From IMG/VR virus record IMGVR_UViG_3300029922_000018: a DNA stretch of 64,000 bases, one strand, 5' to 3'. Shown one piece after another: positions 1-64,000 of this stretch. This DNA is from an uncultured virus (IMG/VR IMGVR_UViG_3300029922_000018) (Duplodnaviria > Heunggongvirae > Uroviricota > Caudoviricetes). Position numbers and translations under genes: made by a program. The notes under the pieces are model-generated. The model ran no database searches. It saw only the letters and a list, made by a program, of their open reading frames with translations, and was not told the DNA's origin. Positions within the stretch are counted from its first letter, which is position 1; every line of letters starts with the position of its first letter.

Positions 1-343
1 GAAAACCAGCTTTTTCATAATACTCTATTGAGTCATTTAATATTTTATAATTTATCATTTTGATAATTCCTTATATTTCCACTCATATTCTCGAAGACGA
101 ATAATTTCATCTATTAAATTCATAGTAAACTGCTCCCCATTATCTTGCCGTCCACACATTGATGCTATATTCAATTTGATAATCTTCAATTCTTCGTTGG
201 TATATCTTTTAATTGTTTTTAGTTTCATACTTTTTAAATATTTTCAACATATGAATATCCAATCTTTCTACTTTTAATCATACACTTAATTTGTTTATCG
301 GATAATAAAAAATCTAAATATTGTTGTTGATAGGGATATAATT

Positions 344-826
344 TCATTTGCTATATTTAATTACTTTACCACCTTCAAATTCTCTTATTACTTCTTGTTT
401 ACTAAATAGATGTTCGAATTCAGACATAAATGTATCGCCATTTACGGATAAGTCCAGTATAGTCACATAAAATTCGGTAATATAAGGCATAAATAACTCA
501 TATATTGATTTACCACCGGCAACAATACATTCGTCCAGAACTTCTTTATTATAATCCATTATCACATCATAATTATATTTTCTACCTTCACACCCTAACG
601 AATTTGTAATTCGTTGAACCATCATCTTTCTCCAAATATCATTAGTCAATATCCATATTTTTCTTCCCTTTAATAGCGGCAAGTTATCAAACGTTTTTCT
701 ACCAACAATTAGAGTCTTACCCATCGTAAATTCTTTAAACCATTTAAAATCGCCGGATGAATGAAATGGTAATTTTCCATTTAATCCAATACATCTATTT
801 TCCGACATTGCCATTATACCAATCAT
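344..826 (-). CDS. folA: Dihydrofolate reductase
   Basis: IG.NGKLPF, DFKWFKEFTMGKTLIVGRKTF, LKGR, AGGKSIY and GDTFM motifs. Confidence 0.93.
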   Translation of the reverse strand: MIGIMAMSENRCIGLNGKLPFHSSGDFKWFKEFTMGKTLIVGRKTFDNLPLLKGRKIWILTNDIWRKMMVQRITNSLGCEGRKYNYDVIMDYNKEVLDECIVAGGKSIYELFMPYITEFYVTILDLSVNGDTFMSEFEHLFSKQEVIREFEGGKVIKYSK

Positions 827-1293
827 ACAATTTCAATTGTCCCATCTTTTTTAAGTTTAATAGATATAGACATGGATTTCTGTTCTTTACGATTTGGGAG
901 TGGTTCTCCAGTCATTGCATCAACTCCACTATCTTTCCAATGTTTCTTGTATCTTTTAGCACATTTAATCAATGCTTTATCAATACCTTCACCTTTAACT
1001 TTAGCCCATAAAGCTGTATTTATAAGGCCCGAAAGGTCATCGCCGTGACAAAGTTGAAATCTTTTTTGAATATCTTTGCTGATTTTGGATTTCTTATCCC
1101 ACAAATGCCATTCATTTCTCATAGCCATTCCAGCACTATGATGAATTACGGAATGGTCATGCTTTTGTTCTTCTGTAATATGAGACTCTTTAATCATCTC
1201 AGTAGTGAGAGGGTATCCAGTCCTCACAAAAACTTCGGGATTAACGATTTTAACCTTATCACCAACTCTAATAACATTTTTTCTTTTACTCAT
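823..1293 (-). CDS. Hypothetical protein, C-terminal half DUF6794-like; possibly chimeric
   Basis: HHSAGMAMRNEWHLW...HGDDLSGLI resembles the H.G.G..IRN.W.LW...HPDDMS.II motif (recalled). Confidence 0.45.
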   Translation of the reverse strand: MSKRKNVIRVGDKVKIVNPEVFVRTGYPLTTEMIKESHITEEQKHDHSVIHHSAGMAMRNEWHLWDKKSKISKDIQKRFQLCHGDDLSGLINTALWAKVKGEGIDKALIKCAKRYKKHWKDSGVDAMTGEPLPNRKEQKSMSISIKLKKDGTIEIV

Positions 1294-1461
1294 ATACTCA
1301 TTTCTCGTTCACAGAATTTTCGAAGCTGTTCCTCTTTAGGTAAATGCTCATATCGACCATCAACCAGCGTTAAATAACATCTATGACATCTAACTTTCCC
1401 ATCTCCACATCTCGGATTTGACTGTCTATGCCCGAATAAATAACAATACAATTCTTTTAGT

Positions 1462-1761
1462 TTATTTGACATTGTATTTTATCGATTTATTTTTATTTTT
1501 AATTTCGTCTAATTTTCGATATTGTCTTGCATCAAATCCAGTTTCTTTTCCGCTTTCTTTATGAATGCATGGCAATCCAGCTAATTGTAATACTTGCACC
1601 CCAGAGATATTGGTATATGTATTTTTTACAACATATACGGTGTCTAATTGAGGAATTCCGTTTGGATATGTAAATTCACTAAAATCTACTTTTCCATTAT
1701 TTGGTAATTGACCGGTATTTGGTGGGTCATCTCGCATTACTTTATCGGATATATTAAACAT
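1462..1761 (-). CDS. Hypothetical phage protein
   Basis: 99 aa ORF directly after a minus-strand TTGACA..TATCAT promoter. Confidence 0.6.
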   Translation of the reverse strand: MFNISDKVMRDDPPNTGQLPNNGKVDFSEFTYPNGIPQLDTVYVVKNTYTNISGVQVLQLAGLPCIHKESGKETGFDARQYRKLDEIKNKNKSIKYNVK

Positions 1762-1870
1762 TTTTCTATGATACCATATCTACGATAAATGTCAACTTAA
1801 AAATAATTACAGATTTATGACGTTTATGTAATGGTTTGCGATATTTATACATGCTGGACAGCATAATATT

Positions 1871-2557
1871 ATGAAAATACTAGAAACATTTAAAAATAAA
1901 TTCGGACAAAAAACTCACGTATGTCAGTGTGAGTGTGGAACTATAGTCAACGTTCCAAAATATCAAATAGATATAGGCAAACGAAAATCGTGCGGGAAAG
2001 GAGTCTGCAATAAAAATAGAGGAGCTAAAATAGGAGATATGTTTGGAAAATTAACGATTATATCATATAATCCAATAGGGTGTAAATATACTTGTAAATG
2101 TGAATGTGGTAATACAACAACGAATACACTGTCTCATCTAAAACACCAGAAATCTTGTAATTGCCATAGTAAGCAAGTGGGTAAGCGTCTAGCCAAACAT
2201 AATAAGTTGGCAACTGGCGTAGCTATCCTAAGACGAATAATGAAGAATTATAGATGGGGAGCTAAGACTAGAGAACATGTATTCGAATTGACCGAACAAG
2301 ACATGTTGAGTATTATTAAAAAGCCATGTTACTACTGTGGGGTAGAGTATTCGATGATATGGAACGATACACGAGTATTTACTAAAGAAGAACCATATAA
2401 ATATAATGGAGTTGATAGATTAGATAATACTAAAGGATATACACTTTCAAATTGTGTCCCTAGCTGTAAACAATGTAATTATGCCAAATGTAAATTAACC
2501 TATGATGAATGGAAACAATGGTCAATTAGGCTGGCCAATAATATTAAGAATTTTTAG
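1871..2557 (+). CDS. HNH homing endonuclease (free-standing, antisense to neighbours)
   Basis: Repeated C.C.CG...SC.C modules; CYYCG and NGVDRLDNTKGYTLSNCVPSCKQCNYAK; TATTTATA at 1842-1849. Confidence 0.85.
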   Translation: MKILETFKNKFGQKTHVCQCECGTIVNVPKYQIDIGKRKSCGKGVCNKNRGAKIGDMFGKLTIISYNPIGCKYTCKCECGNTTTNTLSHLKHQKSCNCHSKQVGKRLAKHNKLATGVAILRRIMKNYRWGAKTREHVFELTEQDMLSIIKKPCYYCGVEYSMIWNDTRVFTKEEPYKYNGVDRLDNTKGYTLSNCVPSCKQCNYAKCKLTYDEWKQWSIRLANNIKNF

Positions 2558-3659
2558 CTCTTAATTCCGATGAAGATATATTAATTTTAAAATTTTCTGC
2601 CTCGGAAGATGATATAATTAAATCTTTACCATATGTTTTATCGATTGGAATTTCGTTTCTACCAAAAACTAGGAACCTAACGTTGTTAGTCTTAAAGAAT
2701 TTTTCTAACCATTCTGGAGCATATCCATACTTTATGTCCCACAGCCTAACCCAAGTATCTGCACCGACAATAAACGTAATTATTGCGTTTGGATTGTATT
2801 TCTTAATTAAATCTACTTTTTCTTTAATAGTAGAGCATTTATTGATAATATAATTGAATTTATGTTCATTGATATATTTTAATCGCTCGTTTATATCGAT
2901 GTAATCAATAATTCCTTTGTCGGCGTTTTTTATAGATAATTCCAAAAATGTATCGATATTTAATATTACATCTGCCAATTGTTTTATGGCAACATGCCCT
3001 TGATGTAAAAAATTAAAACTCCCTCCAAACAAGGCAATTTCCTTGAGGGTATCAAAGGACCCATTACAATAAAAATCCCGTTCACCAATTACTAACGGCT
3101 GAATTTGCTCATTTTTTGCAGTAATGATTTCGGGCGACTCCGACCCAAAATGACCAAAATCAGATGGATAAATATAAGTGTCAGAGTCTATTCCAGATGC
3201 AATAGATAAGGATTTGAATATTACATAGGAGATAAGAGCATCTTCATCTTGTCTGGGTCTGCCCTGTTCCAATACAATCTTAACACTCTTAGTCGAGTCA
3301 AATTTATGGATAGCAACATTAATCTTATGTTGCCGCCCAACTCGTTCACCATCAAATGCAATCGAACTGGCCGCACCAATACCAATAGCATATTTAGGCT
3401 CAACACCAGCAATAATACATTGATTATAAGATGCTAATGCTAATTTACGAGCGGCTAATGGACTGGAATATTCCGTCATTTTAATACCGACAAAATTATC
3501 AAATATAGTTCTATCATAAGGCACAATTGCCCCAACAATAGTTTTCGATGCTCCACTTATTTTCAAATAATCACTTATAAAGGATGCACCGCCGCCAGTT
3601 ATAGCAATAAACGCCTTATAAGGAGATTCGTTAATTTTGTTTACAATATCAGAGTTCAT
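2544..3659 (-). CDS. CinA/PncC-like domain fused to NadD-like nucleotidyltransferase
   Basis: N-term ITGGG...SGASKTIV...PY; C-term FGGSFNFLHQGH (HxGH), VGADT..R, ISSSELR. Confidence 0.75.
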   Translation of the reverse strand: MNSDIVNKINESPYKAFIAITGGGASFISDYLKISGASKTIVGAIVPYDRTIFDNFVGIKMTEYSSPLAARKLALASYNQCIIAGVEPKYAIGIGAASSIAFDGERVGRQHKINVAIHKFDSTKSVKIVLEQGRPRQDEDALISYVIFKSLSIASGIDSDTYIYPSDFGHFGSESPEIITAKNEQIQPLVIGERDFYCNGSFDTLKEIALFGGSFNFLHQGHVAIKQLADVILNIDTFLELSIKNADKGIIDYIDINERLKYINEHKFNYIINKCSTIKEKVDLIKKYNPNAIITFIVGADTWVRLWDIKYGYAPEWLEKFFKTNNVRFLVFGRNEIPIDKTYGKDLIISSSEAENFKINISSSELRAKNS

Positions 3660-4045
3660 AAATTTTAGCGTTTGGATTTTCTAATTTATAAGTTCGTAAA
3701 CAATCGGCACATAACTCGATATCTTCCCAATCAATAGTATCATTACCCATATCAATTCTTAAATGTTTAACAATGCAGCCAGCATTTTCTTCGGAATATC
3801 CGCATTTATCACAGGTCAAAAATTCATGTTTCATATTATTGTTTCTTTTGTTGAGCCGTTATAATTGTTTTATTTAATGTCCTACAATACCAAGACACGA
3901 TATCATATTTCTTACCTATCCACCAATATTTATTGAATATCATCATAAATCAATTATTCTGCAATCGGACGGAGTTAGTTCCCCGCCTGATATTTCTTTA
4001 CCGGTTCTTGGATTAAATCTTTTTTCTATAGTATATAAAATCATA

Positions 4046-4882
4046 TTATTTTCGGTTTAAATATTCCATCTCAACAATCTCATTGACCCGCTTTACAATA
4101 TCGACCTTATTAGTCATATAAAGACCGGCACTTGAAAATGATGTTAATTCTCCGAGCCAGAAATTATTATCACCATCTTGGAAAATATCGACGCAAAACA
4201 AAGAGTCTGGGAACCATCCAACCTTCAATATTTCCAAACACTTTTCTCTAGCTCCATTCGGAATACTTGGAATTTGCGTCTTCTTTCCTTGATATTGATA
4301 TGTTGATGCAGCAATAATTTCTCCACCATTATATTTGGAACATACAATTCTAAATTCCCCATTAATTTTCTTGGGAGTTGATACTATAATAATATCATTA
4401 TCTTCGGCACTACTCTGGATGCCATTTTCCCAAAACCTATCAAAGTCCTGTAAATCAAGCAGTTGGGCTTGAAATGTCTTTTCGCCGCTATCAGGACGGA
4501 TAAATATCAAGGCATCTTTCCCAAATTTTTCATAAAAATGAAATTTATTCTCCTTTAAATTTTTAAGAGTAGTAAATTCATTATTATCATTAAATAGAAA
4601 TGATTGAAATTTTGGATAATAGGTAGTGCAAAGATAATTTTGCCAACTACTATATGCAATTGGAAAGCAACCTTTTGGAAGACGACTAGCAATATTCTTA
4701 GTCATTTGTATTGAACCCTGCACAATTACACAATCATGCTCATCAAATCCTTCGGAATTAAAATCAAAATGATTATGCTTCCCAATAACAAAGCAATAAC
4801 GACCGGAATCTTTAATTGATTTAATTAAATCATTATAGTCTTCACTATCCGTAAAGTTTTCGATGATCCATTTACATTTCAT
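4046..4882 (-). CDS. ATP-grasp domain protein (R2K/DUF4343-like)
   Basis: FIRPDSGEKTF, GEFR, CVDI, GELTSFSSAGLY motifs. Confidence 0.7.
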   Translation of the reverse strand: MKCKWIIENFTDSEDYNDLIKSIKDSGRYCFVIGKHNHFDFNSEGFDEHDCVIVQGSIQMTKNIASRLPKGCFPIAYSSWQNYLCTTYYPKFQSFLFNDNNEFTTLKNLKENKFHFYEKFGKDALIFIRPDSGEKTFQAQLLDLQDFDRFWENGIQSSAEDNDIIIVSTPKKINGEFRIVCSKYNGGEIIAASTYQYQGKKTQIPSIPNGAREKCLEILKVGWFPDSLFCVDIFQDGDNNFWLGELTSFSSAGLYMTNKVDIVKRVNEIVEMEYLNRK

Positions 4883-5514
4883 AATAATTTACGCAAATCC
4901 TCAACGGTATATGATTTAGATTTCCCTTTCTTCATATTTTTGATGGACTCTTCCAATCTACCGTCTAAATCTTTTATATTTTCTTTTACTTTTTTATTCG
5001 TCCAGCCCCAGAATGTCAATTCCCATAATAATTCAGCAATTGCTTTTTCCAATGATATTTTAATAGAAATTATAATTTCCGAATCAATTACATTATTCCA
5101 AGATGTAAATCCAGCCGCAAAAAATTCTTGGTGCTTATCTGCATTACAATCATAATGACCTTTTGGAATTTTTTCTTTTTTAATTCTCCCATAGGGTTTT
5201 AATGAATAATCGGGCTTAACATAATGAGGATTATACAAGCAAACACTTATATATTTACCATCACCATCATATTTCTCATTATGTTCTTTACAATACCGCT
5301 CATACCAGTCTTCTTCATATTTAATATACCATGGATATTTGTATGGTTTATGATATGGTAAAGATAGTAATTCTTCAACAACTTTAGAATATTGATTGAT
5401 AACGGTGTTTAATTGAGGACGGTCGCATTTAGCCGCATATTTAAGATTTTTCTTATAAATTAAGTTATAGACTTTATTCAAATCTACCTCTAATAGTGTT
5501 TGGCGAAGAGTCAT
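4879..5514 (-). CDS. Hypothetical phage protein
   Basis: 211 aa ORF overlapping downstream gene (ATGA-type); LLWELTFWG motif. Confidence 0.6.
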   Translation of the reverse strand: MTLRQTLLEVDLNKVYNLIYKKNLKYAAKCDRPQLNTVINQYSKVVEELLSLPYHKPYKYPWYIKYEEDWYERYCKEHNEKYDGDGKYISVCLYNPHYVKPDYSLKPYGRIKKEKIPKGHYDCNADKHQEFFAAGFTSWNNVIDSEIIISIKISLEKAIAELLWELTFWGWTNKKVKENIKDLDGRLEESIKNMKKGKSKSYTVEDLRKLL

Positions 5515-5697
5515 ATATTACATTCGGGCGGTTACTGAATCATAAATTGCTCTGGCCAATATCAAATGATTTTTCTCATCTACAATATTCTTTATAGAAT
5601 CAAATAAATCAGTCGCCATTCCACATCGGTCATGAAAATTGGCACCTTCACATTCGTCTTCTGCCGATTGGATAATTTTTTCTATTTTAGTCATAAT

Positions 5698-6051
5698 TTA
5701 ATCTTTCAAAGTCATCAAGAATTCTGGCAAACTTCCATTATATTCAGCCTCGTGTAGACTTTTATATTCTTCATCTGTGATATGTCCCTTAAACGAAGTG
5801 TAAAATTCATTTCCTTCTTTTATAGAAACATACGCATTTTCTTTAACCAAATCATACTTAATATCAATTGGAACTGATTTTATAGCTTTAAGTATAGGAA
5901 CTCCACAACTAAGCATAAGTCCAACCGTATGTAAATATCCTTTAACGGATAGTGGGGTCGGTATATCCTTCGCAAGATATACAATAGCTCGGTCAAGAGC
6001 AATTTCCAATACTCCTCCCAACTCTCCACAATGAATTAATTCAATTAACAT
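5698..6051 (-). CDS. T2SSF (GspF/PilC)-like cytoplasmic domain protein
   Basis: LMLSCGVPILKAI...IKEG.EF...AEYNGSLPEFL matches the L..LL.SG.P...AL / G.SL / GE.SG.L...L pattern; no TM helices. Confidence 0.55.
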   Translation of the reverse strand: MLIELIHCGELGGVLEIALDRAIVYLAKDIPTPLSVKGYLHTVGLMLSCGVPILKAIKSVPIDIKYDLVKENAYVSIKEGNEFYTSFKGHITDEEYKSLHEAEYNGSLPEFLMTLKD

Positions 6052-7160
6052 ATTATTTTCAAATTCATTTAACTCTGAAAATGGATGTTTCTTAATTGCC
6101 TCTGATAATGTGAGACCGGCATATATTTCAGCTAATATTATTTGCCATTCTCCTCTATACTTAGAATAATATCAACAACACAACTTCCATCATATAGTGC
6201 TTCAGATAGATTTGACAATTCCTTTATTAAGTTATCTTTATTCATATATTTAGTATCCATAATTTTCGTATACTTCATCTTTTCCAAATTCATATGCTGC
6301 ATATTCATCATAATATGATGATAAACTATCAACTCTACTAGAAGTTAATAACTCTCCCGACTTATCTATACTCGCAAATGGGTGTTTTTTCAAATACCAC
6401 TTGTTAAATTTGGAGTTTTTTGGTTTTATGACTTTCATAATATTATTTTATTTCACCGGCAATTTCCAACCACTCGTAGGAGATTGATTCGGGCTGCATT
6501 TTACTATATTTAATATCACAGAAATTTTTAAATTTATCTAATGCTTCCGACTCTGAATTGGCATTGACTAACTTTGAAACTCCTTCTTGAGAAGTGCCAG
6601 AAATCCCATACACTTTAATTGATACTTTTGCTTTAATATAATATAACATAATTTTTTAATAATCTTGATTATTGGCTGGTTCATTGGGAAATACTAATTC
6701 TGATAATGAATTAGTAATTGAGGTTAATGCCGTTCGCTTTCCCGCTTTAATTCCTAACTTATAATAATCACTTGAAATTTTAGAATAAATATCAATATCC
6801 GAGGATATAAGTGTATCAACCGGCAAAAACAATTCTATATTGGAATTAAGCCAATAACTCAATTGAGAACACGTTGATACTAATACAAATCCTCGACTAG
6901 AGAGAAATGCTTCGGATGCTTCGTCTTTTAAATGAACTTTAGAATAATATGCCATATCGTTTAATATACTTTATCAAGAAATGCTTTTAACATTCTCGCC
7001 TCCCTGCCTCCAAGACACATTTCAGCATTTCCAATCGAAATTGAAAAGTGATGCTTTTTCTTGGGTTCCCATGCCGGAGAAAAATGAAGGTGAAATGATT
7101 TAGATTTATTCTGCAATGATTTGTATTTTTTGATTTTCATAATTTTTAGAGTATATCAGA

Positions 7161-7445
7161 TTATAGTTGGTTGTCAATAAATTTCTTGATTGTTTCTAAA
7201 TGGCATCTGTCCGGGACACACCAACAACCACACACTCTTCCTTTTAACTTTAACACTAAAGTTTTAAATTTAAAGTCTTTGGATATACGTTTATTGAAAT
7301 ATTCTTCGTATTTATCACAGACTTCATCACGAGTTCCGTCAATTCCAATATGGAATACGTTCCCAAATGAAGTTCCACGACCACAATATACCTCACATTT
7401 ATTATATTTGATGTTGACAATTCTCATTTTGTTGATATTATACAA
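7161..7445 (-). CDS. DUF4326 family protein (likely start 7427)
   Basis: VYCGRGTSFGNVF...DG.RDEVC..Y...LKGRVCGCWC.P..CH. Confidence 0.8.
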   Translation of the reverse strand: MYNINKMRIVNIKYNKCEVYCGRGTSFGNVFHIGIDGTRDEVCDKYEEYFNKRISKDFKFKTLVLKLKGRVCGCWCVPDRCHLETIKKFIDNQL

Positions 7446-7681
7446 GCAATGAAAACTAAAGTCAATAAATTACCACGATATTTATATCGACACGATGACG
7501 GTGAGCGGTTTACTTTAAAAAATAATTTTTATACCATGGACTCGTCCGTGATGGTTCCGAAGTATAGATATACTTATGAACAACTCATAAATCATAATTT
7601 TGTTGCTAGTGTAAAAGATTGTAATATAGTAACTTATAAATCTAATAACACCGGACATGGCGATTTTGAAGATGAAAGTTG

Positions 7682-7709
7682 TTGACATTCAATCTAAAAT
7701 AGATATACT
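7682..7709 (+). promoter_or_regulatory. Sigma70-like promoter, near-leaderless
   Basis: TTGACA-16nt-TATACT-7nt-ATG(7717). Confidence 0.8.
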
Positions 7710-8477
7710 CTCAAATATGAATACTAAAAACCCAAAACTAGAAACGGATATTAAACCTGTTATGGTTAAATATGTCAAAGGTGGCAAGGATATTGTAATG
7801 TATAACCCAAAAAATGGAAAGTGTTGGGTGGAACGAACTGTTGGTGAAATTACCACCACAATTAAAGAGTATTGTATTATTCAATAACATGAAAAAGAAA
7901 CCTGAAATTTACATGTCGTATTTTACCTATACGTTTCTCAAGTCATTATTGGAAACTGAACTTGTTAATGAGTTTAAAAAATATAATGATGCCAGAGATT
8001 TAATCGGAGAATTAGTATTAAAAGAAGACCGTCGTGGATTTCCATTAACTCATAATTACGACCCATATTTTAAAGATAAAAGAGCATCTGACCAAATCTG
8101 GAATAGTTACAAAGTTCGTTGTCAACACATTGAGAATATGAAGGCGCAACTAGATTTTGCATATTCTAAATCAGCCCATCCAAATATAATTGCTGAAAAA
8201 GGATTTTTCGAATAAAATTATGAAACTATTACTAATTATATCACTCACAATCGCCACATGTTTTCTAGTTGGATGTTCAACTACTCATATGGTTACTCCC
8301 CAACTAAACTCACCGGAAATCATTGATATTGAAGTAGTTACTTTTTAATGAAATCCTCAATTGTCATATTAAATTTATCACTGGATGATAAGCTGATGAT
8401 TGATAAAATTAAATATAATCTATCAAAATCAAATTATAAAATAACCGAGGAATACACCGATGGCGATATGCTAATAA

Positions 8478-8795
8478 TTGTTTATGAAAAATAGAGAAAC
8501 TAAATTTAGAGTCTGGGATATTATAGGAAATAAAATGTATTATTGGCCGATTTTGGTTGATACTTACATAGGTGATAAGAATACAATTCTTCAACAATAT
8601 ACTGGACTTAAAGATAAGAATGGAAGGGATATTTATGAAGGAGATATTGTTAAAGCTGGGTTGTGCCACATGTTCCGAAGTAATGTCTATGAAGTAAAAT
8701 ATCACGAAAATAGATTTACGCCGGATGATATTTGTGATACTAATGATATTGAAGTGATTGGTAATATATTTGAAAATAAAGAATTATTGAAATGA
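8478..8795 (+). CDS. YopX family protein
   Basis: KFRVWD...QYTGLKDKNGRDIYEGDIV...EVIGNIFEN. Confidence 0.88.
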   Translation: MFMKNRETKFRVWDIIGNKMYYWPILVDTYIGDKNTILQQYTGLKDKNGRDIYEGDIVKAGLCHMFRSNVYEVKYHENRFTPDDICDTNDIEVIGNIFENKELLK

Positions 8796-9242
8796 ATATT
8801 CTAAAATCAATTTGGGCTGGTATAATGATGATACCCATTATATTCTGGTTTATCATCGTGCTTTATATGTGGTATTTTATGGTGTGGAAAATAAACCGAG
8901 AAGACAAAAACTATTGTGACGATAGTTGTGCCGATTAAAAATTTATGAAATTACAAGAATTAGAAGATTGGATTAAAAGTGCCAACTACGTTGAACATGG
9001 ACAACACGAATTCACCGATAGTTGTGGCAATGAGGAAACCTCAATTATCTATGAAAAAGACGGGAAGCATTATAAGATAGAATTCCAAAACGGACATCCA
9101 TATGAAAGATATGTTTCCGGTAAAGGATATGTTCGTGGCGAATATGATATCTCCGAAGTCAAAAAAATAAGCTGGATGGAATATCGCCACGATTGGGAAG
9201 AAATTACTTGACAAAAATATAAATCGGTGTTATTATACACAT

Positions 9243-9452
9243 ATGATTACAAATAAAACTCAAACGTTGTCGAGTGCGTTAAAATCTAAATCCCGCCTTG
9301 CGGGAGAACTCGTCCGGCTCCAAGCAATTCTCCAACGTGAGAATTCTCGTAAAAGCGACAGCGTTTCAACAGTTGACCGTCAAGAAATCTGGAACAAAAT
9401 TCTAGAAACCTCAAACAAACTTGGGGAACTAAAGATTCAAACCTCTTTATAA
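9243..9452 (+). pseudogene. Apparently truncated DIP1984-like coiled-coil protein
   Basis: TLSSALKSKSRLAGELVRLQ..L..EN N-terminal motif, ends abruptly at 69 aa. Confidence 0.4.
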
Positions 9453-9785
9453 CTTTTTATATAAATCAGAGTAATGGAAACGGACCGGCTTTTTAATTTA
9501 TGACTCGCTATCATACATCACCACGAAAATGTAGACGGGGACATATCTTTATTAAAGATAAATCTCTTCTCTGGAATCAAAATTCCAAATCATGGACAAT
9601 AATCCGAAATTGTAAATATTGTATCGATTCTGAAAGAATTCAAGACCAATTGGACACGATGAAATGTAGACATAGACACTCCAAAGAAGAACGTCTATTA
9701 AGAGAAATCTTCGGAGAAAGCAAACCTTCTAGGTTTCATAAAATTACCACTCGACTTTAATTCTAATTTAGGTATACTCTCAATT

Positions 9786-11051
9786 ATGGCCACGCTAATT
9801 AAAGAAGTTCGCTTAATCAAACTTGAACAAACCGATGACATTAATTCGTATAAATTTTGGAATTCTAAAGCATATGATGACGGCAATTGGAGTGCAGAAT
9901 GGGGACGTGTAGGGTGTAACAATCCAGAGAGTGGCACTTGGAATGAATCCAAAAAAACTCTTGACTCGGTGGTTCGTTCCAAACTTAAAAAAGGATATGT
10001 AGAACAGAAGACCATCGGTGAAACTTCATCTAAATCTCCAACTCAAGCGGTGAAAAGTAATGTAGAATTACATGAGATTGCTAAAAAGCAAATTATCAAA
10101 ACGTCCAATCCAATTCTTGAAAGATTGATTAAACGATTAGTAGATTCTAATGTTCATAAGATTACCAGCAATACACAGATTACATACAATTCAACTACCG
10201 GCCTATTTGCAACTCCGCTTGGGATTCTATCCAACGAAGGATTAACCGAAGCCAGAGATTTGCTTGCTAATATTTCCCCCCTCGTTAAATCTAACACCCT
10301 CAATTCAGAATTCAATAAATTGGTATTTAAATATCTTACTATCGTGCCGCAAAGTCTTGGCATGAAGAGAATTCATCCGGAAGAAGTTATTCCTAATAAT
10401 GATGCTCTTCAAAAACAATTGGACCTAATTGATAGCTTGGAGGCATCTTATAATGCAATGCAAACTGCTAAACCAGCCACTGCCACCTCCACTCCAATTG
10501 AGGAAGTATTTAAAGTTGATATGGATGTTTTGACCGATGATAAAGAACGGGGACGCCTCACTGATTACTTTGAGAAATCTAAAAAGGATATGCATAATTA
10601 TAACCAAGTTAAAATTCGGGAATTTTATAAAGTTAATATCCACGATATAACCAATTCATTCAATGATAAATTAGCTCCTATTAAAGAAGTTTTTCATGGG
10701 ACCTCAGAAGCAAATTGCCTCTCAATTTTAAAATCTGGATTGAAGGTTAGTCCTCCGTCCACGGCGGCTATTGCTGGAAAAATGTTTGGTTCCGGAACCT
10801 ATGGTGCTTTAAGTAGTTCAAAATCAATGGGATATACGTTTGGAAAATGGACAAATACTGGATGTGATACTGGATATTTATTTATATGTGACTTCAGTAT
10901 GGGAAAGACATATGAAACATATTCTAGCTGTAATGTCCCGTTGGGATATGATAGTATATGGGCGAAAGCTGGACGAGGACTATATAATGATGAATTGGTA
11001 GTATATAAAAATAACCAAGTAAAGGTGAAATATCTCCTAGAAGTAAAATAA
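9786..11051 (+). CDS. WGR domain + PARP-like ADP-ribosyltransferase
   Basis: WGRVG and KLKKGY (WGR); helical regulatory-like region; FHGT, GKMFGSGTY, SKSMGY, NDELVVY (H-Y-E triad). Confidence 0.9.
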   Translation: MATLIKEVRLIKLEQTDDINSYKFWNSKAYDDGNWSAEWGRVGCNNPESGTWNESKKTLDSVVRSKLKKGYVEQKTIGETSSKSPTQAVKSNVELHEIAKKQIIKTSNPILERLIKRLVDSNVHKITSNTQITYNSTTGLFATPLGILSNEGLTEARDLLANISPLVKSNTLNSEFNKLVFKYLTIVPQSLGMKRIHPEEVIPNNDALQKQLDLIDSLEASYNAMQTAKPATATSTPIEEVFKVDMDVLTDDKERGRLTDYFEKSKKDMHNYNQVKIREFYKVNIHDITNSFNDKLAPIKEVFHGTSEANCLSILKSGLKVSPPSTAAIAGKMFGSGTYGALSSSKSMGYTFGKWTNTGCDTGYLFICDFSMGKTYETYSSCNVPLGYDSIWAKAGRGLYNDELVVYKNNQVKVKYLLEVK

Positions 11052-11663
11052 ATTGTATAATTTCTTTCTTCGAGTATATAGGAAAGTGTCCAGTCCCAGA
11101 ATTAGAATATAAATGGAAGATAATTTAACCCTTGACTTAATTTCTATTTCCGGTATACTTCGTTTATGATGATTGTAATAGACTACGAAGAGTTTGAACC
11201 AGAAACATATAAAGGTGTATATGTTCATGGGGTTAATAAAATTAAATCTTATACCGGAAATCCAATTAAAGATATGGAAATTGTGCTGGATAAATACTCA
11301 AATCACTATCCAAACGAGTCAGTATTCTTTTCATCTAAAGTTGATAATTTTTTGTCAGACAGTAAAAAATATACTTATAAACGAGACGTGGATGGGAATG
11401 TCATCGGACTTGAATAATATGAAAATTACCGTTACAAGAACATTTGAGCCTATTCCTCCAATTACAAAAACGATTGATGATTGCCATGATTGTCCTTGGT
11501 TTGGCGAGTCTAACGAAGGAAATTACACGTTAGAACTGTGCAATCACCCAAAATTTACGGCTGGTAAACCAGAAGATGGTTCTTATGATAAAGTAATTCC
11601 TGATATTACCCAACGATGGAAAACAAAAACACCTAAAATCTCCAGTCGCTGTCCTCTAACTAA

Positions 11664-12164
11664 ATGATATATTATATCATATTATTAGTAATAATGACAA
11701 CATCAGTTATTGGTGGTGAAATTACTATGGGATGGAATGTTAGTTCCGATGCCTCGGTTACAAGTTACAATATATATTATGGGACATCCAGTGGAAATTA
11801 TACTAATAAAATTTCAGTTGGCAATGTAACACACACTACAATAGATAATTTAAATCCCGATATATTATATTATTTCGTGACTACATCAGTAGCCATCGGC
11901 GGAGTTGAAAGTGAATTTAGCAATGAAACATCTGGATATCCATACGAATTAAAAGTGACGGGTATAAAAAATATTAATGGTTATATGAATATTTCGTTTA
12001 ATAGTCTAGCAAATAATTTCTATACCATAGAAGCATCCACAAATTTAACAACTTGGGGTTCTATTTATACCACCGAAATTCAAACTGATAAATCTACGAT
12101 TAATTTTATCGATACCAACTCTATCAATTACCCCCAACGATTTTATCGAATTAAAGTCGACTAA
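11664..12164 (+). CDS. Secreted fibronectin type III domain protein
   Basis: Signal peptide; W...YNIYYGTSSGNYT...NL.P...YYF...ES.FSNE; C-terminal ASTNL..W...DTN...QRFYRI. Confidence 0.8.
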   Translation: MIYYIILLVIMTTSVIGGEITMGWNVSSDASVTSYNIYYGTSSGNYTNKISVGNVTHTTIDNLNPDILYYFVTTSVAIGGVESEFSNETSGYPYELKVTGIKNINGYMNISFNSLANNFYTIEASTNLTTWGSIYTTEIQTDKSTINFIDTNSINYPQRFYRIKVD

Positions 12165-12236
12165 ATATTACTTGACTTTTAACTGAAAACCAATATACTC
12201 TTAAATGTAACAATTAAACAAACAAAAAAACTAATT

Positions 12237-12842
12237 ATGTGTGATAAAAACTCAAATCTAAACAAGGCGATTTTGGCTCAAGTCCAAACATTTGCCACTA
12301 ACAATACAAATTTTTCGGTGCATGATATCGCCGTGGCACTTAGAAAATCAGCAAATGCTGGTAATCTCAATTTGCCGGAATTTGAAACTCCGAGCGGGCA
12401 ATATAAATATGAAATTCCCCATTCTTCGGTGAAAGACGCATTTTCCGAATTGCTTTCCGATGGTATCTTTACCGAGATTAATCTCCAGCTTAACCGCAAC
12501 TACAACGGAGTTTATTTTGAATATACCGCCGTCCCCACGGTTGCTGTTGCTGCACCGGCAATCGCTGCTTCCGCTGCTGTCGTTGGAGTTCCTCCGTCAA
12601 ATGGGTGGACTTTAGCGGGAACCCCCCGTCTTGATGCCAAGTCGGTGGCAACTAGAATTGATACATATCTCCAGAATCATATTGGGCTTACGGTGACAAT
12701 TGAAAATATCCGTGCTGCCATTAAATGTAATGGTTGGACGTGTTCTGAAATTCAAGACATTGCTAAAACGTTTGTGACCGTAAACGTCGACTCCGAGTAT
12801 CCATCGAAAAGCACTGTTCAACTCTATAATACTTTTAGATAA
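12237..12842 (+). CDS. Hypothetical protein (two domains joined by an Ala-rich linker)
   Basis: 201 aa ORF after TTGACT..TATACT promoter. Confidence 0.6.
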   Translation: MCDKNSNLNKAILAQVQTFATNNTNFSVHDIAVALRKSANAGNLNLPEFETPSGQYKYEIPHSSVKDAFSELLSDGIFTEINLQLNRNYNGVYFEYTAVPTVAVAAPAIAASAAVVGVPPSNGWTLAGTPRLDAKSVATRIDTYLQNHIGLTVTIENIRAAIKCNGWTCSEIQDIAKTFVTVNVDSEYPSKSTVQLYNTFR

Positions 12843-13087
12843 AGCCTTCCTTCAAGGAATACCAGATGAAATCCAAAGAGCCTTAATCTTATTATATGAA
12901 AAAAATATGAAATCCCACGCATTGAAGGATGTAAGCGTCAATGTTCCGGCAGAATATTTAGAGCATTTCATAAAGATTGTTGAGGTTGGGTTAGAACGAG
13001 TGAAACTCAAATCCGGCGACAGGAAATCATTGAAAGAGTGGTGGGAAGTTGAGCGGTGTTATCTGAGACCCCAATAAATACTAAAAT

Positions 13088-13112
13088 GAGCCTTGAAAAA
13101 GGCTCTTTTTTT
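13088..13112. terminator. Rho-independent terminator between convergent genes
   Basis: GAGCCTT-GAAA-AAGGCTC followed by T-run. Confidence 0.8.
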
Positions 13113-13845
13113 ATTTTAATCTCTTAGTCTTTCGACCTTCCCAATTCTGTCCTACATGAGTTGGTTCAGTTAAAAGATGATATGCGACAATAGATGGTAA
13201 GTGTCTCCTATTTTCTTTTGGCCATAATGCACTAAACATTAAATCGTCATGGCTCGCATCTCCAAGTGAGAATGGATATGGTTTCTGACAACTTGAATGA
13301 TACAACTGAAAAAATCCAAGTGGAAGATAACCATCATATTCATCAAGCCAGCGATGGTCAACGTTTCCAACTTCTAATTTTCTATGTTTATGCTGAGTAT
13401 TTGACGTTAATTTATCCAATCCATCGCTTCCGATTACGTTTACTCTATCAATTCCATATAGGCAATTTCTATCTAAATGGGAATGATTAAACAATATCCG
13501 TCTAAAATTATCGGGCAACACAATATCACTATCCATATGTAATCTCCAACCATGCCATTGAAAATAATTAAATCCAGCATTTATTGCAGCTCCCTTATTA
13601 AATTTTCTATTATTCTTTTTAAATAGGTCAGTTTGGACACAGGTGGCCCCATACTTCCTACAAACCGCATGGGTCTTCGCATCTTCATGTGACGTAACTA
13701 CTATATAAGTGTCGGCATGATTGTGATTATTCTCTAACGTAACATCTAGGATATCATCAAATCCTACACAGGTGGTTACTATTTCTAATTTATTGGACTC
13801 TAAATCATATAGACTTGAGGCTGGAGATTGATTGTTTTGGCTCAT
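13111..13845 (-). CDS. GT-A fold glycosyltransferase
   Basis: FNKGAAINAG, HMDSD (DxD), LGFFQLYH. Confidence 0.75.
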   Translation of the reverse strand: MSQNNQSPASSLYDLESNKLEIVTTCVGFDDILDVTLENNHNHADTYIVVTSHEDAKTHAVCRKYGATCVQTDLFKKNNRKFNKGAAINAGFNYFQWHGWRLHMDSDIVLPDNFRRILFNHSHLDRNCLYGIDRVNVIGSDGLDKLTSNTQHKHRKLEVGNVDHRWLDEYDGYLPLGFFQLYHSSCQKPYPFSLGDASHDDLMFSALWPKENRRHLPSIVAYHLLTEPTHVGQNWEGRKTKRLK

Positions 13846-13939
13846 ATTGGTATAACTAAGTTATTGTTTCATCTATAAATATATTCTATAAACCAAAAAA
13901 AACAATTTTTATGTTACATTTTATGATATTTATATCTAT

Positions 13940-14662
13940 ATGATTAACGAAGGTGCTATATTAATTGATGCCGAGGATAAGAAAGAGATTTCTAATTATC
14001 TTAATGCCATGAATAAATATGCAAAAAGCTTATTTGCCCAGACTAATAGCGAAGGACATTCAATATCAGGATTCGTTGATAGTGAGAAACTAGTTGACTT
14101 ATTACAAGCTAAATCATTAGATTTAGTTGATAACTTTAATTTTAGAGTGTTATATTACTTCACGCCCAAATCAGCAATCAAAGGAAGATATGATAAAGAT
14201 AACAATTGTATTATGATAAATTTGGCTCTTCATTCTCAATTTGCTATTTGGAGAAGTGGATTTGATAGGATATTTAAAGTGAGTAGTATAGATTTTAAAT
14301 CACTTGGAATTACTTTTCTTCATGAATTTATACATTATATTCAAGTTGCATTGCGGAAAGAAAAAACCGGCGATTTTGAGTTGCCTAATAATTGGTCGGA
14401 TAAAGATAAATATATGAAACGACCATGGGAACAACAAGCCCACGCTATCGCATACTTGGAAAGATTGCGACAGGACTTAAAAATTAAAAGTCCACACGCT
14501 ATGTTATCCCAATTAAGAAAACTTGGAGTAATTCACCAAGAAGATTTACATGACTTAAAACAAAAGGATTTTAAATCATGGAAAGCAGTAATGAAAAACG
14601 CTATTATGGCAGCAGTTGCCGATGTAGAAGAAGGTAAACCTTTACCTTGGCAAACTATTTAA
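13940..14662 (+). CDS. Zincin-like metallopeptidase domain protein
   Basis: FLHEFIHYIQ and Y...PWE..A; TATTTATA at 13927-13934. Confidence 0.65.
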   Translation: MINEGAILIDAEDKKEISNYLNAMNKYAKSLFAQTNSEGHSISGFVDSEKLVDLLQAKSLDLVDNFNFRVLYYFTPKSAIKGRYDKDNNCIMINLALHSQFAIWRSGFDRIFKVSSIDFKSLGITFLHEFIHYIQVALRKEKTGDFELPNNWSDKDKYMKRPWEQQAHAIAYLERLRQDLKIKSPHAMLSQLRKLGVIHQEDLHDLKQKDFKSWKAVMKNAIMAAVADVEEGKPLPWQTI

Positions 14663-15171
14663 TAGTAAAAAATTTAGCAAACTCAGCATTATCTACTTCT
14701 ATTTCCTTCGACGTTATTTTATGGGATAGAGCATATCTAATCTTTCAAAGACCCGCCGACAATCTCCATCGGTATTAATAAATTCTAATGCCCAATCCCC
14801 CGAATGGTCTTTCGACAAATCCGGATACATTTTCCTTAAGGTTAGTGCCATTTTATCTATAATTGGGTCTAATTGAAATTTTTGGATTGTTAGATACGAT
14901 GCCACATTCGATATAATCGTCTCTTTATCTAAATTATCGATTATTCTTTGAGGGCGAGTTATCACAACACCATCGAAAGTTAAAATCTCACTGGCGATAT
15001 CTAAATCCGAGATGTAAATTCCTTGTCCCGTCTGCCTAGATTTTACGATAATATTATTCTCGATTACTAAATCAGAATTTAACAGCAATTTTCGGTCATT
15101 TAGATTTTTAATGTTGATATTATTTCCGTTTATAACGGCGTTGTTTATAAAATACAGTATAGTTTTAGTTA

Positions 15172-15558
15172 TCATATTAATTCTTTATTTTCAAATATAT
15201 TACCAATTACTTCGAGGGTTTCTTTTCTAAAATTATTATCATTCGTGGCAAATGACATTTCTCTATCAAAATAGAATATACCACCTTCAAAGTATACTTC
15301 TCCGGTAGTTTCTTCGATATCATGGTCATGCCGTTCCCATTGATATCTAACAATATCGCCTTCATAGATATCTTTGCCAGTTTTATCTACTAAACCAGTC
15401 CATTCTGATATTTTAATATCGTCCCACTCCTCTAATCTATATTGTTCAAGTAAATCAAAGGCTGATACTTCTCCCATGACATGAAATCCAATAAATGGAA
15501 ATTTCTTGTTTTTACTATCCCATGCTCTGAATTTTGGATTTCTCATGTTAATCTCCAT
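15172..15558 (-). CDS. YopX family protein
   Basis: KFRAWD...TGLVDKTGKDIYEGDIV...EVIGNIFEN. Confidence 0.88.
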   Translation of the reverse strand: MEINMRNPKFRAWDSKNKKFPFIGFHVMGEVSAFDLLEQYRLEEWDDIKISEWTGLVDKTGKDIYEGDIVRYQWERHDHDIEETTGEVYFEGGIFYFDREMSFATNDNNFRKETLEVIGNIFENKELI

Positions 15559-16442
15559 CTATTTGTTTTGGCAATGGCTTTGCAAAAAATCCCAAACATC
15601 TACCATCCGATGACATTTTACAAATGCTTGGGGTGGCACATTTCTTATCTTTATTAGAAATACACCCAATAGCCAGACAATCAATGTCAAGATAATCTCT
15701 ACTTAACCATGGATGATGTTCACTTCCATGTCCTACTCTTGGCATTAATCCGTCAACTTTCATAATTATTTTTGATTAATAGAAGGATTCCCGATTCTCC
15801 ACCTTCATTCCTCGTTATTTGCGCCACGATATATGCAAATTTCTTAGGGCTAACTCAACAAGTATATTAATTTATCGTATCTAAATCCTTGGACTGGTTA
15901 GGCCAAGTTCATTACATGATATTAATCAAAAACTATGTTAAAATAATTTACCGTTAATTGGAATAGTTTGGACCGACTCCTTCGTGCGAATTTTTATTCC
16001 ATGTTCCTTCAACGACTTGGGCTTAATTAGTTGAAATAGTTCCCCAAGATTAGTAATCTTATTTTTCTTTTTTTTGGTAAACTCATTTTGGGATTTTGCA
16101 GCATCCCGCAAACGCTGCAATACGGTTTCGGATGGAGTTCCTTCTTTATAGGTCACGCACCACCCTTCAAATTCATCTTTAATCTTGCCTTCCGGATCAT
16201 TGATAAAAATTAATGAATTATAAAGGAGTTTTGGCAACTTATTTGCCTCTTTCTCTTCCTGTTCTTCGAGAGCAGCCTGTTGCAAATCCTTAATGATTTC
16301 AACAATCTTGGGCTGTTCGACTTTTCGCTCGGATAATGTTTGTTCGATTTGTTCAATAGAAAACTTCATATTTTATTTTATTTTTTGTTGTTATTTAACT
16401 GTTTTTAATGTTACCAGATTTTTTGTTATAAGTCAAGGTATA

Positions 16443-16928
16443 TTATTCCAGTTCCGTAAAATTTGTAATATCCATTAAGTAATTTTTAATATTTTGCTTT
16501 TCTTTCTTAGTTAATTCCCGCCATTTAATTTTATGTCTCTTAAAGAATTTTTTAAACTTATTGCAGCGATGATATTCTTTAAGAAAGACTACCCGTTTAA
16601 CTTTTAAAGCCGAAAGGATGCTACAACACGATATACATGGCGATAAATTTGCACATACCAAATCACACTCACCTACCTTCAATAGAGCCGATAAATTAAC
16701 CACATCATGAATAAAACATTCTCCCTTTTCAACTCTATTTTCTTCTAGAGTCATCCACTTTTCTACTTTCTGACCACTAGGAAGTCCATTATATGATATT
16801 CCCAAAACTCGTTTATCTCTTGATATGGCAACGGCACTTACTTTAGTGTGGGGGTCTTCACTTCTACCCTTACCTATCAAGGATAACATACATCCATATT
16901 CTTCAATAGTTAGCCGATGCTTACTCAT
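16443..16928 (-). CDS. dCMP deaminase-like protein (atypical active site)
   Basis: RSEDPHTKV, YNGLPSG, PCISC; HDV where HAE is expected. Confidence 0.75.
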   Translation of the reverse strand: MSKHRLTIEEYGCMLSLIGKGRSEDPHTKVSAVAISRDKRVLGISYNGLPSGQKVEKWMTLEENRVEKGECFIHDVVNLSALLKVGECDLVCANLSPCISCCSILSALKVKRVVFLKEYHRCNKFKKFFKRHKIKWRELTKKEKQNIKNYLMDITNFTELE

Positions 16929-17215
16929 TTATAGTTATAATACGAACCAAAGTCATCGACCGATATACTCTTAGAAAATAATCCCAAATCATATAGAGAT
17001 TTTAACGAAATCCTCTTAGAGCCAAATAAGAAACTACTACATTTAAATACAAACCAATTGCTTTCTCGTAACGCAATTTTTGTTTCCTTGGCGATACTCA
17101 CGGCATCCTTTAAGGAGTCAAACTTCATTGTTAGAATATCTATATCAATCCCACCATTGGGAACATATGATGGACTAGCATATAAAGCAGGATACATTTT
17201 ATAATACATATTATT

Positions 17216-17863
17216 TTAGGTCCACAACGTATTACGCCATTTGATTAACCACATAAGATATTGACTGTCAGTATCATATAACAATTTCTCAAGCCGATTT
17301 AACTCACCATATTTCAATTCATAATCCAGTTTACATTCGGACTGAGATTTAGTGTTTAATTTAGTCATCCAACCAATTTCAAACGGAGGATAGGCATTCT
17401 CAATTTTTAATTGTAATTCTTTCCTACCCGTCTTTGCCCAATTATAAATTTCTTCAATTTTCTTTTTATATCTTTTTTCTTTAGGAGTTTCCCATTTAAT
17501 AGTTTCAAAACATTTTTCACCCTCAACATAATTAATGATGCCAGCGTAAAGAAGTTCGACATAACAATAATCTAAATCATGCCACCTATTATCTACTGCT
17601 TTTCTTATCCATTTCGTTTTAGGAGAGAAAAAACACTTAATACCATACCATTTATCATGCCGCCACCAAGGACATAGAAAATCATATGTATCTTGTAGTT
17701 TATGCCATACTTTTACAATTTCGCCACGAATATTAATCCTAAGAGTCGGTAAACTATCAGTATTGACAAGATATAAATTCTTATCAAGTTCCGCCTTATA
17801 ATCCACTGATAGTGATGCCGGTGTAATTATATTTCGAATATCACTCTTTAATTTTTTACTCAT
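17216..17863 (-). CDS. Hypothetical phage protein
   Basis: 215 aa ORF in tight operon. Confidence 0.6.
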   Translation of the reverse strand: MSKKLKSDIRNIITPASLSVDYKAELDKNLYLVNTDSLPTLRINIRGEIVKVWHKLQDTYDFLCPWWRHDKWYGIKCFFSPKTKWIRKAVDNRWHDLDYCYVELLYAGIINYVEGEKCFETIKWETPKEKRYKKKIEEIYNWAKTGRKELQLKIENAYPPFEIGWMTKLNTKSQSECKLDYELKYGELNRLEKLLYDTDSQYLMWLIKWRNTLWT

Positions 17864-18384
17864 AATTATTTAAATCTATTTAAAAGTTCCTGTTTAAGTT
17901 CTGCAAGTTTTCCATTATACATTCTATATCCATTAGAATTGCAACATGCATCTTGTTCAGCATATGCAATCCATCTGGCATATAAATCAAGCACTTGTTC
18001 ATTGCCCATGAACATAACAACCTTTTTAATTCCATTGTGCTGTATGGATTTTTCAAAAATCTTATTATCTCGTTCCTGTCTTTGCTTTTTTAATTTCTCA
18101 TCGGCCACATATTTCAATACTTCAAATGGCCATTCATACTTACCACATTTATGGGGAGCACCATTAGTATTTACCAATACCCACTTACCTACAATCTTTG
18201 ACCAAGATACGTTCGTAGTCTTACAACCACGGCATTGTGGTTGGCGAATAGCAGTAGGATATGAATAAAAATCATCCATATCATCAAACATATATTCTAA
18301 CGTCATGTCGGCTATGTCACCCATTTCAAAAGTTTATCAGAGAGACGATAAATTGTCAAATTATTATATTTTTCAAATAAAGAA

Positions 18385-18412
18385 TTGACAATCAATCTAA
18401 AATCGATATACT
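18385..18412 (+). promoter_or_regulatory. Sigma70-like promoter, one of a divergent pair
   Basis: TTGACA-16-TATACT-7-ATG(18420); opposite-strand TTGACA at ~18354-18359 serves 18324. Confidence 0.8.
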
Positions 18413-18643
18413 CCAAAACATGAAATTAACAGGACAACTATTAGAAAAGTATTTGGCAAGTCCAGTTGCTATGGATGAAGAAGTTCGGACAGCATTAAAA
18501 TTGCCCGATGATAAATATTATTCGGTTACGACTGAATGTGTAGCAAATCCAGACATGGTGGGAACTGTGTATGTGACTAAATTAAGCAGAGTTGTTACCA
18601 AAAAGAAAATCTCAAAATCAGACTTGAAAACATCTTGATGCTA

Positions 18644-19510
18644 TTAAATAAGCGTCCAATCTCCTACTTTCTTATATTTTTTATTTATTACTTGGTATAC
18701 GGATGTCCTGTTTAGGCCATATTTCATTATAAAGTGATGTTTAAATCCACTAAACATTTCTCCCGTCTTTGTATTAATGAATGAGTGTATGGTTTTATCT
18801 TTTGGTTGTTTTAATTTCTGGCGAGTAGTGTAAGATATCTCCGGTCTATTTTTTGCCGATTGACTCATTTTTAATCTAGTTCGACTTGAATAAAAGCGTC
18901 CGACACTTTTTAATCCTATTCGAATTTTTGTTATTTCGCTATGCTTCCGTATTGGTCTATTTTTTGCTGACTTTTTCATTTTTGCTATTGTTTCTGGCGA
19001 ATGTCTCCGACCAGCATATCCCGGATTACCTCTTGCTATAAACGCAATATTATATACCATATCTCTTTCTGACTTGGCAATATCTAAAAATCGCTGTTCG
19101 ATTAACAATAGCGTTTTATTATTGGGAATGCTATATTCGACGATTACAAAACGAAATATATCTGGATTATATTTTCTCCATACATTTTGTAGATGTTTAT
19201 TATGATGTGTCCCTTTATTAAGTTTCCATACGTGTCTATACCAACGTTGCCTAACATTTTTAGCACTTCCAACATAATATTTACCATTAAGTTTATTTAT
19301 TATCTTATATATTCCGCTTATTTTTTGATTTATAATATTTTTCCATTCTGATAATGGATATTCTTTCCCTATTATTATAGTAGTATCGTTTGCCTCTGGC
19401 ACGTTGTTGTTCAAGCAACTCTTCTCTAGTTCGGTTGAGTTTTTTTCTTCCCATAATATAACATCTTTCTCTTGACTTTGGTGGTTGGTTAATGTATCAT
19501 TCATACACAC
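18644..19510 (-). CDS. GIY-YIG homing endonuclease with NUMOD3 repeats
   Basis: SGIYKIINKLNGKYYVGS, R.R, H.NKHLQ..W.KY, EQ..LD, YN; HSPETIAKM repeats. Confidence 0.9.
   Translation of the reverse strand: MCMNDTLTNHQSQEKDVILWEEKNSTELEKSCLNNNVPEANDTTIIIGKEYPLSEWKNIINQKISGIYKIINKLNGKYYVGSAKNVRQRWYRHVWKLNKGTHHNKHLQNVWRKYNPDIFRFVIVEYSIPNNKTLLLIEQRFLDIAKSERDMVYNIAFIARGNPGYAGRRHSPETIAKMKKSAKNRPIRKHSEITKIRIGLKSVGRFYSSRTRLKMSQSAKNRPEISYTTRQKLKQPKDKTIHSFINTKTGEMFSGFKHHFIMKYGLNRTSVYQVINKKYKKVGDWTLI
19305..19454 (-). CDS. Overlapping MGRKK-family basic peptide, copy 1 (49 aa)
   Basis: Hand translation MGRKKLNRTREELLEQQRARGKRYYYNNRERISIIRMEKYYKSKNKRNI*. Confidence 0.7.
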   Translation of the reverse strand: MGRKKLNRTREELLEQQRARGKRYYYNNRERISIIRMEKYYKSKNKRNI

Positions 19511-19562
19511 ATAAATATATCGTCAAAACAAAAAGAGTCAAACAAAGTGAAATTATTTTTAG

Positions 19563-19590
19563 TTGACATTTAAATTAACTTTGATATACT
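19563..19590 (+). promoter_or_regulatory. Sigma70-like promoter
   Basis: TTGACA-16-TATACT-10-ATG(19601). Confidence 0.8.
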
Positions 19591-19600
19591 ACCAAAAATT

Positions 19601-20632
19601 ATGAGTAAACTAATTAAATTCGCAGACGTGGAACAATTTAGGAACGTTCTACGAAACATCCAGCATAAAGCACAATTTGTCGGAGTTGATAGTAATGGAG
19701 ACCCCATTATGAACCGTTTAGCAACACTCCCGAAAGTAAAATATGAAGGAACCGTGAAAATTCATGGCTCAAATATGTCTATTCGTATCGAAGGTGATAA
19801 AATCACATGTCAATCACGTAACAATGAAATTGATATTGTTAATGATTGTTATGGATTTGCTAAATTTATTGCGGCACTTCCAATCGAAGCAATTAACTAT
19901 CTCAAATCTTTGTTCGGTGATAATGTCGTCATTTTTGGCGAAGAATTTGGAAAAGGAATTCAAGATACCGTTGGGGTTTCTCAATTAGATAAGAAATGGG
20001 CAATCTTTCGTGTCCAGACAATTTCTGATGATGAAGGGACATCTAAATGGATTACGTTAACGGATAAAGACTTAACTCCACTTAATAAATATAATATTTA
20101 TTCTATTCGTCAATTCGGGGTTAAAGAAATTGAGATTGATTTCGAGCATCCTGCCGATGATATTAATAAAATGAATGAATGGGTCATGGAAGTTGAGAAT
20201 GAATGTCCGGTTGCCAAGTGGTTTGGTATTTCTGGCATTGGAGAAGGACTTGTTTTTTCAAGTGTTGAGGATGAATATAAATCATCTAAATACGTTTACA
20301 AATGCAAGGGAGCGGCTCATAGTAAAAGTAAAGTTACTAAACTAGCCACCATTGATACCGTAAAATTAAAATCTATTGATGATTTTGTGGAACGATATGT
20401 TGATGAAGGTCGCTGTCAGCAAGCATATGATTATTTATTAACCCTAAACAAGCCAATAGACGAAAAATTGATGGGCGATTATTTGAGGTGGTTAGTTAAT
20501 GATATTAATAAAGAAGAATCAGACACCATTGCTGCTAATGGATTAACCCCCAAAGACATTAATGGTGCAATTTCCAAGCAAGCCAGAAAATGGTATTTTG
20601 GAAAATTAAATAAGAACGTTGGATTGGAATAA
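19601..20632 (+). CDS. RNA ligase (Rnl2-like nucleotidyltransferase)
   Basis: Motif I KIHGSN, QSRN, FGE, GEGLVF, YKCK. Confidence 0.85.
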   Translation: MSKLIKFADVEQFRNVLRNIQHKAQFVGVDSNGDPIMNRLATLPKVKYEGTVKIHGSNMSIRIEGDKITCQSRNNEIDIVNDCYGFAKFIAALPIEAINYLKSLFGDNVVIFGEEFGKGIQDTVGVSQLDKKWAIFRVQTISDDEGTSKWITLTDKDLTPLNKYNIYSIRQFGVKEIEIDFEHPADDINKMNEWVMEVENECPVAKWFGISGIGEGLVFSSVEDEYKSSKYVYKCKGAAHSKSKVTKLATIDTVKLKSIDDFVERYVDEGRCQQAYDYLLTLNKPIDEKLMGDYLRWLVNDINKEESDTIAANGLTPKDINGAISKQARKWYFGKLNKNVGLE

Positions 20633-20737
20633 TTTCCATCCATATATAGATTTAAGTCTGCCGGTGAATAAAAACGTCAAACAAAATGAAATTATTTTTT
20701 AGTTGACAATTCTCCAATATCTGATATAATAGAGGTT

Positions 20738-20947
20738 ATGAATGATGAATGGAACAGATGTATAGTAAACAAACCAAACGAAAATGAACGTCTATTAATC
20801 TCGGATGGAGAGATTATGTGCGTGGCTCAATTTATCGATAATCATTGGATATTCGATAATCCTAATATGACAGATGTGGTTGTATTATACTGGAGAAAGT
20901 TGCCAAAATTCCCGCCGAAAATTGAAGTAATATCAGCAGAAAAATAA
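20738..20947 (+). CDS. DUF551-like small protein
   Basis: W..C...P...V.YWRKLP.FP. Confidence 0.55.
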   Translation: MNDEWNRCIVNKPNENERLLISDGEIMCVAQFIDNHWIFDNPNMTDVVVLYWRKLPKFPPKIEVISAEK

Positions 20948-21172
20948 TATGAGAAAAACAGAAGAAACCGAAGAGTATACCTTATCATTTAATAATGACC
21001 AGAAAACTAAGGATTTATTATATGATGCTATTATGGAATTCTTTGCAGAACATAACACCTATAGCGGAGAAGCAATTTGTCAAGATGATAATATCTCCTC
21101 GGAAGCACCTGAGTTATTAGCAAAAATTGCCGATAGAATTTTAAAATTTGAAGTAAACTATAAATAAAAAAT

Positions 21173-21613
21173 ATGAATACATTAAAAAATAAATACGTCC
21201 TAACCATCCACTCATTTGTGGATTTAATAACTAATAGTAGCACTGAAATTTATGTTGCTGCCGGTGATAAAACCGTAAAAGCCGTAAAAGAAATTATCAA
21301 TAATATTCTTGCCTTGGCAAAGAGTGATTTGACTTGTGACGACTTATTCACCGTTGAAATTGACTATCAAAAATATTATGATGATTATGGTGGCGAGGAT
21401 TATGAAGAGGAAGACGAATATACTGAAAATGATAAATCTAAAAAACTAACTCCTAAAGAATTCTTCAAAAAAAACGAAGAGAATGATTATGGACGGGGTG
21501 TTTCCTTATTGGTTAAATGCACCGACCCAACCAGTAAACTTGGAAAGCAAACTGCCGAGGTTTTATCAGATTTAACCGGATTATTTACCATCGAAGAAAG
21601 CAGTAACTATTAA
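21173..21613 (+). CDS. 'DLITNSSTE' motif protein, paralog 1
   Basis: IHSFVDLITNSSTEIYVAA; acidic centre. Confidence 0.7.
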   Translation: MNTLKNKYVLTIHSFVDLITNSSTEIYVAAGDKTVKAVKEIINNILALAKSDLTCDDLFTVEIDYQKYYDDYGGEDYEEEDEYTENDKSKKLTPKEFFKKNEENDYGRGVSLLVKCTDPTSKLGKQTAEVLSDLTGLFTIEESSNY

Positions 21614-21617
21614 AAAT

Positions 21618-22016
21618 ATGAAAAATATACTACAAGATTCTTATACAATTAAAATTCACAGTTTCGTCGACCTTATAACGAACAGCAGCACCGAGATTTA
21701 TGTCGCTGCCGATGAAAATACAGTTTCATCCGTTAAAGAAATTATCAATGGCATTCTTAAAGTTGGTGATAGTAAATATACCTGTGAGGATTTATTTACC
21801 GTTGAAATTGATTTGGAACATTTCAAGAATAATGATTATGGTGATAGTGGTAAATCATATGAGGAATGGGTAAAAGACCATGATTATGATGATTATCGTA
21901 GTATCCGCTTATTGGTGAAGTGTAAAGATATTAATAACCCAATCGGAGCAACAACTGCTAAACTATTATCCAGTTTAACGTCGTTGTTTAATATCGAGGC
22001 CAATCATGATGGATAA
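21618..22016 (+). CDS. 'DLITNSSTE' motif protein, paralog 2
   Basis: Identical IHSFVDLITNSSTEIYVAA block; colinear with paralog 1. Confidence 0.7.
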   Translation: MKNILQDSYTIKIHSFVDLITNSSTEIYVAADENTVSSVKEIINGILKVGDSKYTCEDLFTVEIDLEHFKNNDYGDSGKSYEEWVKDHDYDDYRSIRLLVKCKDINNPIGATTAKLLSSLTSLFNIEANHDG

Positions 22017-22144
22017 AGTCATAAAATTAATGATTGCTGCCATGTGGACGTGTATGAAATGTGGTAGAGAGTTGAAGAATGGAAAATGTCAATGGTGCAG
22101 ATAAAATTATTGACATCCAATAGATAATCAATATACTCATCCAT

Positions 22145-23023
22145 ATGAAAGACAAAATTCGTAAACGAGTTGAAAAAGAAGCAAATTATTCTGCGGTGTT
22201 TCTCAATGGGAAGACGTTAAGAATTCCATTGGATGCCAAGAAGCCAATTACTGAGTTGGAATACCCGGAGTTCTTGGATTTAAGTTTTGGAAATAAATGT
22301 GAAACTGGAAAATGTAGTTTTTGCTACGCTAAAGGAAATCCAAAAGGTAAACATTATCCGGGTATTGTTAAAAAAATTAATAAATACTTCGGAAACATGA
22401 CAGACAATCAAAGACCATTTCAAGTGGCGATTGGTGGGCAGCAAGAAAGTCTAGAACATCCCGAATTTTGGTCAGCGTGTGAGGCACTTAAAAATTTGAA
22501 TATAGTCCCGAATTATACTACGAATGGAGTATTGGTTGATGATTCTGCATGTGAATTAACTAATAAACATTGTGGTGGACTGGCAATAACCTGCCACCCA
22601 CATTTAGAATCACATTGGAGGAGAGCTATTGATTTAACAATTAAACACAAAATCAAAACTAATATTCATTTTATTGTATCTGATGAATCGTCGATAAATA
22701 CGTTGAGTAAACTATATGATGAATATAAAGGTAAAATTGATTATTTTGTATTACTTCCCCATATGAATGTTGGATATGCAGAAAAAAATCCAAAGACGAT
22801 TGCGTATGATGCTCTTGAAAAATGGGTAGACTCTATAGTAGAATTGAACGATATTGCATTTGGTGCGAACCTACACCCATTTCTTTCAAGAATTAAAAAA
22901 TGGGATATTTCATTATATCCTCCTGAAATATTATCGAAATTTTTGGTGTTTACAGATCCGGTGTCACTTTATAATAGTAGTTTTGACTTGAGCGTCAAAC
23001 TTCAGAGGAACTGGCTTTCCTAA
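22145..23023 (+). CDS. Radical SAM enzyme
   Basis: CETGKCSFCY (Cx4Cx2C variant), AIGG, NYTTNG. Confidence 0.85.
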   Translation: MKDKIRKRVEKEANYSAVFLNGKTLRIPLDAKKPITELEYPEFLDLSFGNKCETGKCSFCYAKGNPKGKHYPGIVKKINKYFGNMTDNQRPFQVAIGGQQESLEHPEFWSACEALKNLNIVPNYTTNGVLVDDSACELTNKHCGGLAITCHPHLESHWRRAIDLTIKHKIKTNIHFIVSDESSINTLSKLYDEYKGKIDYFVLLPHMNVGYAEKNPKTIAYDALEKWVDSIVELNDIAFGANLHPFLSRIKKWDISLYPPEILSKFLVFTDPVSLYNSSFDLSVKLQRNWLS

Positions 23024-23999
23024 ATAACTGTATCTTGGTATATATAGAAGAAATATACTTCTCCATGTGTCGTATAATGGTTATTTCAGAACAATCAAAC
23101 ATCTGCGCCAGTGTCTTAACATCAAAATCGGTCGTGGTGATTGTTTGATATATTTTAACTGACCGCTCTAGCTGCAATAGTCTTAGTTTTGAGGAATATT
23201 TTGCAAACTCATCTTCGACATATCTAAAAGTATAATTATCACTACCATATATCTTACCCCTTAATATTCGCTGTAATATATGTTTTCTAATATTATACTT
23301 TCGATATGTATTTCCAATTCCACGTATCGTTTCGATAAATTCTCCATTTAAAGTAAATACTTTTATGTGTTTTCCAATTGTATCAGTTTTTATTATTGAC
23401 AATAACTTCCTCTGTTCTATAGACATTGGAACTCCTAGTTTATTCGATGGTTTTCCGGTGTTTGCTCGTGAAATTTTATCTTTACTTTCTTGTGACATTT
23501 TACGTCCCATCGATCCACGAGCTTCTTTAATTACGTTGAATAATATTCCGAATTTGTCATATTTTTTTATATACCAAGTTTCCAAATCGTCCTTTTCTAG
23601 TATCGGACATTCCGAAATAATATAAAATCTAAACATATCAATCCCATACTTGTTATATGAATTTTGCAAATATGTATTTGGGTGAGTATTTAGTCTAAGG
23701 TATCTTCTATGGTCATATATGCGTATGTATAAATTAAGTGCCGACCCAATATAGATTTTATTATTTCCCAGACAATGTATCAAATATACGCCGACCTTCT
23801 TTCTATAATAATCTCCCCACATTCCTATAATATCTATCGAGTGCTCGTTTCCTTTCGAGTCTTTTATGTTTATCGTAATAGCGCATTCGCTTGGAGTTGT
23901 TGGCAATTCGCTTTTCTTCAGTTGTGTTGTATTTTTTAATTCTTCCCATAATGTAACATCTTTCTCTTGACTTTGGTTTATTGTTGTGGTATCGTTCAT
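22995..23999 (-). CDS. GIY-YIG homing endonuclease with NUMOD3/NUMOD1-like C-terminus
   Basis: GVYLIHCLGNNKIYIGSA, HPNTYLQNSYNKYG, SQESKDKISRAN. Confidence 0.88.
   Translation of the reverse strand: MNDTTTINQSQEKDVTLWEELKNTTQLKKSELPTTPSECAITINIKDSKGNEHSIDIIGMWGDYYRKKVGVYLIHCLGNNKIYIGSALNLYIRIYDHRRYLRLNTHPNTYLQNSYNKYGIDMFRFYIISECPILEKDDLETWYIKKYDKFGILFNVIKEARGSMGRKMSQESKDKISRANTGKPSNKLGVPMSIEQRKLLSIIKTDTIGKHIKVFTLNGEFIETIRGIGNTYRKYNIRKHILQRILRGKIYGSDNYTFRYVEDEFAKYSSKLRLLQLERSVKIYQTITTTDFDVKTLAQMFDCSEITIIRHMEKYISSIYTKIQLFRKASSSEV
23803..23949 (-). CDS. Overlapping MGRKK-family basic peptide, copy 2 (48 aa)
   Basis: MGRIKKYNTTEEKRIANNSKRMRYYDKHKRLERKRALDRYYRNVGRLL*. Confidence 0.7.
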   Translation of the reverse strand: MGRIKKYNTTEEKRIANNSKRMRYYDKHKRLERKRALDRYYRNVGRLL

Positions 24000-26466
24000 A
24001 CACTATATACATATCATCGACTTTTAGAAAAGTAACAAAAAAGTAACAAATAATTTTAGTTGACTTATTATATGCGTCTGATATACTTTCAATATTATGA
24101 ATACCAAAGAACAAGAACAATTGCAATTAATTGCTGATTTAAGTATTAAAAATAGAAAATATGAAGCAGCATTAAAAAAGATTGCCAAATGGTTCGGTGA
24201 ATTTCCTCGAACGGGTAATTTTATCAATGGACATGAAACTTCCTATGAAGGCGACTATGGTTCTAATGGAGCCAGAGATTACATGAGAGCAATTGCAGAA
24301 CACGCATTAGAATAATATGATTACTCAATCTACAACTTGGAAATATCAATGTGATTCATGTGGCAATCACATAACAACCAATACCAATGGTATTCCTCCA
24401 TATTGGAAACTTATTAGCATATATCCGTTAATAAATAATATGCTGATATATAAAGAATTATTTTGTCCATCATGCTATAAAATGTATAAAGTTGCCAAGG
24501 ACAATATTAAAAAATCAATTAAAGGATAATAATATGTCATATCAAGTTATATCAACCACATTACCCACCGCAAAAAAAGAACATAAATGTATCTGGTGTG
24601 GAGAATCTATTTTAATAAATGAACTCCACGCCAAAGATGTTGGTGTATATGAATGTGATTTCCAAAGTAATAGATATCATATCGAATGTTATAATGCATC
24701 TCATACATATTTCAAAGAAAGTGGTGAAAATTGTTTTGAACCATATGATAATAAGCGTGGGTCTACCGAAGAAAAATCAAATATTAAATTAAACTCTTTA
24801 TTGGAAGAATTGACCGATAAAAATGAAGAATGTAATATTTGTTCGGGTAGTGGTAGTCCCGTATGTGATTGTATGTATAAAGAAAAATGTAACATATGTG
24901 GTAAGAGTTGGAGTCCAAGTCTTATAGAGTCTGGCACTTGTATCTTTTGTATCGTTAAAGAAAAAAACAAAATGATTGACCAACTAATCACGGAACGAAA
25001 TGCCCTTGAAGACTTAAATATAGCATATCAAAAACAATCATGGGATAAAGAAATTACACACATGAAGAATATTTAACACGCCGAAGTTTTTGCACTTGTA
25101 AGTTTGATTTTAGTAAAATTAAACCAGAAAATAGACAATATTATAAGTCAATGCCACCATCAGAATATCCAAAAAATTGAAACTTGTTTTAACATATCAA
25201 ATTACCGACCACTGCTCATATTCATATGATTGTAATATTCCATTTGAATATGAATCAAAAGAAAAGGCAGAATATGATTTACATGAAGAATGGCAACGAG
25301 TTCAAAAAGAAGAATTAGCCGAAACCATATATAAAAAGAAAAACGAACCTAAACAAAATGCCAGTAAAGAAAAATGGAATAGTTATTGGGAGTGGATGCC
25401 AAAAATTAATTATCATATTAAATTAGGAACTATTCCCGATTTAGAAGCATCTTCATTTACGGTTTGGAGAGATTGGGGAGATAAATATCTTAAATCTAAA
25501 GAATATGATGAACCATCAATCTTAACTTTGGACGAATGGTTTAACAAGAATAAAGAATAGGCTATGAATACAAACAAAAAATCATATAAATCCATACTTG
25601 ATAAACTTCTAATTAAAGAATATAATCCATTTTATTATGATTTTTCCGATGAAACCGACCATTGGAATAATATTCTAAATGAACTTGACTCCTTATATGA
25701 TAATACTAAAAAATGGAATAACATTCCAACTTTAAGAAAAAATATTCCTTTAATTATATCTCTCTTAAAAGAGATGGAGCCAGAGATTGTATCAATATAT
25801 AATAAACAACTTGAAGAATATAGTAAAGATGATGAATGAAGATTTAAAATCCGCAATTGAATTGTTGAAAGTGGCAATCTGCCCGAACTGTGATGGTGTT
25901 TGTGGCTGGTATGTGGGAAATAATTGTCAATATTCTACATATGCCTTTCCAGAACAAATCCAAGTTCAATGTCAATGGTGTTATGAGAAGAATGGATTAA
26001 TTAAAAAATATGAGTAAACATCTCAAATGTAAATGGAATATTGATAGTGAGTGGGATGTTCTTTCTAGATGTGGGACATGGCCAGATAATATAGAGGAAC
26101 GCCGTAAATTATATAATCACATAGCAAAATATGCAGAACAAGAAATTAACATTTACCGACCAATTAATATTGATGGGAAATATGATGAACGAATAAAATT
26201 TGAGGAAGATAGACTAAAAAATTTAAAAATTAGTGCCAATATATGAAACCAACTCAAAAGAATCTTGAATGTCTTAAAATGATGGGATGCACTCCCGAAG
26301 GTAAAGATTTGACTGCGTGGTGGAGATTTAATTGTGGATGGGCATTTGTGTTGGATGACATGCCAAGTATCAAAGTATTAATTGCTCGATTGATTAAATG
26401 GCATTATTCATGTGGATATAATGAAGCAAAGGAAGGACATCCTAGATTTTATAAAAATACAGAACT

Positions 26467-26901
26467 ATGAACATATTATATAGTAAAAATAAAAATAACA
26501 TTCCTAGAGAATATGCTCTTTTCCTGGATGATGATGAAAATCGAATTCCTCAGAAATTACATTGGATTGAATTACCATTCGTTCCATATGTCATAGTTCG
26601 TAATTATAATGAATTTGTCGAATGTGTTACTAATCACGGCATTCCGAAAATTATCAGTTACGACCATGATTTAGGAGAAAAATCTTACTCTGAATACCAT
26701 CGTGCCGACCAATCAGATAAAACTATAAATTATAATAATATCCCAGAAAAGACGGGTTATCATGCATGTAAATTTCTAATAGATATATGTATTAAACATA
26801 AAGCGAAACATCCAGAATATTATGTCCATAGCATGAATTATATGGGGAAACAAAATATAATTTCTTACATAGAAAGTTATAATAAATCTATTTTATTATA
26901 G
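26467..26901 (+). CDS. Cyclic-phosphate-processing receiver-like domain protein
   Basis: LFLDD..R.P, ISYDHDLG, KTGY....FL, YVHS.N..G. Confidence 0.75.
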   Translation: MNILYSKNKNNIPREYALFLDDDENRIPQKLHWIELPFVPYVIVRNYNEFVECVTNHGIPKIISYDHDLGEKSYSEYHRADQSDKTINYNNIPEKTGYHACKFLIDICIKHKAKHPEYYVHSMNYMGKQNIISYIESYNKSILL

Positions 26902-27682
26902 TCCATCCATTTGACACTTTAATTCTACCAGTAACCAATCCGGAGGAAACGCCCCTTGATAAATTATACTTCATTCTAAAATCGTATTGTGTCCCTACAA
27001 ATATAACATTTAAGATTTTATTTTGAAACCGGTGTATTATCGGACTTCTGAATTGAATTCCGTGGTGTGTTCTTACTTCTTTAGATTTGAAATAATTATT
27101 AGTTCTTTTACGTGCTATCTCTCTGGCACGTTCATTATTTTTCCAATACTTATTTAATGAACTGGTGCGATGGGATGTTCCTAATGGAGTATGACATCCC
27201 AGCGTTTGTAATTTAGATATCTTAGGATTGTTTTTATAATATAATTTGAGAGAGGCTATCATTTTTAATTTACATTCGCCTGTCAATCCTCCACCAGTCG
27301 CATTCGGATTAATATTGTAGCATTTATCTATATCTCGATTATCTAAATATGTCTGCTCAACTATACGCAACTTAATTAAATCTACTAGTTCAACAATCAC
27401 AAATTCGAACGCATTCTCACCGTGTTTATTCCAAGCCCGCTGTAAATATATATTATGATGGGTATTCTTACGCAGCGAATTTATATGTATATTCCATCTA
27501 CCGCCAATACCAGTAATATTATTGGCACTTCCAACATAATACTTTCCATTAACTTTATTTATTATCTTGTATATTCCGCTTATTTTTTCTTTTACGTTTA
27601 TAATATCGTTTGAGAGCGGCAGAGCGTTCTTCGGCTGCGTGTTCCCAATAATATCGCATTCTCCATTGTTTTTTAAGTTCAT
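26888..27682 (-). CDS. GIY-YIG homing endonuclease
   Basis: SGIYKIINKVNGKYYVGSA, HHNIYLQRAWNKHG, EQTYLD, YNI. Confidence 0.9.
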   Translation of the reverse strand: MNLKNNGECDIIGNTQPKNALPLSNDIINVKEKISGIYKIINKVNGKYYVGSANNITGIGGRWNIHINSLRKNTHHNIYLQRAWNKHGENAFEFVIVELVDLIKLRIVEQTYLDNRDIDKCYNINPNATGGGLTGECKLKMIASLKLYYKNNPKISKLQTLGCHTPLGTSHRTSSLNKYWKNNERAREIARKRTNNYFKSKEVRTHHGIQFRSPIIHRFQNKILNVIFVGTQYDFRMKYNLSRGVSSGLVTGRIKVSNGWTIIK

Positions 27683-27719
27683 GTTTTTCCTGTTCAGTTC
27701 TAAATTTTTTTCTTCCCAT
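27555..27719 (-). CDS. Overlapping MGRKK-family basic peptide, copy 3 (54 aa)
   Basis: MGRKKFRTEQEKHELKKQWRMRYYWEHAAEERSAALKRYYKRKRKNKRNIQDNK*. Confidence 0.7.
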   Translation of the reverse strand: MGRKKFRTEQEKHELKKQWRMRYYWEHAAEERSAALKRYYKRKRKNKRNIQDNK

Positions 27720-27826
27720 AATAGTTGTTATAACCTTTCATATTATAAATATAAACGACTTTATAAATAACTCGAAAATAATACGAAATAATTTTAGTTG
27801 ACATTTAGTTGGAATTTAGTAAGATA

Positions 27827-27892
27827 AACTATATGGGAAAACAAAATATTATATCAGTATTGGAGTCGGCAAAGAAAATCCTTGACAAATAA
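27827..27892 (+). pseudogene. Displaced duplicate 3' end of the receiver-domain gene
   Basis: NYMGKQNIISVLESAKKILDK* matches NYMGKQNIISYIESYNK at 26836-26886. Confidence 0.75.
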
Positions 27893-28159
27893 TTAAAATC
27901 TGATATACTAACTACCTATGAATAATACTACACAATATCGTCGGATTAACAACATTGTTAATAACACTTACGGAACCTTTGTTTCATTGACCACGCCTAA
28001 TTATACGGGAACAGTTAATGTTGTGGCGGTTTCTCAACATTACGTTACAGTTAAACCTGTAAAGGCATCCAACTACGTCAAAATCCACAAGAATTCAATC
28101 TTGGCATTGAAGGGCTTCCGTGGAACTTACAATCGAAAGTTCGCCAAGAAAAACTAATT

Positions 28160-28447
28160 ATGGCGAAATCACTTACTCCACTCGGAAATCGTATTCTGGT
28201 TGAATTGATTGAAATTGTTCAACCTAAAGGTGCAATTATTCGAGTCAATGCTGAGGATGCCGAGCGGGAAGCTAAGGTAATCTCCATTGGAACTGGAATG
28301 GTAGATTTGAACGGGAAGAAGATTCCTATAGGAGTTGAGGTTGGTGATATCGTTCTTATCGGAGCCTATAGCCGCAAAGAAATCAAGTTAAATGATAAAT
28401 CATATTATATGGTTGAACTTGAAAATGTCATTGGAGTCTTAAATTAA
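28160..28447 (+). CDS. groES: Co-chaperonin GroES
   Basis: LTPLGNRILVE, VISIGTG, VEVGDIVL, VIGVL. Confidence 0.9.
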   Translation: MAKSLTPLGNRILVELIEIVQPKGAIIRVNAEDAEREAKVISIGTGMVDLNGKKIPIGVEVGDIVLIGAYSRKEIKLNDKSYYMVELENVIGVLN

Positions 28448-28463
28448 TCTAAGGCTTGGTCGT

Positions 28464-28495
28464 AAACGCCACTATTAATTTAGTGGCGTTTTTTA
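28464..28495 (+). terminator. Rho-independent terminator
   Basis: AAACGCCACTA-ttaatt-TAGTGGCGTTT then T-run. Confidence 0.85.
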
Positions 28496-28534
28496 TTTGA
28501 CATTTAGCGTGGAGTTGATACAATACTTCAAATT

Positions 28535-29008
28535 ATGAATGAATTAATTGTTTGGGTTACGGTATCTCCGCCCGGCGGCGGGAAATCGACGTGGGCTAAA
28601 AATGTAATTGCTGGAAATAAGGATATTGTTCTTATTTGCCCCGATACTATTCGTGGAGAACTTTCAGGAGACGAAAGTAACCAAGCGGTATCTGGTCGTG
28701 CGTTTTCTTTAGCAAGAGAACGAATGGAAGACGCTCTTAAAAATGGAAAGTCGGTAATTATCGATGCGACGAATATGTATAAAAAATCCCGCAAGGACTG
28801 GATTAATATTGCTAAAAAATATAGTGCCAAAGCTATTGCTGTTGTTTTTGAAGTTTCAGAAGCAACTGCAATTGAAAGAAATGCTAAACGTGCTTCCGGA
28901 GGTGGTCGTAATGTTCCAACTCATGTAATTCAAAGTTTCATTTCGAGATATGAACGTCCATCGCAGTCCGAGGGATTTGACGAAGTTAAATTCATTTCTA
29001 AATTATGA
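28535..29008 (+). CDS. P-loop polynucleotide-kinase-like protein (AAA_33)
   Basis: PPGGGKST, D.IR, VIIDATN...R, RN..R...R.VP..VI, EGFD. Confidence 0.85.
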   Translation: MNELIVWVTVSPPGGGKSTWAKNVIAGNKDIVLICPDTIRGELSGDESNQAVSGRAFSLARERMEDALKNGKSVIIDATNMYKKSRKDWINIAKKYSAKAIAVVFEVSEATAIERNAKRASGGGRNVPTHVIQSFISRYERPSQSEGFDEVKFISKL

Positions 29009-29728
29009 AAAAGCTACTAAATCTCCTCATAAAATATGAGAAAAAACACGCACCACGATTACATGAGTCTGGAAGTCTTAGGTTTACTCGTTGGTATAGA
29101 TTGAATCTATATAGCGATGGGTCTGGATTTGTTCAAGATACTTGTGGATATTCAATTGATAATCCACAGGTGTTATTTAGATTTGAAGATGTAGATGAAC
29201 TGGAAAAAATGTTAAAATCATGAGTGAACAGCCAGCTAAACAACCAACAAAGACCTACGGTAAGCTTTCCAAACGAAGAGTGGAAGACCCTAAAAAAGTT
29301 AGAGTGAATTGGGATGAAATTAAGGGATTCAAACCTTCAAAGTTTAAATAAAAAAAGTTTACAAATTATTTATTTCTGATATACTATTAAGATATGAATA
29401 CACCTTTAATTAATACAAATCAACCAACGACAGCACAAGCACCACTTGATATAAGCCTCACCGGAGCCGTTACATGTGAAGTCTGTGGGTGTGGAGCGTT
29501 CCAAGAAGCAGTTATTTTACGTTCTGTATCTGGACTATTATCAGGAACTGGCAAACCGGGCTTCATGCCAGTAACCACGTTTGTATGCAGTGAGGCAGGA
29601 CATGTTAATCAACAATTCCTTCCAAAACAACTACAAGAAGTTAAGATTAAACCTTAAATTTGAAATGTAGACCATGAGTGTGAGAGTATTCTCCACTACA
29701 TAGTTACTAATTATATTGAAAAATATAC

Positions 29729-30013
29729 TTAGTTTTTCTGAACATGAGGAACTATAGGTTCCTTACCTAAAGCATTCCAATAAAATCCCTTGATATTGTT
29801 ATGCTTTAATCGTTCCGAAGTCTTTATTGACTTCAGATTGAAACCTAAATTAGTAGAACTACCAACATAATATTTCCCATTAACCTTATTTATTATCTTG
29901 TATATTCCGCTTATCTTTTCTTTTACGTTTGTAATATCGTTTAAGGGCGTTGACTCTTTCTTGTTTGGCGTGTTTCCAGTAGTATCGCATTCTTTTAATG
30001 TTGTTTCGTTCAT
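29729..30013 (-). pseudogene. Truncated GIY-YIG endonuclease
   Basis: Near-identical to 26888-27682 through GIYKIINKVNGKYYVGS, then unrelated tail lacking catalytic Arg/Glu. Confidence 0.8.
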
Positions 30014-30053
30014 TGATTTCTTCTTTCGTTCGATTTAATTTTTTTCTTCCCAT
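29886..30053 (-). CDS. Overlapping MGRKK-family basic peptide, copy 4 (55 aa)
   Basis: MGRKKLNRTKEEINERNNIKRMRYYWKHAKQERVNALKRYYKRKRKDKRNIQDNK*. Confidence 0.7.
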   Translation of the reverse strand: MGRKKLNRTKEEINERNNIKRMRYYWKHAKQERVNALKRYYKRKRKDKRNIQDNK

Positions 30054-30164
30054 AATGTTTATCGTAACCTTTCATATTATAAATATAAGCAGAAACGAAA
30101 ATAGTAACGAAATAATGAAAAAATATTTGACTTTTTATAAATAGTCGGTATACTATATAAAATT

Positions 30165-30791
30165 ATGAAAAACATTGTAAATAGGTCAACAGTGCTTAAA
30201 CTTAACTCCAACTTTATCGTTACTGATATTGCACCGGTAGGCCGCACAATATGTGACTTGGTTTCGGGGACTGTTAAAGCACTTGATATAAACTATAAGC
30301 TTGATGAATATGGAAATCCCACAAACGAATTAGATTATTTTAATCCAGTTGATTGGGACGTGTGGGCATGTCTTCCGATAAGACCGTGGGATATGGTAAT
30401 TCACTCGAAGAATCTAAATATCAGAATTCCTACGGTGGTAGTTACTAAAAATTATAGTAAGGTTAGATTTAAAAAATTCGAAGGGAAACCGTCGAAGGAA
30501 GGTTTGGGACTTCGTGATGGATTTACGGATGGATTTACGGGACTAGAAATAGATTTGTCCGAGGCGACCATCGAGCACGTCAATCCATTAAGTAGAGGTG
30601 GGACCGATACCTACGACAACACAATTTTAACCACAAAAGCTATCAATAATAGAAAAGGCAATAAAACGGTAGAGGAGGCGGGCCTTCGATTATTTGTAAA
30701 TCCCTACCACCCACGGCCAATTCCGATATCAAATACAGTGCGGAAAGCTCGCCACCAGGACTGGCATTTGTTCATGACCCATAAACATTAA
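30165..30791 (+). CDS. HNH endonuclease family protein (McrA-like) without Zn cysteines
   Basis: VLKLN, IPTVV, RD, TIEHVNPLSRGG..TYDN....IN.RKGNKT.EEAGL. Confidence 0.8.
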   Translation: MKNIVNRSTVLKLNSNFIVTDIAPVGRTICDLVSGTVKALDINYKLDEYGNPTNELDYFNPVDWDVWACLPIRPWDMVIHSKNLNIRIPTVVVTKNYSKVRFKKFEGKPSKEGLGLRDGFTDGFTGLEIDLSEATIEHVNPLSRGGTDTYDNTILTTKAINNRKGNKTVEEAGLRLFVNPYHPRPIPISNTVRKARHQDWHLFMTHKH

Positions 30792-30795
30792 AAAC

Positions 30796-30823
30796 AAATC
30801 CCCGCTTAAAGCGGGGATTTTTT
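30796..30823. terminator. Bidirectional terminator
   Basis: AAATCCCCGCT-TAA-AGCGGGGATTT with flanking A and T runs, between convergent genes. Confidence 0.85.
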
Positions 30824-30825
30824 GT

Positions 30826-31881
30826 TTATGGATATAATTTAAATACGTCGGGTCTAATTGGAGTTAGTCCACTTTCCAGTTCATAATCATATTTACACAT
30901 CAAGTTAATATGTTCTTTAAATGGAATTCTATTTGGCCTCCATCCTAATTTATTTTGAGCCTTGGAAGAGTCGGCTATGAGCCGAACTACTTCGTTTGGA
31001 CGTAATAAATTAGTATCAAATTTTATATATTTTTTCCAGTCCAAATTAAAATACTCAAATGCTATTTGGACATACTCCTCTCCCCAATGAGTTTCTCCAT
31101 TCCCAACCACATAATTCTCCGGCATATCTTGCTGCAACATTTTCCACATTGCCTCACATCCAAAATCACTGAAATGTTCGTCTCTTCCCCAATTCAAATG
31201 TCCAAGCTTCAACTCAGTTGCTTTTCCAGTTGCTATTTTTGCCGCTGTATTGGTAATTTTCCTAACCACAAAATCTTTACTTCGATATGTGTTGCTATGA
31301 TTAAATAAAATCCCATAACAACAAAACAAATTACTGTCCGTCGCCTCTTTATACATATCAATCCATCTTGCCCCAAGTTCTTTCCCAATGGCGTATGGGG
31401 AGCGTGGATGCCACACACATTCCTCATTAAAAGTTCCTTCGTATATTCCACCCACCAATTCACTAGTTCCGGCAAAATAAGTCCTCGTCTTTGGACTATT
31501 ATTTTTCAAACACTCTAAAAAATAATAAACGCTTTGCCCATTAGTTTGGATACTCAGTTCTTTATTTTTAAAAGACTCTCCAACATGGGAATTCGCCGCC
31601 AGAAGATATAACTCGTCAATCCTAGAATGTTTTTTTAAGGTTGATTTTATACATTCATTCACACTACTTTGACATGAAATATCACAAATTTCAAAATATA
31701 ATTCGGAGGTTGGGTATTGTATTAAATCTTCATTAAATATAGATTTTAATGAATGTTCCGTAAAAAATGTATTTCTCCTATATGTTAGGATTACTTTATA
31801 TCCCTTACTTAAAAGTAAGTGGGTTAAAGTCTTACAATCCATTCCGTTGGCTCCAGTTATTAGTGCGATATTATTGCTCAT
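30826..31881 (-). CDS. gmd: GDP-mannose 4,6-dehydratase
   Basis: ALITGANGMD, LAANSHV..SF, TSEL, PRSPYAIGK, GILFNH, FVVRKIT, RPNEV..L. Confidence 0.9.
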   Translation of the reverse strand: MSNNIALITGANGMDCKTLTHLLLSKGYKVILTYRRNTFFTEHSLKSIFNEDLIQYPTSELYFEICDISCQSSVNECIKSTLKKHSRIDELYLLAANSHVGESFKNKELSIQTNGQSVYYFLECLKNNSPKTRTYFAGTSELVGGIYEGTFNEECVWHPRSPYAIGKELGARWIDMYKEATDSNLFCCYGILFNHSNTYRSKDFVVRKITNTAAKIATGKATELKLGHLNWGRDEHFSDFGCEAMWKMLQQDMPENYVVGNGETHWGEEYVQIAFEYFNLDWKKYIKFDTNLLRPNEVVRLIADSSKAQNKLGWRPNRIPFKEHINLMCKYDYELESGLTPIRPDVFKLYP

Positions 31882-32448
31882 ATTGTAACTTATTATATAG
31901 TATTAAATCTAAATGTCAACTATTTTTAATCATATTTCATCACCTTCACCATCGCTTTCACCCGCATCACCACTATCATCACGCAACCCATGAAATTTTT
32001 CAAAGTCTTCTTCGGATAGATTTAAAAGATTGACTAGACTATTTATTATATAGCATAATGTCATAGTATCTAATTTTTGACCCATTATCCCATGAGCCAT
32101 AAATACAATTAATTTATTTATTTCTGGCAAGCGGATATCTTTGGGTAAATTTGATGTATTTTTGCTATCAAATTGGCCACCATCTTTTAAAAGTCCTGGT
32201 ATTGAATAATTATGCATTGCGGTTAGAATATCTTTCTCAACTCTCTGAATGAATAATCTCTTTATCTCCTCGTCAGTCCGACCAGCCTTCTTTTGTTTTT
32301 TAAAATATTTAGCGATGTAATCTTCAGTAATTTTCTTGGCGACACTAAAGCTACTAAGAACTCCCATCTTATTTAATAAATGTATAGGTTGAACGCTCAT
32401 ATATTAATAAATATAAGTCACTACATGTATAATCGGAAATATAATTGT

Positions 32449-33204
32449 TTAATATCTGCTATCAGGTCTTATATTATGCGTTTGCTGGCCTTGCATCCAG
32501 TCGGGGTCAAATAACTTCTTTCCAGTTCTAATATATCCACGTCCACATTCGAAGGTGCAGTTCAGGCATAATAACTGCAAATTTTCCAATTTACTATTTT
32601 TCCTATCTCCATCTTTATGGTCTAACAGCAAACATATCTTATTATCAACAACCCGGCGTTTATCATACCCACAAATATTACATTTCGGTTCTAATATATT
32701 AAACCGGATAAGTTTGTCTTTTATTATATAATCATTCAGGTGAGGGTGTTTATTGTCTAATATTTCACTGATGGGGTATTTTCCTTTTTCCGGAGAATAT
32801 AAATTTGGCTTTCTGGTAGCCGAGCGGTTTATTTTATGAATGCCATATCGCCTGGCATATTTTCGAAATAGTGGATATGATACTCCCAATATTCTTGCCG
32901 CTCCCATTGCGGTATCCGCTTTCTCCTGAGCATCTTCTATTTCAGATTGTAATAGTGGACGATACCCACGTCCCCTCTTTGTTTTTCTGACCGGTGGAGG
33001 TAACAGACCATTATCATCCAATATAGTCCTATCCAATTGAGTCTCTTCAATTATTTTATTGGTTTTAAGGTCTTTAACTTCTTCTTCCAATTGTTCAAGT
33101 CGTCTAAGAGCGATAGACAATAACCGCTCCACTCCAACCGTTTCATAGGTTAGGGCAGGACTACTTTCTGGCATTGATATGCTATGTGTAACGACTGGTT
33201 CCAT
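32449..33204 (-). CDS. HTH + HNH domain protein
   Basis: AARILGVSY..F.KYA; CNICG...LDHKDG...N...ENLQLLCLNC. Confidence 0.7.
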   Translation of the reverse strand: MEPVVTHSISMPESSPALTYETVGVERLLSIALRRLEQLEEEVKDLKTNKIIEETQLDRTILDDNGLLPPPVRKTKRGRGYRPLLQSEIEDAQEKADTAMGAARILGVSYPLFRKYARRYGIHKINRSATRKPNLYSPEKGKYPISEILDNKHPHLNDYIIKDKLIRFNILEPKCNICGYDKRRVVDNKICLLLDHKDGDRKNSKLENLQLLCLNCTFECGRGYIRTGKKLFDPDWMQGQQTHNIRPDSRY

Positions 33205-33579
33205 GATATAGTTAAATCAGTTTGAGCAGCCACCGATTGGTTGAGTGGCTAAATCAATATCATACTGTGCTTTAAACTTTTCCCTTAACAACTCGGCTTT
33301 AACATGAAATCCGGCGTTTACGATTGGCAAGTATGAGTTATATGAGTATTGTTTTTTGGGAGATTTTACTTCCCAACAGGTTGCGATTGGTCTGATATTT
33401 ACCAAAATATGCTTGTTATTAACCCCCAATTCAACTGCCCGTGTTACAGCTTCTAAAAATGGGTCGGGAAATATATCCTTATCAACTACGTGCTCCGTCG
33501 TATTATCTTTATCCAAACATACCGCTATCGTTTTTAATGATGATTTCATATTATATCCTTTCATCTATATTAATAAATA

Positions 33580-33924
33580 TCAATAAACTTTACAATCCCC
33601 ATCATTAAGTTTATATTCCAACAATTCATTTTTCCGTTCATTATATCTAAAAAATCTACAGTTTAAATTTTTTATAATGTTATTCATACGTATAACATCC
33701 TTCGATTTTAAACTGGTCTTCTCTATAGCATTTTTTAAATGATATTTATTCGTATAAATTTGTTCTCTCCCACAATCAGGACACTTTTTTGTCCATTTTT
33801 TCCAGTATTTTCGCATTCGTTCTTTTTTAATTCGTTTTCCGTGTTTGACATAGTATCGGGCGTCTCGGACACGCTTTTGTTCAATGAGTTCTTCTCTGGT
33901 TCGATTAAGCTTTTTTCTTCCCAT
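33580..33924 (-). pseudogene. MGRKK peptide (copy 5) fused in frame to an internally deleted Vsr/DUF559-like endonuclease
   Basis: Both ends align to 62424-63383; central Zn ribbons and catalytic EYDE..H absent. Confidence 0.75.
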
Positions 33925-33994
33925 AAATTTTTATTTGTTGTATTATTCATATACTATATAAATATAGTGTCGAAACATAAAACGACGGAATATT

Positions 33995-34687
33995 TTATAT
34001 CTTATCCCATGATATTAATGGCGATAGCCACGGAAGTTCCGTATGGGTTGAAAACCCTGGAATAGAACTTAATAAACTTCTACCTTTTATTTTTATTAGT
34101 TCACAAAATGCGGCATAATCTTTGGGATATGAGTCATATAAATATTTATTCCATATACTTAAATCTTCTTTCAGTATATTTACATTGACAGCGAATGTGC
34201 ATGTTGTGCTGTTAGATAGTTTCCAATGAGATGAATTGGTTAATATAACTCTCGTAATTTCACCACCATCTCGAATTTCGGGATTGCCGCCCTCATCCGA
34301 ATTTATATATTTATCATAATGGTCAAATCCAGTGCAATAATCTGAAATGGTTAATGCTTCTTTGATTTTTATGTCACTATTTGGTAAGTGTAAGTAATCA
34401 TCTTCCACGAAATATACCTGTCCGGAATTTAATTCATTACATGCCCGATGCAGACAATATTTGAAACATTGTCCGTTCCCAAGGGTGGTATTTTCTATTT
34501 TAAATTTATCTGATTGTTTTGAATTTATAAATTCACGAAGTGTTGGTTCTGTAACATTATCGGCCACCAAATTTATATTGTATTTACCAAAAACAGATAG
34601 AAAGTTATCAAGACAATGTTCCTTCGTTGCGTGTGGAAGTCGGTTCTTTTTAAATGAATTGTTAGATATTCTGTAATAGATGGTCAT
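33995..34687 (-). CDS. GT-A glycosyltransferase
   Basis: VYFVEDDYLH, STTCTFA, IPGFSTH. Confidence 0.8.
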   Translation of the reverse strand: MTIYYRISNNSFKKNRLPHATKEHCLDNFLSVFGKYNINLVADNVTEPTLREFINSKQSDKFKIENTTLGNGQCFKYCLHRACNELNSGQVYFVEDDYLHLPNSDIKIKEALTISDYCTGFDHYDKYINSDEGGNPEIRDGGEITRVILTNSSHWKLSNSTTCTFAVNVNILKEDLSIWNKYLYDSYPKDYAAFCELIKIKGRSLLSSIPGFSTHTELPWLSPLISWDKI

Positions 34688-34691
34688 ATCG

Positions 34692-35444
34692 TTATTTTAT
34701 ATCATTTTTCAATTTTGTAAAGTTTTTATACTGAAATTCACTGGGGAATTTCCCAGTTCCGCCATTGAACTCTATTTCCATATCACGAGATATACAATCA
34801 ATCGTAGATATGCCATCCGTTACTTTCATATTTTTATCTATGGTTGGACTATTAAATGGATTTGTATATGTGAAATTTCCCCATTTTTCTTTTAGATATT
34901 GAATATTCTTCTTCTGATATTCCGGTATTCTATCCCCCGCCGCCAGATTATAATTAAGATTCGACGGTATTCCGAGGCATGATACGGTCACGCCATTCAT
35001 TTTACATCTATACTTATAATCTTCATCCTCACAACAACCTCGTAAGAAATTTTCATCAAATCTCCCTATTTTTTCATATGTGTCTTTATGAATACAGAAT
35101 AATGAAAATTCAAATGCTTTGTCATAAGTTCCGGCTATGTTGGTGGGTGTGCATTGATTATATAATGCTTCCAAATATTCCTCGGAATATAGATTATCTT
35201 CATTGGATATTATTATCTTTTCAAGTCCAAGATGCTCAAATCCAATCTTACAAATCAAATTCCACCCGCCCGAACATCCTATATTCTTTGTGGTTGTGTA
35301 GTAAACCAATGATTTTAATCTTTCCGGATATGTTTGCTGGCCATTGTCTATAATATAGAATTTAGTGTTTGGAAATAAAGACAAATCAAGATGTTTATCT
35401 TGAAACCAAGCAGCGTTATATCCTAATATAAATAAATTATACAT
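34692..35444 (-). CDS. Glycosyltransferase family 2
   Basis: IIDNG, NIGCSGGWN, NED, IGRFDENF...ED.DY..R. Confidence 0.85.
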   Translation of the reverse strand: MYNLFILGYNAAWFQDKHLDLSLFPNTKFYIIDNGQQTYPERLKSLVYYTTTKNIGCSGGWNLICKIGFEHLGLEKIIISNEDNLYSEEYLEALYNQCTPTNIAGTYDKAFEFSLFCIHKDTYEKIGRFDENFLRGCCEDEDYKYRCKMNGVTVSCLGIPSNLNYNLAAGDRIPEYQKKNIQYLKEKWGNFTYTNPFNSPTIDKNMKVTDGISTIDCISRDMEIEFNGGTGKFPSEFQYKNFTKLKNDIK

Positions 35445-36324
35445 TGTTAATTATTAAATTTAATAGTTCTTTATCTGAAATATATGGGTCAGCATGAATA
35501 TGTCTACCATCGGGACATATATTAGAAGGTCCTAATTTTACATCGTTGAATTGTTTCATTCTTCCAAATTTTCCATATAAATAATTCATGAAATCGGTTG
35601 TTATTATGCATTTAGTTCCAATTCCCGCCGCCAAGTTAGTTAATCCACCTTCTTGACCAATTATAACGTCACAGTTTTTGATTAGTGATGCAGTATAAGA
35701 ATATAGAGAACACGACTCAAATCCCAAGTCATACTGACTAACGGATTGCTCAAATCCCAATGGAATAAGTATGAACTCTTTTGATAACTCCGATAATATA
35801 AAATCAACATTTCTTGTATTTATATGAGCATGATTAAATATATTTGGAAATACAATTCCGGACTTAAATTGTTCTGGAGTATATTCTACGGTAGACTGCT
35901 TCCAATTTGCAACATAACCAATTACTTTTTTATTGGTGTTAGATTTTAAATTGTCAATTTGAATTCTTACTATAGAATCTATGTTTTTATTGGTGTATAT
36001 TTTGAAATTATTAGTTGGAGATTTGACATTGCATGCGGATTGAAATTGAATAGTTGGAACCTCATTTTGATTCACATGTGGCATAGTATAAACTACATCA
36101 TAATTTTTTTCTATATTGGATATTGGATATGGTCCAAATTTATCGGATAAATAAACTTCACCAATAAAAGGGTTTAGTTTTAATAACTCATATGGCTGTG
36201 GAAATCCAATTAAAAAATCAATTCCGGAATATCCGAGAGATAATTCTCGACATAAAACTTCGGCAACTGATGATGCAAATAATATATCTCCGATAAATCC
36301 AGTTGTTTTAATTAGTATGTTCAT
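35437..36324 (-). CDS. GT9 (heptosyltransferase-like) glycosyltransferase
   Basis: FIGDILF, LLKLNPFI, ASLIKNCD..IG.EGG..NLAA.IG. Confidence 0.75.
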   Translation of the reverse strand: MNILIKTTGFIGDILFASSVAEVLCRELSLGYSGIDFLIGFPQPYELLKLNPFIGEVYLSDKFGPYPISNIEKNYDVVYTMPHVNQNEVPTIQFQSACNVKSPTNNFKIYTNKNIDSIVRIQIDNLKSNTNKKVIGYVANWKQSTVEYTPEQFKSGIVFPNIFNHAHINTRNVDFILSELSKEFILIPLGFEQSVSQYDLGFESCSLYSYTASLIKNCDVIIGQEGGLTNLAAGIGTKCIITTDFMNYLYGKFGRMKQFNDVKLGPSNICPDGRHIHADPYISDKELLNLIINNV

Positions 36325-37073
36325 ATATTAAATTTGTTTTCCACTATATCATATCCATAATGATGAACAAAATCGGTTCTGTTAAATGGATGTGAGAACT
36401 CGTGTTCCACTAGAGATACCCAATCAATATTATCTTGATTATGACCCCATGATTTTACCTTACTTAACATTTCTTCTTTTGTTCTTACCCAACTATAATG
36501 ATGGATGATTGGAACATTATTTATACTTGCATGTTGCCAATACCTACCTCTCAATAATTGACCTCTCTCGGAATTGCTGTCTGGATTTATATTTCCAAGT
36601 TCACGTCTAACCAACGTCCCTGCCGACTCAAATGACGTTGCTCTATATGTAGCATCTCGAAAATACCAATAACATAGTAAATCAAAGCTGTCGTGGGTAT
36701 TAATGTGTCCCGAACTTATAAACTTGCTAAATTCATCATATTCCACAATCTCATCTGCATCCAGATATAATACCCAATCAATATCAGATTTAATATTCTG
36801 ATATCCTATCATTCTGGAGTAATTGTGCCAGTATCTGGAAGGTTTGGACGAATTCCATGTATAATTTATAAAATCTACATTCTTATTTGAGTATGTCTTT
36901 TCCAATAATTCTTGGTTTTCTAGCTGTCCGTTATAAAAGTGAGATGATATTGGAACTATCACCTGTTCACTAAATAATCTGGCTTGTGATATACACGTAT
37001 TTATAAACCGATGGTCGTTGGTGCAGTAATTTATTATAGTTGCTATCTTCATATTTTTATAAATGAACCCCAA
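36321..37073 (-). CDS. Glycosyltransferase family 2
   Basis: WVLYLDADE, HHYSWVR..EEML.K...WGH. Confidence 0.8.
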   Translation of the reverse strand: MGFIYKNMKIATIINYCTNDHRFINTCISQARLFSEQVIVPISSHFYNGQLENQELLEKTYSNKNVDFINYTWNSSKPSRYWHNYSRMIGYQNIKSDIDWVLYLDADEIVEYDEFSKFISSGHINTHDSFDLLCYWYFRDATYRATSFESAGTLVRRELGNINPDSNSERGQLLRGRYWQHASINNVPIIHHYSWVRTKEEMLSKVKSWGHNQDNIDWVSLVEHEFSHPFNRTDFVHHYGYDIVENKFNI

Positions 37074-37606
37074 AAAACGTTATAAAATTCTTCATATCCA
37101 AATTCTTGGAGATTATTATTTATTATGCTTGATTGAATGTTGTGGCGATGGGACTCACTAGCACTTGGCCAATTTGATTTATATTTTGTGGAATTGTATA
37201 TTTCTGGAGAATGGCTATAATCATGACACATGATAACATCATTAACTTTCATCATGTTGGAGTATATTTCAAATTCTTTTTCTTTATTGCCACCATCACA
37301 TAATATCAAACATCTTCCACGTTTGATTTGATTTGATATGTTAGTTAATATTGTTGGTGAAAAACAATCACCAACTATAAAATTTATGTTTGAGTTTTTT
37401 ATTTCTCTAAATTGGTCTGATATATCATAACAATATAGTTGAGCGGCTTCTTTTTTATTGTCAAATATCCACTGGGAAAATGCTCCTCGGTTATATCCTA
37501 TTTCTATAATTACATCAAACATAGGTAATATTTTTTTGAATGGAACCACTACAAGCGGAGTTTGTGCCGCTATGACTCCATTAACTATTAAAAATTTTTC
37601 GTTCAT
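37049..37606 (-). CDS. Class I SAM-dependent methyltransferase
   Basis: IIEIGYNRG, YDI, ILCDGG.K, HDY. Confidence 0.75.
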   Translation of the reverse strand: MNEKFLIVNGVIAAQTPLVVVPFKKILPMFDVIIEIGYNRGAFSQWIFDNKKEAAQLYCYDISDQFREIKNSNINFIVGDCFSPTILTNISNQIKRGRCLILCDGGNKEKEFEIYSNMMKVNDVIMCHDYSHSPEIYNSTKYKSNWPSASESHRHNIQSSIINNNLQEFGYEEFYNVFWGSFIKI

Positions 37607-38151
37607 GATATGGTAACTATTCCAGTTCCCGAAAAATGTCCAATTTTAGTGACATCTTCCTTTTGATTTATAATCGAGTTCCAAAATGATGTCATTTGTG
37701 GATTTAAGAAAATATCATCCAATACTAATGTTCCCGTCCATCCAATCGAATGTAAATGATTCATAAATTGATGTTCAAATGTTCCATCGTGAAAGGTGTC
37801 GAGTAATATTACAAGTGATTTTAAAATTGTATCGTTATATGACTTGTCTAGAATATCGGCGATATTAAATTGTATATTGGGCGGCTGGTTTGTTATAGTT
37901 CGATTGTTCTTTATGTCGAATGATAGGACGGTATTAGATGGATTGTATGCTAATGCCAGCGCAGAGCATCCTTTATACGTTCCTATGTCCAATAAGGTAG
38001 AGTTTGAATATAATGTGCTTAAATATGCCAATAGTCTATAATGCTCCTTACCACTAATGTCTAGGAAGTATTTTCTAAATTCGTCTTCCACGACACAGTT
38101 TGATAGTAGCGACAAATCTAAGGTATCAAGGGTTGAGTTTTGTATGTTCAT
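37603..38151 (-). CDS. Class I SAM-dependent methyltransferase
   Basis: LDIGTYKG.SA, SFDI, LDT.HDG, LDDI, GH.SGTG. Confidence 0.8.
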   Translation of the reverse strand: MNIQNSTLDTLDLSLLSNCVVEDEFRKYFLDISGKEHYRLLAYLSTLYSNSTLLDIGTYKGCSALALAYNPSNTVLSFDIKNNRTITNQPPNIQFNIADILDKSYNDTILKSLVILLDTFHDGTFEHQFMNHLHSIGWTGTLVLDDIFLNPQMTSFWNSIINQKEDVTKIGHFSGTGIVTIS

Positions 38152-38856
38152 ATTCTATGCGATAATTCTTGCTTCAGTCGGTCAAAGGTCATTAAATTTG
38201 ATGTCCATTCTGGCTCCGGCCTGTTACAATATTTGTTTGGTAGATGGTGTATCAGCAATTTTTCTAAGTCTTGGGGGGTCTATTGGAAATATTGGCCTTA
38301 CCGTTCCTCCCCAGTTTTGCCAGTTCGAAAAAAGACCACTCGCCGCACATTCCAACTTGGCAGGGTGTGGGAGCGAATAGAAATTTAATGATTTTGCAGC
38401 TTCTTTTAATTTTTTTCGTGTCAATAACCAACATCCCTGATGAACATTTAAAAGTGTGAAATATTTTTTACCATTTATTTCCAATATATTCTCTATTATC
38501 TCACATCCTCTAGCTAGGTTTGGATTTTGGTCGGGAATGTATTTAATATCACTATTCGGTCTATTTTCATATCGTATGAAGCCAATACAATTATTGATTG
38601 GGATTTCCCAATCATATTTGAGATATGCCAATATAGCATCTTCTTTTATACGAATATCATTCTCAACATATAAGAATAAATCATATTCTTCTATTTTATT
38701 ATATAAATCGGTTCTATGCGAAAGCTTAGTCTCTCCATGAAGTATTGTTACTTCAAATTCTTTATAATTACGGAATTCATCCTCTATCATTTTTAAATAT
38801 GACGATTGATGATTTCCATAATTTAATATAGATATTAAAAGTTTTCTGGGTTTCAT
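38148..38856 (-). pseudogene. Glycosyltransferase-like gene frameshifted in a C6 tract
   Basis: FLYVENDI and NVHQGCWLL; removing one C at 38273-38278 extends the ORF through LLIHHLPNKY to a TGA overlapping the next ATG. Confidence 0.7.
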
Positions 38857-39557
38857 TATCCATTCCCTAAATTTTCGTTTTTTGTAAATTCTTTATTATA
38901 CCGAATATTCGTAGAAATTTGGGCTTCTATGGTTTTATCATGATATATCGCATATTCTTCATCAGCCGGAAGTGTCGCAAAAGTCTTAAATCCATCTATC
39001 CTCTCGTGCAATCTCTTCTTAAATCTAATAGCTGGAATATTTTTAAATAATCGCAACTGATAATCCGGAAAATTAACAATTGGACGATTGAGAGTCGTTG
39101 ATATTGTTAATCTCCACCCCCATGGCTTGGCATGTTCTTCCGTGACTCCTCTAAAATCATTAATTCTAGGAACTGCATATGCTTCAACTGTAGGATTACT
39201 TTCTATTAGAGTGTGTAAATTTTCGCCCGTAAGACTTGTTGGTGGCATCTCATCACCATCTAATTGTATAATCCAATCTCCCGAACACTTCTCCACCCCA
39301 AAATTTTTATGAGACCCATAATCATTATTCAGTCCATGCATTATTATTTTACATGTTTTTTTCTCTACTATTTCATATGGCATCTGTCCAGCGAAATCTG
39401 CTAATAATTGGGTTGTCTCCATATTATCTTTTACATCAGAGTCAATTACGACAACAACTTCATCGTCACTATTCTTAACAAGAGTTCCAATAACTTCCAA
39501 TAGACGTTTTAGTGTATCCTTTTCATTACAGCAAGTTATTAGGTATGATATTTTCAT
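38856..39557 (-). CDS. Glycosyltransferase family 2
   Basis: KISYLITCCNE, WIIQLDGDE, PRIN, FPDYQ.RL, LHE. Confidence 0.85.
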   Translation of the reverse strand: MKISYLITCCNEKDTLKRLLEVIGTLVKNSDDEVVVVIDSDVKDNMETTQLLADFAGQMPYEIVEKKTCKIIMHGLNNDYGSHKNFGVEKCSGDWIIQLDGDEMPPTSLTGENLHTLIESNPTVEAYAVPRINDFRGVTEEHAKPWGWRLTISTTLNRPIVNFPDYQLRLFKNIPAIRFKKRLHERIDGFKTFATLPADEEYAIYHDKTIEAQISTNIRYNKEFTKNENLGNG

Positions 39558-40126
39558 TCGTGATACTCAATTTTAACCTCAATCGACTTCACTTCTTTAT
39601 TTTCTATTAAAATATCAATCGGTGATATGAATGATTTCGTAGTCGATTTAACATCATCTTCTTGATAATCCAATAACTCACATTTTAATTTTGTTATAAC
39701 TTGAGCCAATTCTTTCTTTTCATCTTCTAACTTCTTATTAAACTGATTTAAGGTAATATTGTCTTGTTTATATCGATTAACATCCGTTGACAGTATTTGC
39801 AATTCGTCGACAGCTTCCGAAAATAGGCTCTGTAATAATGCATTATCAATTAATAATGGGGAGCGATGCCCCCTCAATACTCTATCATAGTTTCTACTTG
39901 TAAACGGAATTGCGGTATATGATTTGTCTAAGTTTCCGTTTATTGTTCCTTTATTTAAGTAGTTAGAAAAATCCGAACTGTGAGTTAATACTATACACGT
40001 AGCATCATATCCATTTTTAGAAATAGAAAATGCCCCATTTAACATTCTGGTCGTATGTCCAACCCGTCGATTAACATTGAAATATGCTGCTAATTCTTTT
40101 AATTTGTTTAATATGGTGCTCATAAG

Positions 40127-41464
40127 TTATTTGGTTGGGATTATGGTCGGAATTGATGGCTTCTTAAGTGCCGGTAAAATAATCGGTTGATGTCTAGGAA
40201 TTTCCGGAACATATTTATCCAGTAAATGAAACAATCTTTCTTCCATTTTCTGTAGATTAAATTTTTCCCTATTCTCAAGCCCCAATTTAACTGCCGCATC
40301 AATTCTTTCTTGCGAATAATTATTAAAATAATCTTTCATCTTGGCAGATGCCTTTTCATAATCTACCTCGAACCACTGGCTCCCCTTCAATATCCAATCA
40401 TTACAAGCTTCGGGATGAACTTCGGTCATCTTCCCTTCAAATAAATCTGCACATTCTTTATTCATATAATCCATATGTCCCGAATATGCCGGTAGAATTG
40501 TGGGTTTTAAGGCGAAGGTTGAGGACAGGCCGGATGCGCCCCAACTTTCTCCAAATGTAAATGAAATAAATACCTTAACTTTCTCATGTGAGTGTAGATA
40601 TGCCATTTCATTTTCGGTCAACATACCATACATTAAATAAACATTTGGTAATTTAACGTTTGGAAGTTGATTTTTTACCATGTTTGTAATCTCGTTTAAT
40701 TTAGCAATACAATCGTGCCGGTCAACCGTTCCAATTTGAGGACCACTCGTTTTCAGGATAAGACACGGTGGATTATCAACGCCCGCAAAAGTTCTAAGAA
40801 ATGTTTCTATAAGTTTACCGGTATTTTTCCTATCACTATTCATGTTTCCGCCCCACATTCCACTATAAAAAAATGCGAATGTCTCTGGTATTTTATTCAT
40901 CTCAACATCTATCGACTCTACACTTCCAATCTCGGAGAATAATTTATCGTCCAGACCCCACATTAAAGTTTCAACTGATTTTGTTAGTTTTAGAGGTTCT
41001 TGGGAACCATTGGGGTTTTTCTTCACATATTCCGTTTTAAGGGCAACGTCCTTATTAAATTCTGACATTACGATGTTCAAATCCATCAAATTCATGGCTT
41101 CTATAAACGGTGCGGATGCCACGCTAGTTTCAATGAACGCAGTCCCTCCAATGTTATAAGTTCCATTTGGTTTAAAATCACACGGCAACGAAACCTGAAA
41201 CCAAACGTCTGGTTTTTTCGTCAAATTCTCACGCAACACCAATTTCATTAATTCTAGTGTTTCTGGGTCTTTTGATAGTTCCTCAATGTTTCTATTGGAA
41301 CAGCTTCCCCATCCATGTGGAATAATCTTTAAAGAATAGTCTTTCTTCTTGCAATACTTTAAAAGACCCTTGGCGATATCCAATGAATATCGTCCATATC
41401 CGCTGGCACTAAATAAACTAGACTGAAATACTACCAGTGGCTTGTTGTTTAATATATTATTCAT
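40127..41464 (-). CDS. GT-B (family 4-like) glycosyltransferase
   Basis: SGYG, RKN..KL...F, LILKT, FISFTFGESWG. Confidence 0.8.
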   Translation of the reverse strand: MNNILNNKPLVVFQSSLFSASGYGRYSLDIAKGLLKYCKKKDYSLKIIPHGWGSCSNRNIEELSKDPETLELMKLVLRENLTKKPDVWFQVSLPCDFKPNGTYNIGGTAFIETSVASAPFIEAMNLMDLNIVMSEFNKDVALKTEYVKKNPNGSQEPLKLTKSVETLMWGLDDKLFSEIGSVESIDVEMNKIPETFAFFYSGMWGGNMNSDRKNTGKLIETFLRTFAGVDNPPCLILKTSGPQIGTVDRHDCIAKLNEITNMVKNQLPNVKLPNVYLMYGMLTENEMAYLHSHEKVKVFISFTFGESWGASGLSSTFALKPTILPAYSGHMDYMNKECADLFEGKMTEVHPEACNDWILKGSQWFEVDYEKASAKMKDYFNNYSQERIDAAVKLGLENREKFNLQKMEERLFHLLDKYVPEIPRHQPIILPALKKPSIPTIIPTK

Positions 41465-41465
41465 C

Positions 41466-41990
41466 TTATTTATTCTGTTGTTCTTTAATTTGTTGTTCGT
41501 AAGGTATGTGTGGAGTTAGTTCGTGTTTTTTATATTCTTTTAATATATTAGATTTGATGTCAGTTGACCCAAACCCATCCAAGCCTCGGTCAGTAGAATT
41601 TAAATCTTCAACGACATTTATGTTAACATTATTATAAAATTCGAAAATTATTTGAGCAATGGCAGTTTCCTTTCCATCTTTAATAACCGGAACGGTAACG
41701 TCCTCATTGCTTAGATTAATTAAAACGACCCCAACTTCATTTCTATAATCTTCATCAATAACTCCCGCCATAACATCCAAACCCTGTTTAAAGGCCAACC
41801 CACTTCTTGGTGCAATTCTACCATACATTCCACTTGGAATTGCCATTGCCAAGCCAGTCTTAAATAATTTACGTTCGAGAGGTTTTAATGTAAAGGTTTC
41901 GGTTGAGTATAGGTCATATCCGGCAGAATGTGAACTTCCCTTGGATGGAATTACTGCTTTTTCATTTAGACGTTTAATATTCATTCTCAA
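41466..41990 (-). CDS. dut: dUTPase (trimeric)
   Basis: AGYDL, APRSGLA, GVIDEDYR, IAQII, RG..GFGST. Confidence 0.95.
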   Translation of the reverse strand: MRMNIKRLNEKAVIPSKGSSHSAGYDLYSTETFTLKPLERKLFKTGLAMAIPSGMYGRIAPRSGLAFKQGLDVMAGVIDEDYRNEVGVVLINLSNEDVTVPVIKDGKETAIAQIIFEFYNNVNINVVEDLNSTDRGLDGFGSTDIKSNILKEYKKHELTPHIPYEQQIKEQQNK

Positions 41991-42015
41991 ATTATAACTT
42001 ATTTGATATCGAGTA

Positions 42016-43008
42016 TCAACTTTTTATAGATTTTATTTTATCTTCTATTTTTGACTTGTCAATTTTAGGAATTTCAAATCCCAAATTATTTCGAGTGACG
42101 GTATTTCCGACATAATCTACAACCGAATATATTCCAAATGGGTTTGGCTTAACCCAATTTTTAAATACAAACTCCATGGAGGTTATGAATTGTTCTCCCA
42201 TATTTTTTGCGTTTATCCCACCCGCCCCCAATGCCCAATCCCGCCCTTCTTTTCCATATTGTTTTCGAGTTTTGGGAGGAGTCATATACCAATACATAAA
42301 TCCCTCGGCAAAATCTTCCCATTTTGCAATTTCGTCAAATATATATGGGGTCGGAATGCTTCCTTGTATATATCTGGCGGCGGGAAATACTGGATATGCC
42401 CAATTGCCACATGTTTTATATTTCCCATCACTATTACTCCCCCAATTACCGGTATATTCAAGTGGATTTCCATTATCATCGACAAATCCCATCTGGTCTT
42501 GCAGACCACCAGTAACGGTTGCCACGATAGGAGTCCCCGCCATGATACTCTCAGCAGTTGACAGTCCAAATCCTTCCGAACTAGACGCACACACCGTAAC
42601 GTCGGCGCAATTATATAATAAATTTAAATCTTCAGGTGCTAATTTACCGGGTGAGAATAGTATATTATAATTTGGACATAGGGATTCCTTAACTGCCACT
42701 AAATTAGTGCCAGCGTCCAATGCTATTTCACAGTGTAGCACCAATAAACATTTAGATGCCTCTTCCGTTGTTAAACTGTCACAAAATTGCCGATATGCCA
42801 GAATTATGTTACTCGTTCTTTTGCGCTGAATATTTCTAGAATTATATAATAATATGAAATTATAATCTCGATTTTGAGTTAGTCGTTTTCTAAATTCTAC
42901 CAATCGGGGGTCGGTGGAATTGACCGGATGAAACACTTTATCCGAAATTCCGTGGGGACAATATGAAATTAGCCGTTTGTCTACTATTTTGTTATTTATA
43001 TTATACAT
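42016..43008 (-). CDS. GT-B (family 4) glycosyltransferase, C-terminal part
   Basis: PHG, RN..RK, LYN.ADV....SSSEGFGLSTAES...GTP...TGGLQDQ. Confidence 0.85.
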   Translation of the reverse strand: MYNINNKIVDKRLISYCPHGISDKVFHPVNSTDPRLVEFRKRLTQNRDYNFILLYNSRNIQRKRTSNIILAYRQFCDSLTTEEASKCLLVLHCEIALDAGTNLVAVKESLCPNYNILFSPGKLAPEDLNLLYNCADVTVCASSSEGFGLSTAESIMAGTPIVATVTGGLQDQMGFVDDNGNPLEYTGNWGSNSDGKYKTCGNWAYPVFPAARYIQGSIPTPYIFDEIAKWEDFAEGFMYWYMTPPKTRKQYGKEGRDWALGAGGINAKNMGEQFITSMEFVFKNWVKPNPFGIYSVVDYVGNTVTRNNLGFEIPKIDKSKIEDKIKSIKS

Positions 43009-43011
43009 AAT

Positions 43012-43560
43012 TTATTTAATTAAATTTCCATCCTTATCAAATTCACCAGTTAAACTCAGACATCGTTCAGGCGAAAGAACCCACTTATGGATATTATGAC
43101 TTTGTTTACTAATACCCATCAATAAATCACAACTATCATATGCCGGTCTATTCCACATAGGAAATGGGTTGCAATCCCATATGCTCCAATATATAAGCGG
43201 AATCTCCATCGAATGAATCTGCGCTTCAATCGAAAACAGCCAACCATATTGTCGTGGGTCTGTAATGAAGGCAATAGCGTCTGGCTTTTCTATATCAATT
43301 ATTTGAAATAATATATTGGCATCGCCATATCCATTTGCCGGATATAGACGAACATACGCATCTTTTATACCGGTAATATTATTAAATTCAGCCGACATGT
43401 CACATACTTTACCTACTTCTGGGTGGTTATGTGCTCCACTTATGAGAGCATAGTCATATTTATGAACGGTTTGGGCGACCATTTCTTTTAAGGCAACGGC
43501 AACGCCGCTGAAAAACCTAATATCATCCCCGATAAACAGTATTTTCTTTTTTTTATTCAT
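43012..43560 (-). CDS. GT-B glycosyltransferase, N-terminal part
   Basis: KILFIGDD.R..SGV, GYG, EKPD....TDPR, IWD, SCDLL..ISKQ. Confidence 0.8.
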   Translation of the reverse strand: MNKKKKILFIGDDIRFFSGVAVALKEMVAQTVHKYDYALISGAHNHPEVGKVCDMSAEFNNITGIKDAYVRLYPANGYGDANILFQIIDIEKPDAIAFITDPRQYGWLFSIEAQIHSMEIPLIYWSIWDCNPFPMWNRPAYDSCDLLMGISKQSHNIHKWVLSPERCLSLTGEFDKDGNLIK

Positions 43561-43563
43561 ATT

Positions 43564-43722
43564 TTATTTTATTATATTATTGCTCCCAGAAATCGCAAGC
43601 CGAATGGCAATTTCAGTGAAGCTACTCAGCTTAAACCCGCCACGTTTGCAGAACAGATGTAACGCATCACTAACTTCTTGTGAAATTTGTATGGAACATT
43701 TAGGTATAACTTTTTTCTTCAT
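43564..43722 (-). CDS. Small ribbon-helix-helix-like protein (52 aa, not in ORF track)
   Basis: MKKKVIPKCSIQISQEVSDALHLFCKRGGFKLSSFTEIAIRLAI; TATTTATA 5 nt upstream. Confidence 0.55.
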   Translation of the reverse strand: MKKKVIPKCSIQISQEVSDALHLFCKRGGFKLSSFTEIAIRLAISGSNNIIK

Positions 43723-43825
43723 GTAAATATAAATATATGTTACATCGTAGAAAATCGTAGAAATCTGTCATCTTTTAAAATATAAAAAGTTTACTATCTA
43801 GATAATCTATGATAACATTGGAAAA

Positions 43826-44713
43826 ATGAGCATTATAAAAGACCGAAAAAGAATATCATATTCCCAGTTTTCCACGTGGTATGGCTGTGAATTTAAATTT
43901 TTGAATGATTATATCTTGAAGAAGAAGGTATTTGAAGATTCACTTAACATGTCATTTGGGACTGCAATTCATGGAACAATCCAATCATATTTAAAAACTC
44001 TTTATACGGTCTCTGAAAAAGATGCGGAGTTGATTGATTTGGTGTTGAATTTTACTGCCGAATTTAAAAAAATAGTAACCGAAAAAAAGATTAAACATAC
44101 CCCCGAAGAACTGGCCGAATTTATTGAGGATGGACGATTAATTTTAGAGGAGTTTGTTCTTCCCGAAAATAGACGCCGGTATTTTCCCCGTGAAAAATAT
44201 GAATTAATCGGGATTGAAGTTGAAATCAACGAACCAATATTCAACAATTTAAATATCGTTGGATTTCTTGATATAGTGTTGAAAGAAAAAATGTCAGGTG
44301 ACATTAAAATTATAGATTTTAAAACCTCAACTCGTGGCTGGTCTTCGGAAAAGGAAGACTTCACCAAGCTGTCTCAATTGCGAATGTATAAGGCACTATA
44401 CAGTAAAAAATTCAATATTCCCCTGAATAAAATTCATGTTGAGTTTTTTATCCTTAAACGAAAAGTATATGACAATTCAAAAGTCGCATATCCCCAAACT
44501 AGGCTCGTTCCGTTTAAACCAACGTCATATAAACCGGAAATTGACGAAACTCTCTCCGAATTTTCGAAGTTTGTAAATGGCGTATTTACTAAGACGGGTG
44601 AATATCTTCCGGCAAAGGAATATAAGAAAATGCCGTCTGACAAGCAATGTAAATACTGTCAATACTCCAAGGATGGTTCATGTGATAAGAAGAAGACTCC
44701 CATAAACCTATGA
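43826..44713 (+). CDS. PD-(D/E)XK nuclease (RecB/Cas4-like exonuclease)
   Basis: ISYSQ...C, FGTAIH, E, GFLD, IIDFKT, QL..Y, C..C.Y...C. Confidence 0.88.
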   Translation: MSIIKDRKRISYSQFSTWYGCEFKFLNDYILKKKVFEDSLNMSFGTAIHGTIQSYLKTLYTVSEKDAELIDLVLNFTAEFKKIVTEKKIKHTPEELAEFIEDGRLILEEFVLPENRRRYFPREKYELIGIEVEINEPIFNNLNIVGFLDIVLKEKMSGDIKIIDFKTSTRGWSSEKEDFTKLSQLRMYKALYSKKFNIPLNKIHVEFFILKRKVYDNSKVAYPQTRLVPFKPTSYKPEIDETLSEFSKFVNGVFTKTGEYLPAKEYKKMPSDKQCKYCQYSKDGSCDKKKTPINL

Positions 44714-44899
44714 AAAAAATGTTCAAATATCCGCCAGTCCGAATAACCAAGTCATGGATAAATTCGTGTGACCAATGTATTCATCAAGAAGGAAAACAAC
44801 ATTGTAATTTTAATGGACTTACAATTAAAAATATGGATATAAAGAGATGTGCGGCATTTGAAGATAAACTCGACAGTAAAAATTTAAAATACTAAAACT

Positions 44900-45622
44900 A
44901 TGAAAAAAATAATAACTATACTACTATTAATCTTATCGATGATAGTATCAGCACAGGCGCAGTCAACGTATACCAACGGATTTATATATTCCGACCATCC
45001 AATTGAGTGTAGATTGGTATCTGCCCATAATGGAACGTTGACAAACCAACTTGAAATGGGGATTTCATATATGACCGGCAATGCAATTCTAGAATTTTCA
45101 CCCACTAACTTAACATCAATTTATTTAAGTGGTGGAATTTTAATAATTGCAGATGGAAATTCAAAATTTTCAATTGATATATTTGAACAGGAGATTTTAA
45201 ATTTATCAGACACCCCAAGAAGAGCAAAATTTGGAAATTATAACCTTGCGATTACTATTTCTAAAGGAACTGTGGGGATATTATCCGTCACAAACGAATA
45301 CTCCGCCATTTCTTTATCTGCCCAAGACAGTGCATTTCAATTGAGTGGTGGCTCGTTTATATTTGATGTAACTACCAATTCAGTAGTATCGTATTCCCAT
45401 GGAAATATTAAACGAATTCTAAACCAGCAAAAAATCGAAGATACTCCGAAAGGTGCTCAGTTACTTATAAATCCGAGGTTCAATTTGACAACTACGGAAA
45501 ATTATGTTCCATCGAATGGGCAGATTAAATTGTATAATGAATTGATAGAAGAATTGAATTCCTCGACCAATGTTGAATTTTTTACAATCCAAGGAAAGTT
45601 GATTGGCATATGGATGAAATAA
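44900..45622 (+). CDS. Secreted beta-rich hypothetical protein
   Basis: Signal peptide MKKIITILLLILSMIVSAQA. Confidence 0.55.
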   Translation: MKKIITILLLILSMIVSAQAQSTYTNGFIYSDHPIECRLVSAHNGTLTNQLEMGISYMTGNAILEFSPTNLTSIYLSGGILIIADGNSKFSIDIFEQEILNLSDTPRRAKFGNYNLAITISKGTVGILSVTNEYSAISLSAQDSAFQLSGGSFIFDVTTNSVVSYSHGNIKRILNQQKIEDTPKGAQLLINPRFNLTTTENYVPSNGQIKLYNELIEELNSSTNVEFFTIQGKLIGIWMK

Positions 45623-46540
45623 ACAAATACACACCGGTCAAATTTCCAGATGGGAACATTGGGTTCGACATTGATATATTAAATCCACCTATATCACTGA
45701 TTGATAAGGTAAATGCAATTGCATTTCAGTGGCAATTATACGCCGGCATAGTTAAAATTGACGGATACCGAGCAATATTTGATAATCGATATATACATCT
45801 AATTTCTCATATACTTCCCCATCTTGGATATACGTGGACTAAAACGGAAACAAAAATTTGGAATAAAGACGAAGACCCATCAGAAATCGAATGTCAAAAA
45901 TTACATTTGATTAAAATTGATTGACATTCATTGTTCTTCTGATATAATACGACAATATGTTATCGTCAGATTTTATAAATTCACTCTCTGAGGAAGAGAT
46001 GGGAATGTTGCTTTATTTTGTGAATGTGGCAAGTCGTCCTCTCTCTCATAAAATTCAGTTTGAGATTAATGATTTGAAATTTTTTAGAAAGGATGTATTG
46101 GCTCAAAATTTAGTGTCGTCCTTTGATAAATTAACGCCAGAAGGACATCCAACCTTTATATCGTTAATGGAAAAATTCGGGGTTAAAGTAGAAATCAAGA
46201 AAGAAGAGCCAAAGAAAATCGAGGAACCCATTATAGAAATATCTCCACCCGAAATTGGAAATATTGATACCTCCGGTAGTATTCCTATGGTTAATGTTAT
46301 TCCAGATGTAGAGATAGTGCCAGACCCAGCCACTACTCAATCGGCAGAAGTTCCTAAAATAGAACCTACGATAACTGGTTCATCGGAAGTGAAAGTATGA
46401 AGAAAATAAAACGAGTTTACATGTCGGCTAAAGACGCCACTATCCTTAATCACTATCAGGAAGGAATGCCTCTTAAAAGAGTTCAGAAATTGTTATCTAA
46501 ACCAATATTCGATATATTTAAAAAATATTTAAAATAATTT

Positions 46541-49111
46541 ATGTATCGTAATATTTTTAATGATAAACTTAGCGGTGTAATCCATGTAGATGATGACGTG
46601 CATGGTTGGCAGCAATATCCAGCTTCCGACTTTCATTATGCTTACCGGAAGTCACCATCTGGTAATTTCACTTCAATATATGGAGATAAACTTGAAAAAA
46701 TAACTTCGTTTGATGAAACGGATACCGATTTGTTTGAGTCAGATTTGAACATTGAAATGAAGGTATTGTTAGATTTATATAAAGGTAATGAAGAAGTTCC
46801 AAAAGGACATAGAATTGTTATTTATGATATTGAAACGTCAACCGAGGGAGGGTTTCCTGATGTAAATACCGGTGATAAACCAATTACGGCTATTGCATTA
46901 TATAATTATACATCGGATAAGTATTACTCTCTAATTCTCGATAAAGATAAGAAAGTCCAAAATAAAATCGAAGGAAATCAAATATTAAGAGCATTTGAAA
47001 CAGAAGTTGGCCTATTAAATAATTTCCTAACCCTCTGGAGAGAATTAAATCCTACTATAATTTCCGGCTGGAATAATTGGTTCTTCGATGACCCATACAT
47101 ATATAATCGTATTAAAGTAGTGTTGGGGAAAAAAGCAACTTATAAATTATCACCTCTAGGAATCGTTTACCAAAATCAATTTACAAAGAGATTGGTTATG
47201 GGCGGAATATCATCATTGGATTATATCGAACTGTATAAAAAGTGGTGTCCCGTAATGAAAAACAGTTATAGTTTAGCGTCGGTAGGAAAAGACGAAGAAT
47301 TAGCACATCAAAAATTAACATATAAGGGAAATCTGGACGATTTATATAAAAATCAAATAGAACAGTTTATAAATTACAATTTACAGGATGTTAAGGTAAT
47401 ACGAGATTTAGATAGGAAATATGATTTTATTAATCTAGCAATTGCAGTTTGCACGAAGGGGAAGATTTCATACGAACGATTTAAATTTAGTTCTTGGTTT
47501 ATTGATGGTGCTATATTGGATTATTTACATGTAAATGGATTAATTGGGCCGAATAGACCAGCCAATCACAGACAATTGTATGAAGAGCAAGAAAAGTCTG
47601 ATGATGATGGATTTATCGGCGCATATGTTAAGGAAGCCGAACCAAATTTGTTTTCATGGATAGTATCATGTGATATTACTTCACTATACCCAAGCACAAT
47701 TATGTCGTTAAATATCTCTAATGAAACTTTAATTGGAAAGATTGAGAATTGGAATTGGGAATTGTATAAAAAAGGAGAAATTAATGAGATAAAGATAAAT
47801 GATTTTGTATATACCCGATATGAATTTGACAAAATGAAATCCAATAACTCGATTTCTATTGGTGTTAATGGTGGCGTTTATACTTTAAAAAAACGAGGTG
47901 TTATACCGATGATACTTGAACGCTGGTTTTCTGAGCGTGTTAATTATCGAAAATTGGCAGGACAATATGCGAAAGACGGAAATAAAGAAAAAGAAGAGTT
48001 TTACGACCGAAGACAAAAACGTGAAAAAGTATTTCTTAATTCAATTTATGGGTCAACTGGAATGCCCGGTGGACGCTGGTATAATGTCGTAAATGCCGAA
48101 GCAGTCACATTGTCTGGACAGTCTATTATAAAGAGTGGAGAGAGTCTGGTAAACAGTATTATTAATACTAAACTGAATACTTCTGAAACCGAGGATAGGG
48201 TGGTAGCGATTGATACTGACAGTTTGTATTTTTCTTTCAATTTATTGATGGAAAATGATAAAATAAATGAAAACGATAAGGTAAAGTATTCGATTGATAA
48301 ATTGACATATATTGCTGATAAAATAAATGAGATGTATAGTCATATGTTACCCGTTGTATTTAATGTCCCAACTGAACAAAATCGAATTAGGATTATTCCT
48401 GATGTAATTGCTAAACGAGCAATTTGGTTAGGTAAAAAAAGATATTCATTATTAAAAGTTTTTGATATGGAGAAGATGAAAGAAATTAAGGATAAGAATG
48501 GAAAAGATGGGAAGATTGAACATAAGGGGGTTGATGTAATCCGCAGCAGCTTTCCACAAGCATTTCAGAAAATGTTGGGCAATGTGTTGGAGAATGTATT
48601 GCGGGACAAAGAATTTAAACTTATCGATGATGATGTGATGGAATTTGAAGAGTCTATTCAAGAAATATCGCCAATAAATTTAAGTAAGGGAACGAGTGTG
48701 AAAATGATTTCTAAAAAGGGAGATAAGAAATATAATCCTAAAGAACGAGGAGTTTTTGAATTTATTAAGGGGTCTCCTATATCTGTAAAGTCTGCCCTTG
48801 CCTACAACGATATATTAAAGGTGTTGAAATTAGATAATCAATTTAGAACATTCGTATCGGGTGATAAAGTTAAATTGATGTATTTATCCGATGGGAATCC
48901 ATATTCATTAGAGGCACTCGCATTTAGGGGAGACGACACAGACCCCGATGTAGTATTAGAATTTATAGATAAATATGGAGACAAGAAAAAGATGTATACT
49001 CACGAATTAAAAAAGAAATTATTAAAAATATACGTTGCTATGAGACGACCATTTCCTAATCGTGGAAGTCTTCAAGCATCTAAAATATTTAACTTTGAGG
49101 AGACTTGGTAA
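46541..49111 (+). CDS. DNA polymerase family B with 3'-5' exonuclease
   Basis: DIET, GWN...FD.PY, YN.QD, DITSLYPS, K..LNSIYG, DTDS, KKRY. Confidence 0.97.
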   Translation: MYRNIFNDKLSGVIHVDDDVHGWQQYPASDFHYAYRKSPSGNFTSIYGDKLEKITSFDETDTDLFESDLNIEMKVLLDLYKGNEEVPKGHRIVIYDIETSTEGGFPDVNTGDKPITAIALYNYTSDKYYSLILDKDKKVQNKIEGNQILRAFETEVGLLNNFLTLWRELNPTIISGWNNWFFDDPYIYNRIKVVLGKKATYKLSPLGIVYQNQFTKRLVMGGISSLDYIELYKKWCPVMKNSYSLASVGKDEELAHQKLTYKGNLDDLYKNQIEQFINYNLQDVKVIRDLDRKYDFINLAIAVCTKGKISYERFKFSSWFIDGAILDYLHVNGLIGPNRPANHRQLYEEQEKSDDDGFIGAYVKEAEPNLFSWIVSCDITSLYPSTIMSLNISNETLIGKIENWNWELYKKGEINEIKINDFVYTRYEFDKMKSNNSISIGVNGGVYTLKKRGVIPMILERWFSERVNYRKLAGQYAKDGNKEKEEFYDRRQKREKVFLNSIYGSTGMPGGRWYNVVNAEAVTLSGQSIIKSGESLVNSIINTKLNTSETEDRVVAIDTDSLYFSFNLLMENDKINENDKVKYSIDKLTYIADKINEMYSHMLPVVFNVPTEQNRIRIIPDVIAKRAIWLGKKRYSLLKVFDMEKMKEIKDKNGKDGKIEHKGVDVIRSSFPQAFQKMLGNVLENVLRDKEFKLIDDDVMEFEESIQEISPINLSKGTSVKMISKKGDKKYNPKERGVFEFIKGSPISVKSALAYNDILKVLKLDNQFRTFVSGDKVKLMYLSDGNPYSLEALAFRGDDTDPDVVLEFIDKYGDKKKMYTHELKKKLLKIYVAMRRPFPNRGSLQASKIFNFEETW

Positions 49112-49176
49112 AAATAAATGAAAATATTTCTACGTTTTATGTAACTACGTTATATTTATAAATGAAAGGATGATTT

Positions 49177-49317
49177 ATGGGAAGAAAACCAAAATCTAAA
49201 GAACATAAAGATGAAAAACGACGAATTAGGCAAGCAAGATATTATCAACGACATAAGAAAATCATATGCAAAAAACGGATGCAATCATATTGGGAAGGAA
49301 TTCAGCATAAAATGTGA
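49177..49317 (+). CDS. Overlapping MGRKK-family basic peptide, copy 6 (46 aa)
   Basis: MGRKPKSKEHKDEKRRIRQARYYQRHKKIICKKRMQSYWEGIQHKM*; AAAGGA 6 nt upstream. Confidence 0.7.
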   Translation: MGRKPKSKEHKDEKRRIRQARYYQRHKKIICKKRMQSYWEGIQHKM

Positions 49318-50455
49318 TATATGTAAGTATAATAGATTCATTAAGAAACTTACGGACGAACAATTATTAAATAACGATTATTCATATGTTCGATATATAC
49401 AATCCGAAGAAAAAGTTAATATACGATGTATATCATGTGATAGTATATATCCTCAAACTCCACATAATCATTTAAAGGGTCAGGGATGCCCATCATGTAA
49501 AGCTAAAAAAGTTAGTTTAATACATAGATTTGATTTATCTAGATTTACAATAGATGCCAATGTAATACATGGAATTTCTAGATTCGACTATGGATTGGTT
49601 ACGTATATTGATGCTCATACCGATATAATTATCAAATGCAATATATGCGAGTATATATTTTCACAGAAACCCTATAGTCATTTGGCTGGCCATGGGTGTC
49701 CAAAATGCAAAGGAAATATTGCATCGATAAATTCTCGAAAGAAAATAGAAGATGTGTTATTGGACTTCAGAAAAGTGCATGGTGATAAGTTTACATATTA
49801 TCTGGACGGTTACACGAATAATAAAATCGAAATAGATATGAAATGCAATACTTGTCGTAACATATTTAGTCAACGAGCCGACTGTCATTTGAATGGGCAA
49901 GGATGTCCTTATTGTGCCGGTAAACACAAAACAACTCAGGTATGTATATTGGAATTTGAGGAAATCCATAGAAATAGATTTAATTATGATAAATTTATCT
50001 ATAGTGGTGCTCATACAGATGGAACTATAATGTGTAATAAGTGTGAGCAGGAATTTTTCCAGCCGCCAAGTGAACATTTATCTGGAAATGGATGCCCGTA
50101 TTGTAGAATGTCAAAGGGAGAAATTTCAATTATGAATTTTTTAGATGACAATATTATCGATTATAGTTGTCAAAAAAGATATGCTGATTGCAGAGGGTTG
50201 GGAAATTTGCCGATTCCGTTTGATTTTTTTATCCCGAAATATAATTTATTAATAGAATTTGATGGAGTTCAACATTATAAACTAGGGTGTAATTTTAGAG
50301 GTCATACAATGACTAGCGAGGAGTTTGCCAAAATAAAAGAACATGACCGCCGTAAAAATGAATACGCTAAAATAAATAATATTGACTTATTGCGAATTCC
50401 ATATTACAATATAAAGAGAATACCGGAGATACTTAGAGAAAAACTAAATAAATGA
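49211..50455 (+). CDS. Homing endonuclease: repeated Zn ribbons + Vsr/DUF559-like nuclease
   Basis: 4x C..C...Q.P..HL.G.GCP.C; SKGE, FDFFIP, IEFDG.QHY, D..KN.Y, LLRIPY. Confidence 0.88.
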   Translation: MKNDELGKQDIINDIRKSYAKNGCNHIGKEFSIKCDICKYNRFIKKLTDEQLLNNDYSYVRYIQSEEKVNIRCISCDSIYPQTPHNHLKGQGCPSCKAKKVSLIHRFDLSRFTIDANVIHGISRFDYGLVTYIDAHTDIIIKCNICEYIFSQKPYSHLAGHGCPKCKGNIASINSRKKIEDVLLDFRKVHGDKFTYYLDGYTNNKIEIDMKCNTCRNIFSQRADCHLNGQGCPYCAGKHKTTQVCILEFEEIHRNRFNYDKFIYSGAHTDGTIMCNKCEQEFFQPPSEHLSGNGCPYCRMSKGEISIMNFLDDNIIDYSCQKRYADCRGLGNLPIPFDFFIPKYNLLIEFDGVQHYKLGCNFRGHTMTSEEFAKIKEHDRRKNEYAKINNIDLLRIPYYNIKRIPEILREKLNK

Positions 50456-50911
50456 GAATATTTGATAATGAGCAATTTACTATTTAACATTCGATTTGGA
50501 AGTTATCATTTACAATTGAGTAAAGAATATAAATTATCATTCCATAAAAATAAATATTATATTAAAAATAAGCCGAATAAATGGTTTGCGGTATATTGTT
50601 GGTTTGGAATACATTATGAGTGATTATATTTATGATTCCGAAGAAATCTTGGATTTCTTAACTAGTAGTCGAAATACATACTATGCTAAATGTGAATGTA
50701 TAGTCAGAAGATTCATAACTGGGAATTATAACTTTCCATTATCAATATAATTATAAATTTAAAATAATATGATTAAAATATTTAATGCCCTTGTATATTG
50801 TAATTGTAAGCGAGACTGGACGTTACAATCTTTATATCGTCGATTATTTAATGGATATTGGGTATGTCAAGAATGTGGCAAGAAAACAATAAGTAAACTT
50901 AAAAATAAAAT

Positions 50912-51223
50912 ATGATTAACCCCCCTACAATAGTATGTTTATGTGGTTCCACCAAATTTAAAGATGAATTTATACAAGCCAACAGAGACGAAACCCTAAA
51001 AGGTAACATTGTATTGACGGTTGGATTATTTGGACATCACGAACCAAATTTTGATATGTCCAGCGAAATGAAAGTAATGTTGGACGAATTACATAAGAGA
51101 AAAATCGATTTGGCCGATGAGGTGTTGATAATTAACGTAAATCATTATATCGGTAATTCTACTAAATCGGAAATTGAATATGCCAAGAATGCCGGAAAGA
51201 TTGTTAAATATTTATGGAAATAA
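50912..51223 (+). CDS. Nucleoside deoxyribosyltransferase-like small protein
   Basis: LCGSTKF, LH..KID.AD.V..IN...YIG.ST..EI.YA. Confidence 0.65.
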   Translation: MINPPTIVCLCGSTKFKDEFIQANRDETLKGNIVLTVGLFGHHEPNFDMSSEMKVMLDELHKRKIDLADEVLIINVNHYIGNSTKSEIEYAKNAGKIVKYLWK

Positions 51224-52865
51224 AAACAACCTATAGATTAGTAGAACAAGATAAATGTGGAAACTTAAAGACTCTATTCCATGGAATTAATGGGTCTCGG
51301 AAACTTCCTATTAATACATGGATACGTGCCGACATTAAAATGGTAAGTGAGGGAGTCAATGGTAAGAAATATTTGAGCGGATTCCATTCACTGGGAACAC
51401 GGGAAGAGTGTTTAAAATACTCTAAGAAGTTTAAAAATAAACAGCATAGATATGTTGTTCAAATTAAAATTAAAAATATACGGATGAAAAAGCATAGCCC
51501 GTCTAAAGTTTATTTGTCTGAATATATGATGATAGAAGAGCCATATCAATTAACTAGAATATGAAATACGTTAAATTAACGGCAAAAAAAGATACTTGGT
51601 TTAAAGAAGGAACGGAAGTATATGATTATGATTATCCATATTCAGATAAAAAACATATTACGTTAGAATATTGGAAAAAATCAATGGGTGATTGGGGAGG
51701 TGGTGGGATATATGTTTGTGGAATACGAGTATGCGACGATAATCCAAATGAGAATGGAATGGGATTTAAATCTGGAGATGAACGTGAAGATGGTGAGTGG
51801 TGTAGGTGTGATGAATTCAACGTGGAGATATTATGATTAACAAGATATACAAATATATTAATGAGTATAGGTCTAATTTGATAGTCCCAAGATATATCCA
51901 ACTAACAAGGAATGAAATGCAAAATTTAAATGATAGTCCAAGTCCAAATTTTAATTTTATAGAGTGTAATTTTAATGGTATTCCTGTGGTAGAGTCTGCA
52001 CTGGCAATTGAAAAACGAACATATCAGGAAAAGTCATTGAAGGCACATAATTTTACAATATTGGCCGAAAATGACTTATTTCCAAGTGATATAGATATGG
52101 AAATAAATGAATATCAAGATTATATATCTGGAAAATTGAAAACTGAGTTATTTTATAGACTATATGCTGATGATACTGTAATTTCCCATACATTTGAATG
52201 TGACCCTTGGAAATGGATAAAAGAAAAGCTACATCTTACCAAATGGTTTCCGGTTAAATTTAAAACTATTAAGATTGATGGTAAAGTATTATATCCCAAA
52301 TTAAATATCAAGTTTCCTCATAATACTCACGCCGTAAAATTTAAAATAAGTTGATAAAGAATTAAAAGTTGATATACTTCACAATATGACAAGAGAACAA
52401 CTTCAACACGGACAAGATATTTTAAAACAGATAAGCGATTTAAAATTACAATTGAATAATATTGATAATTATAATTTAGATTATCCGGTTGATTATATGG
52501 CGGCACCCCATATTAAGAAATATATGTTAGGACATATGGTAGATTTTAAATCACAATATAAAAAAGTATTGGAAAATCAAATCGATATTCTAAACGTCGA
52601 ATTTCAAAATTTATGAATATAGAATTAAAAGTAAAATTACAAAGAGCCATTAATAGAGTAATAATTGATGGTTGTGAAGATGGATTGTGGGAACAATTAA
52701 TTCATCCAAAGCTAATAGAACAAATGACCAACGCCGCAGAATTAGTATTTGACTCGGCACAAGATGCTCAAGAATATAACTTTCACGAAGAACAAAAATG
52801 AAAAAATAAATAAAAATAATCAGTATTTTATGATAAGTGTTTTATATTTATAAGGAGAACCAATT

Positions 52866-53012
52866 ATGGGAAGAAATAAAAAATATGAAACACTCGAACA
52901 GCAACGAGACGCTAAACAAAAAGATAACAGGTTGTATTATCAACGACACAAAAAAGAACTCTCCGAAAAGAGAATGCGAGCATACTGGAAAAAAGTTTCG
53001 AAAAATGTGTAA
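52866..53012 (+). CDS. Overlapping MGRKK-family basic peptide, copy 7 (48 aa)
   Basis: MGRNKKYETLEQQRDAKQKDNRLYYQRHKKELSEKRMRAYWKKVSKNV*; AAGGAG Shine-Dalgarno. Confidence 0.72.
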   Translation: MGRNKKYETLEQQRDAKQKDNRLYYQRHKKELSEKRMRAYWKKVSKNV

Positions 53013-53958
53013 GTTATGTTGGCAAGATAAATTTATAGAAGAGGCAATTGAGTTGCATGGAGATAAATTTACATATGATGATGTTAAATATACTAATAGT
53101 CTCACACCAGTCAGTATAAAATGCAACTCATGTGGAAAGACGTTTAAACAGACACCAAGCAATCATTTAAGTGGTAAAGGATGTCGTGATTGTTCCTTTA
53201 TAGCTATGGGACTTAAACGTAGATTAACAACCGATGTTTTTATATCTAAATCCGCTGAGATGCATAATAACAGTTACGATTATATATCTGTTGAATATGT
53301 CAATTCTAGAACACCAGTAACGATTAAGTGTAATACATGTGGAAAAATATTTGAGCAAACCCCAAACCAGCATCTCAGCGGACATGGATGTTCGGACTGT
53401 GCTATCCAATACCGAGCTAAGGCAATCAGTTCTAATACAGATGAATTTATTATTAAAGCAATCGGAATTCATGGTGATGATTATAATTATCAGTATGTGA
53501 AATATGAAAACGCAAAAACAAAAGTAGATATCATATGCAATAAATGCAGCACCAAATTCCTACAAACGCCGGTTGACCATTTAAGTGGAAGGGGATGTCC
53601 GAAATGCAAAACATCTAAAGGAGAGCTTAAAATATTAAAATTCTTACGGTTTAAGAATATACCATACATACATCAAAAGAAATATTCCGATTGTAGAAAT
53701 CCCAAAACAAATCTAAAATTGATATTTGATTTTTATATTCCAATTAAAAATATATTAATAGAATTTGATGGAAAGCAACATTATAAAAAAGGATGTAATC
53801 TTAGAGGTCATATTATGACGGATGAAGAATTTAAACGTCAAAAAATACGGGATAGAATTAAAAATGAATATTGTGTGAAAAATAACATACGATTGATTAG
53901 AATTTCGTATCGAGAGATAATGTCAATCGATAAAATATTGGAACGGAAATTAAAATAA
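52885..53958 (+). CDS. Homing endonuclease: repeated Zn ribbons + Vsr/DUF559-like nuclease (track start 52837)
   Basis: 3x C..C...F.QTP..HLSG.GC..C; SKGE, FDFYIP, IEFDGKQHY; paralog of 49211. Confidence 0.88.
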   Translation: MKHSNSNETLNKKITGCIINDTKKNSPKRECEHTGKKFRKMCKLCWQDKFIEEAIELHGDKFTYDDVKYTNSLTPVSIKCNSCGKTFKQTPSNHLSGKGCRDCSFIAMGLKRRLTTDVFISKSAEMHNNSYDYISVEYVNSRTPVTIKCNTCGKIFEQTPNQHLSGHGCSDCAIQYRAKAISSNTDEFIIKAIGIHGDDYNYQYVKYENAKTKVDIICNKCSTKFLQTPVDHLSGRGCPKCKTSKGELKILKFLRFKNIPYIHQKKYSDCRNPKTNLKLIFDFYIPIKNILIEFDGKQHYKKGCNLRGHIMTDEEFKRQKIRDRIKNEYCVKNNIRLIRISYREIMSIDKILERKLK

Positions 53959-53997
53959 GTTTACTCTATAGAGTATAAATGCTATTATATCATATAA

Positions 53998-54750
53998 ATG
54001 AAAAAATCAATTCTAGAATTATTTATAAAAAAGTTTAGTTTGGAAGGTGTAATTCCAAAAGTTAAACTCAAATATACAGCCGCTAATAAAACTCTACATG
54101 CTCGTGCTGTATGCGACAATCGTAGTTTTATGGTAGACGTAATTTTAAATGATTTTGATGGATTTGGGATTGATGATGCTATTATTTGCGTGGGTGATGT
54201 TGATAAAATGAAGGGAATGTTAAAACCTTTTGGAGAAGATATTACCATGGCGGTGAATAAGACCGACAGCGGGGACAGAGTATTAGGAGTTACTCTCAAT
54301 GATGTTGATTGTGAAGTCTACTGTGCAGCGGCAGACCCAATATCAATCGATGCAGTTCCGAAGAATGTGGACGCACTTCCGGCTCCAGACGTTATTATTC
54401 CCTTGACTGACGACCTTATTGAAAAAATTATAAAGTCTAAAATGGCATTGAAGGATGTTGATTTATTTGCGGTTGGAATGAATAAGAAAAATGTATTTGA
54501 AATGGTGTTTGGGTATTTAACTTCAAATTCAAATAAAATACGTCTAACGCCACCCACGGACTCCGTTAAGAATAAACTAACCTCGGCAATGCAATTCCCG
54601 ATTAAGAATATATGTGAAATTTTGAAATCGAATTCCGATATGGCCGGTGGAGTATTATTTATTAACAATGCTCAGAATATGATACATATATCATTTAAGA
54701 ATCCAACGTTTACATGTAACTATTATCAATTTAGTAATAATAAATCTTAA
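53998..54750 (+). CDS. Sliding clamp (T4 gp45-like)
   Basis: ~250 aa two-repeat beta/alpha pattern; lies between the polymerase and the clamp loader. Confidence 0.65.
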   Translation: MKKSILELFIKKFSLEGVIPKVKLKYTAANKTLHARAVCDNRSFMVDVILNDFDGFGIDDAIICVGDVDKMKGMLKPFGEDITMAVNKTDSGDRVLGVTLNDVDCEVYCAAADPISIDAVPKNVDALPAPDVIIPLTDDLIEKIIKSKMALKDVDLFAVGMNKKNVFEMVFGYLTSNSNKIRLTPPTDSVKNKLTSAMQFPIKNICEILKSNSDMAGGVLFINNAQNMIHISFKNPTFTCNYYQFSNNKS

Positions 54751-54801
54751 TTGTATGGAGTTTTTTGTTGTTTGTTATATATTTATAAGGAGAACCTAAT
54801 T

Positions 54802-54966
54802 ATGGGACGAAAAAAAATATATGAAACAAGAGAACAACTTAAAATCGCCCAACGTAAGTGGCGGCGAGATTACTATGCAAAAAATAGAGAAGAATGTAAA
54901 CGAAAAAGAATGCAGAGTTACTTTAACTCTAAAAGAAAAAAGGGCAATGTGGCATCTAAAAAATAA
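54802..54966 (+). CDS. Overlapping MGRKK-family basic peptide, copy 8 (54 aa)
   Basis: MGRKKIYETREQLKIAQRKWRRDYYAKNREECKRKRMQSYFNSKRKKGNVASKK*; AAGGAG Shine-Dalgarno. Confidence 0.72.
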   Translation: MGRKKIYETREQLKIAQRKWRRDYYAKNREECKRKRMQSYFNSKRKKGNVASKK

Positions 54967-55741
54967 AGAGAAAAACAATGCACGTAGTAGAAATTTTAGA
55001 AAAAATAATACGCAATATTTTATAGATTATAGAAATAAAAATATAGAAAAGATAAAACAAAAAGATAAAGAATACAGATTTAAAACACGAGAACAGCGGG
55101 GAGAATATGAACGCACATACATAGCAACACATAAAGAATCGATAAGACGTAAACAATCATTATATTATTTAAAAAATAAAGAATATATAGATATTAGAAA
55201 TAAAGAATATTATAAAAATCATATATCCGAACGTAAAGCATACGCAAAAGACTGGGGAATAAAGAATAGAATTTTTAGAAATAAAAGAAATCAAGAGTAT
55301 TATCTAAAGAATAAGGATAAAATTAAGGAATATGCATCAAAAAATCGAGATAGAATAAACATGCGGAGACGCCTTAGGTTGCAGAGCGATATACCATATA
55401 AGTTATCATGTTATTTAAGAATTCGGATGTGGCAAGCAATACGAGGAAAAACTAAGGTTGGTTCTGCCGCCAAGGATTTAGGCTGCTCATTAAAATACTT
55501 TAAACATTATATTTCTGGTAAATTTATAACCGGAATGACGTGGGAGAATTATGGAAATGCTTGGCATCTTGACCATATTATTCCTCTTTCTTCCTTTGAT
55601 TTGACAAACAGAGAAGAATTTTTAAAAGCAGTTCATTATACTAACATTCAACCACTATGGGCTACGACGGCAATAGCTAGAGAAAATGGTGATATGACTT
55701 CTATTGGAAATTTAGAAAAAGGGGATAAAATAAGTTGTTAA
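54821..55741 (+). CDS. HNH homing endonuclease with YY.KNK helical repeats
   Basis: LGCS...F...I...F..GMTWENYG..WHLDHIIP...F...HYTNIQPLWA...N..KG. Confidence 0.88.
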   Translation: MKQENNLKSPNVSGGEITMQKIEKNVNEKECRVTLTLKEKRAMWHLKNKEKNNARSRNFRKNNTQYFIDYRNKNIEKIKQKDKEYRFKTREQRGEYERTYIATHKESIRRKQSLYYLKNKEYIDIRNKEYYKNHISERKAYAKDWGIKNRIFRNKRNQEYYLKNKDKIKEYASKNRDRINMRRRLRLQSDIPYKLSCYLRIRMWQAIRGKTKVGSAAKDLGCSLKYFKHYISGKFITGMTWENYGNAWHLDHIIPLSSFDLTNREEFLKAVHYTNIQPLWATTAIARENGDMTSIGNLEKGDKISC

Positions 55742-56015
55742 TCCCATACTATCTGATATAATGATTATATCATAACATTTGTAAAATTAAACCATAATAT
55801 GTTTAAAATATTTAGAAAGAAACAGCCCAAGATTGGAGTCAATGCATATCGTCTTAATATTCAGACTGATATTTCGGCATATGAACTTCATCAATTAACA
55901 TATCAACGATTGTTTTCATCGTATATGGAACGAGATGCGTGGTATAATAATTTATCCGATTTATGTAAGAGGCACGTGGTAAAATATGAAGAATTAGTAG
56001 ATTATAACAAATTAT

Positions 56016-56975
56016 ATGTTTAAATTTGAACTAGAAGAGCAAGAAGACCCAAGTAAGACTTCAAGTATCTGGGCGGAAAAATACCGACCTGACAAATTGG
56101 AAGACTTTATTGGTAGTGATGATATTGTAAAATCTTCCAAAATATGGATTGAAAATAAAGAAACTCCTCAGTTATTTTTATTTGGAACTGCGGGAACAGG
56201 TAAGACCAGTCTTTCCAAACTATTAATTAAGAATATCCCATGTGACTCATTAATAGTAAATTCCTCGGACGAGACTGGTATTGACTCAATGAGGAACAAG
56301 GTTCAAGATTTTGCAATGACTATGGGGGTTCAGCCACTAAAGATAATTCTACTTGATGAGTTTGACCGAGTATCGCCAGAGGCTCAGTGCCTATTGCGTA
56401 ATTTAATGGAGACTTATTCTGCCAATGTTAGATTTATTTTAACTGCAAATTATAAAGAACGGATAATTGAACCGATAACTTCTAGATGTCAATCATTCGA
56501 AATTAAGCCACCATCTAAGATTGACGTGATGAAACTTATTGTCAAAATACTAACTTCCGAGAAGATTATCTTTCAGAAAGAAGACGTGGCATTTATAGTC
56601 AATAGTTATTATCCAGATATCCGTAAAATAACTAATTTTACCCAACAATCATCAGTAGATGGAACGTTGATACTTACAAAGTCAAGTTCCCTCGACCACG
56701 ACTATAAAGTTAAATTGGTCGAATTATTAAAATCATCCAAGAGTAATAGAGATGCGTTTAAAGAAATCCGCCAATTAGTTATGGACGCCGCATTTTCAAA
56801 TTATGATGAAGTTTACAAATACTTATTTAATAAGGTTGATGACTACTCTGGCAATAATGCCGCTGAGGTTATTCTAAATTTGGCTGAGGCAGTATATCAA
56901 AGTTCATTGGTATTTGAGCGTGAGATTACGTTTGTTGCGGCGATGCATAAAATTATAGAAACAGTTAAGAAATAA
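56016..56975 (+). CDS. Clamp loader AAA+ subunit (RFC small/gp44-like)
   Basis: WAEKYRP, GTAGTGKT, LDEFD, SRC, PDIRK. Confidence 0.95.
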   Translation: MFKFELEEQEDPSKTSSIWAEKYRPDKLEDFIGSDDIVKSSKIWIENKETPQLFLFGTAGTGKTSLSKLLIKNIPCDSLIVNSSDETGIDSMRNKVQDFAMTMGVQPLKIILLDEFDRVSPEAQCLLRNLMETYSANVRFILTANYKERIIEPITSRCQSFEIKPPSKIDVMKLIVKILTSEKIIFQKEDVAFIVNSYYPDIRKITNFTQQSSVDGTLILTKSSSLDHDYKVKLVELLKSSKSNRDAFKEIRQLVMDAAFSNYDEVYKYLFNKVDDYSGNNAAEVILNLAEAVYQSSLVFEREITFVAAMHKIIETVKK

Positions 56976-57680
56976 TATGAAATGGTATAATACAGATAAG
57001 ACAAAAATGATTGACCTATCAAAAGTTGGTCAGTTTGATTATAATCCAAACACAAAGATATTGGTGATTTCGGTTGATGGCAATCCTCAACCAGTCCCGA
57101 AACAGTATACCGAAGAAATTTATCAATTATTAATCTCCATGGATGATATATATACTCAATCCAATAAAAAACAGTTATTAACCGAAACAAACAAAGTATG
57201 AACCAAAAGATTAAACCATTAAATTTAAATGAAGTAAGTTATTTTTTTTATGACGATGACGGTCGAATTTTAAAATTAGTTTCTGAGGGAACTAATTATC
57301 AATTTGATGGGGAGCAAGCAATAGAAATTCATAAGATATTACTCTCGAAAAGCAAAGTAAACGAACAAAAATCGGGAAAACAACTAATACAAGGATAAAC
57401 AGTTATGATTGAAGAAAAACAAAAGCAGATATTAAACGAGGTAGTTAGCAATTTTGGAAAACAAGAATGGTTCCGAGACGCAACTATTTATGTCAACCAT
57501 CCCGAAACCGGATGTCCCACATTGGAATTTAAAGTGAATTACATCCCGATTATGGAACGAAAGAATGTGGTTGCATTTGTCCAATCAAAGGGACTGCAAT
57601 ACTTCTTTACCACCGTAGATAGAGACGGAAATAAGGCATAATAATTATTTATTTGATATTATCTCGTATATTTATAGTGT

Positions 57681-58277
57681 ATGAGTAATATACGAGAAAA
57701 TAATTTTGAGGGTGGTGGTGGCGGAGCCGGAGGAATGTCGGGACTTGGGGGTTCTTATGGGACATATTCGAGTCCAGATGCCGTGCAAGACCCAGACCAT
57801 TTTGAGGGAAGCAATGCTAATAAGGCAATGGGGTCTACTAGCAACACAAGTAAAGGGTTGGTTTCTCCTGCGGAGTTAAAGGCCGGAGTTAATCAAATAA
57901 TGTCAAAGAAAGAAACTCCAACCCCAGACGATGTAATAAGTGGTCTTCAGTATGAAATGGGTAAAATGATTAAAAAAGACAAGGCAGTGGCTAAGGGCAT
58001 TGTAATTGGAAATTTAAGAAAAGACCCACATTATTATCGGGATTTAAACCAACTCAACTCATCAGAAGATGCAATTACCCAAAATATACGAGAAAATATG
58101 AATACTGACGATATACGTGGCGGAGTTAATATTTCAGAAACTAAGAAAATATTTGCTGATATGTTTAAGGCACATGAAAACAAGTATGACGTTGATTCCC
58201 GCATTATAGATGCATTTAGGGAGTCGGTAGCCAATAAAAATAAACGGAAGCTTGATTTTAAAGATAAATTAGATTAA
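57681..58277 (+). CDS. Hypothetical, probably late/virion protein
   Basis: G..YEM...A..IV..NL.KDP.YY..L motif; TATTTATA at 57669-57676. Confidence 0.5.
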   Translation: MSNIRENNFEGGGGGAGGMSGLGGSYGTYSSPDAVQDPDHFEGSNANKAMGSTSNTSKGLVSPAELKAGVNQIMSKKETPTPDDVISGLQYEMGKMIKKDKAVAKGIVIGNLRKDPHYYRDLNQLNSSEDAITQNIRENMNTDDIRGGVNISETKKIFADMFKAHENKYDVDSRIIDAFRESVANKNKRKLDFKDKLD

Positions 58278-58319
58278 TAATATTGGCGTTATAGCTCATT
58301 GTGTTTATATTTATAATAC

Positions 58320-58961
58320 ATGAGCAATAACAAATACTTTATTAAAACTGGCGGGCTTAACGAGTTCGTATTAAATACGGATAATGAGTCTAACAAGAAC
58401 CCATTAAATCCAGCCGATGCCAATTCCGACACCAACACCCCCGCCGCCAAGGACAATCCACTCACAAGTCCTCAAGACGCAAAAGTAGTATCTCCAAATA
58501 TAATTGGAATTGCGGTTAAGGGGTCATCCACGAGCACCACCGCAACCGGTGAGGTTCCATCTAAAAATGCACTCTCAGGTTACGAGCCAATCGACAACGA
58601 AAAAAATAACAGTGAGATTGTCGATAAAACTCCTGAAAACTCCGAACTAAACGACCCATCGAAATTAAAAAATGATGAGCCGTCTACATCTGAAGAAGAA
58701 CATCCACATCAAATTCAGTCTGGCGAGACCGAAAAAAGCCACAAGACAGAGATGGATATCGACGCCTCAAATTCTGGTGGAGTTTCACCACAATCCGGCG
58801 AAGTTGACATTGAAGTGGATGAGAAATTGACGCCGGAACATGAAAAAGTCCAGAAGTTGGAATCTCTTTGTGAGACATATTCAAAACGTCCATTTCTCAC
58901 GATGCGTGAAGTGTTGTTACTTAACAAGTCCAAAAAAATTCTAAGCTCGATTAAAAAATAA
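58320..58961 (+). CDS. Acidic low-complexity hypothetical protein
   Basis: 213 aa ORF; TATTTATA at 58308-58315. Confidence 0.55.
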   Translation: MSNNKYFIKTGGLNEFVLNTDNESNKNPLNPADANSDTNTPAAKDNPLTSPQDAKVVSPNIIGIAVKGSSTSTTATGEVPSKNALSGYEPIDNEKNNSEIVDKTPENSELNDPSKLKNDEPSTSEEEHPHQIQSGETEKSHKTEMDIDASNSGGVSPQSGEVDIEVDEKLTPEHEKVQKLESLCETYSKRPFLTMREVLLLNKSKKILSSIKK

Positions 58962-58966
58962 TTTAT

Positions 58967-59365
58967 ATGGATAGTGCTAAAAAAGAACTTCTGAAAAAGT
59001 ATATAGCATTATTATATAGTAAAATTGCGACGGGCGAAGGTCTTAAAGTAAAGCCACGAATAGTATTAACCAATGACGAAGAAAATGCGGCAAAAGACCC
59101 AATAGGATATACTGCCCATTTCAATCCAGCCGATAATTCGATTAAATGTTATATAACTGGTAGGTTAATCGTCGATTGTTTAAGGTCAATTAGTCACGAA
59201 TTAATTCATCTAGCTCAAAAAGAAAGAGGGGATTTAGACAATGCTTCAACTGAAGCGGGATATGCCCAGAAAGACCCGCACATGAGAAAGATGGAAGAAG
59301 AAGCATTTTTAAAGGGTAGCCAATATCTACGAGACCTTCAAGACGAATTACGACAGAAATCTTAA
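58967..59365 (+). CDS. Zincin-like metallopeptidase domain protein
   Basis: D.LRSISHELIH..Q ... E.EA. Confidence 0.6.
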   Translation: MDSAKKELLKKYIALLYSKIATGEGLKVKPRIVLTNDEENAAKDPIGYTAHFNPADNSIKCYITGRLIVDCLRSISHELIHLAQKERGDLDNASTEAGYAQKDPHMRKMEEEAFLKGSQYLRDLQDELRQKS

Positions 59366-59386
59366 TTTATAGTATATTTATAGTAT

Positions 59387-60433
59387 ATGAAACAAATATA
59401 TGTTATCACAGTAATATTAGCATTACTACTAGTAGTTGGATGTTCTACCATGACCGGTATCTTTGGGAAGTCGTCAAATTCAGTAGCCAAGCAAGAATTA
59501 AAAATCACCCAATTAAACGATAAGATAGCCGATTTACAGGTGGCTAAGATAAACCAAGTGTCACAGTTGAGTTTTGGGGTTGATGTTGCTCTCCAAAAAA
59601 TAACCAACGCTCCAATTGAGGTTGTAGTAGCCAAGGAACTTAACTCACGAGTAGAGTCTATTGCTGGCCTTCCTCCACTAGAACAGCAAAAAGAAATGTT
59701 TAAAATGGTTTCCGACCTAATCGCTACAAATGCCATTGGCATAAGAGAATTGGCAGTAAAGGATGCCCAATTAGAGGCAATACAACAAGAAGAGAAACTT
59801 TTATTGGCTCAGAAAAATACCGAACTAAGCAATACGTTAATATTATCAAAAACAATTGCATTGCAGGCTGATACAACGAAAAGTAAATTGGATGAATATA
59901 GGGGTTGGTTTGGTCTTAATGCAGTTTGGATGGGACTTAAACAATTTACAACTACGTCGTTCTGGGTATTGATTGGGATTGGAATTTTGTTCTTATTGCT
60001 TAGGGTATTGGCAACTGCAAATCCAATTGCCGGAGCAATATTTAGTGTAGTTGATGTATTTTTTTCATGGATAGTAAATACAATTAAACTGATTGCTCCG
60101 AAGGCACTTTCTATCGCTAACACAGTTGAGAAAGATGTGTATGGGGCAACTAAGAGTGCATTATCATCCATCATTGACTCCGTCGAGACTGTTAAGTTAA
60201 CTTCCGCCGCCGCTGGGAAACCGGCCACAATTGAAGACTTACTAAACGTAGCAGAAGCGTCTATGTCTCCGGCTGATAAGGCTTTAATAGAACAAATAAA
60301 ACTTGAGATGAATTGGACAACTGCTATAGTTGTGCCGACGACAACATCGCTGATTGCTACCGTTCCGGTAACATCATCCATATCAATACCAACGCCGCAT
60401 ATAACATCATCCATATCTGGTAGTGGAATATAA
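59387..60433 (+). CDS. Lipoprotein with coiled coil and TM segment (possibly spanin-like)
   Basis: Lipobox VVGC, coiled coil, hydrophobic FWVLIGIGILFLLLRVL. Confidence 0.5.
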   Translation: MKQIYVITVILALLLVVGCSTMTGIFGKSSNSVAKQELKITQLNDKIADLQVAKINQVSQLSFGVDVALQKITNAPIEVVVAKELNSRVESIAGLPPLEQQKEMFKMVSDLIATNAIGIRELAVKDAQLEAIQQEEKLLLAQKNTELSNTLILSKTIALQADTTKSKLDEYRGWFGLNAVWMGLKQFTTTSFWVLIGIGILFLLLRVLATANPIAGAIFSVVDVFFSWIVNTIKLIAPKALSIANTVEKDVYGATKSALSSIIDSVETVKLTSAAAGKPATIEDLLNVAEASMSPADKALIEQIKLEMNWTTAIVVPTTTSLIATVPVTSSISIPTPHITSSISGSGI

Positions 60434-60817
60434 ATAATAAAATAACTTTACTAATACTAACTAATAAGTTATAATCAACCCATTATGAAATACTATATAA
60501 AAGACCCAAACTCTAGTAATGTAATGAAATTTAAAACGTATGACGAGACGGTTCTATTTTTAGAGAAATTCTGCACTCTAAAATTTAAAAAAACTAGAGC
60601 GGAATATATGAACGAAGCAGTTGCTATTGGATACTCTCCAGATGACCGAGAAGCTACCCAGTTTGTTAGATTGATGTCTGAAGCGGTTGAAGTTGGTGTA
60701 ATCCGTGAAAACTCATTAATGAGAACTGACATCACTTCTATAGAACGATATAATAAGCCGGAATTCGGTGATGGAGTCATTTCTCCTAGATATAAGTAAG
60801 TCGTATTTTAATACGTT

Positions 60818-62422
60818 ATGATTGACTTCAAATGGTCGACCCCATACAAAAATGAGGGAAAATGGAGGAGAGAATATATAATTCCACCCGAAATGTTGTC
60901 TGGATTTTTTGGCTTCTGGAAGAAGAATAAATTTTCACTTTTGTCTCAGGGATTTAGCGTCAGTAAAAACAAGTTTGGAAAATGGATTTTTTACGAAACT
61001 AAGCCCGACATTAAATCATTCAAAAAATTCAATTGTGAGGATGCATCTTCAACCCCTACTCCAGAATCTCAAGTTATATTTAGTTTACCCGAATATAAGT
61101 TAAAAAATACGGATGGATTACGTCCTTGGCAAATTGACGCCGCCGGAAGGTTGGTATCTGCAATTAATTATTGGGGAGGTGCCGCTGACGGTTCTGACTT
61201 AGGCACAGGAAAAACATTCAGCGCAATAGGAACTGTTCGAGAATTAAGTGTCCCCTTTGTGATTGTCTGTCCCAAAGCGGTTATAAATCAATGGAGAAAA
61301 GTAATTGATAATCACTTCAATTTATCGTCAAACTGTAAAGGAATTATTAATTATGAATTATTAATTAGGGGAAGAAAGGATAGTGACATCGCATCATTCG
61401 TATTAAAAAGAGAATTGAAACGACATAAATTCATATGGAAAATCCCTAAGAATTCGATAATTATTTGGGATGAAAGCCACAAACTTAAAAATTTCAAAAC
61501 GAAGTCGTCTAAATGTTGTATAGAAGCATTTAAACAAGGATTTAAACAGATTTTCCTGTCAGCAACTATGGCACAGTCACCATTAGATTTGCGAACGATA
61601 GGAACTTGTTTAAAAATGTTTAAAACATCAAAGGAATACTACGACTGGACGGATAAGCATGGCGTATATAAAGATACTTGGGGACCGAGGTTTTCGGGAG
61701 ATGTAGAAGTTCTCAAAAAATTGAATAAATACTTATTCGAGGAACGAGGAGTTCGGAAATGTCGGGATGAAATTCCAAATTTTCCAGAATGTGAAGTTAT
61801 TATACAAGCATACGACATAGACGAGGCGAAAGTAACAGAAATAAATAAAAATTTTAAAGAAATGTCAGCCGAATTGAAGCGATTGAATTCATTATTGAAA
61901 AATGAAGAAAGCCAACTAGTAATTCGACTTAGATATCGACAAAGAATAGAAATATTAAAAGTTGATTTGTTTGTAGATTTAGCCAACGAAGCATTAGACG
62001 CTGGTATGTCTGTAATATTGTTTGTAAATTATACGGAAACCATCAACACATTATCCGAAAGATTAAACTCCAGTTGTATTTATTCCGGTCAAGTAAGCAG
62101 TTCAGAAAAACAAAAAAATATAGATAATTTTCAGTCTAATAAAGAAAAAATATTTATAGTTCAAGTTAAATCTGGTGGGACCGGCTTAAATTTGGGAGAT
62201 ACTGATGGGAATCATCCACGGTGCTCGATAATATCTCCAGATGATTCTGCACGAGATATTAGACAAGCATGTGGTCGGGGTTGGAGAGAAAATAGCAAAA
62301 GTAAGTCGATAGTTAAAATACCATTTGCAAATGGAACTATCGAGGCTTCGGTAGTTGATAATATGAATACTAAAACAAACAATATAGATATTATAAATGA
62401 TGGAATGCTAAAAATAATATAA
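60818..62422 (+). CDS. SNF2/SF2 helicase
   Basis: LRPWQ, DLGTGKT, WDESH, LSAT, GGTGLNL, QACGR..R. Confidence 0.9.
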   Translation: MIDFKWSTPYKNEGKWRREYIIPPEMLSGFFGFWKKNKFSLLSQGFSVSKNKFGKWIFYETKPDIKSFKKFNCEDASSTPTPESQVIFSLPEYKLKNTDGLRPWQIDAAGRLVSAINYWGGAADGSDLGTGKTFSAIGTVRELSVPFVIVCPKAVINQWRKVIDNHFNLSSNCKGIINYELLIRGRKDSDIASFVLKRELKRHKFIWKIPKNSIIIWDESHKLKNFKTKSSKCCIEAFKQGFKQIFLSATMAQSPLDLRTIGTCLKMFKTSKEYYDWTDKHGVYKDTWGPRFSGDVEVLKKLNKYLFEERGVRKCRDEIPNFPECEVIIQAYDIDEAKVTEINKNFKEMSAELKRLNSLLKNEESQLVIRLRYRQRIEILKVDLFVDLANEALDAGMSVILFVNYTETINTLSERLNSSCIYSGQVSSSEKQKNIDNFQSNKEKIFIVQVKSGGTGLNLGDTDGNHPRCSIISPDDSARDIRQACGRGWRENSKSKSIVKIPFANGTIEASVVDNMNTKTNNIDIINDGMLKII

Positions 62423-62468
62423 AATGTTTCGTCGATTTATGTTTCGACACTATACTTATATAGTATAT

Positions 62469-63383
62469 ATGAATAATACAACAATCAATAAAAAATTATG
62501 GGAAGAAAAAAGCTTAATCGAAGTAAATCCGAACTTGTCGAGCAAAAACGTATCCGAGATGCCCGATACTATACCAAGCATGGAGAACAAATTAAAAAAG
62601 AACGAATGCGAAAATACTGGGAAAAGGTGGATAAGAAGTTGTCCAAATTGTAAATCTACTATAACATACAAATCAAAAGAAATTCTTAATAAAGCAATAA
62701 AAAACAATTCCCACCACTGTAAAAAATGCAGTAATATTGGCCGCACATCTCCATTTAAAGGAATTAGGAAAACATATATAGGAACTTGTTTAGACTGTGG
62801 ATATATAAGAGAACTTCTACACGCATCAAATTATTCTACATCCAAAAAGAAAGGGTTTCGGTGTGAGAAATGTGCGAATAAAAAGAAACAAATAACAATA
62901 AATTCACCCACATATATTAAACCAACCATAAAGCATGAAGAATATAATAGATTATGTCCAGACTGCCACGAAGTTGTATATTATACATCAAAAAGAATCC
63001 TAGATAATGCTAAATATAAAAACAGTAAATGTAGAAAATGTGCCGACAAAGAACATCGGTTAAGATGTATAGAAAAAAGACAAAATATATATCCAATATA
63101 TAATAAAATGGCGTGTTGTATATTCGAAGATATAAACAAATCACTAGGTTGGAACTTACAACATGCTACAAACGGAAAAGAATATAAAATAATCGGGTAT
63201 TTTTTAGATGCATATGATAAGGATAGAAATATAGTAGTTGAATACGACGAACCACATCATTATTATAAAGATGGGACTATGCGTAAAAAGGACATTCGAA
63301 GACAGGAAGAAATAACAAAACATTTAAATTGTAAATTTTACAGAATAAAACACAATCAAGACTGGAAAGATGTAATACTATGA
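62469..63383 (+). CDS. Homing endonuclease: Zn ribbons + Vsr/DUF559-like nuclease (track start 62424)
   Basis: CP.C...C.KC repeats; QHA.NG.E, YFLDAYD, VEYDEPHH, KD..RQ..I...LNC.F.RI. Confidence 0.85.
   Translation: MNNTTINKKLWEEKSLIEVNPNLSSKNVSEMPDTIPSMENKLKKNECENTGKRWIRSCPNCKSTITYKSKEILNKAIKNNSHHCKKCSNIGRTSPFKGIRKTYIGTCLDCGYIRELLHASNYSTSKKKGFRCEKCANKKKQITINSPTYIKPTIKHEEYNRLCPDCHEVVYYTSKRILDNAKYKNSKCRKCADKEHRLRCIEKRQNIYPIYNKMACCIFEDINKSLGWNLQHATNGKEYKIIGYFLDAYDKDRNIVVEYDEPHHYYKDGTMRKKDIRRQEEITKHLNCKFYRIKHNQDWKDVIL
62498..62653 (+). CDS. Overlapping MGRKK-family basic peptide, copy 9 (51 aa)
   Basis: MGRKKLNRSKSELVEQKRIRDARYYTKHGEQIKKERMRKYWEKVDKKLSKL*. Confidence 0.7.
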   Translation: MGRKKLNRSKSELVEQKRIRDARYYTKHGEQIKKERMRKYWEKVDKKLSKL

Positions 63384-64000
63384 ATTATCCAATTAGCATA
63401 TGCATTCCAACGTTCAAAGAACCGGAATATCTTGACCTTACGATTCAATCTGCAATAGATGGACAGGTAAATAATAACGAATATGTAATTACTATAGATG
63501 GAACATATACCGAAAATAAATGGGTATTAGATAAGTGGAAAAATAAAATAAAACCGGTTATATTCGAACAAATCATGGGGCAATCAGTGGCTACCAACTA
63601 TTCGGTATATAACGCATCAAATGATAATGTATTTATATGCAATGATGACCAAGTTTTTCCAAAGGATTGGGATATTAATCTATTAGATGGATATAATCCG
63701 GCAGTAGATGTAATGACTGCTAATCAAATAGAACCTTATGATTCGATGTTTAACCAATTCATAAAACATGATTTTGGACGAACGGCTGCTACGTTTGATA
63801 TGGAAATGTTTTATAAATTTGAGCCTACATTCAGAAAAAATAAAATTGATGATAGTGGGTCTACATTACCATATTTAATATCTAAAATCAACTACTTGAA
63901 AACCGGTGGATGGTCAGACTTCCCCAGTGGGCATGTGGTTGACTGGGAATGTATGTTAAAATATCAATTATGTGGTTTAAAAATGAAAAGAAACTATATG
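63380..64000 (+). CDS. Glycosyltransferase family 2 (partial, runs off window)
   Basis: Hand translation MNYPISICIPTFKEPEYLDLTIQSA...YIDG...CNDDQVF. Confidence 0.8.
   Translation, partial: MNYPISICIPTFKEPEYLDLTIQSAIDGQVNNNEYVITIDGTYTENKWVLDKWKNKIKPVIFEQIMGQSVATNYSVYNASNDNVFICNDDQVFPKDWDINLLDGYNPAVDVMTANQIEPYDSMFNQFIKHDFGRTAATFDMEMFYKFEPTFRKNKIDDSGSTLPYLISKINYLKTGGWSDFPSGHVVDWECMLKYQLCGLKMKRNYM

What the first reader, a model, noticed from the sequence alone, without database searches (positions are those of the whole stretch)
19305..62653. Nine nuclease cassettes share a hidden overlapping 'MGRKK' peptide gene across three unrelated nuclease superfamilies
Seen: nine short basic ORFs at 19454(-), 23949(-), 27719(-), 30053(-), 33924(-), 49177(+), 52866(+), 54802(+) and 62498(+), all beginning TTATGGGA(A/C)GA. 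Their consensus is MGR(K)K...E......R..(R)YY..H/N......RM..YW/Y, 46-55 aa in the eight unfused copies. Each overlaps the 5' end of an endonuclease gene, and in 8 of 9 the nuclease is exactly in the +1 frame (offsets 19, 19, 34, 37, 40, -50, -56, -74 nt; all 1 mod 3). The partners are GIY-YIG (4), Zn-ribbon Vsr/DUF559-like (4) and HNH (1). The odd N-terminal 'LWEEK...ECE.TG' shared by these unrelated nucleases is the +1 shadow of the peptide. Both frames stay open over the overlap in very AT-rich DNA. Inference: a portable promoter-plus-peptide module is grafted onto different homing endonucleases. The peptide could be an inhibitor/antitoxin, an autorepressing DNA- or RNA-binding helix, or a translational attenuator. 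I know of no described system of this form.
Basis: partly seen in the sequence, partly recalled or inferred. Interest (0 to 1): 0.92.

Follow-up and report, generated by a model that had tools for sequence, protein, structure and literature searches.

The report
Tiny regulator gene overlapping homing endonucleases
Nine selfish DNA-cutting genes in this phage share a portable front end (a promoter box, paired short DNA repeats and a hidden 50-codon gene read one base out of frame) that most likely lets each cassette control its own expression.

Summary
TTATGGGAMGA occurs 9 times (0.17 expected by chance). Each site starts a basic 46-55 codon ORF (MGRKK..RYY..H..RM..YW) that overlaps a nuclease gene in the +1 frame. 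One copy is an in-frame, internally deleted remnant.

The layout recurs in 66 distinct viral-contig loci and 294 protein clusters, nearly all stand-alone ~50-aa ORFs. Both frames are under selection. The peptide frame keeps its residues through many synonymous codons. The +1 frame is purged of stops (9 seen, 73-143 expected) and always carries its own ATG. I found no shared slippery site, so this is true dual coding of two genes, not a frameshifted fusion.

The peptide has no Pfam, PHROG, NCBIfam or PDB relative and models as one long helix. Upstream lie a TATATTTAT box, which also heads ordinary genes of this phage with an ATG 5-6 nt behind it, and two tandem 15-nt units with a variable 4-nt core. 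That core covaries with peptide residues 17 and 21, which sit on one helix face.

Best reading, about 0.55: a cassette-private DNA-binding autoregulator, working like R-M controller proteins but not a member of that family. My literature searches found no description. This scan met the same module before on other DNA.

The parts
19511..19545 (-). Cassette 1 control region: two 15-nt tandem units (19531-19545, 19516-19530; core TTGAC) and the TATATTTAT box (19511-19519)
19305..19454 (-). Cassette 1 peptide gene, 49 aa
18644..19504 (-). Cassette 1 GIY-YIG + NUMOD3 nuclease, +1 frame; its ATG lies 6 nt after the box and 50 nt before the peptide ATG
24005..24050 (-). Cassette 2 control region: TTTGTTAC twice (24043-24050, 24032-24039; 11-nt spacing) and the box variant TATGTATAT (24005-24013)
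23803..23949 (-). Cassette 2 peptide gene, 48 aa
22995..23999 (-). Cassette 2 GIY-YIG + NUMOD3 nuclease, 334 aa, +1 frame; ATG 5 nt after the box
27745..27788 (-). Cassette 3 control region: TTTCG twice (27784-27788, 27773-27777) and the TATATTTAT box (27745-27753); a 13-codon mini-ORF in +2 starts at 27741
27555..27719 (-). Cassette 3 peptide gene, 54 aa
26888..27682 (-). Cassette 3 GIY-YIG nuclease, 264 aa, +1 frame; ATG at +37
30079..30112 (-). Cassette 4 control region: TTTCGTT twice (30106-30112, 30094-30100; 12-nt spacing) and the box (30079-30087)
29886..30053 (-). Cassette 4 peptide gene, 55 aa
29729..30013 (-). Cassette 4 truncated GIY-YIG remnant, 94 aa, +1 frame; ATG at +40, after a +1-frame TAA at codon 7
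33958..33992 (-). Cassette 5 control region: two 15-nt units (33978-33992, 33963-33977; core CGTC/CGAC) and the box (33958-33966)
33580..33924 (-). Cassette 5: peptide fused in frame by a 1-nt difference to an internally deleted zinc-ribbon nuclease remnant, 114 aa; the old +1 ORF (33735-33950) now stops after 71 codons
49125..49159 (+). Cassette 6 control region: two 15-nt units (49125-49139, 49140-49154; core CTAC) and the box (49151-49159)
49177..49317 (+). Cassette 6 peptide gene, 46 aa
49211..50455 (+). Cassette 6 DUF4379 zinc-finger nuclease candidate, 414 aa, +1 frame; ATG at +34
52822..52851 (+). Cassette 7 control region: AGTATTTTAT / AGTGTTTTAT (52822-52831, 52836-52845) and the box (52843-52851), followed by AAGGAG and the peptide ATG
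52866..53012 (+). Cassette 7 peptide gene, 48 aa, with a Shine-Dalgarno-like AAGGAG 8 nt upstream
52885..53958 (+). Cassette 7 DUF4379 zinc-finger nuclease candidate, +1 frame; ATG at +19 (ORF listing starts it at GTG 52837)
54778..54786 (+). Cassette 8 TATATTTAT box, followed by AAGGAG; no clear paired repeat found upstream
54802..54966 (+). Cassette 8 peptide gene, 54 aa (the site with ATGGGACGA)
54821..55741 (+). Cassette 8 nuclease candidate, 306 aa, +1 frame; ATG at +19. It has internal YY..NKE repeats and a C-terminal WHLDH...N domain of a large unnamed family related to P0080
62425..62459 (+). Cassette 9 control region: two 15-nt units (62425-62439, 62440-62454; core CGTC/CGAC, same class as cassette 5) and the box variant TATACTTAT (62451-62459)
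62498..62653 (+). Cassette 9 peptide gene, 51 aa
62469..63383 (+). Cassette 9 CPxC zinc-ribbon nuclease candidate, +1 frame; likely ATG 9 nt after the box (the longest ORF starts at 62424, inside the repeats)

Best explanation
Each cassette is a self-contained two-gene unit behind its own promoter.

Shown by computation:
- A ~50-codon gene for a basic protein of about one long helix (MGRKKLNRT..R.R..RYY..H/N..K.M.RYW) and a homing-endonuclease gene are written over the same DNA. The nuclease is one base ahead (+1 frame).
- Both frames are under selection.
- The nuclease has its own ATG, anywhere from 74 nt before to 142 nt after the peptide ATG.
- The module (box, paired repeats, peptide gene) is joined to several unrelated nuclease families.

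Inferred:
- The peptide is a sequence-specific DNA-binding autoregulator private to its cassette.
- Residues 17 and 21, on one face of the helix, read the variable 4-bp core of two tandem 15-nt units. These would lie near -35..-32 and -20..-17, directly against the TATATTTAT box.
- The invariant basic arm (MGRKK) and R20, R23, Y24 and Y25 contact the constant T-rich part.
- Occupancy most likely shuts the promoter once peptide has accumulated, which caps production of a nuclease that is dangerous to the phage and its host. Activation, or a mixed switch as in R-M controller proteins, is not excluded.
- Because the box is followed within 2-9 nt by an ATG, the mRNA is probably leaderless or nearly so. 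Both start codons therefore sit within one ribosome footprint of the 5' end. This, together with the fact that only +1 can stay open under this amino-acid composition, explains why the overlap is long and always +1.
For: Peptide frame translated. In 68 aligned loci, R20 is kept in 63 through 6 codons, Y25 in 68 (TAC 30, TAT 38), L6 in 65 through 5 codons and T9 in 60 through 4 codons. The ATG is invariant. A profile of the nine peptides finds 294 clusters at E<=1e-3. Of the best 150, 107 are <=62 aa and start with MG.

+1 frame translated from near the start. From nt +22 to the peptide stop there are 9 +1-frame stops in 72 loci, and 65 of 72 loci are open. Expectation is 143 stops under the window's codon usage, or 73 under the peptide ORFs' own usage. 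After xTG codons the next base is A in only 4 of 185 cases. All 63 unfused loci have an ATG in the open +1 stretch.

Portable module. The 66 partners are 30 GIY-YIG-type, 9 NUMOD3-only, 3 HNH, 3 DUF4379, 1 DUF723 and 20 unassigned.

Control region. Two 15-nt units match at >=7 of their first 10 nt in 46 of 72 loci. The core covaries with peptide columns 21 (z=7.9) and 17 (z=6.8), while nine other high-entropy columns have z<=2.3: TCAC goes with S21 in 8 of 8, CG[AT]C with D21 in 5 of 5, TAAT with L/V in 4 of 4. In 16 independent nearest pairs, columns 17 and 21 again rank first (p=0.0035 and 0.013, uncorrected). The paired repeats are absent from the same box where it heads ordinary genes.

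Box as a gene-start signal. Of 19 exact boxes in the window, 12 are followed by an ATG within 2-8 nt (background 0.14, p=1e-6), and 7 of those open ORFs of 52-348 aa. In 36 anchored loci the first ATG after the box is the nuclease-frame ATG in 21 and the peptide ATG in 8.

Fold. AlphaFold2 on 115 sequences gives a single helix over residues 10-50, pLDDT 93.

In-frame fusion L062 keeps the operator units but has +1-frame stops, as expected if +1 is needed only when the genes are separate.
Against: - No DNA binding, transcript start or translation product was observed, and no RNA run holding this phage could be listed.
- The covariation rests on 35 of 72 loci that an automatic anchor placed reliably. 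The 12-nt-spaced class and four out-of-register peptides were dropped.
- Relatedness is only partly controlled. In the paired test, pairs with different cores are also the more diverged ones, and the p-values are not corrected for about 30 columns.
- A 15-bp spacing puts two sites on nearly opposite faces of the helix, which is unusual for cooperative binding.
- One lone helix is not a known sequence-specific DNA-binding fold unless it oligomerises.
- In copies 52866 and 54802 an AAGGAG lies between the box and the ATG, which fits a leader of 14-15 nt rather than a leaderless mRNA.
- Cassette 8 shows no clear paired repeat.
- Peptide genes persist beside truncated nucleases (30053, 33924, L018, L057). 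This could mean the peptide has a role beyond controlling the nuclease.
Confidence: 0.55

Rival explanations
1. Programmed +1 frameshift or transcript slippage. The peptide is the N-terminal domain of the nuclease. Most ribosomes stop and release the short form, and a minority shift to make the fusion, in the manner of IS1/IS3 OrfA/OrfAB (that comparison is recalled, not from a call).
For: Conservation in the peptide frame ends at about codon 44, just where the GIY-YIG domain begins in +1 (codons 44-47 in most GIY-YIG partners). In-frame fusions exist and look intact: L062 (351 aa), P0080 (228 aa) and P0126 (335 aa). The window copy 33924 is fused by a 1-nt difference.
Against: The +1 frame is kept open from near the peptide start in 65 of 72 loci, which a late shift would not require. 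Every unfused locus has its own +1 ATG. No shared homopolymer or slippery motif exists at the hand-off, and many loci have no A/T run of 5 or more there. In L070, L079 and L080 the conserved Y40-W41 codons and the GIY codons abut or overlap, leaving no room for a shift site. The frame relation is +1, not the -1 of the IS systems. Only L011, L062 and L064 of 66 loci, plus about 3 of the 150 listed proteins, are fused.
Confidence: 0.08
2. The peptide acts on RNA or on translation. Either it is an arginine-rich helix that binds the cassette's own mRNA, or its translation simply competes with or occludes the nearby nuclease start codon and so throttles the nuclease.
For: The two start codons lie within 5-50 nt of each other in most loci. 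The leader is very short or absent. The peptide is highly basic, with conserved aromatic residues.
Against: Pure start competition does not need 45 conserved residues. The elements that covary with residues 17 and 21 lie upstream of the box, so they are probably not transcribed, and they are direct repeats rather than hairpins. Short-overlap loci (L019, L026, L073; nuclease ATG at +121 to +142) keep the peptide although the starts are far apart.
Confidence: 0.15
3. The peptide is a protein-level inhibitor or antitoxin that binds the nuclease until it is needed.
For: The genes are tightly linked and co-expressed. The peptide is retained beside every nuclease.
Against: The same peptide family accompanies at least five unrelated catalytic or DNA-binding architectures, so there is no common surface to bind. 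The nuclease's own N-terminal extension is unconserved shadow sequence and is absent in short-overlap loci. Peptide specificity positions track the upstream DNA, not the nuclease type: TCAC/S21 modules occur with GIY-YIG, DUF723 and unassigned partners.
Confidence: 0.07
4. The peptide serves the phage or the mobile element in some way unrelated to cassette control, for example by marking or protecting DNA near the insertion site, or by aiding recombination during homing. The repeats would then be its binding sites for that purpose.
For: Peptide genes and repeats persist where the nuclease is truncated or deleted (30053, 33924, L018, L057). Repeats of one cassette class occur downstream of the box (L049).
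Against: In most loci the repeats sit at a fixed distance directly against the promoter box. Exact copies of the units occur nowhere else in the 64-kb window except at their own cassette, or at the sister cassette.
Confidence: 0.15

Closest known systems
Controller (C) proteins of type II restriction-modification systems, e.g. C.PvuII
   Same: A small regulator gene lies just upstream of, and overlaps, the endonuclease gene and is co-transcribed with it. Paired operator boxes sit at its own promoter. [quoted passage not shown] Translation of the two overlapping genes is independent (PMC2997769: passages read; PMC2175313: listing and start of abstract only).
   Different: C proteins are helix-turn-helix proteins with inverted-repeat C-boxes (recalled). 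Here the protein is a ~50-aa predicted single helix with no family match. The repeats are direct, 15 or 12 nt apart. The overlap covers up to the whole small gene rather than about 20 nt. The partner is a homing endonuclease with no methyltransferase.
Free-standing homing endonuclease genes of T4-type phages (seg, mob) and I-TevI autorepression
   Same: GIY-YIG and HNH nuclease genes sit between conserved genes of a T4-like phage (DNA polymerase 36% identical to a Microcystis myophage), each with its own promoter and limited expression. PMC2988022 was seen as a listing only. I-TevI binding an operator at its own promoter is recalled.
   Different: In the known cases the nuclease itself, or RNA hairpins, do the regulating. 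No separate trans-acting micro-protein gene overprinted on the nuclease start has been described, as far as my searches reach.
IS1 / IS3-family OrfA-OrfAB programmed frameshifting
   Same: A short N-terminal basic protein and a longer enzyme are encoded in two overlapping frames. Rare natural in-frame fusions exist.
   Different: There the frame is -1, with a slippery heptamer and a stimulatory structure, and the enzyme has no start of its own (recalled). Here the frame is +1, no shared slip site exists, and the nuclease has its own ATG with its frame kept open from near the start.
Out-of-frame homing endonuclease genes overprinted on inteins or host genes
   Same: A homing endonuclease shares DNA with another protein-coding frame, often +1.
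   Different: There the endonuclease is overprinted on a host protein or intein. Here a dedicated small gene of the mobile cassette itself overlaps the nuclease's 5' end and travels with it.

Membership tests
R-M controller (C) proteins | Helix-turn-helix (Xre-like) fold of about 70-100 aa | tested here: not met
   AlphaFold2 gives one helix over residues 10-50 of 51. There is no Pfam, NCBIfam or PHROG match.
R-M controller (C) proteins | Paired inverted-repeat C-boxes at its own promoter | tested here: not met
   Paired boxes exist, but they are direct 15-nt (or 12-nt) tandem units.
R-M controller (C) proteins | Gene immediately upstream of, and overlapping, the endonuclease gene in one transcription unit | tested here: met
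   There is overlap in all 9 window copies and all 63 unfused loci, with a single promoter-like box. Co-transcription is inferred.
R-M controller (C) proteins | Leaderless regulated transcript | tested here: inconclusive
   An ATG lies 2-9 nt after the box in most loci, but no transcript ends were seen, and two copies have a 14-15 nt leader with AAGGAG.
IS1/IS3-type programmed frameshift genes | Conserved slippery site at the junction, with the downstream frame reachable only by the shift | tested here: not met
   No shared motif. The downstream frame has its own ATG and is open from near the start. The frame is +1.
Ribbon-helix-helix regulators | N-terminal beta-strand followed by two helices; RHH profile match | tested here: not met
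   No strand in the model and no Pfam RHH hit. A separate RHH-like gene does exist at 43564-43722.
Free-standing GIY-YIG homing endonucleases (partner genes) | GIY-YIG catalytic domain with a NUMOD-type DNA-binding tail | tested here: met
   In the window, 3 partners score above the Pfam cut-off and 1 remnant scores below it, and 2 have NUMOD3. Of the 66 related partners, 30 are GIY-YIG-type. Cleavage and homing were not testable.
HNH / His-Me finger endonucleases (partner of 54802) | HNH profile match | tested here: inconclusive
   No Pfam, PHROG or NCBIfam hit. It aligns at 2e-28 to P0080, which hits PHROG 1035 'endonuclease VII'.
bZIP-like basic-helix dimers | Continuous helix with an N-terminal basic region and a C-terminal dimerising zipper | not testable with these tools
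   A continuous helix with a basic N-half is predicted. The heptad pattern is irregular by eye. Oligomeric state and DNA contact could not be tested.

The most novel reading that the evidence does not exclude
These peptides are the smallest known class of sequence-specific transcription regulators. Each is a ~50-residue single helix whose DNA specificity is set by two residues (17 and 21) that read a 4-bp core. The class has diversified into many orthogonal regulator-operator pairs, at least six in this one phage. Each pair is overprinted on the 5' end of a different homing endonuclease, so that every selfish cassette carries a private, crosstalk-free on/off switch. The ratio of regulator to nuclease would be fixed by competition between two start codons on a leaderless mRNA.
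Probability: 0.35. Interest if true: 0.85.

Novelty: new variant of a known kind. Interest (0 to 1): 0.72.

Why it matters
Homing endonucleases are thought to be controlled by the host genome's own signals or by the nuclease itself. A dedicated regulator that travels with the cassette would explain how such genes move between unrelated phage genomes while staying quiet enough to be tolerated.

The module is also one of the clearest natural cases of long, selected dual coding. About 130-150 nt are read in two frames in hundreds of lineages. The peptide frame is under amino-acid selection, and the +1 frame is constrained at least to stay open.

If the residue-to-base correspondence holds, the family offers a set of tiny orthogonal operator-regulator pairs. 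It would also be a simple system for studying how a single helix reads DNA.

For annotation, these ~50-codon genes are missed or labelled hypothetical, and the nuclease starts are often placed wrongly.

Tried and rejected
- Homodimer prediction of the peptide (2 copies, alignment A4): no verdict. It counts neither for nor against.
- RNA evidence: no RNA holder was listed for window 48000-57000, so no reads were laid.
- Fold and sequence look-ups of the peptide. Foldseek against the PDB found no match. A PDB sequence profile gave only E=0.8 to a helical-hairpin vicilin fragment. Pfam, PHROG and NCBIfam gave nothing. The best named cluster in the ESM Atlas scored 0.89 (viral, 14% of members with an AT-hook); this is below the 0.9 mark and is a lead only.
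- Cultured phages: tblastn of two peptides against 50,697 GenBank phage records found nothing.
- Megablast of the polymerase region also found nothing.
- Cellular genomes: only 2 contigs of metagenome-assembled bins.
- Codon-position entropy on the nine window copies alone was only weakly informative (1.06, 0.93, 1.18), because the copies are saturated. The 68-locus set was needed.
- First attempt at search for related loci with the nine-peptide alignment failed for lack of a conserved stretch. It was re-run with a closer alignment.
- Relation of the peptide to the internal YY..NKE repeats of the HNH-family partner. hhalign gave probability 9.8%. The best HMM repeat hit in the window protein (10.7 bits) was no better than shuffles (up to 8.8 bits). 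Only P0061 (a second copy at 23.6 bits) and the BLASTP alignment with P0080 suggest common ancestry, so I keep this as a lead.
- Extra operator copies elsewhere in the window: none beyond chance one-mismatch hits.

Full report
**The observation.** The 11-mer TTATGGGAMGA occurs nine times in the window, at exactly the places listed, against 0.17 expected. Each ATG opens a basic ORF of 46-55 codons. The copy at 33924 instead runs on for 114 codons. In eight copies a long nuclease-type ORF lies in the +1 frame.

Pfam confirms GIY-YIG for the partners at 19454, 23949 and 27719, and, below the curated cut-off, for the 94-aa remnant at 30053. The partners at 49177 and 52866 carry DUF4379 treble-clef zinc fingers. 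The partners at 62498 and 54802 have no Pfam nuclease domain. The 54802 partner aligns at 2e-28 with P0080, which matches PHROG 1035 'endonuclease VII', and its C-terminal domain belongs to a large unnamed family (311 proteins at E<=1e-5). The 33924 copy is an internally deleted remnant of a 62498-type gene.

The window comes from a distant T4-like phage. Its family-B DNA polymerase is 36% identical to that of a Microcystis myophage, and GC content is about 32%. A near-identical viral fragment, G001, holds eight of the sites.

**Is the layout more than chance, and is it kept elsewhere?** A profile of the nine peptides, searched against 1.84 billion representative proteins, found 294 clusters at E<=1e-3. 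Of the best 150, 107 are <=62 aa and begin with MG. A few are long in-frame fusions to nuclease-like proteins: P0080 (228 aa), P0126 (335 aa) and P0061 (232 aa).

A scan of viral contigs returned 79 loci, 66 of them distinct. In all 63 unfused loci the long ORF is in +1, while +2 closes within 1-33 codons. The partners are 30 GIY-YIG-type, 9 NUMOD3-only, 3 HNH, 3 DUF4379, 1 DUF723 and 20 unassigned.

No cultured-phage record matched. Only two contigs of metagenome bins did.

**Which frames are read?** The peptide frame is clearly under amino-acid selection. In 68 loci aligned without gaps (4 of 72 were dropped as out of register), R20 is kept in 63 through six codons, R23 in 58 through six, L6 in 65 through five and Y25 in all 68 (TAC 30, TAT 38). 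The +1 translation has higher entropy (2.13 against 1.50), and its commonest residues are almost always carried by one codon.

The +1 frame is nevertheless kept open. From nt +22 to the peptide stop there are 9 stops in 72 loci, with 65 loci open. Synonymous resampling predicts 143 stops under the window's codon usage, or 73 under the peptide ORFs' own usage. The base after xTG codons is A in only 4 of 185 cases.

The seven exceptions are instructive:
- In L010, L015 and L027 the stop lies immediately before the nuclease ATG at +40.
- L019, L026 and L073 start the nuclease late, at +121 to +142.
- L062 is an in-frame fusion that no longer needs +1.

Every unfused locus has an ATG in the open +1 stretch. 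Both frames are therefore translated, and the nuclease has its own start, whose position ranges from -74 to +142.

**Frameshift fusion versus two genes.** The hand-off is sharp. Peptide conservation ends near codon 44, and the GIY-YIG domain begins at +1 codon 44-47 in most such partners. That pattern, and the rare fusions, made a programmed shift worth testing. Four things argue against it:
- the selected openness of +1 from near the start;
- the universal +1 ATG;
- the lack of any shared slippery run at the hand-off;
- loci such as L079, where the Y40-W41 codons and the GIY codons abut.

The relation is +1, not the -1 of IS elements (recalled). I put the fusion model at about 0.08.

**The control region.** Upstream of each cassette is a box, TATATTTAT or a one-base variant. 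In this phage the same box also precedes ordinary genes, with an ATG 5-6 nt behind it (57681, 58320, 59387, 43722, 32400). Of 19 exact boxes, 12 have an ATG starting 2-8 nt later, against a background of 0.14 (p about 1e-6).

In 36 related loci where the box could be anchored, the first ATG after it is the nuclease-frame ATG in 21 and the peptide ATG in 8. It is a +2 ATG in 5 (in 4 of those it abuts the box, gap 0) and another peptide-frame ATG in 2. I infer a promoter giving leaderless or very short-leader mRNA. This is not shown, and copies 52866 and 54802 instead have AAGGAG and a 14-15 nt leader.

Specific to the cassettes, and absent from the ordinary promoters, are two tandem 15-nt units directly upstream of the box. 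Each is T-rich with a variable 4-nt core. If the box is a -10 element, the cores would lie near -35..-32 and -20..-17. In 46 of 72 loci the two units match at >=7 of their first 10 nt. A second class, with RM at residues 21-22, has 11-12-nt spacing.

**Link between peptide and repeats.** In the 35 loci with a reliable anchor and in-register peptide, mutual information between the core 4-mer and each peptide column singles out column 21 (z=7.9) and column 17 (z=6.8). Nine other columns of similar entropy have z<=2.3. TCAC goes with S21 in 8 of 8, CG[AT]C with D21 in 5 of 5, TAAT with L/V in 4 of 4, and TAAC with Q in 2 of 2.

Positions 17 and 21 are one helical turn apart. In 16 phylogenetically independent nearest pairs, columns 17 and 21 again rank first (p=0.0035 and 0.013, one-sided and uncorrected). 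Pairs with different cores are also the more diverged ones, so this is suggestive rather than proof.

AlphaFold2 on 115 sequences predicts one continuous helix over residues 10-50, with pLDDT 93. No fold or family match exists.

**Mechanism proposed.** The peptide is a cassette-private DNA-binding autoregulator. Its helix face carrying residues 17 and 21 reads the core. The invariant arm MGRKK and the conserved R and Y residues contact the constant T-rich part, which in the proximal unit is the promoter box itself.

I favour repression, because the box works without any upstream element at ordinary genes. Activation or a dual switch is possible.

The long +1 overlap follows from two constraints. 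Both starts must be near the 5' end of a very short-leader mRNA, and only +1 can be kept open under this amino-acid composition: P(+2 open) is <=0.008 and the +2 frame carries 4-9 stops per copy.

The nine cassettes in this window fall into at least six core classes. 33924 and 62498 share one class.

**Comparison with what is known.** The closest working analogue is the controller (C) protein of R-M systems. It is a small autoregulator gene overlapping the nuclease gene, with paired boxes and a leaderless regulated transcript, and the two genes are translated independently (PMC2997769, passages read). Membership fails, however: there is no helix-turn-helix, the repeats are direct rather than inverted, and the partner is a homing endonuclease.

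My literature searches found no description of such a module on homing endonucleases. Supplements were not consulted.

Earlier notes of this scan describe the same module on other DNA and reach the same reading. Those notes gave me the C-protein comparison. The tests reported here are my own.

**Caveats.**
- Nothing here shows binding, transcription starts or translation directly.
- The covariation set is a subset chosen by an automatic anchor.
- The persistence of intact peptide genes beside decayed nucleases leaves room for a role beyond nuclease control.

Noticed in passing
window 43564-43763 (-): A 52-aa ORF (MKKKVIPKCSIQISQEV...) looks by eye like a ribbon-helix-helix regulator. It sits 6 nt behind a TATATTTAT box and two exact adjacent TTTCTACGAT repeats, at the head of a leftward gene block that includes a glycosyltransferase. 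The repeat differs by one base from unit 1 of the 49177 cassette. Pfam gave no hit.
   Followed up: partly
window 57667-57683, 58306-58322, 59373-59389, 32400-32415 (-): TATATTTAT followed 5-6 nt later by the ATG of ORFs of 156-348 aa. This appears to be a general gene-start architecture of this phage, which suggests leaderless or near-leaderless mRNAs (12 of 19 boxes, background 0.14).
   Followed up: partly
window 1840-2557 (+): A tenth nuclease-like gene (228 aa, Cys-rich, with an HNH-like C-terminus by eye) lies behind a GATATTTATA box but has no MGRKK peptide gene. It was not run against any profile library.
   Followed up: no
window 27741 (-), 30075 (-), 49162 (+): In three cassettes, mini-ORFs of 13, 21 and 3 codons start 2-3 nt after the box and end before or just inside the peptide gene. 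They share ATGAAAGG, which may simply be the peptide's ribosome-binding site.
   Followed up: no
window 54821-55741 (+); P0080; P0061: The HNH-family partner carries internal repeats (..YY.KNKE....K.YY..) that BLASTP aligns with the second half of the peptide domain of the in-frame fusion P0080. P0061 has two tandem copies of the peptide motif. The peptide may descend from this nuclease family's N-terminal repeat. The repeat match in the window protein itself was no better than in shuffled controls.
   Followed up: partly
window 33580-33950 (-) and 29729-30053 (-): Two cassettes have decayed nucleases (an internal deletion with a frame change, and a truncation to 94 aa) but intact peptide ORFs and control regions. 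L018 and L057 show the same pattern.
   Followed up: partly
L088, L089: The only two prokaryote-genome hits are short contigs in metagenome-assembled bins with bacterial labels. They are probably phage contigs binned with bacteria.
   Followed up: no
L049 (viral contig locus): In this locus the paired repeats (TTGTAAGG twice) lie between the box and the peptide ATG rather than upstream of the box. This is a variant operator placement.
   Followed up: no
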